64,000 nucleotides of DNA, from the NCBI GenBank assembly GCA_905178155.1, contig CAJINV010000010.1, positions 3,182,587 to 3,246,586 of the forward strand. The letters run 5' to 3'. The DNA is from Amoebophrya sp. A120. Lineage: Eukaryota > Protista > Dinoflagellata. Shown here piece after piece: positions 1-64,000 of the stretch (within the stretch, counting starts at the first letter, position 1; the number at the start of each line of letters is the position of its first letter). A program made the translations under genes and the position numbers. A model generated the notes under the pieces. That model saw only the letters and a list, made by a program, of their open reading frames with translations. It was not told the origin of the DNA and did no database searches.

Positions 1-2585
1 GTAGCCGCAGGCGTTCGCGAGCCAAATCTGCCCCTTGGACCGGATTACGCCGTTGAAAATGGCTGACCGGTTGAACTGACTGGTCGTCAGATTCTTCTTG
101 TTGACACTCGTCGTTTCTTGACCTTGAGCGGCAAGAACGGCAGGACCCTTCTGCGGTTCTTCTTGTTCCACACCAGCGCTGTTGGTGCTCACGGCCGCGA
201 ACTGCAATTCCTTGTCGTCCTTTTTCACATACTGGTTCAGCATCTGCTTGTTTTGCTGGTTCTTCGGGCACTTGGAACTCCCGCAGCACTTCTTTTTCAC
301 GACTACAGGCGGCTCTTCAATATTCTCCTCGGTTGCAGCGGGTTTACACAGTTCCTTGAACTTTGGTGGCTTAAAAGCGTGGTCGGAGATTTTCCCGAAG
401 CCGTTCAGCAGATCAAACAGCTTTTTGGGGTGAAACGGCTTGGACGCGCGAAAAATTACCGAGCTAATCCCATACCGCTCTGCCTGCACCGCCGTCCCCA
501 TGCAGGCGTCCGTATTCGCGCCGATCTGCTCCTTGCCGAGCTTCGCCGCTTTCCCCGTCCCGTCGTCCTTCAGCAGTTCGTGCATCCACCCGGCCTGGGT
601 TTCCGCGGTCCGGATATCGAACAGGTTGGTGTTCAAAATTTTCTCGCACGCAACTTTCCCGTGGTCGGTCCAGTAGAGGTTTGCAGCAGGGTTCAATTTG
701 GTAACCAGGTTTTCTATCAACTTTTTCTTGTACTCCAGGCAGGTGCTGTCTTCTATTTCCAGTTCGGATTTCGCTTGGTCGAGCTCGCGCTGCACGCTCT
801 CAACCAGCAGGTCTTCCTTGTTCAAGAGAATGACATTTGCGAATTCGATCTGGGCGATCAGTAAACCGGCAATACCCTGGTTCAAGTCGCTATTGTTTTT
901 TAACTCATGTGGTCGCTGTTCTTCTACTTCACCGCTCTTTCCAGTTGAAGCACCTTCTTTGTCGTCCGATGCAGAGGTGGTCTTCGTCTTCTGCGTCTGC
1001 CCTCCGCCACCAGCAAGCATTGCCTCCTCCTCCTGGATGCTCGCTTCCGCCTCCGCTACCGTCCACTTGGAATTCTTAATCGACTCTTTGGACTGTAATA
1101 CCTCCCAAATGCAGGCGGCGTCGACAACCGTGACCATGGTGTCGAGTCTCGTGCACTTCTGGAGCTGAATGGCCTGGGTGGCGACCAGCTTGCGCTCTTC
1201 TTCAGAAAGAACGCGAGCACTGTTGAATTTTGGAGATGATGGAGAATTTGTTTTACGTATTATCATGTCTACTTGTATTTCATGTTGCTTTGTTCAGCAT
1301 GCACCAGAGAAGGTCTTTTTGTTTTTCAATTTTCAAAAGCTAAAGCGAAGAAAGTTCTACCATCTACTTCGTGGTGGAGGTGGAGGATGACCTTCTACAA
1401 ATAAAGGGTGCTAGAGCCAGAGGTAGTTCATGGTATAGTAGGTTGTAACAAGTACCCTTTTCCATCCGTCACGACTTGTTCCCCGCCCTTCTTTCCGGCC
1501 GCCCGACTTGCGTCGTCAACATCTTTCATGTCAGCAACATCCTTTTCGTCTACAACTTCCTCCTCCTCTTCCTCGACCTCATCCCCCCGAGCAATCTCTT
1601 CTAATTCCTTGATCGAGTGACAGAAGGTTTGCGCGATGGGAACGGGCTCCGCGATGCCCGTAGACTCGATGATGAGGTAGTCGTAATTTGCCGTTTTGTC
1701 GTTCGCCAGCTCTGCAATCTGCTCCACCAGATCCTCCCGCAGCGTGCAGCATATGGCGTTCTCAAACGTTACATTCTCAACGGTTACATGGTTTGTCATG
1801 CGAAATTGCCTTCAGAAGCGCCACCATCAAGCTGCTTCGCATGACAAATTCTCAGAGGGCCAAATTATAGGGTGATAATCGGCGCCAAGTCTGTCATGCC
1901 AGACGCGCAAGATCTCCCCTATATACTTTTGCCATTCTTGCATCACAAATTCATGTAACAGCTGAGAATGTAACAGTTGAGAACAACGCCATACAGCACA
2001 CGCACCCGTTCTGCAGCGAAACCATCTTCGGCTTCACAGTTTGGTGCTTGTTCGGGTTATTTTGCTTGTTATGTTGCAGTATGCATTGCAAAAGTATCGC
2101 ACTCGTATAAAATGCATTACAAATTTCATCAGCATGAGAAATAAAATTTCTAATGCGGATTTGCCTTGAGAGAAAGATTTGCAATGCAAGACATGCATTT
2201 ATACGAATACCATACTTTTGCACAGGATATGCAGATGACCCGAACTTGTTGTAGAAGTAGTACTAGAGGATATAACCTTGTCGATCTGCAGGCTGTCCAC
2301 ATTCACACTTGCCATGTCGTTCACAATCATGGCAATCTTCAACCCCTGAGTGTTGTTCAAGATGTGCGTCAACGTGGTCGTTTTTCCGGACCCGAGAAAG
2401 CCGGATAGCACCGTGACCGGCAGGCGGCGGTCTGCCCCCTCGTCGGCGAGCTTTTGGGTGGATTTTGTCGCGACGACGAGATCCTCGCCATTGTTCTCTT
2501 CAAGGTCCACGACAACATCCTCTGTCGTCTTCTGCCGCTTTGCGGCAGTGGACGAATCCTGGTTCGGGCTCGTGTCGGGAGACAT
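1..2585 (-). CDS. CobW/COG0523 (G3E family, ZNG1-like) metal-chaperone GTPase, 3' end runs off the window; exons approx 2585-2235, 2079-1999, 1751-1456, 1219-1
   Basis: Motifs RLPVTVLSGFLGSGKTT (Walker A), KIAMIVNDMA, GCVCCTLREDL (after joining exons), YLIIESTGIAEPVP, RLDTMVTVVDA, QIEFANVILLNKED, IFRASKPFHP and GVIRSKGQIWLA. Confidence 0.92.
1220..1455 (-). other. Probable canonical GT-AG spliceosomal intron in the CobW gene
   Basis: Minus strand AAAGG|GTACTT ... TTCAACAG|TGCTCG; phase-2 join gives an in-frame K-G-A-R-V. No TIR or DR. Confidence 0.6.
1752..1993. mobile_element. Introner family C (TIR TATGGCGTTCTCAA)
   Basis: DR CAGCA; removal rebuilds the GCVCC motif. Confidence 0.92.
2080..2229. 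mobile_element. Introner family A (TIR TATnnnnnGCAAAAGTATCG)
   Basis: DR TGCAG; join in frame (GHLQHNK). Confidence 0.92.
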
Positions 2586-2970
2586 TTTTTTTTGAATAGA
2601 TGTGAACCGCTATAGTATTCTAAAGCGAACGAAAATAGAAGAGTCCGGTGCAGCAGGTGGAGCTGTATACTTCTCGATCGATGACGTCGTCGCAAAGTTA
2701 TGGTAGAAATGCAACCTAACACTATCCTATCCAAGAAATCATAATTAATCAATATCAAACTGGTCGGTTCTTTTTTAATATTGCGGTCGATTTCGAGATT
2801 TCTATTGTACGATCTTCGGCACTACCAGCGGATGATCGTCTTTATTGCCATGTTATCGTGCGCTGGGGAGCCGGAGTTTCTGGCTGAACAGAACAGAAAA
2901 GAACGAAAAATTACAAGGACCACCAGGGGACTTTAGATTATTTTGGATCTCCTGTTGTTGAGCTACATGC

Positions 2971-3272
2971 TGTGATCTTCATGCTGGTGCTCCTGAAGAT
3001 CTCATCTAGCTCCACCTGTAGCTCCTTTCGGTGACCACCTGGCACTGCTGGAAGCGATTGCTTTGCAAAAAAAAATCCAAGCTCTTTCATCAATCGATCT
3101 GTCGTGACCTCGCTCCAAGCCCGATTTTTTTTTTCAGAAATCTTTTCTAGCGCCCAAAGAGGAAGGGATCTTTTCATCGGTTCCGCCTGCGGACCTTGAA
3201 CATGAGTGGACCTATTTTCAAATCAACGGAGCGATCTTCACGCTCGCGGTCGTGCTTCTCCTATCAAATAAC
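2971..3272. repeat. Dispersed duplicate of 9665-9886
   Basis: Shared blocks GAAGATCTCATCTAGCTCC..GGAAGCGATTGCT, GATCTTTTCATCGGTTCCGCCTG and GCGGTCGTGCTT. Confidence 0.7.
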
Positions 3273-3876
3273 TTTAGCGGACTTGATGCTAGGCGTCAAG
3301 AATGCTCCCCGATCGGAGTGCGAGTGGGCGTCTGTGAGCGCTCCGGCAGTTTCAGTCTCTGTACTTTTGCTCTTGGTGGCAACATCAAATGAAGCGCGGG
3401 GCCCGCTACTAGCGCTGAGCCGTTTTATTTTCATTAATATATCGCGACGCCCCGTTAAAATTGGCTGTCAGCTGCAACAGGCCGACGGCGCACGACATCG
3501 CGCATGCTGCCCCCTGGCGGATGCTGCTGCCTGGCTCTCAAGGGCATAACGCTAATGAACCACTTAAATATTGCCCGCCCAAAAGCAAAAGTAGGCCACA
3601 CAATCATAACCAACATCGAGCTGTGCAAAGATTTCCGACCGTGACGAGGGTGAGTGGGTGTCGTTGTAGTCTTGCGTCTTCTTTTCCACATCGTGTGGAG
3701 AAGAAAGAAGAACGGGCCGGAGAATCTTCTTCACCTTCAAAGTGCATATTTAAATTTGGTGCACATCAAACAGAGAGCATTTTCAGAATGCTTTACGGCG
3801 CTTCGCGGGCGACGAAAGTCGGCGTGGCATCAAAAAGAGCAAACCGGCTACGGTTTGCGGTACAAAAATACATCGC

Positions 3877-4812
3877 GCCAGCGTGCTGGCGACGTCGGCG
3901 GCGCCTTTCTTTTTTTTTTTTGAGATTTACGCGCCGCCGGGGTGTCACGGCCCAGGGGTTACACGCGTCAGGGGGCCGGCCCTGTTTAATACCCGCGCCC
4001 CCGGCGTAGCCCGGGCCGAAATAGAGCGGAAATAAGTTTCCTTCGTCAGGTTTCCTTGGTATTCGTATTTCTTTGAAGGTGGCGGCGCCTACATGCCCCG
4101 CAGCGCCTGCGCTTGCCAGCCTGCTGGCGACATCGGCGGCGCCTTTCTTTTTTTTTTCTGAGATTTACGCGCCGCCGGGGCGTCACGGCCCAGGGGCTTG
4201 CTACACGCGTAAGGGGGCCGCCCCTTTTTAATACCCGCGCCCCCGGCGTAGCCCGAGCCGAAACAGAGCAGAAAATAAGTTTCTTTCGTCAGGTTTCCTT
4301 GGTATTCGTATTTCTTGGAAGGCGGCGGCGGCTACATGCCCCGCAGCGCTTGCGCTTGCCAGCCTGCTGGCGACGTCGGCGGCGCCTTTCTTTTTTTTTT
4401 TCTGAGATTTACGCGCCGCCGGGGTGTCACGGCCCAGGGGTTACACACATAAGGGGGCCGGCCCTTTTTAATACCCGCGCCCCCGGCGTAGCCCGGGCCG
4501 AAATAGTGGAGCAGCAGAAAAGAAGTTTCGGCCGGTTTCCTTGGTATTTCTTGACTTTGAGGGCGGCGGCGCCTACATGCCCCGACTCGCTCGCGCTTGC
4601 CAGCCTGCTGGCGACGTCGGCGACGCCTTTCTTTTTTTTTTCTGAGATTTACGCGCCGCCGGGGTGTCACGGCCCAGGGGTTACACGCGTAAGGGGGCCG
4701 GCCCTTTCTAATACCCGCGCCCCCGGCGTAGCCCGGGCCGAAATAGTAGAGCAGAAAAGAAGTGTCGTCTGGTTTCCTTGGTGTTTGAGGGCGGCGGCGG
4801 CTACATGCCCCC
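3877..4812. repeat. GC-rich tandem repeat, ~240-bp unit, 4 copies
   Basis: GCCAGC(C/G)TGCTGGCGAC(G/A)TCGGC recurs at about 3877, 4115, 4358 and 4598. Confidence 0.9.
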
Positions 4813-7081
4813 AAATGAGAAAAGCCCATGACTTCATAACTTCTCGCAGTTGATGCAGGCGAAGGAGAGGCCATCATGTGAGGCAGGGGAAATAAAGTAC
4901 GCAAAGCCGGCCCGCTCTATAGCACCACTGGCTTCCGCAATTTTTAGATAGAAGAAAAGCCACCAAAAAATAAAACAGAAACTCGTCAAACAAAAGTGAG
5001 TTAGCGTTGAAGTAGTATTAGTGGTTCCCAGCAAGGGGAGAAAAGAGGGAGAGTAGAAGTAGAGATTTTTAGAATACTAGAGGAAGTCAGAATCAGAATC
5101 AGAAAATTTTGGCTTGGCTTGGCTGCGGGGCGGCGTTCCAGAACTTTAAGAGTGCAGCTGGAGCTATTCATGAGCTAAATCTTGACCACGCTTACTAGTT
5201 TTAGTAGAGGCGGCTACACAGCTACAGCGCGTGTACACGGTCGAAGCCGACCGACTTTTTTTTTGCGGCCGACGCCAATGCTACACTTCTGATGGTGTAC
5301 GTGAGGCGTGGTATGACAAAAAAGTCAGCTAATCCGACTTCTCATCGGAATTCGCATATACCCTGCATGGAGAGGTTGCTATCTCCGGGTCCTTCAGCGG
5401 TGTAGAGCAGAAAAAAGCACTTTGATCTTCTAGAAAGATAAAAAGAAGGTAAATGTAGTAAAGTTTGGGGATAACAATGCTCCGCTGCAGAATAAAGGAC
5501 TACAAGGACTAAAAGCACCGCCGAAGGTCTACAAATCAAAAAAAGGCGCTATGCAAGACGTGCAGGTTACCAACAGTGAAAACTCGAAGGTCCCCACGTA
5601 ATGCGGGTGAGAGGTTGCTGTCTCACAAATACAAATGGAACGAAACAGGCGGGAGACCGAAGGTTGCTGTTCGGTGCAGCCCGCGCGAGATACTAGATAG
5701 AGCGCTAGGAAGGGATCCACAGAGGAAACTGCTCTGCGAATTATGATACAAGTGCTGCTGAAGTGAAGCGGAGTATAAAAATTGTTATAGTGGAGTACGG
5801 AACGAGTTCTACGCTGAGTGTCAGCGAATCAAGCACACCATCGACATAGCCCCTCATCGAGTTAACCGCGAGATCTGGCAACGTCGACGCACACAGCAGT
5901 GACTCTCCATCCACAACGAGCGTCCGGGAACACACTCTTCGAAAGTAGCAATGGCAATGGTGAAAACGCGAAATCAGCAATGGCAATGGTGAAAACCGCA
6001 ATGGCAATGGGAGAGGAAAAAAAATAGCAGTGACCTACACCTACAAGATAGATAGCAGAGAATATAGCAAGGAAAAAAAAGTAAAACAACAAGCACAAAG
6101 ACTATCAGAGAAAATAATACTAATCGAGAAAGAGGCGCATTGTGGAAAAAAGAAGTAGAAAAACGCACTATTGTGGACCCTTCTGTTCCTGTCTAGAATG
6201 GGCGGGATTCTCCATTTTTCTGGATCTTTACTTAAAGGCAAGGGGGCCATTTTCTAAAAGAAAAACAAGCTTTGTTCGTCTTCAGCTAGGACGAGGACTC
6301 TCATTTTTCTGGATCTTTCAAAACACTACCTTAAAGCTTAAGGAGAACTTGGTTAAAGCAAGCTGGATCATACCGTAGTAAGTAACTTGAAACTCAGCTT
6401 TAGTTGCGAAAAAAGGAAAAAAGAGAGAGAAAAAAAGGCAAGCACTTTCTGCTTGACTTTTACTAGAGCAAGAGCTACTGCAAACCTTAACTTCGTTTTT
6501 CGTAAGCGTTTCCTGTTTTTCAAAAAAATTACAACTTCACTTTAAACCCTGCCCTTAACCTCCTCCGAAGCTCCAGTTAAGACCACCCCCACGCCCGCCG
6601 CTCGTCAACAGTCGTATCGCAGGAGACACCGAGAGCACAGTCAGCACACCCGAAGCCCTCCGATCCGTAAGAACAAGACCTGGATAAACACCATAACAGC
6701 CCGGAGTCCTTTTTTTTCAGGTTGGTTGATACTCCCACAAAAGACTGTTGACATTTGTTGAATGTTCATGATGATGATTCGTTTCTTCCTGTGTGCAGTT
6801 GCACTTAGGACGGTGTGGAGAGATTCCTTCTTGTTCTTCTCATCAAAAAAAGGCTCTCTCGAAAGAAAAAACATCAACAGATTCTTGGTTTTTCAAGTCA
6901 CACGAGCGTGGCGACACACCCGTATAAAATAAAAAAACCAAGAAAAAAATTGCAGTATACTTACTGAATTTTTTTTGCAGTATACTATCCAGCCTGCATC
7001 TTGAGGAGGTGAAGCCTCTATCCTCCAGATAAACAATAGATAAAGAATGATTTCTCCAAATCAAGTCGAACTACTGATGCT

Positions 7082-7828
7082 TCAGATATTGAGGCGCAAC
7101 AAGGTGCGGCGTTGTTGATCGTAACACTTCTCGCGAACCTCCTCATACGACCATTCTTCTTTCTCGAGAATTATTTGCGGCCCCGCATGTGCGAGCTCGT
7201 AATTTCTGATGACCAACACGGTGCCCGGGGGGCCCGGAACCAGAACCATGCGAGGGTCGCAGGAGGAAGGCGTATTGACTAATTTCTGCTTCACATCCAC
7301 CGGAAGAACGCCCCCCGCCTCTGGTGGGCGTTGTGCACCCGCAGTGCTACTGTCAGAGAGCGGCTTGTCATCTACTTCGTAAGGGCGTAAAAGCTGGTAG
7401 TGAGCTTTTCGATCTAGCTCAGGATCGCCCGCTAACAGAGGCGGGCGAGCCGCGGAGCCAAAGATCTTTTTTTTGTCCTGGCGCTTGTTCATCGACTCCG
7501 ACGGTGCCACCGCTTCTTGTGCCGCCGCGGCTCCAGTTTGCTCGCCATTTTCCGGAAACGAGATCCAGGGTTCTGAACCGGACAGTAAGTCGTTAGTGCC
7601 AATCCATGTGCCGGTTTTTTGCGTGTCCAGACCGGCCGGTGTGTTTACCGTGATAAGAACCAGGTACTTCGAGCCCCCCTGAATACCGTCTTGGTGCCAC
7701 GCCTGTGGCACATTGAACGAATGACGTATCCTAGACAAATTTTGAGTCTTGTAGCTAATGAGAGATAATTCACTGTAATGCAGCATTTTCACGCGAATGC
7801 CCGTACCTGGTGCGGGCAACAAGGGCAA
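7082..7828 (-). CDS. Intronless hypothetical protein (~235-248 aa)
   Basis: Long ORF with globular-looking composition on the gene strand; no recognised motif; first ATG is at KMLHYS. Confidence 0.5.
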   Translation of the reverse strand: MPLLPAPGTGIRVKMLHYSELSLISYKTQNLSRIRHSFNVPQAWHQDGIQGGSKYLVLITVNTPAGLDTQKTGTWIGTNDLLSGSEPWISFPENGEQTGAAAAQEAVAPSESMNKRQDKKKIFGSAARPPLLAGDPELDRKAHYQLLRPYEVDDKPLSDSSTAGAQRPPEAGGVLPVDVKQKLVNTPSSCDPRMVLVPGPPGTVLVIRNYELAHAGPQIILEKEEWSYEEVREKCYDQQRRTLLRLNI

Positions 7829-7983
7829 TCATGTACTTGTCTGCGGCATTTGACAGCATGATGTGCACTCAGAAAAATCGTCCCTGGGCCTTGTGGACTC
7901 CCCCAAGACCCTCATTACTGAATTACAATAAGGGTTGTAATTTATTACTTTTACTACAAGAGCTTCTATTTACTACAAGAACT

Positions 7984-8808
7984 TTACTTGTAGTTTACGA
8001 CAAGTGATTCGCAATCTTGTGGCTTGATGACCCAAAATCTGTAAGTTTGGATATTGGCATTCGTTTCGAGATTGACAGCATATTGGAGGCTGGGACCAAC
8101 CCAATCACCAGTGCCGGGCGTTGAATCTGCGTACTCACGAAACTGGTGTAAAAACCCAGCAACGACTTCACCATCTGTAATGCCTAGCACTTCGTCAAGC
8201 TTCCTCGGCGTCCCACGGACTTGCGAGTCCAAAAATTGGGCGCGGAGGAGGTCATCTTTTGAACTCATTCTTTTGTCAACGCGCTCCATTTCCGAAGGTG
8301 AACCGCCGCCAATAAGAGAAGACTCCTGTTGCATTTTCGCGAAAAGCCAGGCTTTCACTTCTGCCAAGCGCTCCCAGAACCCCGCTGTGCCCTTCGATAT
8401 CATCTGCACGTCCCTCATCGGCTTCCCGGGCGTGGTTTTACCTCTCCGTGCGAGCTGCGCGTACTCAGCTTCCACTTCTTGCAGCTGTTTTAGTAGTTCG
8501 TGCGGGAGCTGGAAAGCCCCCACTTTGCCCTCTGCCCCCGGATTGCGGCGAATAAACTCTTTTACAGCAGCCTCTGGGGTTTCGAATCCAGTCACACGGG
8601 GGCAAAAATCGCCTTTTTCAATCTCCTCCGCCTTCTTTTTCTTCTGGTTTGGTTTTCGCAAAGCAGCCTTCTTCTTTTTCCACCGCCTTCCACGACCACG
8701 ACCTCCACCGCGCGTGCGGGGGTTAACAAGGAGCGCAAAACCCTCGCCGGCAAGGAGCAACGCGGGAAGGAGTAACATTGTGAGTTTCATTTTCAGTTGC
8801 TGCATCAT
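7984..8808 (-). CDS. Intronless hypothetical protein with putative signal peptide and Lys/Arg-rich N-terminal region; candidate retrogene
   Basis: 274-aa ORF; MKLTMLLLPALLLAGEGFA hydrophobic leader; relict spliced leader ~140 bp upstream. Confidence 0.65.
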   Translation of the reverse strand: MMQQLKMKLTMLLLPALLLAGEGFALLVNPRTRGGGRGRGRRWKKKKAALRKPNQKKKKAEEIEKGDFCPRVTGFETPEAAVKEFIRRNPGAEGKVGAFQLPHELLKQLQEVEAEYAQLARRGKTTPGKPMRDVQMISKGTAGFWERLAEVKAWLFAKMQQESSLIGGGSPSEMERVDKRMSSKDDLLRAQFLDSQVRGTPRKLDEVLGITDGEVVAGFLHQFREYADSTPGTGDWVGPSLQYAVNLETNANIQTYRFWVIKPQDCESLVVNYK

Positions 8809-8949
8809 TTTTCAAGTAACTTTTAGTTCGTTGCAGCACCACGTGGAGGTCGGTCTTCAATTCACTGTGTGTTGAGGCACTGGCGTCCGTTAAATTCGGA
8901 GCTTAGTTCTGCAAAATAATAAATATCAAAACTCTAGAAACCAAACTCG

Positions 8950-8972
8950 CTTGACCCCAAAATGGCTACGGA
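8950..8972 (-). other. Relict dinoflagellate spliced-leader (DinoSL) sequence
   Basis: Minus strand TCCGTAGCCATTTTGGGGTCAAG versus DinoSL DCCGTAGCCATTTTGGCTCAAG; not followed by GT, so not an SL RNA gene. Confidence 0.8.
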
Positions 8973-9347
8973 GTCTTAATATTGTGTGTGTTCCAGAAAT
9001 GTGTGAGCCTTGGGCGGTCGCGGCTCTCACGCTTACTTCGCAAGGGCGTAAAGAAGATGCTAGAGTAAAAAATACTCTAGAATCTTTACGTAAAAAAAAG
9101 TAACTAATACAGCCCCAATTTTTTTGTAATGACAGAATTCTTGGCGACGATCTCGAGACTTGCTGACTGGTACGAAGGTACTAGTCAATCACTCAGGGAC
9201 CTGCGAGGAAGGTGGACTCGGAGTGGGAAATTTGAGTTCGAGTTGTTCTGTAGCCGTAACTGCTTGCGGAGGGAAATTCTCTACAGCTCTATAAAAATTA
9301 AGTGCCGTGCCTTCGCGATCTCGTCGCTATCGTCGCCAGTTTCTCTC

Positions 9348-9492
9348 TATCCTGTGCAAAAGTATCGCACTCGTATTGCAGTCATGCATTACAAATCCTT
9401 TTGTTAAGGAAAATCCGCATTACAAATTGTATTTCTCATGCTGAGGAAATTTGTAATGCATTTATACGAGTACGATACTTTTGCAGTTTATA
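9348..9492. mobile_element. Introner family A
   Basis: TIRs present; DR CTCTC/ATCTC; host ORF unclear. Confidence 0.85.
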
Positions 9493-9664
9493 ATCTCTCT
9501 CTCTTGACCGAGCAGGTGGGCACTTGCTTCTTGACACCGAGGAAACATCCGTTAGCAGACTATCGTAATTTGTCTGCGATTCTTCAGAAAAATGCGTCTT
9601 GATCTTGCTATTGGTTATGACAAAGCCCGGCATTTTTATCAACCAACATCAAGATCTCCTGTTG

Positions 9665-9886
9665 TTTGATCTTCATTCTGGTGCTGAAGATCTCATCTAG
9701 CTCCCACTGTAGCTCCTTTCGGTGACCACCTGACACTGCTGGAAGCGATTGCTTCTAGCGCCGCGACAGATGAAAGAGATCTTTTCATCGGTTCCGCCTG
9801 TGGACCTTGGAGATGGTCGACCTACTTTGAGATGAAGTAAAAGATCAAGATTGCGCTGGCGGTCGTGCTTCCCCTATCGAATAACC
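9665..9886. repeat. Dispersed duplicate of 2971-3272
   Basis: Same shared blocks as at 2971-3272. Confidence 0.7.
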
Positions 9887-10319
9887 ACGACTGTGTGATT
9901 TCCAAATGACCGCGTGGATGAACATGAGCATTTGTTTTCCAAATGTCGTATCCACACAAGGACGACGACCAAGGTCTGGCGTTGGTGGAAAGGATTTTTT
10001 GGTGCATCGGCTCATGATTCAAGTAGATTGCAGAATCTATCACCATCTTCTGCAGCTCAAAGATTTTTTTACACGACTTTTTGTGATCGAAGCATCGCGA
10101 TCGTGATCCTCGTCACCAGTACACATTGACGTTTTCGTCACTGTATTGGTCTTCGGACTGCGACGAACCGGGCATTTCATCCTCGGCAAAATTCTTGATC
10201 ACAAGAAAAAAGCGCTGCAGTGGAGCAGTACACTATTTAGATTCAAATTTTTTTAGACAGCATTAACAGCCCAAATTCGCTCAGCCTGACAATCTGGAAT
10301 GTTCTTAAGATCGCACCAC

Positions 10320-13300
10320 TAAGAGAACCAAACTACATGCACCATCATTATAGGCAGCTCCGGAGCACCTTCTTGTTTCGCATGGCAGAGGAGGTTCATC
10401 GCTGTCTGTTTTGCATTTGCTGCAACACAACCATGCAATACACATAGTACTGCAGCGCTTCTTTCCCTGCATATAATTCTCCCCCAGCTGCATATGGAAG
10501 CGTCAGGTTTGAAATCGTCAGAGTTGAAATAGTTACTATTTAAACAGCAGCAAACCAGAGTTTTTGAAGCTTTGGGGTGTGTTCTGGGGTATGTAAGGTG
10601 GCCGCGTAGCACCATGATTCGTAATTTGCAGGGTACACCCCGAACACACCCCAGACACACCCCCGACACACCCCCGAAAAACACCCCCGACAGACCCCGG
10701 CCGGAACTTTTAAGGCTTTGGGGTGTGTTCTGGGGTATGTAAAGTGGCCGCGTAGCACTGTGATTCGTAATTTGCAGGGCACACCCCGAACACACCCCAG
10801 ACACACCCCAGACACACCCCCGACACACCCCAGACACACGCCCGACACACGCCCGACACACGCCCAACACTCGCACCCGACAGACCCCGGCCGGAGCTTT
10901 TGAGGCTTTGGCTTGCGTTCTGGGGTATGTAAAGTGGCCGCGTAGCATCGTGATTCGCAAGTTACAGAGCACACCCCGAACACACCCCAGACACACCCCC
11001 GACAGACACCCCCGGCAGACACCCACGGCAAAAACCCCCGATACACCCCAGGCAACCACACCCAGGGCAGGGGGCAGAACAAATATCCAGAGCGGAGAGC
11101 GTTTCCGGATCGATCCGAATCGCGAGAAAGATCCAGAGCGGAAGAAGTATCCAAACCTGACGCAGACAAATAGTCTCGTAACCGGCGTCATTGCATACGC
11201 GGCCCGGCGCCAGGTCTCCGGGTCCAGCTGTTGACGCTTTGGACTCGGTCCCCGCGTCATGACCTAGGGGCCAGCTGTTGGCGCTTCCCGGAAACTAACC
11301 GCGCGGCCCAGGGGCAATCAAACAAAGGCCCTAGGGCTGGCAGCTAGGGGGCTCGCTCCCCGCGTCATGACCTAGGGGCCCGCTTTGGGCGCTTCCCGGA
11401 AACCAACCGCACGGCCCAGGGGCAAAAAACCTAGGTCAGCGCGGGGACTCGGTCCCCGCGTCATGACCTAGGGGCCAGCTTTTGGCGTTTCCCGGAAACT
11501 AACCGCACGGCCCAGGGGTAAAAGCCCTAGGTCAGCGCGGGGACTCGGTCCCCGCGCCATGACCTAGGGGCCAGCTCCGGGCGCTTCCCGGAAACTAACC
11601 TCACGGCCCAGGGGCAAAGGCCCTAGGTCAGCGCGGGGACTCGGTCCCCGCGCCATGACCTAGGGGCCAGCTACAGACCCGGCGCCGGAGTTATCGGCGC
11701 CCCCCCCGGCCCGGCGCCAGCTTCTTCCTTTCTTTTCTCCCTGCCCAGTGCCACCACAACCCCCGAGCCCCCTCGTCCCAGAGAGACAAATGCCGGAAGG
11801 TCGCCGCACGGGGACTCTGTCCCCGTGCTCGGACCTGCTTGTTTGTAATGCATAAAATGCATGACCCGAGGCACGTGCGTTGCAGAGCAGGCAAGTGAGG
11901 CCGATTGTAAGCCCGTTTGGGTTTACAGCTCGAGCTGCTAAAGTAGCATGAGAAAATCACTCTTCTTTGCCTAAACAGCATGACAAACTGGATTTAGGGA
12001 CCACCGAAATTTTTCATGCGCCACTTGGAAACTGGGTTCCAAGTGGCATCCATTTTATGCATGACAAACTACTTCAGCTTTGACGATTTCAATCCTGACA
12101 GTTCCATACTGCACACTCCTTGCCGCCGCATTCCCGCCCATCGGCATGGTCAATTTGTAGTAGTGTTTACTACTCGCCATAATCTTGTTCGGACGAGTTG
12201 ATGAAGCAGATGTTGTCGCTGTGCTACTAATTCCGCCCCTCGGCGTGGCTGTTGTCGGTGGCGTGGTAATGTTATCCCCTGAAAATATAGAAACGTCTGG
12301 GTCTGGAGAAGCAGAAGTGGGAGAAAATCTGTATTGCTTGGCTGGCACTTCTGAAAAATCTGTAAATGTTGAAGCCACAACAATATTGTCTCAACAAGCT
12401 AAAATAGTTTGTCATGCGCGCTACTAGGCACAATCATAGAGCGCCCTAAAAACTTCACATCTATGGCTGCCCTCACAACTTCTATTGCGCCAGTCATTGT
12501 CATTCAGATTCACAACTCCACATCACAATTTTGTTCTAGACCCAGACTGTACAACACATTTCTCTGCGTTTGATAAAGACCGGAAATCGTCGTAGCCGAA
12601 TTTTCCTGGATGACTGGTAGAAGGCCAACTGCTGTAGTTTGGTATGTAGAAGATGTCCTCCCGTGGTTTTCGAGCAAATCCAATTATGGATTGCAAAAAT
12701 GTCTGGGTCTGGAATGCAAGTTAGAAAATAACAAATGCACTGTAATGTTGCGCCGCCAAGCATGACAAGCTGCTTCGTGTTTCTGTGCTGCGTATTCCGC
12801 ATAAGAAACTCCGTTTTTGCATGACAGGCGAGAGAGGCTGTTTGTGGCCACGCAATACAGATTTCAGGGCCATGCCAGATCAGCATGACAAATCTCGCAA
12901 TCTTCCAGACCCAGACATATTTGCATTTGATACCACTTCTGACGCTGCGATGCTGTAGTTTCCGTACCGCGGGGTGTATCACAAGAAAAAGTGTTCTTAC
13001 CCTTAACGGAGTTTGTAATGCAGTGATGCATCAGAACAAAAGGTGCGCAAATTTGTATTGCATAGCATGCATGAGCATGGAAGACAAAATTTGTAAAGCA
13101 TGACTGCCATCTTCTGTGAAAACCGTTAAAAACGTTAATACTTTTTCTTGTGATAGGGTGTTGATTTGCTTCAGAAACTCGGCCCGCGGCACCCAGGTTT
13201 ATCCTGTGCAAAAGTATCGTACTCGTATAAATGCAAGTCTTGCATTACAAATTTTTTTCTTAAGGTAAATCCGCATGACAAATTTCATTTCTCATGCTGA

Positions 13301-16300
13301 GGAAATCGAAATTTGTAATGCATTTATACGAGCACGATACTTTTGCAGTTCATAAGGTTCCCGTCTCCCGCATGTAAGTTTGGAAAGTTTCCGGCAATGG
13401 AATCTGGTTAGTGCTTTTATGGGTGTGTCAGGATCGAAATCGTCAAAGTTGAAATAATTTGTACTGCAGAAAATGCGTGACGCGAGGCGCGTGTGTTGCA
13501 GAGCAGGCAAGTGAAGCCGATTGTAAGCCTGCTTCGGGTTAGAGCTCGAGCTGCTAAAGTAGCATGAGAGAATCAGTCGTCTTTTCCCAAACAGCATGAC
13601 AGACTGTGACTGGTGTTCAGAACCGCCAAAATTTGTCATGCGTCACTTGGAAACTGGGTTCCAACTGGCATCCATTTTATGCATGGCAAATCATTCCAAC
13701 TGTGTCAATTTCAATCCTGACACATCCATAGCTTTCGGGTAACACGTACTCGATTTCTTGCTCTTGATCGTCGTCGTCTTGTTCCTTTCTGTTGCTGCCA
13801 CTCATAATTCCGCTCGTGTTTGTTCTGTCGAAAAGACTTCCTCCGGCCTTGAAAAAGGGCGTTCGTTCTCGTCCCGTACTGGACGAGTTGAAGCCGCTCC
13901 GATTTCCTTCCGTCGCTGAAAAATTCACCCGAATCTCGTCGTCCGGGCACAAAAACGTGTCAATGTTCGCGGTATGAGATTGCAGAAGAACGTCCCGCTC
14001 CCTTTTCAGTTACATGGCATCGTCCATAGCAACTTCTACGCAAGAAAGTGCCACCAAGAATGCTTATGCTGTGGCTTTAGTAGTTGCATGACGGATTGTA
14101 TTTGTTGTAGTTCAACATCACATGAAATAAGTCTTCTACTGTTGTTCATCTTTTGGCTTCATCCAAAGCCTGTCATTCAAGCCATGCGGCCATTATGGGG
14201 CTGTAAAACGTGGACTTCGACTTCGTCTTCTATTGAACGACAAATGCAAGAGAGCACGATGGGGGCGATGATTTGTGCATTCTCATACGGGACAGCCACC
14301 CCGATGCAGGAGGTCCGGTCGAAGGCGCTGTTGGAGGTACGCTGTACTCCAGCCAGCACTTCCTGATGATGTCGACCACTGACCGTTTTCTCCTTCGAAG
14401 ATTTGGCACTACTGTTGCGCAACAATTCCTGGTATGGAATGCAAAACAAGCATCGTACTAGTATAAATCGCATTACAAAGTTCCTTAGCGTGACAAATGG
14501 AATTTGTCATGCTCTTTTAGCTCAGGGAGGCGATTTGTCATGCATAATTGCCATTGGCATTGCGATTACTACAAGTACGATACTTTTGCACTGGATATCT
14601 GCTTTCTGGGCGAGTGCATCTGGTACACCTGGACGTTCATACATTATCGGGAGAAAAAAGTGCTCTTACTGTGTCGGAGTTTGCTTTTACAAGTTTTGCA
14701 TCACAAGTTTACAGCGAAGCAGCTTTCTCCTCCGATACAAACTTGTCTGCCTCCCCGGTCAGGTCCGCATGCATGAATCGCTTCTGGTACTGCTCTATGC
14801 AGGGCAAATATGTCTGGGTCTGGAAGGTTGCAACTTGTCATGCTGGCTTTTGGTTCCACAATGCATCTGTATTGCATGAACAGCAAAAGAGGTCCAGTTT
14901 TTGCCACAGCGAGAGGGAATTTCTCATGCAGTATAGGCCTCAGAAAGCCCTCGCAATAAATTCTGTGACGCTAGAGCATGCATCACAGACATCAGGAGTC
15001 ATGCAAAATGTGCATGCCAAACCTTGCGCTCTTCCATACCACCCGGACACATTTGCATTTGATATCCTCTAACTGTGTCAACCGTCGATCCTGGTCTGTT
15101 CCTGTCGTACTATCCTGTGCAAAAGTATCGCACTCGTAGTAATTGCAATCATGCATTACAAATCTCTCTCTTAAGGCAAATCTGCACTACAAATTTCATT
15201 TTTCATGCTGAGGAAATTTGTAATGCATTTATACGAGTACGATACTTTTGCAATTCATACGTACTGCCTGTCGTCGACGACGAGCGAGCAGATGAATTTG
15301 TTTTCGTTTCTTGCCGCGGTGTAGTTCTTGTGCTGGCTTTATTTGCACCCGGAGTGTTCGTAGTTGTTGTTCCTCGATTTATTTTCATCCGCCCGAACAG
15401 CTCCTGCTCGCTGTGCGGCACGTAACTAGAACTGGAAGTAGATCGAAATGACAAGTGCACTTGCGTCGTGTTCCGCTTGTGATTTTTTTTCGGAGCCGGC
15501 ACCAAAGTCGTGTTGGGTGAAGAACTCGACGTCGTTGTCGTTGTCCCATGGCCGCCTAGTGCCTGACCTTTTCCTTTGCTCACCTGCTCGTGGTTGCGCT
15601 TGCTCTTTATCTCGAACACCGACTTGCGCTTGAAATTCGTCAGCTCGAACGGATTATTTCCATCACTGTTCCCCCCGAGGAAGCAAGGTCCTACACTACT
15701 TCTATTTTTTCCACCATAATGCTGATCTTCCCTCGTGCTCGTGCCGCCGCGTCCCAGGCAGGTTGAGAGCTCTAGTTCACCACTGAAAATGTTTGTTGTT
15801 TCTGCTGATGTTTCTCCACCGATAGAATCTGCCGCTCCTCCCCTGCTCCGCGCACTGTTTTCCTCCTGTTCCGTCAAGATTTCCGAAAACCTCTTATCGC
15901 TGACCAGCATTCGCTTGTTCACTTTGGCTATCAAATGTAAAAATGTCTGGGTCTGGAAGAATGCAACTTGTGATGCTGCGTTAGGATTCCAAAAAAAATC
16001 TGTATTGCATGAGTACCAAAGAAAGGGAATGCAATTTTTGCTACGCTGAGAAGGCATCTGTCATGCGGAATAGGCATCAAAAAGAACTCAAAAAATCTGT
16101 ATTGCCAGGGTATGCATCACAGACATCATGATGGCTCATGCAGAACGTGCATGACAAATCTCGCATTCTTCCAGACCCAGACAAACATTTTTACATTTGA
16201 TATTGGCCCGTTGCTCTGTCTGCATCCTGGCGCGCACCTCGTCCTTGTTCGCGGAGGGGTGAAATAACCAATTGGACATGTTCTTCCTTCCGCAAAAAGC

Positions 16301-19300
16301 GCAGGTCGAAGACCCGGGCTCGTTGTTGCCGCCGCAAAGCGAACACTATGCGAGTGCACAACTCCCCCTACTTCCCCTCTTTTGTATGGCATGAACAGCA
16401 GCACAAACACCACCACCAGCTAGCACACGTCCACGTGGAGCCTGAGCATGACAAACTTCTTGTGTGCCTAATGTAGTACTGTTTGGGCTTCCGTGTATTC
16501 GTGATGCAAACAGTGCCACAAGGTAGCAACTGGATTGATTCGGGTTTTTGCTTCACAAATGAGCATGAGGGGAAGATGGGCCCGTGCACTGTCATAAACA
16601 CTTCCAGGGACCCTGAAACACACGCTGGCCGATATCCTCGATCTTCGAAGTTTGTTTCTTCTGCTGCTTCTGGTTTTGAGTACTAGGGGTTGCGCCGCGC
16701 GTGGAAGTTGTGGCAGATGTTTGCTCGGAAGATGATCCACCAGCAGCAACTTCCGGTTCAGCTGTGGTGTTCTGTTCACTTCCAGGAGTACTACCATTCT
16801 TGGACGACGGGCGGTCACCAGAGCAACTTTGACGCAGTTCGGCAACTTGTTCTACCCCATCAGTCAACGAAGAGGACCACCCGCCCCCCGGCACGTCAAG
16901 ACTCCCGACCGCTATCGGTTCCTCATATGAACTGCAAAAGTATCCTATCGTACTCGTATAAATGCATTACAAATTTCCCCAGCATGAGAAAACAAATTTG
17001 CCATGCGGATTAACCTTAAGAAGAAAATTAAAATTTGTAATGCATGAATGCAATTCCAATTACTACGAGTACGATACTTTTGCACAGGATACCTCAATCC
17101 TCTCGTTGATTTTCTGCAGCACGTTTGCGACCTGGCCGTCCACAAACTGCGGGCAGTTCAGGCGAACTTCCACGTTCTTGATCCGCAGAATCGAGGAATC
17201 TGGGTTGGTGGTTTCGGTCACGGGAAGAAAGGTGAGGATCGGGCGAACTATCCAAGGAAAAAAGTTCGCCACGATCACTCATGCGCATTTTTGCAATCTG
17301 TCATGCGTAAGAATACATGAGAGTCAAACTTCATACGAGATTTCCTTTGTGTTTGTGCAATACAAGAAAGCTCTGTGATGTCAGAAAAATTTCTCATGCA
17401 AAACCAGCAGACTAGTGACTGTGACGAACTTTTTTCCACCTTCCATACGAACGGAGAGATTGAGATTGTTACTGGTCTGGAAAATGTTGCTCATAGTGTA
17501 GAAGTTCTCTTGCGCAGTAGAAGCTGTTCTTGAGGATGATCTGCCATCAGAATCGAAATTCGTCTCACGGCCAGTAGAACAAGCAGTACTATTACCTTGT
17601 CCCAGTCCCTCGCTACCGATCCACAATTTGAGGTATAGGTGGTTTCCATATCCTCTGCAAAAGCATCGTACTCGTACTAATCGCATTCATGCATTACAAT
17701 TTTTTTTGCCTAGTTAAATCCGCATTACAAATTCTATTTCTCATGCTGAGGAAATTTGTCATGCGATTCATACTAGTACGATACTTTTGCAGTTCATATT
17801 CCAAACTGCAACGCAAAGTACATGGAGTCTCTGACTCCTCCTATCAAACAAAAAAAGTTCGTCACGATCACTCATGCGCATTTTTGCAATACAAAACTTT
17901 CTGTCATGCGTAAAAATGCATCACAGCCGAACTTCATAAGGGATTTCCCTAGTGTTTCTGCAATACAAGAAAAATTTGTGATGCTAAAAAAATTTGTAAG
18001 AGTGGGGTAACAAACCTCCCACCAGAAGTTGCAGGCCAACTTCCCATCCACCCGGCCGGGTGGATGGGAAGTTGGCCTGGTTGGCCTGTCCGCGTCGCCC
18101 GCCCACCCCCCGCTCGTCCCCGGATCCCGGATCTCCCAGAAACGTAACGCCATCTGGTTGCTTGCGAGTTAAGCCATCGGCTTGGGTGGGTGGTTACGAG
18201 TTAATTTCCACCCTCGACGAGACTCGATAAAGCGGCTGATATGGGCGAAGCGCTAGCTACAGCTAGCCGCCCTCTTTATCCGCATTTGCGCTTGGTGTGC
18301 GCGACACGTCAAGCGAATATGCACATGGGGACGCGACGGCGCCAGCCGCGAGCCCCCCCGCAGGGCAGATCATGGGCAAGCAGCTGCGGCAGCAGGCTGC
18401 ATCCCATGCCGTCGATTTCGTGCGAGCCTTTGCACGCACGCTCGTATGCGCGGGGTCCGCGAGTGTGAGGGAGGTGGAGGTCCGCGAGGAGCGAGGGTTG
18501 ATTTTCCCCGCAGGCGGGGTCACAGCCAACACCACACAAGGGGCTGAGGTGAAACCGACACCAACTGCATTCAGTGCCGCACGAGGGCGCCACAACAAGA
18601 ATGGCGCGCAACGACGGCGCATGCGTTGGCGAGTTCGAGCAGTTGCGAAACGTCCTATAGTGTCTGGCAGCTAGGATCTGCGCGCCTGTCATACCCAGGC
18701 GACCGAGACAAGGGCGGGCGGGTGTGGTCGAGCAAAGCAGCGCACGCTCTTCGAGCGTCAGCCCTTGCTATCTTCTGCATGCTTGCAGATTTCTCGCCCG
18801 CCATTCGGCGGGGCGGGCGCGTTTCGTGGCGGCGTTTGCCTTACCACGATCGATCTCGCCGACTAAGAAATTAAACAAAATTTAACGAGTGAGATTGACA
18901 CTAAACGGATCTCCCAGAAGCGTAACGCCATCTGGTTGCGAGTTAAGCCACCGGCTTGGGTGGGTGGTTGCGAGTTAAACCAGAGAGACTCGCAACTCGG
19001 AGGCGGACAAGTCGCAACCTACCGCTGTAGAAGACGCGGCGCCTCTATCTCTGAAGAAGCCGATGGACATCCAACAGGTTTGTTATTGGAGTAGACCACC
19101 CGCTTCTGTCTCTGTCCAAATATGGGGCCCCGTAAGGACAAACATGGGCGGACAGGCGGCAACATACTGCTGCTGTCGAGGGTGGTCGAGTCTCAGCTGG
19201 TGGTAGCGAAGGGGCGAGCGGGGGGTGGGCGGGCGACGCGGACAGGCCAATCAAGCCAACTTCCCATCCACCCGGCCGGGTGGATGGGAAGTTGGCCTGC

Positions 19301-22300
19301 AACTTCTGGTGGGAGGTTTGTTACCCCACTCTAATGCAAACCCTGCAAGTCAGTGACTGTGACAAACTTTTTTCTCTCCATACCTTCATTCCCCCTCTCG
19401 CTGTGTTGACAGACCGCGGGCAGGTAGCACGTCAAAAACTGATTACTCGTGCACAAAGCCTATCAAATGCAAATATGTCTGGGTCTGAAAGAGTGAGTCT
19501 ACTGAGTTTGTCATGCTATTAATTCTGATCGATACAAGAATCTGTGTTGCGTGACCTCCAGCAAAAGTCCTCACTTTTGGTTAATAGTAATATTACTAGA
19601 TGAACGCGGCATGTCTCATCCAGAGTCAGCATTGCGTAGCCTTTTCAACAAAACTTGTGATGCTAGAGCCCACATTCCAGACCTTCTGGGTCATGCAAAA
19701 TGTGCATGACAAACGAGGCAATCTTCCAGACCTAGGCATACTTACTTGCAGTTCATAAAGCCCAGGGGATGCCGGTGAAGTGGTTCAGCTTCCGGATTCG
19801 CATGCCGTCCGACCAAGCATATCAAATGCAAATACGTCTGGGTCTGAAAATTTGTCATGCTAAAATGTGCATGACGAAAACGCTCCCTCATGCAGGAGAG
19901 CATGACAAGTTTGCAGAACGCTTCCTCATACGCGCTCCGCATGAGAAACTGCGTTTTCGTATGACAAGGGAGGCTGAGGCTTTTGTGGGTCATGCAATAC
20001 AGATCCCACAGGAATGTACGACCAGCATTACAAGTTTCAACTTTACAGACCCAGACATATTTGCAGTGCATAAAGAATCTCCGTTGACGATGCCGACAAA
20101 GGTCCTTGACACTTATTGTGAGAAAAAATCCCCCCTCCCCATACTAGACCGGGATACTTCTGAAAATTTGCGATGCTGATTTGAGACCACAAATCGTCGC
20201 TGTATTGCAAGAAGGCAAATCCAAAAACCTCGGGGCGCCCTGCGCGCAGTTTGTAGTGCTGTATGGCCTACGGAGGACGCGCCTGCCTTGCTAAGCGCCT
20301 ACACCAAAACGCCCCTACTCCGGCTTGGTATCTGTCTGCAGTCCTCTACTGCAAGACAAAGCCGATTTGTGTACACAAATCCCGCATCACAGATTTCCAT
20401 TTCGATATGGGGGGGGATTTATTTTCCATTTGATAACACTCCGTGGCTATTTCCTCGGAAGAAGGGGTTCGATTTGTGGCGTTCGTTTTCGATCAAAAAG
20501 CCAAACGTCAAGCCCGGGATCGAGTAGGACTCCACCGCTTTTTGCTGCAGTTCTTTGATATTCTTTGCCTTCTGGTTGTTGGGAATGGAGTTGATTTCGC
20601 CTCTTTCGTATTTCCGGAACCAGGAGAAATAGTCTTCGCATTGGCTGTTGAAGTAGTTGTAGCGCTGCTGGATTTTCGACTGCTCCTCTTTCGGAATCTC
20701 GATGCGAAATTGAAAACAGTGGAAGCCGCCGGAAAACGTGTTGTTCGTGGACCCGATGGGGATCGGTTTCAACCCGGGGAACTTGAAATTTTTCCAGCTG
20801 AAGGGTATCAACTGCAAAACTGTTTGGGTCTGGAAGAGTGCCAGCCTTGTCATGCAGGTTTTCCATGACCCATGAGGTCTGGTATGTAGGACATAGCATT
20901 ACAGACTCTGTGAGAGTTCTATCATGCCTATCCTGCATGAGAAACTGCCTCTCGATTAGGTCAAAAGTGGACAGCTTTTGGTAATCATGCAACACAGATT
21001 TTTACATGATTCAGATTTAGCATGACAAGTTGCGTTGTTCCAGACCCAGACATTCTTGCATTTGATAAAGGGCACGGAGGACCCGTTGGCCGGAAGGAAC
21101 TCCAACGGCCCGTCACCGTGGAGAATTGGGAAACAATCCTCGGCTATGCAATGCAAGTAATACGGACCTAGCAGAAATTGCTATTGCATGACAAGAAACC
21201 ACTTATCGAGAAGAAAACGCAATTTGATGCCATGCAAATTCAGGTATTCAGAGCGTAGCTCTGGTAGTATGATGCAAAATTGCGACAACTAGTACAACGA
21301 CACGTAAGTACGATACTTTTGCACAGGTGGATATGGGTTTGATTGTAGTCGTGGAAGAGGACCTTCGTCAAAAATTCCTCGGTATGAACTGCAAAAGTAT
21401 TGTACTAGTATAAATCGCATGACAAATTTTCTCAGCACGAGAAATAAAATTTGTCATGCTGATTTACCGTACGAAAAATATTTGTGATGCAAGACCTGCA
21501 TTTATACGAGTACGATACTTTTGCACAGGATACTCGGCTGTCGTCGCTTTCTTCGCGGCTTGCAAAATCTCCGCGAGTTGTTCTTCTTGCGCGGTTCTGC
21601 TTTTATTTGCAGACGTAGAGCTGTTCGCTTTCCTCTTTGCGGTAATCGTTTTCACCAGAATCGTATCGAATGCAAATATGTCTGGGTCTGGAAGGTTACA
21701 AAATCTGTTAGAAGGTCCGCAATGCGAGCTGTTGCATCACAAGTTTTGAGAAGGCCTTCCAATGCATATTCTGCATGAGAAATGCCATCTTCTGGTGTCC
21801 AAAAGTGGACGGCTTCTGCTGCTTGCGCAATACAGATTTTTGTATCGTCCAGACGTAGCATGACAAACTCAGACGCTTCCAGACCCAGACATTTTCGCAA
21901 TTGATAAATCGCCAAGTTATTCGTTATACCGCCCAGGTGGAACCACCCCGCGTTATTTTCAAAAAAACCGGCACACAGAGGCGCAAGATCTTGTTGCAGT
22001 TGTTCATGATCACCAACTGTATTGGATGAAAAGCTGCCAGCAACAGCACCTCCACTGCACCTACTTCTACTTGGGACCAGAAACAGCTGCTTTCGCTTTT
22101 TTTTCGGGGGGATTTTGATCGGAATCACCGGGGAGATCCTCGGGGTGCTGCATATCCAGGATGAAAATGAGAGACCCATCCTCATCCAATCTGTCATGCA
22201 AAACATGCATCAGAGCGACTGTTTCTTGTCATGCAAAAACTGGATGGGGATGGGACAATAATTTTTTCTGTGGACGATACTGGAGGGTGTTATCACGCTG

Positions 22301-22950
22301 GACTGCCGTGCCTGGTTCTTGATTTCCAACAGAGAGAGCTGCTTCTCAACCCCTGCTGGGGCCCCCGCCTTCGTAGAAATTTCACTTGGCCTCCTTGGCG
22401 TAGCCAAACTGCAACTGCTCCTTTCGTCTCCATATTTTTCGCCCGCGCTTCCACTTACGCGTGAAGACCCGCTGCTGCTCCGGCCGCTTCCCTTCGAGTC
22501 GCGCCTGCGATCTTCCTCATTTTCACTTTGGCTTGTCCCGGAACCACTGCCACTGCTGTAATACGAGCTGCTGTACCCCTCGTCTTCGTCCCCTTCCGAG
22601 GCCGGCGCGGAAGATGGTGCAACTGAGACCACAGTCCTCTGCAGTTGGTTCGACGCTGCACCAGCTGGTGTTCTTCCACCTGGGCGGCCTTGTTGAAGAA
22701 ACAGGCTAGTGTCGATGCGGAACCCGATAGCAGAAGTTGTTGTGCTTTTCCCCTTGATGGTGTTCGAAGACGCTCCACCTCCAGGGCTGGTTTCTCCTTC
22801 ACACAACGACCCGGGAACGAGCTCGCTAGTAACGTCCAACTCGTTATAATTTCCTCCACCGCAGAGACCCCCAATTCCGTCCGTTGCAGGAGCTCTGCCA
22901 CGACGAGATAAAGTCGCTTCGCCGGAGTCGCGCGAAGCGGAGATTCCCAT
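10320..22950 (-). CDS. Large hypothetical protein, >20 exons separated by introners; 3' end uncertain
   Basis: ATG at 22950 (MGISASRD). Five consecutive joins from 20436 to 17648 translate without stops (SHGVSRTFVGIVNGDSWSDGMRIRKLNHF...FALQFGNHLYLKLW). No domain recognised. Confidence 0.6.
10493..12108. mobile_element. Introner family D (TIR TATGG..GTCAGG..GAAATCGTCA) with nested 1.3-kb insert
   Basis: DR CTGCA; the two halves match the intact sibling at 13418-13730. Confidence 0.85.
10535..11840. mobile_element. Unclassified repeat-rich insertion: three ~180-bp units with ACACACCCC runs plus ~95-120-bp CCTAGG units; hairpin near right end
   Basis: Splits a D introner; flanked by GTT on both sides; 10-bp stem GCACGGGGAC/GTCCCCGTGC at 11806-11828. 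Confidence 0.7.
12685..12932. mobile_element. Introner family B (TIR TATnnnnnGCAAAAATGTCTGGGTCTGGAA)
   Basis: DR CCAAT/CCACT. Confidence 0.85.
12977..13155. mobile_element. Introner family I (TIR TATCACAAGAAAAAGT)
   Basis: DR GGGTG. Confidence 0.85.
13200..13354. mobile_element. Introner family A
   Basis: DR AGGTT. Confidence 0.9.
13418..13730. mobile_element. Introner family D
   Basis: DR GCTTT. Confidence 0.9.
14433..14597. mobile_element. Introner family A, diverged
   Basis: A-type ends; DR CCTGG/TCTGC. Confidence 0.7.
14645..14737. mobile_element. Short degenerate I-like introner
   Basis: TATCGGGAGAAA..TTTCTCCTCCGATA ends; no clear DR. Confidence 0.45.
14796..15064. mobile_element. 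Introner family B
   Basis: DR TGCTC/TCCTC. Confidence 0.85.
15111..15259. mobile_element. Introner family A
   Basis: DR CGTAC. Confidence 0.9.
15929..16202. mobile_element. Introner family B
   Basis: DR TTGGC. Confidence 0.9.
16347..16596. mobile_element. Introner family E (TIR TATGnnAGTGCACAACTCCCCC)
   Basis: DR AACAC. Confidence 0.9.
16926..17091. mobile_element. Introner family A (opposite orientation to 15111)
   Basis: DR CCTCA. Confidence 0.9.
17249..17447. mobile_element. Introner family I variant (AAAAAAGTTCG)
   Basis: DR CGAAC. Confidence 0.88.
17649..17798. mobile_element. Introner family A
   Basis: DR TTCCA. Confidence 0.9.
17842..19382. mobile_element. Introner family I variant with nested Harbinger-like element
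   Basis: DR CCTCC/CCTTC; sibling of 17249; flanking exons in frame. Confidence 0.85.
18000..19331. mobile_element. Non-autonomous PIF/Harbinger-like TIR element
   Basis: TAA TSD (17997-17999, 19332-19334); ~117-bp TIRs starting GAGTGGGGTAACAAA; internal ~75-bp direct repeat at about 18129 and 18907. Confidence 0.85.
19461..19757. mobile_element. Introner family B
   Basis: DR AAGCC. Confidence 0.88.
19820..20072. mobile_element. Introner family B
   Basis: DR AAGCA/AAGAA. Confidence 0.88.
20114..20435. mobile_element. Introner family F (TIR TAT..GAAAAATCCCCCCTCCCCATA)
   Basis: DR ACACT. Confidence 0.9.
20806..21067. mobile_element. Introner family B
   Basis: DR AAGGG. Confidence 0.9.
21145..21333. 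mobile_element. Degenerate A-like introner
   Basis: Right end GTACGATACTTTTGCACAGG; DR decayed. Confidence 0.55.
21383..21532. mobile_element. Introner family A
   Basis: DR CTCGG. Confidence 0.9.
21664..21906. mobile_element. Introner family B
   Basis: DR AATCG. Confidence 0.9.
22153..22279. mobile_element. Short introner family K (CCCATCC..GGATGGG)
   Basis: DR CTGCA/CTGGA; join ITPSSTPR in frame. Confidence 0.8.
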
Positions 22951-24011
22951 ATTATAGATACTACTAGCGCCTAGGTCTAGGTCTAGCTAGGGCTCCTAGC
23001 CTCACAATCGGATAATAAATTGAAACTGATGAAGATCTGATTGAAGATCGAGGATGACATCGTTGGCACGAAATAGAATGGTAAATGAACTTAACCCACA
23101 TTGTACTTAAGTTTAAATTATTCGCTTTGCGCGGCAATTGAAAAAAAACACGGCAGAGTCCTTGCATAAAAGGCAACATTTTTGTGTCCTCGTGTACATC
23201 AAATACCATAAATACAATGAAATTCAAATTTGACTAGGCAGGAGGTACCTCATATAGATCAAACGTTTGTGAGCTTCATATGAAGACTCCTGCCGTATTC
23301 GTGCTTCTCACACGACTTGTACTTAACGAAGACACGTAGAAACAACCCCACCACAGTGTTGACTTCGATCTGCGACCCCACCCACCTAGTAGCCCTCGTA
23401 GAGCTACACTGTCACTGCAGCATCCGCTTCGCCTTTTTCATTGTACCGCATCACAAACCAGCCGATTCGAGCGCAGAAGTCGTGCGCGCGCACTTCAGAT
23501 TTGACAGGACCGAACGCAGAAGAAACCACCGATAGCTCAGCAGAGTAGGACAACTAGAACTACAAAAACGACGATTATATGAAGGAATAGAATACTTCTA
23601 CTTGTTCAAACTGTGACAATGATATGTCGTTCCAGTTCCTATCGTAAAAAAGCCACAGATGTTGCTCAATTTGGTGACGTCGGCTCTCTACTTGAAGAAC
23701 AAACGTGGTATACGCAGGCCGGCTACTGCGATGAGCATGAAGTTATTCTTGCAATTATCGCTGGGAATCTTCCCTCCATTTCTGCATTGTTATTTGCGCG
23801 TCGGTAGAAGATTTTTAAACTGAAGAAATACGTGCAGCTGGTGCCTCTCGAAGGCGAAATTGTAGAAGATCTTGGTTGGTTGCAAGCAGGACGAGAAAGT
23901 CCACCTTGAAGTTTATTCGTCGTGCGAACAAATAAAGCTGTAACAGTAGGACCATCGATCAAGAGCAGTCAAGTAGGCCGCGCTAACAGTGATTCTTCGT
24001 GTTCTGCAGTT

Positions 24012-26006
24012 CTACTGATCCACCTTCCGTTTTTTCGTCGAGCAAGAGCCGCTTTTAGTTTCACCCCCGACATCAACATCATCCTCCTCATGTGGTTCCT
24101 TTCCCATATCGCCACCCCCAGCCGCGGCCGCCTCAGCAGGACGAGAGTCAACATGCTGGTCCACCGCTTCTTCTACCTCAGGCGAGCCGCCACTCCCTGC
24201 GACAGCACTACAGCGGCCTACGCTTTTGTTATCATTGTCCGCGGCGCTCCTGCCTTGATTTTTTACTAGTTCATCTTCTACTGCCGGCACAACGCTCATT
24301 TCTTTTTTCAGCAAAACCTCTCCCTCGCACCGACTGCAGTGGCACTCAAAGTGCCAGTGCTTCAGCTTCTTCCGGCGGTCACACACCGTGTACTTCTCAC
24401 TGTCGTCCGTCATTTCCGGGTATGGATTGCAAAAGTGTCTGGGTCTGAAAGGTTGGAGCTTGTAATGCTAGCTCTCCATACCTAGGAAATCTGTATTGCA
24501 TGGCCAACAAAAGTCGCAGCCTCTTTCGTACATGCAAAGACGCAGTTTCTCATGCGAATTGCCTATGAGAAAGTGATCTGAAAATTTGTCATGCTGCGTC
24601 GCATTCCGAATTGTTTTCATCATCCACGTTTGAGCATCACAAGTTTCCAGACCCAGACATTTTTGCATTTGATACCGGGCAGTAGTTGATGGTGAGCTTC
24701 TCGCCCTTCTTCACGACGCGGTTCGTTTTCAGGTTTACCGTCGTCTGCGCGACGTCCTCCTCGTCCAACTCGACTTCAACGTTCGCGTCGCAATCATGAT
24801 TCAACAGGGAGAGCAACACAAACACCCCCTTGCGATTGGTCTGGCTGTGCGCAGTGGTCGTAAGGGTTGTGGTCGAGGTCGTGCTAGTAATTTTCGACAG
24901 CACATCATCGTGTTTTTGTTGTTCAACATCGTTGGTTTCACCCGCCGCGCCGGCCGTGTTTGCAGATGGGGTTGGTGCTGACGTTGCTGCATCACCACCC
25001 TTCAGTCCACGTTGCTGTTCTCCTCGCGCCTGCCCCAGCCCAATCCCATTCTGGCTGAGCCGCTCCGCGAGATTTTGCAGCAGATCCGGGCCTTTGATTT
25101 TCGAGTCCCAGATCTGAGTCGGGAACTTGTTGAAGGGCGCCATGTGGGACACCTTGGCCAACTCCTCGAAAATTTCCTGACTGCTCGTCTGGTGGAACTG
25201 AAAGACGGAGCTTTCCGGGATCGAGCACAGCCGCTCGAACGGGCGCAGAGCGTCGGCTAAATGCTTTTCGGACAGCTGCTGGTGTGTTGATGACTTATTC
25301 ACACTATGTATTCCAGAGTCGGCATCGTCGTTGGACAACTTGTTCTGAGCACGATCCTGCTCGTCGGGCAACTGTTCCGCGATTTGGCACAAGCAGGAAG
25401 CCAGCGCCAGGATTCCAACCTGCGTGTCCGGAGACCGGTCCAGCTGCCACTTTGCCCACGTTATGCATTGCAAAACAAGTATCGCAGTCGCACTAGTAAC
25501 AAGTACAACTTCATCTCGCATCACCAATTTAGAACCAAGAAGATGAAACAAAAGCGGTGGAGTTTGTCTTTGTCATGCTAAACAAGGTAGGAAAAGCAAA
25601 AGAGTTTTGATGTCACGCATGATTCCAAGTAGAAGTACAACGACTCCGATACTTTTGCACAGGACATACAGGTCTTCCACGGCAGGTGATCAAAAATCTG
25701 TTCGTAGAACGACAGAATCGCGGGGGTCGTGGTTCCTGTAAAAATATTCATGTTCTGCTGCTGTGATGTCGCAGGACCAGTGGTACAGTTAGTGGTCCAC
25801 AAGCTTTTCGCATGGGGCCAGCTCACGAGGGCGGACTCCTGCAAAAACCACTCGCCCCGCTCCAAATCCTTGCTCGCCACCAGGAAGCGGCCGGATTTCT
25901 CGTCGCACTTGACGTCGATGTAGTCGCTGAGCGTCGGCACGGAGGCGATGATTTGCCGGATCTCTCCGAGCTCGGTGTCATCCTGAATTTCGTGGACCAC
26001 CTTCAT
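24012..26006 (-). CDS. SMYD-like SET-domain lysine methyltransferase; exons approx 26006-25669, 25461-24675, 24420-24012
   Basis: Split SET domain: N-part SGRFLVASKDLERGE; C-part GVFVLLSLLNHDCDAN..VKKGEKLTINY; post-SET WHFECHCSRC. Both joins in frame. Confidence 0.88.
24421..24674. mobile_element. Introner family B
   Basis: DR CCGGG; join INYCPEM. Confidence 0.92.
25462..25668. mobile_element. Introner family A, diverged
   Basis: DR CACGT/CAGGT; join PWKTWAK. Confidence 0.8.
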
Positions 26007-27240
26007 TTTATTCTCCTAGTTGGAACAATTCTTGGTGCAGCTGGACATCGAACCTCCCGTTGCAAGAACCGAAGATCGTGAGGCCACTTTTTGTCTTAGG
26101 TTGTCGTCGATAAATGCAACTAAGGGTCGAAGGGTCGTGGTTCACAACGTTGAAAAATACCAAGATGAAGTAAGCAAGAACAGCCTCGAGTTTATTTTAC
26201 GAGATGATTCGCTTTCTGCTTGATGACTCGGGGAATAGAATTTCTGTACAACCTAGAAGCGAGTTGTAGTATAATATGGCAAGAAACAAGGACCACGGGA
26301 AATGTTCTGCCAATTCCCGCTCAAGAAAAACGAATATACGAAAATCTCAATTACCTGCAGCGGTCGCGATAATTTTCAGAAGATGCAGAAGATGGCGATA
26401 GAGATAGACGAATTTGCATGATCGTGGCAGAGAGCGACAGATTGATAGAGCTGCAAGGCCTAAGTGCAATTTTTCTTGTATTTACATATCAATTTTAGTT
26501 CTTTGGTGGTGTGGAGCACGAGCGCCGTCGATCATTCAAGTTTTGCTTGTCATTGATGTTATGCGTGTGAAGTAGAACCCAATCTTGTAGTAAACATGGA
26601 TCGCCAGGTGGAAGAACTCTCGGGCTTGGCTTTTCAAGTTTCCACTGACTTTGTGATCAGGAAGATCTTTCTTCATCTTTCATTTCCATTTGTGATCGCC
26701 ATCATCAAGCCAAGTAGTAGTGTAGTAGTAGCAGGGCGAAATTAAATGCGATTCATTTCAAAGTTAAGTACGTGTTTATTAGAGGGCAGTTTCGCTTCAC
26801 GCATGACAGATTTGCCGGGTGAAGATAATCTTTCCCAGTTTCGGTTCATGCTAGAAGATCTCGACGTGAACGATTAATATTCCTCCTAAGTAGCAAGGAC
26901 TCGCTCCTGCATTGCGCTAGTGCTGTGATAGAGACTTAGTGACACTATCGCTTTAGGTGCAACACTATCGCCGTCAAGAACGCCAGTGCGAGATAGCGCA
27001 ATCAATACTGTGGCGTACAGTTATGCAACTGTCTTTATTTCTGTGCAATGCTACTACTTCAACACCGAGTGTATGAAGATATTGTACAGATGCAAGCTAC
27101 GGCTCAATTCAATTATAGCTTAGTCATGTTGATGTTTCACTTTCATTTTGTCGGCTCAGTTCGATACTTTATGTTTGGATGTCCTTTCGTCCCCCTCCCC
27201 TTCGTAAACGGACCCAGGGTACCCATTTGAATTCGTCGAC

Positions 27241-30200
27241 TCATACACAGATTTCAAATTTCCAATGCCTCCCTTCTGTCCTCGCACATCTGCACCATAT
27301 GGAAGCGTCAGGTTTGAAATCGTCAAAGTTGAAATAATTTAAATGCATAAAATGCGATACAAGAAAAAGTGACTCTATTGCAGAGGCCCCACGAGAGGCA
27401 GATTATAGTGTTGGTAAGGGTCAAGAGTTGGACTGCTGACTAGCATGACAGAAGGCAGCTCTTTTGCCCTAAACCGCATGACAGACTCGCTTCCATGACC
27501 GGGAAAATTTGTCATGCACCGACTACAAACTGTAGGTCTAACTGGTATCCGTTTTATGCATGACAAAGTATTTCAACTTTGACGATTTCAAACCTGACAC
27601 ATCCATACACCAATTCGCGAAGATATCGAAGAGGAAGTTGCCACTGCGCCGCCGTGCCCACCCGTGGTGCTTGACAGAATAAAGTACACTTGCTTCACTG
27701 ACAGGTCGAAGTACAGCGCCAAAATCGTCAAGCCCAGGGTGACTGCGAAGAAGAAGAAGAACAAACTCCGGTTGAGAAACAGGCTGGTAATGGAGAAAAA
27801 GACGCCATGAGAGTGTTGGAAGTCACTCACCCGCCGCATCCGTCTCGTATTATGCAATGTAAATTTCCTGTACATGTACAAAATGCATGACAAATTTTGC
27901 TAACTTGCAGTGTGCAACTTGTCAGGCTACACTAGGATTGAAGGCAGATTTTGTCATGCAGAGACAGCATTTGTACGTGTACAGGAAATTTACTGCGGAT
28001 ACGTATAGTCCGTGGAGTACAAGATGGAGGCGGACACGCGTGGCAAATTTCCGTTTTCGAATATTCTCTGAAAATCTACCATCCCCTTCCCCATCCATTT
28101 TCTGCATGACAAACACCGAATTCGCTACATGTTTTGCATGACAAATTGGATGGGAATGCTTAATTTTCAGGGGATATCGAAGTAGCTGGAAAAAGACGTA
28201 GAAGAACCAGTATCGGGATAGATGATTCCTACGTCTCGTTGCTGGTGGTCGTGAAGCGGCCCGGGGGCCGGGGAGGACAACTGAGCAATGATCTTTATTT
28301 TCATTTGTCATCATGCGTTTGAATTTGATCAATTGATGATGCGACATTTGGACGACCAAATTGCTGCTTTGGCTGCACCACGCGCACGCTCCTGTCCTTC
28401 GTGGATAAGTAAATCATCATCAGAAGTAGCAGCTGTTCTACTGCACGAACTCAATGTCGTGAAGGTGCGAAAAGCTCAACTCGATTTGTCGCGGAACTAC
28501 TCCTACTCGTCATCGTGAACCAGATGCAAAAACAAATTTAGCCACCTGCATATTCCTGCTGTCAAAGGTAAACAATTTGTGATCGATCGGCAGCCCGCTA
28601 TCTATGGCGTTCTCAACTGTTACACTCTCAACTGTTACATGGATTTGTCGTGCAAAAACAGCAATAGGGAAAGGGGAAAGCTTGCAAGTCTTGCATCACA
28701 AATTTGGCACGGATTTAGATGCTGTTATAGCCATTCGATGATTTGTCATGCGAAGCAGCTTGATTGTCTTGCGGATCGGGATCGTGGTCATTTTGCATGA
28801 CAAATCATGTAACAGCTGAGAATGTAACATATGAGAACGCCATACTATCTGGATCGATGTTTGACGCCAGCATCTTTTCACTATCAAAGGCAAAAGCAAT
28901 ATCGTGCTACTAGAACAAGTGCTGGCTCTTGTTGTGATCGGACTTACAAACTTCCCCAGCGCGGTAAGTGATGCAGATTTAGATAGAACAAAGAGATTTG
29001 GATTTGCACCATGTGCATATCATGTGTGATTATTATGTAGAAAGATGGCGAGCGCGAGGAGTAGTACGATACTTTTGCACATTTGATACTCTTGCACAAA
29101 CTGCAATCGCGCATCGTCGAAGCTGAGAAATTCCTCTTCTGCGCCGTTTCTCCATTGCAAATATGTAAATCTGGATCGGAATCTGTGTTGCGAAAGCTGA
29201 ACGACAAGTAGGAAATCCATGATGCATATAGTAGGAGCGACCGCTTTTTCTGCTGTCGTGCAGCGAGAGAGTTTGTCATGCACAATGGAATGCGGTTGCA
29301 TACGCATTCGCAAGAAGAAGAAGAAGAACAACAAAGCAAAATATAATGCGGCCAAGCCGCTTCAGACGTTTCATTGTCATTTCTGCCATCCCATAGTACA
29401 ACAGCTCAGTATGACAAATCGCGTGCCTCTATCCAAGCCCAGACATGTTTGCAATTGATACCGTTATTTCCGCTTTTCCGCTGCATCAGATCCTCAATCT
29501 CCTTGAGGTGGTCGTAGCCCTATGCATCGCAAAAGTATCGCACTACTTAGTACAAATTGCATGCGTCACAAATTGACTTAATGCGAAAATTCCTTAACAA
29601 GTAGCAAAGTTGTAATGCATAAACGCAGTTAGTATGTAGTGAGGTCACCGAACGGTTCTAACCGGGGAGTTTTTTTGCCACCCAGACAGCAAAACGACCG
29701 GCAGTTTTCAAGCGGGCGGAAGTGTTTTTTGACAAAAAAGATTTTCAATTATTAAGTGGCTTTGGCTTTGTCGGCACCGAATCGCCAGCGGATTCTATCG
29801 CTCGCCGCTGGGTAAAACGACGCAGGGGAGCCAGCGAAAGCGGCGCCCTTCTGAGGGCCCCACCGCCTTGATTTCTGGCGGTTTGGGGCGCCCAAAAAGA
29901 CACGCGAAAAAAACGCGCCCAGAATCAGAATAGCGAAACAGCATGGCACGGCCGCGATTTCGGAGCATTTTGGGCGACCTCGAAAGCGGCCGCATTTTCG
30001 CCGGCTTCAGAGCCTGGGAAGCTTTGCAAAAAGCGCCGGCTAGAAAAATAAAAACGCAAAAAAGCAAAAGCGCGCCAGACGCGCAAAGCCAATCCGCATG
30101 CTAGGGGCCCGATTTTTCTTCGCTTTTTGGGGACCCCCCGTGGCACCCGAATCGGCCCCATAGCGTGGGGGCTGGCATTCGGAAAGGAATATCGGGAATT

Positions 30201-30652
30201 TGCCAAAATTTGCTACGTTTAGCAAGCGGCCGCCATACCGTGCGGCCTAACGTTACTCACGGCGGTATGGCGAGTCCAGAAAAAGCAAAGCCGCGGCCAT
30301 GGCGGCGGCCGGCGGGCAAGAAAACGCCCACGACCTCACTACCCCCGCCCCGGCGGCTATATTTGGTACTAGTTAAGGATACTTTTGCACAGGATAAGCC
30401 ACGGCTCTCGGCTATTTCCAGATCGAAGTTCTCGCTGGACCGCCCGAGAATGGTGACTGATGGTGGAGGCACAGCTTCTCCTATAATTCCCGTCGTGCCT
30501 TTCTTGTCCGATGTAGTTGGAGACGCAGACGCAGTCGTGAAAAGGCCTGGTTGTACTGCTGGTAATTTGTCATTCGTGTCGTCAGCGAAAGGGTTAATGT
30601 GATTGTCAGCAGCACGGTCAGATGAAACAAAAATATCAGGGGGTTCCTTCAT
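27241..30652 (-). CDS. Hypothetical membrane protein, multi-exon
   Basis: ATG at 30652; hydrophobic segment SLFFFFFAVTLGLTILALYF; stop at 27241; middle exons not resolved. Confidence 0.5.
27298..27607. mobile_element. Introner family D
   Basis: DR CACCA. Confidence 0.9.
27851..28001. mobile_element. Introner family J (TIR GTAAATTTCCTGTACA)
   Basis: DR CGTAT. Confidence 0.85.
28062..28176. mobile_element. Short introner family K
   Basis: DR TCGAA. Confidence 0.8.
28603..28844. mobile_element. Introner family C
   Basis: DR CTATC. Confidence 0.9.
28882..29088. mobile_element. Degenerate A-like introner
   Basis: A-type right end; DR not recognisable. Confidence 0.5.
29521..30396. mobile_element. 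A-like introner with nested GC-rich insert
   Basis: DR AGCCC/AGCCA; join SRGYDHLK in frame. Confidence 0.8.
29636..30362 (+). mobile_element. Putative non-autonomous Helentron/Helitron2-like element
   Basis: Asymmetric 11-bp inverted repeat GTAGTGAGGTC (29636) / GACCTCACTAC (30332), followed by a short GC hairpin; no TSD seen. Confidence 0.5.
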
Positions 30653-31799
30653 CTTGTTGTTTTTTTTACTTGGTTCACTTCTTTTTCGTCGTCACAAACA
30701 CATCAAGCAGTAAGTTGGAATGCTTTGACTTTTGCTATTGTCCGATATACTTGCTTGGAAATCGGAAACAGAGACTCTAGTACGAAGACGCCCTAGCGGT
30801 CACGAACCCATCTGCCACATAACATTCGCTTTATGGTATGAAAAAGCAAGCCAAAGCCGAGACAAACGATAGAGACGAGGATTCGGGAGCGGCCGGCACC
30901 CCATTTAGTACGCACGAAAAAGGGAAAGCACTTGTAGCAATGTAGAAAGATGAAAAATGTTGACAGGCAATGATTTATCAAAGACGACGACGAATAGAGG
31001 GCGAACAAAGCCTCTACTACTTTCCCAAACCGACCTCTTCGGACGGTCGTAGAAGTGGATGTAGCCTCCAAAATTATACACTTAGCTCAGTTCTGAAATC
31101 ACAAGTAGTCTGGTTGAATGAGAATCAGAATGCTCAATCAGATGCCTTGTTATGCTAAAAAAACTATACAAGCCGAAGGTCATAACCAACAAGCCGAATA
31201 AAGTTATCATGCCAAAAAATGCAAATACAATGAAAAGAGTAGCCAAAACAAATCGTGAGGTTGAAGGTGTTCTTGTTCTATCTTCTGTAATTGCGGCGCT
31301 GAGTAGAAAACGAAAAGGAAAACCAAAACGCGATGGAGGTTCTGGTTTCCTCCTTGTCCTTTTGTCGTTGTCTATATTAGTGAAAATCCGAATAAAAACA
31401 ATGGTGCAAAGTTGTCGATACAAACTATGATATAATGATAATCCGATTCGTTTTCTGATACGATATCTCCTCCGTGTGGTTTTGACCACGAGGTGGTCGT
31501 CTTGAAAGACTTCTAGACTGACAGAATTATGGCGCCATGAAACTATATCTGTTTAAGTACTTACTCTTACATTAATGTATGGTTTGCAAGTTACTTAACT
31601 CGAGATGAGCAGTGGGAAGAAGCATATGAAATGAAAAATCGCCAATCCAGGCCGAGGCCTGTAGGGTTAATGACATTGTACACCTACACAGAAGCTGCAT
31701 GCATGTTGAATATAGGAAAAGGAATCCGAATCTCTACGTAAAACTGAAACACTACAAACAATAACAATGATAGTCTGGGATTCCACATATTATAACAAC

Positions 31800-34700
31800 T
31801 TACGCAAACACCCGCGGAAATTTTTGTTGAAACAAACTGACCACACCTCCGGTATTTGCGCCGTTCTGCTCCGGCAGCACAAATGCGTTCTGTATAACCC
31901 GCTCAGGTGTTACAATCTCAAACGTTAATACAACAGATTCTGGAAATCTGTGATGCAAGAGCTGCATGATCTAGCCTCCTCCCATAGGAAGATTGCGCAT
32001 GACCAGTTTCGGAGTCCCCAAACACACCTGAAATCCGGCGAAATTTGTATTGCGAAAACCTCAATTCCCTGTACGTTCCTCATGCTCTTTATGCAATACG
32101 AAATCCAGACTCTGTTGTAACGTTAGAGAGTCGTGTAATGCTTGAGCGGGTCATATTTTGCTGTGCCATTTTCGTCACCTCCTTGATGGGAATCTTCGGC
32201 AAGTCAAACTTCAGCATCCCCTTCAATTGCGACAAATCCCCAGGAGCAGGAGCTCCCGTGGCCGCCCCGTTTTGCTGCAATAGATCACGATGATCCGCCA
32301 CTGCAGCGCCCGCGGAATGGTCCTCGAGCCCCAAGGCCGCAACGAGATTCGGCACAGCAGCCGCTCCCCCGATCGGCACATCCAATGTTCCCGCGATCTT
32401 CTTCAAAAAAGCAATCGACCCGTCGGTGATCAGCCTGCGGATTCTCGCCTTCGATTATTGCGGTGAAAAGTGCCCCCCACCCCTGAAATTGCAAAAATTT
32501 GTGGTGCGAAGTTTCCAAATGAAAACTTTTTGTCATGCATGAAAGGAGAATGAATCTTTCTGATGCAGAGTCTACGCGTGTGTCGCATCGCTTGCATGAC
32601 AAGCGCCGCTCGTGCTAGGGTCTTTTGCAATACAAATCTTTGCTACTCACGATTGGAAACCTGTGATGCTGATAGATGCAAGAGGGCGAATGTTTCACTT
32701 GGAAAGGTTTGCAATACAAATGCTCCCAAGTTCGGGGGTGGGGGCATTTTTCATTGTAATATCGACTCGTAAATTTCCGTGGGAATTTTCCCGAAGTCCT
32801 GGGGCTCAAAGTCGAAGTCAATTTCGTCCTTCAGGTATACTGGGCAGAAGTATCGTACTCGTAATAATTGCAAATATGCATGACAAAGCTTCCTCCATCA
32901 AGGGTAAAACAGCATTACAAGTTGGTTCCACTTTTCTTCTTGCAAAAATTATTTGTAATGCAATTTATACTTAGTACGATGCTTTTGCATTGCATATCAC
33001 ATTATATTTCTGAATGGTGAACGTCGGCTCGCGCTGCGCCGCCGCGCCGGACGTGTTTTGTGCGTTGAACAGGACCGCTTGGCTATCGCATGCAAAAACG
33101 TCCCCAACTCCAGATTTGTAACATGCAGATTTGCAGCAAATCTGCATGTTACAAATGTTTCTCATGAGAAGGAGCATTGCGTAGTCGTGTTTTGGAATTA
33201 CAATTAGTCATGCTCTAATCAGAATGATGGACTAGATCTGTGATGCTGCTTAAGTACCTCGACCAGCACTACACCACGATTCCACAGATTTGTCATGCAA
33301 AACAGCCAAAACTTGTGGATTTGTCTAGCCGATTTCCTATCTTGACTATGGGGTGGGAACGTTTTTTCATAGGATATTGGTTTTCGCTTTGGAGCACCGA
33401 ATCAACGATGTCTGAGTGTTGGATGTTGCCGAACGTGGCTTCCCAGAAATCTTCCGTGGCGTGCACCTGTTCCTCCAGTTTCTTCTCCTGTTCTTTCAGA
33501 TATGACAGTGCACAACTCCCCCTCGTCCTCATTTCTCATGCAATAAAGTCCACAATTCCAGTTGTTCCCTTGATGTATCACTATTATGCATGACAAATTC
33601 CGGAAGCTCTAACAGTACTGCACTAGGTGCACAAATTTGTCATGCGTTGTGGCCTCCACGTGTGCTGGTGTTTGTATTGGTGTTCAACCTATACAAAAGA
33701 GGAGGAAGGGGAGTTGCGCACTCTCATATCAGAAACACTGGTGCGTAAAACTGGAGCAACGTTTGGAGCAGGGTTTGCAGCAAAAACCGGTCCGCAGACA
33801 GCTGCAGATTCAGGGACAGAGTCGTTCTAGTTGAAGAGGCCGAGGACCCTGTGCCCGACTGGAGGCTTTCCATGGTTTCTTGCTGCGTCCTTTCGACGGT
33901 CTTTCGCAATTGTTCCACGAGCAGCTGTCTGGCCTCTCGCGCTTCTTTCACAGCCGATTCTTTATCCACTAAATTGTCTACTTGGTCCGCATGCTCCTGT
34001 TCCAGCGCGTCGTCGTTGTCCAGCCCCGCAGCGAAGGCTTCCAGCAAGTCTTCCCTCGGGTTCAGTTTCTTGTCGTAGGAGAAAAGTTATCCTGCGCAAA
34101 AATATCGTACTCGTAGTAATTGCAAACATGCATATACAAATCTTGGTCCTATGCTAAATCAGCATTGCAAATTTTATCTCTCATGCTGAGGAAATTTGCA
34201 ATGCATTTATACGAGTACGATACTTTAACTTTTGCAGCTCATAAAAGTAGACTTGGGTCGAAAAGCGGGTAAGACGTGCTGCCAAAGATCTCGTAGATGG
34301 TTGCCAAAGATCTTGTTCTCGTCTTGTGCTGTTTATTCTGGTTCTCCACGTAGTTGACCACCTCTGCAGAAGTAGTCTCAAACTCTCGCTTATGGATTGT
34401 AAAAGTGTCTAGGTCTGGAAGGTTGGGACATGTAATGCTAGCTTTCCATACCTAGAAAATCTGTATTGCATAACGAACAAAAGTCGCAGCCTCTTACTTT
34501 CTTTGTCATGCAAAAACGCAGTTTCTCATGTGGATTGCCTATGAGAAAGCGTTTTGGGAAGTTGTCATGCCGGACTGCATTCGGAAGTGTTTTCATCATG
34601 CACATTTTAGCATCATAAGTTTCCAGACCCAGACATTTTTGCATTTCATATCGCTTGTCCCACAGGAACCCAGACACGGTGTTTTTCATCTCTATGACAG

Positions 34701-37700
34701 TGCACAACTCCCCCTCCCCCTCATTTGTGATGCAAAATGCCCAACCCAGACAGTCCCTCTTAGCACTGTTTGCATGACAAGTTCTGGCAGCCCAAATAGC
34801 ACTACAATCCTGTGGCTGTGCAAATTTGGCGTGCAAAACCTGCATTCTCGCTGTCGCTTGTATTGCCGTTCATGCTTTACAAATGAGGGAGAGGGGGAGT
34901 TGTGCACTCTCATATTCTCCCCGGAAGTGACACAAACGGCGGACCGTGTCGGTTGCTTGGCTTGAGTTCTGCTGTGCAAAAGTATCGCACTCGTTTCGTA
35001 TAAATGCTGGTCTTGCATTACAAATCTTTATCTTAAGGGAAATCCGCATTACAAATTTTCTCTCTCATGCTGAGAAAATTTGTAATGCATTTATACGAGT
35101 ACGATACTTTTGCAGTTCATATGAGTGTGGTCTTGGTGATGCTGTAGGACCGAAGTAGAAACTTCTGTTGCTGTAGCTGCAGCCGTAGAAGTTGCTGTAC
35201 CAGCAAGAACACCATTAGAAATTACTGTTGAAGCCTTACTCGCCGGCCCGCCTTCTGCCATCGTGCTTGTTGTTGTGAAAAACGGGTCGGCAACGTGCTC
35301 AATGCTGCAAACAAAATCGTCGTCAAACGCGGCCAGTAAGGCGGTTATTAAATGCCAAAATGTCTGGGTCTGGAAGAATGCAAGACCTGTCATGCACATT
35401 TTGCATGGCCAATGAGGTTTGCAATGCAGAACCTAGCATGACAGATTCTGTGAGGTCTCCATCATGCCTATCCTGCATCAGAAACTGCTTCTCAACTTGG
35501 TCGAAAGTCAACAGCTTCTGGACATCATGCAACACAGATTTTTGCATGATTCTGATTTACCATGACAAGTTCCACTTTTCCAGACCCAGACACTTTTGCA
35601 TTTGATAGCGGTGACAAGCCTGCCGTTGTGGCCGTCGGTGCATCGGGGGGCCAGCGCTATAGCCTGCTCACGTGTTACAATCTCAAACGTTACAATAGAC
35701 TATGGAGATCTGTGATGCAAGAAGTGCATTACCTAGAAGCCAACTCTCATAGGATTGCGCATGACAAGTAAGTTCCAGCGTCGGAGTCCCAAACCGCACT
35801 ACAATCTAGCGACATTTGTATTGCAGAAAGTAGAATGCTGTCCGAGTCTGTCATGCTCATCACGCAACGCGACAAAATCCAGATTCTATTGTAACGTTTG
35901 AGATTGTACCGTTTCAGCAGGGCGTAAGCGTGAGCAACACTTTTTGGATCACGGGGTCCTCTAGAACGGTGGAAGTTGTTGATACGCTAGTAGTGGCTTT
36001 AATATCGTTTGCGCCTGTAGTTCCGCTCATTTGTGCAGGAGCTGCCTTTGGAGCTCCTCCTGCACTAGAAGTACTCGTAGTTCCTGCTGTTTTATTGTTC
36101 CCGGCACCCCAGGTGGACCACGTGTTAGTTATTGTGCTCGAGCTGCCCGCCGCCGCTGAGCCCGTGGACGCCTCGTAATCAAAAATCGAATACATTTTCC
36201 TCTCCCGAAGGCGCTTTTTTCGAGACGCAGGGGAGTTGTTGTGGTTCCCCTTTATTTTTCCGTTTTCCAACTCCGCCCCTACTTCAAACGAGCTATTTCT
36301 TCGCAACAAATTCGTACTACTGCCTGACCGCTTCGACCCCGCCCTGCGCATCTCCCGCATTTCCCGCGCGTGCTCCAAAACGAGCTCCGCATTTCCCTGA
36401 ATTAGGTCGCGCTTCCCTGCGAAACTCGTGGTGTTTCCCCTTTCCATATGGATTGTAAAAATGTCTGGGTCTGGAAACTTGTGATGTTGGGCGGCGTATC
36501 ATGAGGAGGCCACAGGTGCTGGCTCAGCATGACAAGTTTCTGAGCTTCAAGGTGTTGCCTATTGTGCATGACAAACTGCGTTTCTGCATGACAGCAAAAT
36601 GGGTCTCTTGGGTAATGTGCATGACAGATTTAAGAGTCATGTGAAACAAGCATGACAAACTTGCATTCTTCCAGACCCAGACATATTTGCATTTGATATT
36701 CCAAGCTGCTGGACCGTCGCGGAGACAGGGAAGGAGAGTCTATCGTAAAGAAAAATCCCCCCTCCCCATATCGAAAAGGCATGCCTCAGAAAATTTGCGA
36801 TGCTGATTTGTGATCGTGTCTGTCTTGCAAGTAAGCAACGGCATATGCTCCGCCCCATTATGCAGGCGGTTTGTAATGCTGTTGGGCCTACAGCATAGAC
36901 AGCCCTCATGCTACTTGCCTATGCCAAAACCTCTCTACATTGGCATGATATAGGCCTGCAGTCCTCCACTGCAAGACAGAGCTGATTTGTGTACACAAAT
37001 CCAGCAACAGAAATTTTCGGCTCGATATGGGGAGGGCGGATTTTTCCTTTTGATAGAGTCCACGCCGGAGCTGTCGCCCGCCCCCGAACTGAACGAGCGA
37101 CTTCTCCGCATCGCGTTCCCCATGGAGCCGGCCCGGTCCAGCCTTTTCGGCGAGGGAGACGCGGAGGAAAAGCCGGCCCCTCCTGCGGCCGGCGAATTCA
37201 CGCTGTTCGCGGGGGCGGTCCCGAGGCTGGTCATGCTGCCCTGCTTCTGGATAGTAGTACTAAACGCGTGTGGACCGCTCGGCGACGCCAGGGAAGATGC
37301 TCCGAAGTCCATGGTCGAGTGCTTTCCGGGAATCAATTTCTTTCCCACTGCGCTAATCGGGCTCAAAACTTCCTCCATCGTTTTCGATCGGCGCATACTG
37401 CGCAACCCCGCATGTGTCGACGTCGGAGCGGCCAGATCATCCTCGTCTTTGTTCGCCACGGCTCCTGCAGCTTTAGTGTCGCCATCTTCCTTATGCATTG
37501 CAAAAGCATCGTACTAGTATAGATTGCAATACAAATTTGGAATTTCGTTAGAATTAGAAATGGAATTTGTCATGCGGATTTGCCTTGATAAAAAGATTTG
37601 TAATGCAAGCCTTGCATTTATACGAGTACGATACTTTTGCACAGGATATTCCTCGTCGTCGTCTAGAAGAGAAACCTGCTTCCTGGTGTTATCCTGGGTA

Positions 37701-40700
37701 AAAACGTCCCCACACCAGCAGAGTCAGGATCAGATGGGAAATCTGCAAGACAAATTAGCCTTATTTGGTTGTTTCGCATGACAAATTCTTTGCCCTCGTA
37801 GTGTAATCCTGTTTAGGTTAGGTAGTTCCAAAGCATCACAGATCTAGCATATCATGCTGGTTATAGCATCACAAATTCCAAAACACGAAAAATAGGGAAT
37901 GCTTCATCTCATGGGGCTCCGCATGCGAGACACTTTTGGCATGCAGATTAGCATGACATCTCTGGGGTGGGGACGTTTTTACACAGGATAGGTGTTCGCG
38001 CGTTTTATCTTTACCTGTTCGCGAACCTGCTCCAAGTCGTCCACAGCTTGTTTCACCTGGTCCGTGTCGATCAGGTTATTCGCGGTTTTCTGTTATGAGA
38101 GTGCACATCTCCCCCTTCCCCTCGTTTGTCATGCAAAGCACCAAACTCAGTGGTCACGCCTGGCCTCAGAGCACTGCTCGCATGACAAGTGAATCTGGAA
38201 ACCTAAAGTAGCACTGCGCTCCAGTGCAAACTTGTCATGCACAACCGGCATTCTTGCTGATGCTTGTATTGCCGTTCATGCTAGTACACACATGAAGGGG
38301 GCGGGGGGAGTTGTGCACAACTGTCATATCTGTCTCTGCACAAACATTTTCTTCTCTTCCAACCGATCCTGTTTCAACCTCTCCTCCATTGCCATCCGCT
38401 GGTGCAGATACCGCAGAATCTTGACGATTTCGTTGCAACTCGGGTGCAGGAAGTGCGCAATCGACTGGAGGGCGATGACTAAATCCGAAGTCACGAAGAC
38501 CTGGTTCCGCTCGTACTGGAAAACTTCCAGGATCTTCTTCGTGACGGACAGCGCGCTCGGTGGAACAGCTGGTTTGTCCACCAATTTGTCCCAATTCAGC
38601 CCTACGTAGTCGAACAAATACCAACTAGGCTGCGAAACCGACACTGAGCTAAAGTGCCAAACGGATTGCGACGCAATGCGAATGTCGAAAACCTTGGTGG
38701 TTGCTATCACCAGAAAAAAGTGTTACAGTTACACATTTGTTGGAGTTTCTGCATCACAAATTTTCTCTGTGCGGCACAGAAAACTTGTAATGCGAACATC
38801 ATAAGGGAAAACATGAAGGAAACGAGGATCCCAAGCATTTCCTGCATGAGAAAGGTTGTCTGTGTTGCCGGTCTTGCAACACAATGTGTAACTGTAACAC
38901 TTTTTTCTTGCGATAGTTGCCGACGAGGAATTATTCCCGGCGGAGTAGGAAGTGGGAATGTTATGGGAGTGCCAGAATCGAAATTGACATCAAAGTTGAA
39001 ACGATTTGTCATGCATAAAATGCATGACCCGAGGCACGTGTGTTGCAGAGCAGGCAAGTGAGGCCGATTGTAAGGCTGTTTGGGGTTACAGCTCGAGCTG
39101 CTAAAGTAGCATGAGGAAATCGCCCTCCTTTGCCTAAACAGCATGACAAACTGGATTTAGAGACCGCCGAAATTTGTCATGCGCCACTTAGAAACTGGTT
39201 TCCAACTGGCATCCATTTTATGCATGACAAATCATGTCAACTTTGTCAATTTCGATTCTGACACTTCCATAAATGTTCTGCAGTCCGTATTCCACCGGTT
39301 GGATAGCACTGAGCACCTTATTTGTACTCCCATTTCTGGTGTTCGTCTTCACAACCCCCGTTTGGATTTTCCGCACCGAATTCCGCACCGCTGCCCACTC
39401 GAGCAGGAGGTCATGATGCGATTTCTTCTTTAACCCGCCGTCCGCTCCCGCCGCGCCATTACCCGCAGCTCCTGATGCGGCTGCTCCTTTAGCATCCTTC
39501 TTTTTGTTCTTCGCAGTGGTGGAATCAGCGCTGGCAGTACTCGACGAATTTTTGCTCCCGGTACTATTCGTCAAGAACGCCTGCTCCAGGCACGTTTTGT
39601 CGAACAGATTCAACTTCTGAATCGCGTCGACAAGGCATTTGTCTCCGTCGTTTAACAGGTCAAAGTATGCATTGCAAAAGCATCGTACTAGTATAGATTG
39701 CATCACAAATTTTGGCAAGAAGAAAAGTGGAATTTGTAATGCTGTTTTACCTTAGGAAGGAGATTTGTCACGCATATTTGCAATTAGTACGAGTACGATA
39801 CTTTTGCACAGGATACAAACACGTACCGCCCGGACGGGTTCCGCGGGTTGAACCCAATTACGCTCGACACCGAGTGCATCAGCATTCGCTCCGGCTTCCG
39901 CAGCGCGCCGATCATCTGCGCGCAGAAGTCCCCGTTGTTTTGGTTTCCGGGCGTGATCGGCAAGACCGTGCCGGCCAACGGCCACAGCGCTTTCCGCATC
40001 CTGGTCGCTTCCAGGAACCGACCCAGCATGCGGAACTGGGTCGGCTTCAGGGAGAGCATGCGCGCGAGGAGCGGGAGGAGCGGGGTGTCGAACACCAGCC
40101 CCTCGTCTGCGTTGTGGAAAAATTGAAGAATACCGACGAGACCAGTAAGCGACACGTCGTACCGATGGGCGTTCGACAAGTGGTTCAAGAAATCGTGCGG
40201 CAGAAGCGGCTGCTTGTTCGTAGAAGCGGCTTGTTGTAGTTGCAGAAGCTGCTGTTGCTGTCCCAGCTGCCCATGTTCTTTCGGCTGCTCTGACACCAGA
40301 CGCAGCTCAAACTCGATGACTATGGAAGTTGTACTAGCGCTAGAATTTGTCATGCTGTTTTGCACGAGTGGCGAACTGAAGAAATCCCCAGTCACTTCCT
40401 TGCCGTTGACAAATCCGCTCTCGATTGCATAGCAGTATCGAAATGAAAAATCCCCCCTCCCCATATCAAAGCGGACATCTGTGATGCAGATTTGTGGTCG
40501 CAAATCAGCTTTGTCATGCTAGAAGGCAAAAGATGCGGACTGTTGACACGGAAACACCTCGACAGTGAACTCCCGACGAATTTTGCAAAACCCCTAGTCG
40601 ATTCTTTGTCGATTCCTTATCCAAAACGAAAATCGCACGCACGTGCTCCAATGTCTACGCTCACGACTGTTGTCGTGCGCCACACGGCCAGAGAGAAGGC

Positions 40701-43700
40701 CGGCGACTTGAAACCACACAAAGCCAGCGCTTTGCTCCAAGTCGCTGGCAGTTTTTGGCGTCCCCTTTCGGTGTCGAACAATTGCACGCCGCGCTGCGGT
40801 TCTACTGTATCGAACCGGCTGCGCGGCTTTTGCACTGTGCGTCATCTTCCGGCTCGAGCCTTGCTTTGTTACACTTGTACGAAATGGAGGCCCCGCTCAC
40901 CCTGCGGCGTGGCGATCTTGTACAATTGTACGAAAAGCGGCGTGGCACTTGGCGTCACATCGCCACCCTGCGGCGTAGCGATTTCGTACATTACCATCGG
41001 GGGGATGGCGGCGCCAGCAGGCGACGACCTAAAGGAGCAAGCCGCTTTTCGTACAATTGTACGAAACAGGGGACAACACTGTCCGCCACTTTCGCAGGCG
41101 TGCTTGCATTCTGCGGGCCGCGGCAGCGCTGCCCGCGCGCCCAGTGTCCGCGCGCGCCCAAGTGCATCCACAGCAGCGGCGCGGAGCCTCTGTCGATTCC
41201 TTGTCGATTCCTTGTCGATTCCTTGTCGATTCTTTGTCGATTCCTTGTCGATTCCTTGTCGATTCCTTGTCGATTCTTTGTCGATTCCTTGTCGATTCCT
41301 TGTCGATTTTTTCTCATTTCGTACAATTGTACGAAATCAGCAGCTCTGAAAGAAAATGTCACTTTCCTAATTTCGTACAATTGTACGAAATCAATATTTC
41401 TAAAAGAAACAGCGAATTTCGTACAATTGTACGAAATTGTACGAAATCGACAAAGAATCGACAAAGAATCGACAAGGAATCGACAAGGAATCGACAAAGA
41501 ATCGACACGGACTCGACAGAGGTCACCCCGAAACATGGGCGCAACGAGTGGAATCGACAAGGAATCGACAACGACCACCGAGAAGCAAGGCAGCAGAGCC
41601 GTCGTATTTGGCACAAACACTTGCGCGCCCTTTTGTACAAAACAAGCGGCTGCGCGACCTCCTATTTTCGTACAATTGTACAAAAAGCGATTGGGGGACC
41701 TGCCCCGCACCTTCCGGCTGGGGTACGTCCAGCCCTGCCAGTGTCGTCGATTGTGCGAGCCAGCGCATTTTCGTACGATTGTACGAAATGTTATCTGGAG
41801 ACCAAGCACCCGCTTTTCGTACGGTTGTACGAAGTCAGCAATTTTTCTGACAGAAAATGTCAGTTTCCTAATTTCGTACAATTGTGCGAAATTGTCGCTG
41901 TGCTCCCCGCTTTTGCTGTTGTCTGCGTGTTTTCGTCATGCTCCCCGCTTTTGCTCTATATTCATGACAACGGTCATACTTCTCGAACTGTTCATTGTAT
42001 GCGCTACTTGGGTTGTACACGGCAGTGGACCAAGCACGCAGGCAGAAAACAAGAAAGATATCGGCCAAAATCGACAAGGAATCGACAGAAAATCGACAGA
42101 GAATCGACAGAAAATCGACAGCAATTCGACGACTTCAGCTTGTCGAGGTGTTCCGGTGCCAAGGACTGTAGTGCTGGCTGGCGTGGGAAAGCCAAATCTT
42201 CAGCATGACAGGAGGCAGCTGGAATGGGGAAACAGCATGGCAAATTGCCTGCAACAAGTCAGGCCACAACTGCGTCTTTTGGCCTTCTAGCAATACAAGT
42301 CGACTTGTGTACTCAAATGCAGCACCACAAGTTTCGTTTTCGATATGGGGAGGGGGCATTTTTCCTTTTGATAAGTAGAGCACGTTCTTCGCCGTCAGCT
42401 CCTGAAAATGCTTCCGCACCAAATCCAACACGGTGCGGTGCACCGGGTTCCCGAGCCAAAGTTTGTACTTGCCGAGTTTGGGATTCGTGAAGTCCCACAG
42501 ATTATCAAATGTAAAAGTGTCTGGGTCTGGAAGAATGCAAGATTTGTCATGCATATTTCTCATGGCCCATGATGCCTGTAATGCAGGACCAGCATCGCAG
42601 ACTTTTAGAGGGCTTCCTGATGCACCTTCCGCATGAGAAATGCCCTGTCCGTGTAGCACAAACTGTGCCCCTCGTGCTGGTGGTCATGCAATGCAATTTT
42701 TTTTAGAGTCCAAAAACAGCATGACAAGTTGCAATCTTCCAGACCCAGACACTTTTGCAGTTGATACAGATTATCGTTCACCGCCCTCGTTTGCTGGTTA
42801 TCCAGTTGGATCCTCGTGTCGGAGAAATCTATCGCGATAATCCTGTTGTGCGTTTCCTTCAGCATTTGGTTCACGTTGGACTCTTTCGCCATGTCCCCAG
42901 CAGCACCCCCACCTGTAGTTGTACTAGCACTTGTAGCTACTGTTCCACCGCTGATGTTCTTATTCGCAGACGTAGCTCCTGCTCCTTGTTTCTTGCTCGC
43001 AGCTCCCTTAGAAGAAGTTGTCAACGTGCCTCCTGTCGACGTGTTGCTGTTGGCCAAAATGTTTTTGCACTGCACCAGAACCGCTCGCAGCAGGTACTGC
43101 ATTCCGAGATACCCGTGCGGGTTGCCGCGCAATTCCAGAGATTTCAGGCCGGAAATCCCGGTCGAACCAGACCCAATCACCGCTTCGGAGAGCAGCAAAT
43201 CCATGCTGGCATCGAGGCCGCAATTGTTCAAACAGAGGGACTTCAATGAGGATACCTGCGCGCCCGTGGAAACACCCGATGCCGGTTTCAAACTGGTCAA
43301 GAAAAAGGTAATTGGGGGCATGGACTTCAGCTCGAGATGTTGCTGCAACAGATCCACCGGCAGATTTTCCTCTCCCATCGTCACCGAGTGCAGCGCGTGC
43401 GGCTCCAGCACCGAACTGTTTTGTAGGTAGTGTCGTGTGACTTTGTCCGCCGCCGTAGCAGATAGATCCGCGTGTTTTCGGATTCCACAGTTGTGGTTGA
43501 AGCTCAGGTCCAAAAACTGCAGCTTCAGCGACTCGGAACTTGCGACGCCGAGCTTGCGGAAGAACTCCGGCGCTTGCAGATCGTTTTTCGACAAGTCCAA
43601 CGCCTTCAACCGGCCAGATATCAGTTCGAAGAAGTTCTCGTCCAGGATTTCCCTCGGATTCACCGAAGCCAGCCGGCAGTCGGACAAGGCGAGAATGGAA

Positions 43701-46700
43701 AGAAAGGAGCAATTGTTGGCGAGCTGCTCACAAAGTTTGGAGAACAGCGAACCCGAATTCCCGATCGCCTGGATTCCATTCAAATTCAACCGGTTCAGGT
43801 TTCGGATCTTCTTCGCGTTGGTGAGGAGGCAGTTCAGTCCCAACTGCGAAACCTTGTAATTCCAGGCCAGGTCCAAATCCTTCAACTGATCCCCGAAAGG
43901 TCGAATCAGCCGGTCGAAGAGCGGGATCAGGGAAATGTCGGAAAAATCGTTGTTTTCCAACTGAACCGACACAATCTTGTTGTTTTTCGTCTTCTGGGTC
44001 GACTGCAGCGCCGTTTCGTAGAAATCCAGCAACCGCAGCAGTTTTTCGTCCGTCAAATTCAGATTCGCCAAGTCCAGCAGTCTCTTATTCGGTTCCCAGT
44101 TTCGCTGCTGCTCCACTTTCGCCTGCTCCCGCGCTAACCCCGTTTTATCCTCTGCAAAAATATCAACATAGTCGTAGTAATTGCAGCTTTGCATGACAAG
44201 TCCAATTTTCTACCCAAACACGCATGACAAATTCAATTGAATTTTATTTCTTCATCTTGAGAAAATTTGTAATGCAATTTCTACGTAGTGCGGTAGTTTT
44301 GCAATGCATACGTTTGCACCAACAGCGACTGGCTCCTCGGATCGCTTTTGTTCACCTCGGTGAACTATCAAGTGCAAAAATGTCTGGCGGGTCTGGAAGA
44401 ATGCATGTTTGTCATGATTGTCTGGCATATACTCTTGAATCTGTCATGCATGTTACCCAAGAACTCCATTTTCCTCTCATGCAGCTGAAACTCAGTTGGT
44501 CATGCAGAATAGGCAACGCCTAGAAGGAGCTCAGAAACTTGTCATGTTGAGCAAGCTCTTGTGGCCTCATCATGATACGCCACTCACCATCACAAGTTTC
44601 CAGACCCAGACACTTTTGCATTTGATATGAACTCCAGGCCGAAGTGGGTGGAGTTGGTCTGGTCCGGGGGTGGGAGAGTTTTGGGTAGACTTTGTTCCCC
44701 ATCAGCTCGCACACCACCTGCAACCTCACCCGGACCACTCTTCGCATCGGTCAAGGTCAGCGCGGAGAGCGACCCAAAAATGCCGGCGGTCTTTGTTGTT
44801 GTTGATGGCCCCGCCCCGGCTGGTGCTGTTGTAGCAGCACCAGCTCCGTCATCTCCCTCCTGCACCGCCCACAGCTCTGCTGCCGCGGCTGCCGCCGCCT
44901 CGCGTTTCGACTTGACTGCCAGGTGGCTCGCGATTTGGTTCAAACAGATGTACTCCTCGGCGGAACGGTGCTGCAGGAAGAAAAAGTTTTTCTGCAGGAT
45001 GTTCAAGGTTATCTAGTGCAAATATGTCTCGGTCTGGAATATTGCAACGTTTGCCATGCATATTTCGCATGAGCTATGATGCCTGTAATGCATGATCTAG
45101 CATGCCAGATTTTTAGAGCGTTTCCTGTTCTTGCCTATTCCGCATGCGATGTGCCCTCTGCGCGTAGCACAAACCGCGCTCTTCTTGCTGGTCATGCAAT
45201 ACAGATTTCTCTGGAATCCGGAGACAGCATTACAAGTTGCAACCTTCCAGACCCAGACATTATATTTGCATTTCATAAAAGTGTCAAAGACCGCCCGCTT
45301 CTCCTGAAACCGGTGCTCCTGCTCCAAAAACAGTATCCCGAGTAGAAACATCCCCACGACCCCACAGGGACAGGTGTTTGTAATGCAAATCTGCACGCTG
45401 AAAATGTTTCTCATGCGGTGTCCCATGAAACGCATTTTCTAATAGAAGCGTTTCGGAATTTGTCATGCCCCAACAAGCATGAGAGGCTACCTCTGTGATG
45501 CTGCTCAACTAGCTAAACAGGAAGATTACTTTAGGGGGCCAAGCTACTTGTCATGCGCAATAGCCAAAGCTTGTTGATTTGTCTAGCAGAGTTCCCATCT
45601 TGACCACTATGGTATGGGGTGGTGACGTTTTTACACAGGATAAACAGCAGGGACTTCGCGGGCACCGGGACGTCATTGTCCTTTTCGCACCTCTATGAAC
45701 TGCAAAAGTATCGTACTCGTATAAATGCATCACAAATTTCCTCAGCATGAGAAATTAAATTTGTAATGGGGATTTGCCTCAAGAAAAAGATTTGTAATGC
45801 ATGATTGCAATACGAGTACGATACTTTTGCACAGGATAACCTCGCGAAGTAGTTGATGTGCGCCTTCTGGTAGGTACGAACTGCAAAAGTATCGTACTAG
45901 TAGGAATTGCAATACAAATTAGCTTAGCATGACAAATGGAACTTGTCATGCTGTTTTGCCTTGGGATGGAGATTTGTAATGCATGACTGCGATTACTACG
46001 AGTACGATACTTTTGCACTTGATAGTAGGCGGAATGCGACAAAAGCTTGTTCGCGAAAATCGACAACGCCGGAAAGGCCCGGGGGTTGTTGTACAATTGC
46101 TCTCGTAGCTCGAGTTTGGGCACCAAGGGCGCGTTGTCCGGAATGAGGTCGTTCTTTCCGTCGTCTTCGAAGATCTCGCCCAGTCTTTCCATGGACTTTC
46201 GCCGTCGCACGTCCCCGTTCGGAATCGGAAACATCTTCAGCTGATCCTGCAATTTCTCTACGGTGTGCACGGGCTTGTGCATCTTGCCGACGCGGAAATC
46301 ATATGCATTGCAAAAGTATCGCACTCCTTCTCCTATAAATGCATTACAAATACAAATTTCCACCTCAGCATGAGAAATAAAATTTGTACTGCGGATTTAC
46401 CTTAAGAAAAAGATTTGTAATGCATAACTCCAATACGAGTACGATACTTTTGCACAGGATAAATCAAAAAACTTTGCCACGGTCGACTCCGCCGTGTTCA
46501 TGCGCCCCGCCATGGTATGGAGTTCTCTAATCAGTTACATTCTCAACTGCTCTTCCATGAATTTGTAAATGCAAAAGTGGCAAAAGCCAAAGGGCGGAGG
46601 GTGCACCTGTAGCATTACAAATGCCGCCCAGATGTAAGTGCTGTTTAGCCCTTCGCAGATTTGTCATGCGAAGCAGCTTGGTCGTGTGGATGATGAAGAT

Positions 46701-49700
46701 GATGATAGTTCTGCATGACAAATTCATGTAACAGTTGAGAGTGTAACGTTAGAGAACGCCGTACATGGTTCGCGGGATCTCAGACACCTGCATCTGGATT
46801 TTCGTTTCGGTTTCGAGATTTTGGACTTTGGTGCTAATCCCATCGTCGTCGTCGTCATGGTCGACTCTAGATCCAGAAGCAGGTGCTTTTGGTGACTTCT
46901 TTGTTGTAGCCGTTGCTGACTTTGGCGTCTGTTCTACTGCTCCGCGCTGCACTTCTACTTGGGAAGCTGTAGACGCTGCACCTGCGCCAGCAGTAGAAGT
47001 CGTGCCTGCTGGTGCTGCTCCACCGGCTACTGGGCTAGTACCTGGTGCAGTGGTCGCACCAGCTCCACCAGAAGTACCGGCAGGCGTCACACCAGGAGAA
47101 GTCGTCGTGTTTTTCTTGAGCAGACTACCCATCAGATTCCCGATCATCCCGCTTGGAGATGATGTAGTACCCAGAGGAGCAGTCCCTGTGGTCTATTGCA
47201 CGGAAAAATCCCCCCTCCCCATATTGAAAGCATGTCCCTCCGAAAATTTGTGATGCAGATTTGTGGCCACAAATCCTGTCTGTCTTGCCAGAAGGCAAAT
47301 CCAGAGACTCCGCCACGATATGCAGGCGGTTTGTAATGCTGCAAGGCCTACAGGGCAGATGTCTGCCATGCTAGGCCCCTACACCAAAAGGCCCCTGCTT
47401 GGGCTTGCGATCTGCGCGCAGTGCTTTCCTGCAAGACAAATGTGATTTGTGTACGCAAATCCCGCATCACAGATTTCCGTTTTGATATGCGGAGGGGGGA
47501 TTTTTCATTTTGATATGGTCCCACTCAGGCTCAACGCGTTCGTCGGGCTCGACATCGGCGACATCACGATAGATACCGATTTCATATTCGGCGGGGTCGT
47601 ACTGTGTTGAGCAGGATCGAGGCCCACCGCCGCTGCGGCGGAAAGGGGCGATGTGGGTGCGGAACTATCTGCTCCGTCTTGATGGCCCCTGCTCTCAGTT
47701 TTCCATTTCAGCAAGGTGCTGGGTCGTTCGGAAAAAAAGGACAGGTCTTGTTTTTTCTTCTTCACCGGGGAGTTGGCGTTGGCCTTCGCCAACCTCTGAC
47801 TTTCCAATTTTTTCTTCAGCGCGTAGTTCTTCATTCGGGGGGACACCGACATGGTTTGCGACAAATCCAAGGTTTTGGAAGAGGAGAGGCTCATGCTCGA
47901 CGTCGACTTCCGAAAACTGTTCAAGGACATCAGTTTCTGCGGACTGGACGAGTTCGCAAGTTTTCTGTTCCGCATCCTGGTGGACTATCAACAGGAAAAA
48001 TCCCCCCTCCCTATACTGAAAAGGTGCATTTCTGGAAATTTGTGATGCTGATTTGTGGTCACAAATCGCGTCTGTCTTGCAAGAAGGCAATTCCGCAGAC
48101 AACCGCCGCACTGCGCAGGCCGTTTCTCATGCTGTTGGGCCTACAGCGCGGAAGTTTTTCATGCTAAGTGCCTAAGCCGAAACCTCGGTACTCACACTTG
48201 ATATGGGCCTTCAGTGCTCTCCAGCAAGACAGCTCGGATTTGTGTACACAAATCCAGCATCAGAAATTTCGGTCTGATATGGGGAGGGGGGATTTTATCT
48301 TTCGATATGGACAGCTGTTGCTTCGCGAGAAGTTCCTTCTCCAGCTCCTTCACGTCGAACACTCTTTCCACCCGGTCGACCTCTTTCTGCAGGGAGTCGT
48401 AGTACTTTTCGCGTTTTTGGGTCTCGATCAGTTTCTCCTTCTCCATCTGTTCCTGGAGAAACAGCTCCCCGCGGCGTCGTTTCTTCTCCAATTTTAGGTC
48501 CTCCATGGTCTGCTTCGCGAGCGGGGAAATGTCGCCCTTGTTGGAAATGTCGAAAATCTCCGCCTCCGATTCAATCGGGCGGAATTCCTCCCAGCCGACC
48601 TTGCGGTCGAACTCTTCTTCGTACTCTTCTTGCTCTCGCTTCCGCGCGTTGGCCATGGCGCTGGTGAGGAAAGACAAGTCCCGGTCCGGCCCCCAGGTTT
48701 TCATCGTGTACCTTCTAACCGTCGCATTGTGGTCATGTTTCGGCCCGGAGGACCCCGCAAAAATGCGCTCGTAGTCTTGGAGTGCTCTTTTCTTCTGCCT
48801 CTCAAACTCCGATAGTTCTTGTATGGGCTGATGTAGTTCCTCCCTCGGGTGGAAAAAGTTCGAGGTTTTGGTCGTGCGATTGGAATGGTTGTTGATAGTA
48901 CTACCCTGGTGCATCCACATGAAATTGCTGTTTCCGTCCTCATTCATCAAAACAGACGAGTCTTGGAAAATCGGGTTGAAAGATGTTCCACCATCTTCTG
49001 TCGCCCCGTCCGCGTCTCCGTGCTCTCCGCCAGTGTAGATTTTCAGATTCTGACTGTTGGTCCGAAACCCACCCCCTCGGGTTGTCGTCGATGTCGCCAT
49101 GCTATCAAGTGTAAAAGTGTCTGGGTCTGGAAGAGTGCGCGACTTGTCATGCAGCTTTTCCATGGCCCACGAGGTCTGGAATGCAGGACCTAGCATGACA
49201 GATTCTGTTCGATCTCTCTCATGCCTATCCTGCATGAGAAACTCCCTCCCGACTTGGTCAAAGCTGGGCGACTTTTGGTAATCATGCAACACAGATTTTT
49301 GCATGTTTCAGATTTAGCATGACAAGTTGCATTCTTCCAGACCCAGACATTTTTACATTTGATACATGCTGCTTCGCGGGCTGTTTCCACTGTTGATGGA
49401 CGCAGCGGACGCAGTCAAGTTCGGGTTATGAGAGTGCACAACTCCCCTCCCCCTCATTTGTATAGCATGCACGGCAATCATCATCATCATCATCATGTAG
49501 TGGACACCCGTACCCAGCGCCACAGGTCAAGCATCCCCTCCCCGGGGGGTGGGCGAGGAAGCACTTTCGGCGACCTCAACATACAAAAGCCGAGCGCTAC
49601 CACGGCAAGTCGCCCCAATAAAAGTACCAACCAAGCATCAGCAATACAAGCATCAGCAGTACGGCAATACAAGCATCAGCAAGAATGCCGGTTTTGCATG

Positions 49701-52700
49701 ACAAATTTGCACTCCTGGAGTGTAGTGCTATTTGGGCTACCCGAACTTGTCATGCAAACAGTGCCAAAGACCAAGGCGTGAACTAGGCATTTTGCATGAC
49801 AAATGAGGGGGAGGGGGAGTTGTGCACTGTCATACGGGTTACTGGCGTTGCTGAAGGCGGAGGTCGTGGTGCCAAATAACGGAGCTCCTTGTTGTGCACC
49901 GCCGTGTTTCGGCGAAGAGGCTGCAGTAGCTCCGCTGACAAATTCCACGACGGGTTTCTTAATATGCGTCATCATCCCGCTAGTACCTGGTCCTCCTCTC
50001 GTCCGCCACTTCGGGTACTCCATCACCAATGGCAATTGTTTCTCCTGCTTCGAAAAGCAATCCTTGTACAGGTCACTGGGAAGCTTCACCGGGGGTAGCT
50101 TCACCGTGATTTTGTCTTCTAAAACCGAGGATCTGAAGATCAAATTATCCACGGCGTACTCGTAATACAACGGCCGGACTTGTTCCACCCCATGATTTTG
50201 AAGCGCCTGTTGTTTATTCCGCGCGGTCACCGCATTTATTTTCGGTGACGTGCCACCATGATTCGTGAGATCGATACGGAGGTGCGGTTCCTGGAGGATG
50301 TTGAGAGTGGTTTCTTGTTGGTCAGCAGATGAGCCTTGAAGGAGATGTTGGTTTTGACTTTGTCTACTAGTATTTTCTCCAATGTTATTCCACTCCACCG
50401 AGCTGGTGACGGACCCAAACCCGACCTTTGAGCTGCTTCGCGAGTTCTCTGCGGTTGTCGACTGGTTTTTCTGCGAATCAAAGTCGTGTGGGTCAAAGTC
50501 CCGAACGAGCGGCGCGAGCGTTTCTCGGACCTGCAAATTCTGGCACTTCTCGAAATTGAGACGAACGGGGGAGTTGGAGACCAGTAAGTCGTCCATTCGA
50601 GAGTTGTTCGGCGAGATTACGCCACCAGCGCTTTTCGGTGACGATTCTGGAGATGAATTTCTCTCCTTCATTTCCCGTTCCCACGCGAGTTTTTTCCGGT
50701 CTTCTAACAGCTTCAACTTTTCCTTCTCTACCGCTTGTACCCTTTCATCCGCAAATTCTTTTTTCAGCCGCGAAATGTCGCGCAGTTCCCATTTCCAGAG
50801 ACTGGACATGAGGGAATTTCGCCGGCGCTCCTTCTCTTTCTTCTCCCGTTCGGACATGCCTTTCGCAGTGGTTTTCCGACGACTGAGGGATTTCGAGGGT
50901 GGTGAGTGAGAAGCGGAGACCACAGCAGGACCTGCATTAGCAGCGGCCGCCGCCGCCGCGCCAGCCCCAGCAGTAGCAGAAGTATCCGTTGTTGTGGAGG
51001 CTTGTGCACCAGCTGCGCCCTCTGCAGCTCCTGCTCCGGGCCCGGAAGTAGATGAGCCAGTCGCAGAACTCGAGGAGAATCCGCTCGCTGCAGTGATGTT
51101 GTTGGTCTGGGATGATGAAACGCCTGTAGCTTCTTTTCCTCCTGTCGCGATCTTCACCTGAGAGGCACTCTTCGGTGACAAGGCTGATGAACCAGCGCCG
51201 CCTGCTGGAGCAGTGGGGGAAGAAGTTGTACCTGCACCGGCACCCGCAGCTCCACCAACATCCAGGCTCGATTTCGACGACGCCATGAGACTCCCCGTGC
51301 TCGCCCTTCGTTTATTCCCGGCTGCCATCGCTTTCGGGGTCGGATTCTTATGCTCTTCTAACGCGAGCATGGCGGCGTCCGCGAGCGAATCCACTTCCAA
51401 AATGCGGCTGGACCGTATGACAGTGCACAACTACCGTACCTCTCCCCCTCATTTGTAATTGTATATTAGCATGAACAGCAATACAAACGCCGGCACCTAT
51501 GGAGCCTGTGCATGACAAGTTCATCATGCGCGTAAGGTAAGTAGTCCTGCTTGGGCTACTACTTTCGGAATCTGTCATGCAAACATCACCACAGTGCAGC
51601 GCTTAGATTTGGTATTTTGCATGACAAATGAGGGGGAGGGGGAGATGTGCACTTCTCTCGTAGATCGGTCAAATTTCCTCAATTTCCTTGCGGCTTTCTG
51701 TTTCTTCACCACTTCAGCTGCGTGCTTCTCAGCGGCGGTTACGTGCTCGTTGAAATACTGTTTGGACAAAACCCCGCTCTCCAATTGCTGCTCCAAAATC
51801 GACAACGACAGCGGTCTCTGCACGGCGGCGGAGCCGAACCCGATCACCTTCTTCCTCTTCTCTTTCAGGATCCTCGCCCGCGCCGGGTCCAAATACCCAT
51901 GCTTGTTTTTCGACACAGATTTTTCCTTCTGGATACTAGTACTGTGCTGCTGATGAGGATCGACATCTTCAGGTAGGTCGTCAATAAGAAATTGCTCTAC
52001 CGTTTCTTGGTGAATCACGAGTCGCTTATGCTGGCTCTCGTGGTTTTCGTTTTCCTCCTCGCCGTCGCCGTTGTTCCCTTTATTGTTCCCGTTGCCTCCT
52101 CCGCCCCGCCCGTTGGGGATCTCTTTCCTGTCTGGCGTTTCTTGCTCTCCTGCGTTATTTGATGTTCCCAACAGTCCTAGACTCACGTTGTTGAACTTGT
52201 TGCAGATGTCGACCTCGTGCTCAATTTGGTTCAATTTGATTTTCTCTGCCAGCTGCTCCTCGGATTCTACAAAAGGGTACTGGACCAACCGCGGGCCGCC
52301 GGCGAACATCAAATTCAGTTATGGATTGCAAATATGTCTGGGTCTGGAAACTTGTAATGCTAAAAGTGAATGTTAGACGCACTACAATACGCAGCTATGC
52401 ATGACAATTTTTTTCGCTGACATGTGTTACGTATTCCGCATGGCAAACTGCGTTTTCGCATGACAGGCAAGAGGGCCTTTTCGTGCCCATGCAACACAGA
52501 TTCTCGAGTCATGCCAGACAAGCATGACAAACTTGCATTCTTCCAGACCCAGACTACATTCATATTTGCAGTGCGTATCAGTTTCGCGGAATACACCTCC
52601 ATGCCGAGCTGTTTCAGCGAATCCCGTTCCGGCTGCCCAAACGCCTCCGGATACGCGTGCTGCAGGTAGACGTCCCAAAAGAGCGACGGCTTCGTCTTCT

Positions 52701-55475
52701 GCTGCTGGATCAGGTGGTGATTTATCGGTGTCTTATTACTGCTGTGAAGGCCGCCTCCTGCGGAACCCGTTTTATTGGTCAAATCCGCACCTCCTGCGGT
52801 ACCAGCGCCTGCTCCCTTAGCCATACTCGAGGCGGAGGTCACCTGCATATTTTGCTGGTTGCTCGCAGTAGTTCCGAACTCTTCGCCGCTGGAGCTGGTG
52901 ATGTGGTGCAGTTGGTCCTTTGGATCGAGGGTCGCAGCGGTTGCTTGGAGGGAGGAAAACATGGGCATCGTCCCGTAATATGCATTGCAAATGTGTCTGG
53001 GCGGTCTGGAACAATGCAATTCGTCACGCTGAGTCGGGATCGTGCAAAGATTTGTGTTGCATGGTTACCAGAAGTTGTCTACAACTTCTGAACAAGTTTG
53101 GAGGCAGTTTCTCATGCAGGAAACGCATGATAGAGATCTCACAGATTCTGTCATGCTAGATGCTGCATGCCAGACCTCATGGGTCATGGAAAACCTGCAT
53201 GACAAGTGCAAGTCTCGCAAAAATCCTCCAGACCCAGCATTATTTGCAGTTGATACGTAACGAAATTCGTCCATTTCGTTTTCCGTTCTCTTCTATCCTG
53301 TGCAAAAGCATGGTATTCGTATTGCAATCATGCATTACAAATCTTTGTGTTAAGTCAAATCCGCATTACAAATTTTACTTCCCATGCTGAGGAAATTTGT
53401 AATGCATTTATACGAGTACGATGCTTTTGCAATGCATATCTTCCGCCCGACTTGCAGCTCGCCGTCCGGTCCCAACAGCTGTTCCTCCTCCTCGTCGCTG
53501 TCATCTTCCCCTTGCACGCCCGTCTCGTCAATCTGCACCCCCCACGTTTCAAAAGCCCGCTTCAAACAGTCCGCCGCTTCTTCCAGCGTACAGAGGAATC
53601 CCTTGGGCACCTGGTCCGGCGGCCCGAAGATAATCTTCTGCCGCTTCTCCTGGGAATAGTTGAGATACGGTGGATATCAAATGCAAAAGTGTCTGGGTCT
53701 GGGAGAATGCAACTTGTAATGCGTATTTCAGAACACAGAAAAGTCTCTCATGCATACGTAGCAAAAGCTGCCCACTTTCTGTCAGCAAAATAGGGGACTT
53801 GTCATGCGGATTCGGCATTGCGGAAGCTTCTCGAAACCTGTGATGCTAGAGCTTCCATGCCAGACCTTCTGTGTCATGCAAAAACAGCATGACTCTTCCA
53901 GACCCAAACATTTTTATATTTCATAGTGGAATCGGCTGCCCGGCCAAAGTCGTCGGCCCGCCCTGGTACAGTTCGCCGAACTTGGCGAGGGTTGTCGGGT
54001 ATGGCATTCTCAACTGTTACACTCTCAACTGTTACATGAATTTGTAATGCAAGACTGCCAAACGTGAAAGCAGGAAGATTGCGCCTTTTGCATTACAAGT
54101 TTGGCGCCGATTTAGATGCTGTTTAGCCCTTCCGAAATTTGTCATGCGAAGCAGCTCGATCACCTGCCGGCTTAAGGTACTTTTGCATGACAAATTCATG
54201 TAACAGTTGAGCATGTAACGTTTGAGAACGCCATATCGTGCGGCGACCTGCTCCCGACGTGGAAGATGAAGTGCTAGTAGCAAAACCTGCTGAGGGAACA
54301 AGATTTTGATCAGTAGAAGAGCCTCCTCCTGGTGCACCATTGTTTTTCATCTGTTGCAACATACTCACTGCGTGCTTATGCGGGGACAAAAAATCCGGCA
54401 ATCCCTGGGACGTGACAGTCGGGTCCGCGCTGTAGTTTTTCCCGAACGCGTGCGTAGAATCGTCCAAAACATCCTTAAACGAGGCTTTCTCCAGATCCAG
54501 CTTATCTTTTTTACTCCTTTTCTGACCGCCAGCTCCTTTAGTCGTCGCGCCGTCAGTTTTGCCATTCCCCGTGTAACCGCTGTTCCAAGTTTTCTGCCAC
54601 TCCGCCATGGGCACTTTTCCCGGATTTACCGCACCCTGCGCGGCGGTCAGAGCCTGCTGCTGGTGTGGTCCTGATAAAGTTGTGCCTTGTTTAGTATTTT
54701 TCCCCTGCTTCACAGCTCCGTCCACAATGTATTTGTTGTTGTTCGCACAATACTGCTGCCAGAACCGCCACTTCCGCTCCCACTCGTCCAGCAATACCGG
54801 CGTCCCTGGCTTCAGCATCTCGTTCTTCTTGTTTTCGAAACGGTCGCGCTTCAGCTTCTCGTTCGCGATTTCAGTAAAGGACTTGTGTCCGGTATGGATT
54901 GTAAAAATGTCTGGGTCTTGAAGATTAGCACTTGTAATGCTTGCTTTCCATACCTAGAAAATCTGTATTGCATAACCAACAAAAGTCGCAGCCTCTTTTG
55001 TCATGCAAAAACGCAGTTTCTCATTCGGATTGCCTATGAGAAAGCGCGTTGGGAAGTTGTCATGCCGGACTGCATTCGGAAGTGTTTTCCTCATGCCCAT
55101 TTTAGCATCACAAGTTTCCAGACCCAGACATTTTTGCATTTGATATCCGGTGAGAACCGACAAAACGAAGCACTGCGCCTTGTAGGAAATCAGTTCTCGT
55201 TTGTTCAGCGAGTGTTTCCGCAGAATGATCCGCAGCACACGGAAAAGATTCTTCTCGACTCTGGTTTGCGGGTTAAACTGCTCGTACAGGTTCTTCAAAG
55301 GCTGGTCGCACTGTGGGAAAAGCAATCGCGGGACGATTCCAGACTGCTGTAGTGCCGCTTTATTGTCCGCGATGGCGGCTTGTGGGGCCTGTTTCGGTGC
55401 GTTGCGACCACCTGCTCCCGGGGCGGGCTTGTTGGGACCTGATGAAATTATATACATCTTGACGGAGAGCTTCAT
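31800..55475 (-). CDS. Giant multi-exon protein (roughly 4000 aa if one gene) with an RNI-like LRR block (42767-44145) and coiled-coil/low-complexity regions
   Basis: LRRs LLDLANLNL, LKDLDLAWN, LNRLNLNG, LKALDLSKN, LQFLDLSFN, LKSLELRGN. Joins checked in frame at 31893, 34088, 34391, 39666, 40436 and 42503; stop at 31800. It could still be more than one gene. Confidence 0.65.
31893..32155. mobile_element. Introner family G (TATA..GCTCAnGTGTTACAATCTCAAACG)
   Basis: DR TTCTG/TTTTG. Confidence 0.85.
32456..32761. mobile_element. Introner family F variant
   Basis: DR TCGAT/TCGAC. Confidence 0.85.
32836..32996. mobile_element. Introner family A
   Basis: DR TCAGG/TCACA. Confidence 0.75.
33084..33376. 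mobile_element. Introner family H (AAAAACGTCCCCA)
   Basis: DR TTGGC/TTGGT. Confidence 0.85.
33501..33728. mobile_element. Introner family E
   Basis: DR TCAGA. Confidence 0.9.
34088..34243. mobile_element. Introner family A
   Basis: DR AAAGT. Confidence 0.9.
34391..34650. mobile_element. Introner family B
   Basis: DR TCGCT. Confidence 0.9.
34693..34914. mobile_element. Introner family E
   Basis: DR ATCTC/TTCTC. Confidence 0.88.
34968..35121. mobile_element. Introner family A (left end TCT)
   Basis: DR TGAGT. Confidence 0.85.
35346..35607. mobile_element. Introner family B
   Basis: DR GCGGT. Confidence 0.9.
35658..35926. mobile_element. Introner family G
   Basis: DR AGCGC/AGCGT; ends GTA. 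Confidence 0.82.
36447..36698. mobile_element. Introner family B
   Basis: DR TTCCA. Confidence 0.9.
36741..37055. mobile_element. Introner family F
   Basis: DR GAGTC. Confidence 0.9.
37492..37648. mobile_element. Introner family A
   Basis: DR TTCCT. Confidence 0.9.
37690..37990. mobile_element. Introner family H
   Basis: DR GGTGT. Confidence 0.9.
38094..38328. mobile_element. Introner family E
   Basis: DR TCTGT. Confidence 0.9.
38705..38915. mobile_element. Introner family I
   Basis: DR GTTGC; ~32-bp TIR. Confidence 0.9.
38962..39271. mobile_element. Introner family D
   Basis: DR AATGT. Confidence 0.9.
39666..39815. mobile_element. Introner family A
   Basis: DR CAAAG/CAAAC; join RYVFDLL. 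Confidence 0.9.
40436..42373. mobile_element. Introner family F with nested 1.6-kb TIR element
   Basis: DR AGCAG/AGTAG; flanking exons in frame. Confidence 0.85.
40543..42162. mobile_element. Non-autonomous TIR element with 6-bp TSD, filled with 11-bp repeats and palindromes
   Basis: TSD GGACTG; imperfect 22-bp TIR TTGACACGGAAACACCTCGACA; (GTCGATTCCTT)n; TTTCGTACAATTGTACGAAA repeated. Confidence 0.85.
42503..42766. mobile_element. Introner family B
   Basis: DR CAGAT; join VNDNLWDF. Confidence 0.92.
44146..44310. mobile_element. Introner family A, diverged
   Basis: DR CGTTT. Confidence 0.85.
44366..44627. mobile_element. Introner family B
   Basis: DR TGAAC. Confidence 0.9.
45010..45277. 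mobile_element. Introner family B
   Basis: DR AAGGT/AAAGT. Confidence 0.88.
45334..45642. mobile_element. Introner family H
   Basis: DR AACAG. Confidence 0.88.
45694..45838. mobile_element. Introner family A
   Basis: DR ACCTC. Confidence 0.9.
45875..46024. mobile_element. Introner family A (left end TAC)
   Basis: DR GTAGG. Confidence 0.9.
46302..46461. mobile_element. Introner family A
   Basis: DR AATCA. Confidence 0.9.
46516..46763. mobile_element. Introner family C
   Basis: DR CATGG; ends GTA. Confidence 0.88.
47194..47515. mobile_element. Introner family F
   Basis: DR TGGTC. Confidence 0.9.
47986..48307. mobile_element. Introner family F
   Basis: DR TGGAC. Confidence 0.9.
49103..49364. 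mobile_element. Introner family B
   Basis: DR CATGC. Confidence 0.9.
49427..49834. mobile_element. Introner family E, expanded (408 bp)
   Basis: DR CGGGT. Confidence 0.88.
51416..51662. mobile_element. Introner family E
   Basis: DR GACCG/GATCG. Confidence 0.85.
52320..52577. mobile_element. Introner family B
   Basis: DR TCAGT. Confidence 0.88.
52979..53255. mobile_element. Introner family B
   Basis: DR CGTAA. Confidence 0.88.
53294..53438. mobile_element. Introner family A
   Basis: DR TCTTC. Confidence 0.9.
53675..53925. mobile_element. Introner family B
   Basis: DR GTGGA. Confidence 0.9.
54000..54235. mobile_element. Introner family C
   Basis: DR TCGGG/TCGTG. Confidence 0.88.
54893..55145. 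mobile_element. Introner family B
   Basis: DR TCCGG. Confidence 0.9.
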
Positions 55476-56597
55476 CACATTCACAGCTTTATGATCATCA
55501 TTTGCAGTAGTACAAAAGCATCACGTACTGCAATGATCAACCTATGATTATACCAGGCACAGCCGCTCCCAAACTGCCGCACGGTAGGTCTTCATCCTTT
55601 GGGCCGGACGAAAGCCACCAGAGATCTAACAGCAAATCTCGGTACCGCCGGATTAGACCCTTATACGGGTAACCGCTGCCTGTACTCATTGTGTTGATGT
55701 ATAGCGACTGACTAATTTACCTTTCGTATCGTTTTTTAAACTCCTTCCAGGAGTTCACCAAAAAAATCTCCACCTCCATCGGGCAGAGTTTTTGACGCAT
55801 GGCCCGGGCACGTCTTGTAGTTCTCTGTAGGTTTTTTTGATTTCGAAGATGCAGCATTCATTTACTTCAGTGGATCAGCGACAATAAAACGAAGCAGGAG
55901 GCAATGCGAGTGCCAATGCCAAAAGAAAGAAAAAGAACCCAGTTGTGTCCTTGCCGAAATAAAAAGTAAAACTACCCCGACGAAAAGATTGACTAAGGCA
56001 AACCCGGACAGACACCAGCGATCAAGATCGTGAGTGGTCGACCAGGTACAACAATCTTTGACCGAACGCGACTTCTTGTCATCTTCACTAGCACAGGAGC
56101 TAGTACTAGCCAAAAATTAAAATGCGAAAGTGATGCCAATGCCACGAAGTGAACCTTTAGTTTTTTCATGCATGAGGATCTTCACGATGCCCAGACGACG
56201 CAATGATCCACAACGAACTACATGATCCATGATTCCGGGAAATAAAATCATCTAGCCGTAGTTGCGTACTTGTTGAACGAAGTAGAAATTCCCCACGACA
56301 TCATGCGTAGAAATACTCATCAGCAAGAAACCAAGAAAGAGAAGAACTACGGGGCAACAACTCGGGGAGGGCAGAAGTTCTTTGCGCGTTTGGGTCAAGT
56401 AGCACCTTCTGCGCGACGTTCATCTTATTTCTTGATTAACCGGACTACTTGTTACTTCGCACACCAGCTGCATTTGAGTTATTGTATCTTTTCCGAGTCG
56501 TGTAGATTCAGTCCTACTCCTAGTCGTTCTCTTTATTGTCCTCACGTACTTGCACGCATATTAAGATGAGGGAACTACTATGTATTGACATCATGAT

Positions 56598-59500
56598 TTA
56601 AAGATTATGCCGATAGTAGCTAAATTCCCTTCTCGCAGTGCTGGGACTTCGGTAGAAGGTCTCCGCCTCCCTTTCTGTGCCCTCTAACAGTTTCTCCGCT
56701 AGGAAAAGCTTCTCTTCTTTTTCAAAAAAGTCCTCGTTAGTCGCCCCTGGAACCAAGAAACCTTCTCTGTGTTGTTGAGCGACTGGATCTATTATTCCCC
56801 CAGCAGTATCATCAAAACTACTAGTTGCACTTTTAAACCTCACCTGCGGCGGCAAAATTTCGTCGTTCAGAACCCTCTGTGCCTCCTCCCACAGTTTCGC
56901 GAATTTGCGCATGTCCAGGAAAATGTTCTGGGAGTGCCAGAAGCCGCCGCCATACTCCGCAATGTACTGCTTAATCATGTACCACCGCGATTCCCCGTTG
57001 TTAGACTTGTGCACCTCGCAATTGTGGTGTACTTTCCCGTTCAACCTGGTCAGCCCGCCAAAATGCGTCACGGGGTTCATGTATCAAATGCAAATATGTC
57101 TGTAATTATGCAGGGTCTAGTATCTTCAGAGGTTCTTCGGCAGGGTAGATGTGGTCTATGCGATGCCTATCTCGTCGCATGAGGAATGTTGCCGTCTCAA
57201 GATCCTGGCTAAAAATGGACACCATCTTTTCCGAGTTTTGTACGACGGACTTTTGCGTGACGGTCACAAAGCATCACAAGTCTCCTCCTGCACTGTTCTA
57301 CTTCTTCCAGAAGATCTAGATCCAGACATATTTGCACTGCATATCATGTTCCACCCGCGATCGCAGAAGCCGTTTAGCGGGGGAAAGGTGTCCAACAGGA
57401 TCGACCCCGGCTTCATAAACACCGCCCAGGCGTTAGCTGCGCCGGTCGCCCCCATCCAGATGTCCGCTTGTCTGGCGAGAAAGTACTGCGTGGTTGGCGT
57501 GATTTGCTCCAGATACACGACTATGCATTGCAAAAGGAGCATCGCACTCGTGCTAATCGCATTCATGCATTACAAATTTCTTTCTTTAGTCAAATCCGCA
57601 TTACAAATTTCATTTCTCAAGCGGAGGAAATTTGTCATGCGATTTATTTTTATACTAAGTTAGTACGATGCTTGTTTTGCAGTGCATAACGACCAGCACC
57701 GCGACTTTGCCAACCGAGGAGAGAAATGCGAGTAGCTCGCTCAAGTTTTCAAAGGTCCTTATGGCGTTCTCAACTGTCACATTCTCAACTGTTACATGAA
57801 TTTGTCATGCAAAAACAGCAATAGGGAAAAGGTAAAGCTTGCAAGTCTTGCATCACAAGTTTCGCACGGATTTGGATGCTGTTTGGCACTTCGATAATTT
57901 GTCATGCGAAGCAGCTTAATCGTCTTGCGGCTCATGCTCATTTTACATGACAAATCACGTAACAGTTGAGAATGTATCGTTTGAGAGCGCCATAGTCCTC
58001 TTCGCTTTTTTCTGGCGCTATGAACTGCAAAAGTATCGTACTAGTATAAATTGCATGACAACTTGGCCCAGCATTAAGAATTAAATTTGTGATGCTGATT
58101 TACCTTGAGAACGAGATTTGTAATGCATAAATGCAATTAGTACTACGAGTACGATACTATTGCATTGCATAGGCGCTGCACAATCACCAAATTCGTCTCC
58201 ACCGGTATCCAGGACCAAAACTGCGTAAGTGTAACTTTGTAGAAAGAAGAAGAGCAGCATCACAAATTCGCTTTGCATTTTTACAGGAAGAAGAACCTGT
58301 CATGCAAAGGCAATATCTGAAAACACGTAGGAAAGTAGCCTATGACGCAGACCCAGCATGACAAATGTATACAGTTTTGCATTTTCTGCATGACAGATTT
58401 ACACTCACACAGATTTTTTCTTGCATAACCGGGTGTGTGCTGTTTTCAAAGCGGTACAGCGTAGACACTTCTTCTACTTCTTCCTGCTGGTGTCCTTCGT
58501 CGTCATTCGCTTTTGTTCTTGGCGCACCAGCGCCGGGAATGTCCTTCAATGGTAGCGAGGTGCGCGGGAATTCGTGCAGGCAGGTGTGGTCGCGGAAAAA
58601 ATCGCAGTCGTGGGGATTTTTGCTGTTTGCACGAATGTTGGATGATGATGAAGCAACAGCCCCTGCGGTTTTAGTACTTATGCTGCCGTATCTATGTTGG
58701 TATGCGAGGATCGCGTGTTGCATGTCGTTAGTTACTTCTGCGCCGGTGCTAGTAACTTCAATATGATGATCTCCCGGAAGCTCCGCGGTTGTGGAACCTC
58801 CCACGATTATATCCTCGTCTACCTTGCTCCAAAGCATGCGCCGGTAATAGTCCCACTCGACGGAGCAACAGCGGACTAACGAGTTGGACATCGTCTTCAA
58901 CTTCGAGGCACTGGTGAATCGATTCTTACCGGGATTGGAATTCATGAACAGGTTTCGGTGCACATTCTCGTAGCAGTAGGCTTTGACTTCTTCTTCCGTG
59001 TCCAAGTTCCGCAGAGTTGCAGGGCAGTCCGGGTTCTTGTGCGGGAGGTGAGGGATGGGGCCTACTTCTGCGGAAGTAGATTTTTGGTGCTCCTGTAGTT
59101 GTCCTACATTTGATGTTCCCGTCGAGGACGAAAATTCCTCATGTACTCGGGTTAACATGAAGTTGAAGATCCTACTCGTAACGAAGCCGCCGATACCGGT
59201 GCGGAGCGGCTCGCGGCCAAAGACGATACCTTGGAGGTTTTTGGAAGTAGTAGAGGATTTGATCTCAACTCGAATGACCGTTCTTCGTCGAAGTGTATGA
59301 AAGGATCAATAGCGCTTCCGCTTTCTTCTGTAGCCGACTGCTTTGCTTGGTACGACTACTTAGCACAAGAACGTCTTCAAATGCCGCTGCAGCGAGCTTT
59401 ATTCGTCTACAGATCTAGATCACTGAAAATGAGAATGAAACCACAGCACAACTCTGTAGCAGTACGCTCGTAGCATCTTGGCTTTAAGTCCTGCCCGAGC

Positions 59501-61601
59501 GGTATGGGCGGGTTGTAGCTCAGCAGGCTCCACCAAAATTTCACGATGCCCCCTTGGTCGAACGCTTGCGAGTTTCCCTGGATGATCTATCCTGTGCAAA
59601 AGCATCGTCTGCTAGTAGAAGTCATTGCAAAATTGCCATCGATATCTTCAGTGTGAGTCATGCTGAATTTTACCTGGGAAACCAGATTTGTCAACGTCAT
59701 GCAACAAAATTGCAATTACTAAGACCACCTCGATAACAAGTACTCTGGAAAAATTGCCCAGGATATCATTTCTAGAATATCGACCTGTGTCTGATCCGGC
59801 AGGCGCATGTAGGGGAGGTTGTTGTGCTTTTCACTTTTCTTGTATTGCCCGGTCAAAACCCGCCAGAAATGGTTCATCTTTTCCTCCTGCTTCTGGTTGG
59901 GGAACTCGAACCGGATGTCGACTTTAAAGGGGTCTGCACAGATCCCGTACTCCTCAGCCTGCAACTGGTAAAACGCCGGGGCAGTCAAGTGGAGCAGGTG
60001 GTAGGGATTTCCCTCGGAGACGCCCGCCATCATCGCGGTCACAACGTAGAGTGTGTCCGTGTAGTGACTCGTCGCGTTGTTGCACATCGCGCTTTGGAAG
60101 GCTTGCTTCTTCTGCGTCGACAGCCTCCTCGTCCCTGGGTCGATATCGCCGTCGAAAACTAGGTTCGTGAACCAATAGTTACCAAACTCCCCACAGGTCC
60201 GCAAGGCCGTGAAATCTCGCTTTTCCTCCCCGGTCAGCCCGAAGAGGTGCAGCTGATTGCCGTGGATGCAGGCGTTTTCCATATGACAGTGCACAACTCG
60301 TCCCGGTCCCCCTCATTTCTATTTTTGCATGAACACCCGCACCTGTGGAGCCTGTGCATGACAAGTTCATGCGCGTAATGCAGTACGTACTGGGGAGCTC
60401 CTAGAGCTTCCGGAATCTGTCATGCAAACGGTACCTCCACAGAGCACCGCGGCTTCCTTGGATTTGGTATTTTGCATCACAAATGAGAGCGCGGAGGGGG
60501 AGCTGTGCACTCACATATTCCACCAGCGTGGCGCACTTCGTGGAGGAGAGGAAAGATAGCTTCGACTTCTTGAGTCGTTGTGTTTTTTCGTCACGGTCTG
60601 CTGTACTTCCAGGTGAAGGAGAATGCTCCTGTCCGCAGTGCCGCGATTTCTTCATCGCTTTATTGCGCGGCGCTGCTGTGTCGGACTCGGAGGAAATCAG
60701 TGCGCTTGTTGAAGTTGTAGACAGGGAACTGCAAGTTTTCACGGGCGATGGTGTTAAAAAAGGCTCATCTTGATCTTGATCGTCGGAGGACGTCAGTGCA
60801 TCAACTTCTTGTTGTAGTGGTGGCGTTGCTCCTCTTTTGTAGCTGTTCTTCTGCGCTGCGCCTCTAGTTCTACTTGCCGAAGTTCTTCTTGCAGTTACCG
60901 ACAATTTTTGGTTGAAAAACCGGGCTTCTGACTGTCTATTCTCCCGGCTGCGCCAAATGATCTGCTGCAGCAGTTTCGGGCTCGCGTCCATGAATATGAA
61001 CTGCAAAAGTATCGCACTCTTATATATAAAAAAATGCATCACAAATTTCCTCAGCATGAAAAAACGAATTTGTCATGCTAAATTACCTAAGAACCCAGAT
61101 TTGTCATGCTAGTCTGGCATTTATACGAGTACGATACTTTTGCACAGGATAATGAAATTCAAGGATTTTTTCGTCCCGGTGCGCCGCTCCAGTTCCCCCG
61201 ACAAGTCCGTGAGCGTCAGGACAAGGTTGCGGTAATTGTCGTAAAATTCTTCGACATCGTATCCCCAGACCGACCGGTCCAGACACGACGTCACCAGGGG
61301 GATTTGGTAGCTATGAATTGCAAAAGTATCGTACTCCTACTCGTATAAATGCATTAGAAATTCAAACTTCCTCAGCATGAGAAATAAAATTTGCCATGCG
61401 GATTTGCGTCAAGAAAAAGATTTGTAATGCATGGCTGCAACTACTACAAGTACAAATACAATACTATTGCAGTTCATAGTAGTTCGCGAGCTGCATATAC
61501 CGGTAGTAGTGCCGGAGGTTCCGCTGGAGACCGAATTTCCCGGGCTCCCGACTGTCCTCGTCCTTTAGGAGAAAAGGTATGCACTGCAAGAGTTTCGACA
61601 T
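56598..61601 (-). CDS. Glycosyltransferase family 61-like (DUF563/EOGT-type) protein, multi-exon
   Basis: ENACIHGN, GNPYHLLHL and VVYLEQITPTTQYFLARQADIWMGATGAANAWAVFMKPGSILLDTFP resemble the GT61 C-terminal motif. The first two joins are in frame from ATG 61601. Confidence 0.65.
57082..57343. mobile_element. Introner family B, diverged
   Basis: DR TCATG. Confidence 0.85.
57522..57688. mobile_element. Introner family A
   Basis: DR ACGAC. Confidence 0.88.
57760..57994. mobile_element. Introner family C
   Basis: DR GTCCT. Confidence 0.9.
58019..58171. mobile_element. Introner family A
   Basis: DR GGCGC. Confidence 0.9.
58206..58427. mobile_element. Introner, diverged I-like
   Basis: DR ACCGG. 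Confidence 0.8.
59588..59765. mobile_element. Degenerate A introner
   Basis: TATCCTGTGCAAAAG left end; DR TGATC/TCATT. Confidence 0.6.
60282..60517. mobile_element. Introner family E
   Basis: DR TTCCA. Confidence 0.9.
60995..61151. mobile_element. Introner family A
   Basis: DR ATGAA. Confidence 0.9.
61312..61478. mobile_element. Introner family A
   Basis: DR GTAGC/GTAGT. Confidence 0.88.
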
Positions 61602-61681
61602 TTTGGTTTTCGTACTACCTACTGCACTCGCACATAAAACATTTTTCTTCGAATTTTCTCATGCTGATTCAAGTTTATTAA

Positions 61682-63697
61682 GAGCGGGGTAACAAATTCT
61701 GGCGAGTTGTGGCCGTCCCACTTCTCACCCGCCCGGCCGGGTGGGTGACTAGTGGGACGGAACCAGGATCCTGACCACGAGAACGGCGGCAATTCTACCA
61801 CCTCCTGCAAGACCTGCGGGTGTGCCTGGTAGAAAGCAGAATCAGGTGTGGAAACCAAAAAATGCTGCTTTTGAGGCTTTCAGTAAGCCAAAGCAACGGC
61901 TTTTTTGCCACGAGCCGAATCTTCTTTCTAACACCTCCTGCAAGACCTGCGGGCGTGGCCGGAAGAATCAGGTGCGGCAAACAAAAAACGCTGCTTCTGA
62001 GGCTTTCAATAAGCCACAGTAACACTTTTTTTACTACGAGCTGAATCTTCTTTCTACCACCTCCTGCAAGACCTGCGGGCGTGGCTGGTAGAAAGAAGAA
62101 TCAGGCGCGGAAAACAAAAAGCGTTGCTTTTGAGGCTTTCAGTAAGCCAAAGCAGCGATTTTTTTGCCACGAGCTGAATCTTCTTTCTACCACCTCCTGC
62201 AAGACCTGCGGGTGTGGCTGGTAGAAAGAAGAAACAGGCGCGGAAAACAAAAAACGCTGCTTCAAAGACTTTCAGTAAGCCAAAGCAACATTTTTTTTGC
62301 CACGAGCTGAATCTTCTTTCTACCACCTCCTGCAAGACCTGCGGGTGTGGCTGGTAGAAAGAAGAATCAGGCGCGGAAAACAAAAAACGCTGTTTCTGAG
62401 GCTTTCAGTAAGCCAAAGCAAAACTTTTTTTACCACGAGCTGAGTCTTCTTTCTACCACCTCCTGCAAGACCTGCGGGCGTGGCTGGTAGAAAGAAGAAT
62501 CAGGAGCGGAAAACAAAAAACGCTATTTCTGAGGCCCAAAGCAACGCTTTTTTTGCCACGAGCTGAATCGTCTTTCTGCCACCTCCTGCAAGACCTGCGG
62601 GCGTGGCTGGTAGAAAGAAGAATCTGGCGCGGAAAACAAAAAACGCTGTTTCTGAGGCTTTCAATAAGCCAAAGCAACATTTTTTTTACCACGAGCTGAG
62701 TCTTCTTTCTGGCACCTCCTGCAAGACCTGCGGTCGTGGCTGGTAGAAAGAAGAATCAGGGGCGGAAAACAAAAAACGCTATTTCTGAGGCTTTCAATAA
62801 GCCAATGCCAAAGCAACGCTTTTTTTGTCACGAGCTGAGTCTTCTTTCTCCCACCTCCTGCAAGACCTGTGGGCGTGGCTGGTAGAATGAAGAATCAGGT
62901 TTGGAAAACAAAAAACGCTGCTTCTGAGGCTTTCCGACATTTTTTTTGCCACGAGCTGAATCTTCTTTCTACTACCTCCTGCAAGACCTGCGGGTGTGGC
63001 TGGTAGAAAGAAGAATCAGGCGCGGAAAACAAAAAACGCTGTTTCTGAGGCTTTCAATAAGCCCAAGCAACATTTTTCTTACCACAAGCTGAATCTTCTT
63101 TCTACCACCTCCTGCAAGACCTGCGGGCGTGGCTGGTAGAAAGAAGAATCAGGCGCGGAAAACAAAAAACGCTGTTTCTAAGACTTTCAGTAAGCCAAAT
63201 CAACGCTTTTTTCACCACGGGCTGACTCTTCTTTCTACCACCTCCTGCAAGACCTGCAGACGTGGCTGGTAGAAAGAAGAGTCAGGTGCTGAAAACAAAC
63301 AACGGCGTTTCTGAGGCTTTCGGCAAGCCAAAGCAACGCTTTTTTTACCAGGAGCTGAATCTTCTTTCTACCACCTCCTGCAAGACCTGCAGACGTGGCT
63401 GGTAGAAAGAAGAATCAGGTGCGGAAAACAAAAAACTGCGCTGTCTGAGGCTTTCAGTAAGCCAGAGCAGCATTTTCTTGTCCACGAGCTGAATCTTCTT
63501 TCTACCACCTCCTGCAAGACCTGCGGGTGTGGCTGGTAGAAAGAAGAATCAGGTGCGGAAAACAAAAAGCGTTGTTTTTGAGGCTTTCAGATCCGGCCAG
63601 CTGGTCAGGATCCTGGTTCCGTCCCACTAGTCACCCACCCGGCCGGGCGGGTGAGAAGTGGGACGGCCACAACTCGTCAGAATTTGTTACCCCGCTC
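61682..63697. mobile_element. Non-autonomous PIF/Harbinger-like TIR element carrying a satellite
   Basis: TAA TSD (61679-61681, 63698-63700); ~95-bp TIRs starting GAGCGGGGTAACAAA. Confidence 0.88.
61794..63590. repeat. Tandem satellite, ~132-bp unit, 14 copies, each with an internal inverted repeat
   Basis: ACCTCCTGCAAGACCTG recurs every 121-139 bp; TCTTCTTTCTACCA/TGGTAGAAAGAAGA inverted pair. Confidence 0.92.
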
Positions 63698-64000
63698 TAA
63701 GATGAAGGAGCTGTACTGTATTCTTGCTATGCGTAGTATCCGCGGAAGTAGGAGCACCTGCATTAGTACGAGGACTATGAAACTTCTCTTGCACAATAGC
63801 ATAACAGCTTGTAGCGCGCAATTCATCAAAACCGCGATGTGACCGGGGACGCAATCGCTCACGTAGCCCGGATCGGTCCACTTCGCTTTTTCTTTTTGGT
63901 TGAACATCACTTGGAAACTGTTTTCTGCAATGGTGATCCCCGTGGAGTTATGCAGTGCAAAAATAAAGACATGACCTCCTAGCTCTAGCACCAGCACTCG
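63698..64000 (-). CDS. Possible fragment of a hypothetical gene entering from the window edge
   Basis: Open frame of ~100 aa on the gene strand that runs into the Harbinger-like element; no motif. Confidence 0.25.

Follow-up and report, generated by a model that had tools for sequence, protein, structure and literature searches.

Amoebophrya A120 is a parasite of algae whose genes are interrupted by short repeat-bounded elements, and the 64,000-nucleotide stretch of its DNA analysed here (the window) raises the question of where such an element is cut out, and by what. The elements are the published introners of A120 (Farhat 2021, PMC7789003; Gozashti 2025, PMC12130899), and the annotated protein P0002, encoded in the window, is 100% identical to a protein labelled A120, placing the window in the same strain. 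The sequence-only reading of this DNA gave such introners as already reported in Amoebophrya; organism and phenomenon are those of Farhat 2021. In the sections of Farhat 2021 cited here the elements are MITE-like, about 240 nt long, with inverted repeats that run from TAT through seven loose bases to a run of A, and direct repeats 3-5 nt long (one of 5 bp is given in the legend to Fig. S19); splice sites are called variable, with no clear dinucleotide signature and the border unknown. Gozashti 2025, as far as its tables are used here, places A120 families in the TIR DNA class, one of them (fam38, 'Ginger; 5-bp TSD, TA/TA Termini') resembling the window elements, and other A120 families in other classes; its automatic TSD calls range from 2 to 5, and its splice sites are mostly non-canonical and mixed (19 of 58 A120 rows plus fam38). 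In contrast to the account of Farhat 2021, the present analysis arrives at a single repeat length (5), a single register, independence of orientation and an internal motif common to the families, and it is copies with mismatched repeats that fix the cut.

Results

A strict scan for TAT...ATA pairs, 60-1500 nt apart and flanked by an exact 5-bp repeat, returned 58 pairs, in 49 of which at least 11 of 20 terminal bases are complementary, against 0-1 such complementary pairs in each of five shuffles. When inverted-repeat-bounded stretches were scanned blind to the motif, TAT/ATA led the end pairs that came with a 5-bp repeat (46 of 118). The final catalogue holds 81 delimited TAT...ATA elements with TIRs and 5-bp direct repeats, hosted by minus-strand genes (76 automatic calls, minus two discarded as spurious at 41315 and 55361, plus seven added by hand; degenerate copies at about 51416-51662 and 11842-12108 are excluded from all counts), close to the 80 or so claimed earlier. 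Together they span 22,174 bp, 34.6% of the window (Table 1). The repeat pair is exact in 58 and carries one mismatch in 18, two in three and three in two. Sequence logos show the inverted repeat beginning TAT-N7-AAA, and the rarer ends TAC, TCT and GTA noted previously are all present. Short, non-coding and bounded by TIRs and a putative target duplication, the elements have the traits of MITEs, or non-autonomous TIR transposons; they also display the attributes of A120 introners, namely a 5-bp repeat throughout, membership of families and removal from transcripts (in likely-RNA contigs of one sample). Both orientations occur in same-strand genes (11 versus 9 in the 150-bp family). Window elements fall into 23 clusters, and 15 clusters are multi-member when the elements of a second assembly are included, so the earlier figure of at least 11 families holds; an internal 10-mer is common to all families. 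Among 159 loci no DNA ortholog of a window gene was found.

Table 1. Introners and related features of the window, with skipped lengths (nt) and permitted registers where a joint or protein supplies them
Position	Strand	Feature	Remarks
1220..1455	-	ordinary GT-AG intron (probable), CobW gene	placed by reading frame
1752..1993	-	242-bp introner of the CobW gene	exact 5-bp repeat
2080..2229	-	introner in CobW gene	150-bp family
9348..9492		150-bp-family element	outside every gene model built
12273..12575	-	old element, 3/5 repeat bases differ	skipped (+5); register 0-2
12685..12932	-	introner	253 skipped; register 0-3
12977..13155	-	introner	184 skipped
13200..13354	-	introner	160 skipped
13418..13730	-	introner	318 skipped
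13973..14287	-	introner	320 skipped; register 0-2
14433..14597	-	introner	170 skipped; register 1-4
14645..14737	-	93-bp introner, 3/5 repeat bases differ	98 skipped; register 1-2
14796..15064	-	introner	274 skipped; register 0-1, sole RNA junction excluding register 2
15111-15259, 15929-16202, 16347-16596, 16926-17091, 17249-17447, 17649-17798	-	six introners	each skip = length+5
17842..19382	-	1541-bp element, 200-bp-family ends	nested insertion that carries its own inverted repeats (122 bp); 41-nt side length of last joint suggests register 0-3
19461..22279	-	seven introners	starts 19461, 19820, 20114, 20806, 21383, 21664, 22153
24421-24674, 25462-25668	-	two introners in SET-domain gene	
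27298..30396	-	six elements	starts 27298, 27851, 28062, 28603, 29149; 29521-30396 (nested insertion)
31893..39815	-	19 introners in gene of P0002	34693-34914: register >=1; 32836-32996: register <=3
40436..42373	-	1938-bp element, repeat-rich insertion flanked by 320-bp-family ends	skipped in P0002; register <=2
42503..49834	-	13 introners in 1981-aa frame	first seven: 42503, 44146, 44366, 45010, 45334, 45694, 45875; remaining six: 46302, 46516, 47194, 47986, 49103, 49427
51416..55145	-	six introners and degenerate copy ~51416-51662	starts 52320, 52979, 53294, 53675, 54000, 54893
57082..58427	-	five introners	starts 57082, 57522, 57760, 58019, 58206; one contig skips all
60282..61478	-	three introners	starts 60282, 60995, 61312

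The length removed is the same in the likely-RNA contigs and in the annotated protein. In contigs predicted to be RNA, from one sample, the skip equals the element plus 5 nt at all 14 joints listed, and the contig that passes over five introners at once leaves 287 nt, as predicted. In P0002 an offset of +5 fits, and +2 or +8 never does, at all 17 correctly delimited elements tested. With element+5 removed, 74 of 76 junctions lie in frames open for at least 150 aa, the longest reaching 1981 aa; with frame-shifting offsets the count is 55-63 of 76 and the longest frame 573 aa. Offsets of +2 and +8 score like +5, and the frame test alone therefore cannot fix the length. The same removal restores the GCVCC motif of CobW and the INY-CPE motif of SET, whose exons are confirmed by Pfam. 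The sequence-only reading, that excision of the element with one repeat restores frame and conserved motifs, is accordingly borne out as to length by the contig joints, the multi-skip contig and P0002, but it missed a fixed, asymmetric cut inside the repeat. Uncovered stretches in runs X4-X8 are not counted as evidence. Two raw RNA runs of 2026 (X9 and X10) gave 181 and 208 partly aligned reads, nearly all 90-95% alike and lying on element pieces, and hence uninformative on junctions. At a likeness of 90, the joints of the DNA run, among those listed, are element-to-element.

The position of the cut can be read only where the two repeats differ, junctions between identical repeats being unplaceable. 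Fourteen junctions are informative, drawn from RNA contigs, the annotated protein, an ortholog and Rab homologs, and register 1 alone fits them all: on the coding strand the intron would start 1 nt before TAT and end 4 nt after ATA. The ranges permitted by the RNA contigs (0-3, 0-2, 1-4, 1-2 and 0-1) intersect at 1, and P0002 requires at least 1 at 34693 and at most 2 at 40436. In a sister-lineage element registers 0, 1 and 2 or above predict Gly, Glu and Lys, and the A120 ortholog has Glu; in a Rab gene registers 0-1 predict Ala and 2 or above Asp, and Ala stands in both homologs and in the four PDB alignments shown. One informative junction admits register 1 exclusively. Register 2 is excluded by a single RNA junction, two further such tests resting on homology. 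The mirror register 4 is excluded by 11 of the 14, and as orientation within families is about even, the register therefore follows the coding strand; within the 150-bp family, the one copy in opposite orientation allows registers 1-4. The in-frame-stop test was informative for none of 33 mismatched elements, summed codon log-odds did not separate registers 0 and 1, and a 30-aa query found no match in PDB. We infer one fixed cut register for either element orientation, set by the coding strand, and that the elements are most likely removed at the RNA level. The dedicated excision system proposed in the sequence-only reading could be a new machine or a relaxed spliceosome.

With the cut so placed, there is essentially no constraint on the first intron base or on the last two, which show 43 combinations in 76 window elements. 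A GT/GC-AG placement is possible in only 3 of 76, in keeping with the earlier claim that the junctions are not GT-AG sites and unlike a U2-type intron; the introner 16926-17091 in register 1 reads GT...AG. In the catalogue, which allowed at most one end variant, the 5' first T (U at +2 in register 1) is present in 275 of 275 elements and its pairing partner in 269 (p=0.03), and A at -7 in 274 against 269 for its pairing partner (p=0.12), conservation asymmetries that are small, uncorrected and partly post hoc. Of 15 flank positions, the fifth repeat base alone, which is at once +1 and the first base of the exon, departs from the frame-matched background (C 44 versus 68 expected, p=0.008 uncorrected); the first exon base leans purine, and phase 0 is in excess (126/268). 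Position +5 favours C, whereas G would be canonical (57 versus 36 among elements whose two ends differ, p=0.04). Among 195 sister-lineage elements there is no AG preference at -2,-1 (17 observed, 17.4 expected) and G at +1 is mildly raised (73 versus 61). An insertion preference for AG|G proto-splice sites was rejected, and a deficit of mismatches at the fourth repeat base (1/30 in the window) was dropped when it did not recur in the second assembly (12/44). In folds predicted without a shuffle control, at least 7 of the first 12 terminal bases are paired in 51 of 78 elements, and 9 of 78 have no end-to-end pair.

As to origin, a transposase lineage common to all families, as proposed previously, is plausible from the TAT/ATA ends, the 5-bp duplication and the common internal 10-mer; the transposase itself was not found. 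No transposase or Gypsy-integrase-like DDE frame turned up in the window or the long copies, and Pfam returned no match for the long elements (17842, 29521, 40436 and seven from the second assembly). Searches of Rfam and of viral contigs gave no match, and L002:950-6889 of the second assembly, considered as a long element, was judged a chance pairing. The portion of Farhat 2021 (PMC7789003) cited here likewise reports no transposase in A120. Insertion may be effected by a transposase of the retroviral-integrase-like (Ginger-like) type that acts in trans and binds the shared 10-mer. The elements resemble Ginger/Tdd transposons (Bao et al. 2010, PMC2836005) in their TIRs, in the 5-bp duplications of TDD-4/5 and in a TAT that is one base from TGT, but Ginger has TGTNR ends and mostly 4-bp duplications with a sequence preference, whereas here TAT stands in nearly all (TGT in 2 of 195 5' ends), with 5 bp, no preference and no transposase seen.

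Discussion

The A120 introners are non-coding, transposon-derived introns with a probably fixed 1/4 register, and we lean, with somewhat better than even confidence, towards their removal by a spliceosome that does not read the terminal intron bases. The first T of TAT would be the conserved U(+2) in a 5' splice site of the form N-U-A-U, comparable to G-U-A-U; the A at -7, with which ATA begins, is a candidate branch nucleotide; and the terminal stem would draw the ends together, standing in for U1 and for the G(+1)-G(-1) contact. In Giardia and Trichomonas the branch point and 3' site are fused, and as there the 3' cut would be set by distance. Because the ends are inverted repeats, either orientation should give the same signals and any insertion would be removed without a scar; insertion into a target ending AGG would yield an ordinary GT-AG intron in register 1. 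In the sections of Farhat 2021 (PMC7789003) used here, 15% of canonical A120 introns show the same repeat layout, and 83 of 89 spliceosomal proteins are retained with U2, U4, U5 and U6, U1 not being found. The invariant 5' first T and near-invariant A at -7 argue for base-specific reading over mere pairing. A spliceosome can serve 95% non-canonical introns, as in Fritillaria borealis (Soo et al. 2026, PMC13326754), where transposon-derived introns likewise dominate and escape GT-AG; the prevailing ends there, however, are AG/AC and AG/AT, with U1 retained and U2AF in duplicate, whereas the ends in A120 are near random. These freer border bases, the lack of AG preference at -2,-1, the merely mild rise of G at +1 and the lean to C at +5 speak against a relaxed spliceosome.

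A possible but less probable reading keeps the register and dispenses with the spliceosome: a nuclease would measure 1 nt (5') and 4 nt (3') from the base of the TAT/ATA stem and a ligase join the exons, a scarless route reading no border base and convergent with the Euglena system. The free terminal bases, the predicted pairing of most termini and the failure to find U1 suit such a route, and RNase III-plus-ligase and tRNA-type routes are proposed in the relevant part of PMC12621601. The nonconventional introns of Euglena, in the portion of Nomura et al. 2025 (PMC12501133) compared here, share a paired motif near the ends, free terminal bases, a longer 3' spacer, a purine-leaning first exon base as found here, direct repeats that hide the junction and a proposed MITE origin. 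Their code, N3-CDG...CHG-N5-6, differs: CAG/CTG with spacers of 3 and 5-6 nt there, TAT/ATA with 1 and 4 here, in an unrelated lineage and with a code tested there by knock-in and derived here from sequence. Against the nuclease, a rule of pairing alone predicts equal tolerance on both sides, yet variants number 0 versus 6 and 6 versus 1; nine elements lack an end-to-end pair in the predicted fold, and the old copy 12273-12575, with offset arms, is still skipped. If this route were true, every insertion of an entire transposon lineage would become a clean intron, whichever way round it lies and even when it holds nested inserts of kilobase size.

That the cut slides within the repeat, as drawn in the part of Farhat 2021 cited here, with the agreement on one register due to chance, seems improbable: identical repeats in 58 of 81 elements leave most junctions unplaceable, and behind every informative junction stands a single contig consensus or a single protein, but register 1 is included in 14 of 14 and one admits nothing else. 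Excision from DNA in some life stage, like that of ciliate internal eliminated sequences, the joined contigs then being DNA, is very improbable, for although the joined runs carry no record as RNA and the DNA comparison covers one DNA run and the joints listed for it, contigs of that run (about 45x) keep the elements with 0 differences from the window through their borders, one of them containing all of 57082-57343. The register, moreover, follows the coding strand, and Farhat 2021 (PMC7789003), in the part cited, defined these introns from RNA-seq junctions.

At stake is the splicing of two thirds of A120's introns. The code N-TAT...ATA-NNNN on the coding strand reduces 'variable splice sites' to one rule by which gene models are corrected. 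It also names two bases to mutate and the site at which a lariat would be expected, making the spliceosome and nuclease-ligase models separable; the outcome would be either a spliceosome indifferent to every terminal base or Euglena-like splicing found independently for a second time. Such a code would explain the invasion of this genome, insertions into coding sequence costing nothing.

Catalogue and removal of the elements

The elements are genuine and much more frequent than chance allows: a strict scan of the window yielded 58 TAT...ATA pairs flanked by exact 5-bp repeats, and in 49 of these 11 or more of the 20 terminal bases are complementary, whereas each of five shuffles gave 0-1 such pairs. 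With two spurious calls removed and seven further copies recognised through homology, contigs or protein, the final catalogue numbers 81 elements (34.6% of the window, repeats exact in 58) in 15 multi-member families plus singletons, which bears out the sequence-only reading of about 80 elements in at least 11 families. Every gene model built in the window lies on the minus strand. Long frames return at 74 of 76 junctions, the CobW and SET genes included, once the element plus 5 bp is deleted, as that reading had claimed, but deleting the element plus 2 or 8 bp restores them equally, so the removed length is not fixed by frame alone.

Joined contigs (four sets from one sample, their RNA class a guess only) bridge every element from 12685 to 17798, and all 14 joints listed skip the element length plus 5. 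An old element located from a loose contig end (12273-12575) is the fifteenth so skipped, and one contig skips five further elements, leaving 287 nt exactly as predicted. The annotated Amoebophrya sp. A120 protein, to which an exon of the window is a 100% match, agrees with +5, not +2 or +8, at 17/17 correctly delimited elements. The proposed rule, loss of the element with one direct repeat, thus fits joints and protein alike. Nested inserts swell two elements to 1.5 and 1.9 kb and both are still skipped, the former (17842-19382) as judged from contig side length. Two RNA runs from 2026 (X9, X10) hold well-covered transcripts of another locus carrying a related element piece, matching 49278-49364 and 45549-45589 of the window, which is either retained or from another strain.

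The same families are present at 159 loci (pattern scan) in the second assembly, JACKZZ01, which represents a sister lineage; one exon tested there shares 67% identity with the A120 ortholog. Family identities are 70-97% at the nucleotide level, though families are reported to be strain-specific between A25 and A120. Strand was assigned to 195 of 317 unique elements with enough flank by a caller trained on the window (neighbouring elements agree in 137/138, with 0 calls in 122 kb of shuffled sequence). Longer TAT...ATA elements, 0.46-1.5 kb in length, also occur (L021:505-1608 and others); their repeats are exact or nearly so, their inner repeats are GC-rich, and they show no recognisable frame.

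Register of the cut

Where the two repeats are unequal they reveal which copy each joined base derives from, and hence k, the number of upstream repeat bases entering the intron. Likely-RNA contigs (one sample, consensus contigs) give k = 0-3, 0-2, 1-4, 1-2 and 0-1, with 1 the sole common value, and two inferred joints give 0-2 (12273) and 0-3 (17842). The annotated protein sets k at no less than 1 at 34693 and at most 3, 4 and 2 at 32836, 33084 and 40436; the re-delimited 35658, read by eye, allows at most 4. At one sister-lineage element the residue expected for k of 0, 1 or at least 2 is Gly, Glu or Lys respectively, and the A120 ortholog has Glu; at another, in a Rab gene, Ala is expected if k is 0-1 and Asp if it is at least 2, and the position is Ala in both homologs and in the four PDB alignments shown. 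All 14 informative junctions admit k = 1, and the intron is therefore N-TAT ... ATA-NNNN, k = 2 being excluded by just one likely-RNA junction. The mirror value, 4, is excluded (bound of at most 3, from contigs, protein or homology) at ten junctions, 12273, 12685, 13973, 14645, 14796, 17842, 32836, 40436 and second-assembly loci L015 and L041; it is allowed at 14433, 33084 and 35658, and 34693 gives a lower bound only. As all ten lie on one side while orientation is about even (11 versus 9 copies in the 150-bp family, both orientations among skipped elements), the asymmetry follows the coding strand.

Signals were counted in 275 elements (195 from the second assembly, 80 from the window). The first T is invariant (275/275) against 269/275 for its 3'-end pairing partner (p = 0.03), and the first A of ATA stands at 274/275 against 269/275 (p = 0.12), both p values uncorrected over 16 positions. 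Register 1 would place this U at +2 and this A at -7, where a spliceosome would require its donor U and candidate branch A. In the strand-assigned elements AG is not preferred at the intron end and G is no more than mildly favoured at +1; position +5 leans to C, contrary to the canonical donor, C is avoided at the fifth repeat base, and phase 0 is over-represented (126/268). The A25 end motif TTA-R-R, as deduced from the text of PMC7789003, would become N-U-A-R-R if its first base were taken as +1, again resembling a donor with a free first base.

Removal and insertion

Removal by a relaxed spliceosome is our favoured, if narrowly probable, reading, because the A120 spliceosomal machinery is nearly complete, the CobW gene probably holds an ordinary GT-AG intron, and an AGG-ending target gives a canonical intron in exactly register 1 (16926-17091). 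Fixed branch-to-3'-site distances described in Giardia and Trichomonas (PMC6679479), and the far-bent splicing described in Fritillaria (PMC13326754), argue the same way. A nuclease measuring from the stem, together with a ligase, is possible though rather unlikely; we retain it because the cut geometry resembles that outlined for the Euglena code (PMC12501133) and such routes have been proposed for diplonemids (PMC12621601). Excision from DNA is highly improbable; contigs of one DNA run match the window across element borders with 0 differences.

Insertion would most likely be performed in trans by an integrase-like transposase, and the 5-bp duplications fit those given for TDD-4/5 (PMC2836005). 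Ginger membership fails on termini, since Ginger ends are described there as TGTNR, against TAT here. Of the 78 short window elements, 77 carry two or more copies of a 10-mer picked by eye, GCATGACAAA; its 326 matches, where shuffles give 25, lie mostly 30-50 bp from an end. Same-direction neighbours are 31-33 bp apart in 58/183 cases, family members not being independent; this spacing, three helical turns, suggests a DNA-binding protein such as a transposase. The single transposase lineage proposed earlier thus gains support, without proof, from a shared motif that may reflect a common mobiliser.

The exons that separate adjacent elements cluster at 30-79 nt (28 in the window where 12 are expected, 79 against an expected 30 in second-assembly loci L001-L072) and are scarce below 30 nt; local insertion beside an element already present, spacing by chromatin or a lower limit on exon size may account for this. 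Pfam gave no match in the three nested insertions; one insert (~17999-19332) has 122-bp inverted repeats resembling the repeat block at 61.7-63.7 kb. The arrays of ~240-, 11- and 96-bp units lie between the CobW gene and a gene ending near 12 kb, in a stretch poor in elements.

Nested insertions, tandem arrays and a lone element end in the window
Feature	Coordinates (of the whole introner for nested insertions)	Units
Nested insertion inside introner	17842-19382	
Nested insertion inside introner	29521-30396	
Nested insertion inside introner	40436-42373	
Tandem array, internal inverted repeats	61700-63600	~133 bp, at least 14 copies
Tandem arrays	3877-4800 and 10490-11700	~240 bp, 11 bp, 96 bp
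Lone element end	10493-10534	

Relation to published introners

The elements are already published A120 introners, here confirmed, since both Farhat et al. 2021 and Gozashti et al. 2025 describe such introners. The former report inverted repeats starting TAT and direct repeats of 3-5 nt, found no transposase and no U1 snRNA in A120, and in their text call the splice position 'variable' and the border 'unknown' (PMC7789003). The latter list most A120 families as TIR elements, among 19/58 A120 rows plus fam38, whose entry reads 'Ginger; 5-bp TSD, TA/TA Termini' (PMC12130899). In the mostly open-access text covered on Amoebophrya introns, including PMC11282704, PMC12005148 and PMC11453091, neither a fixed register nor orientation independence nor the shared motif is stated, points on which the Farhat figures and supplements may bear. 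The new part is a refinement of known elements, and it makes the question of how they are spliced testable.
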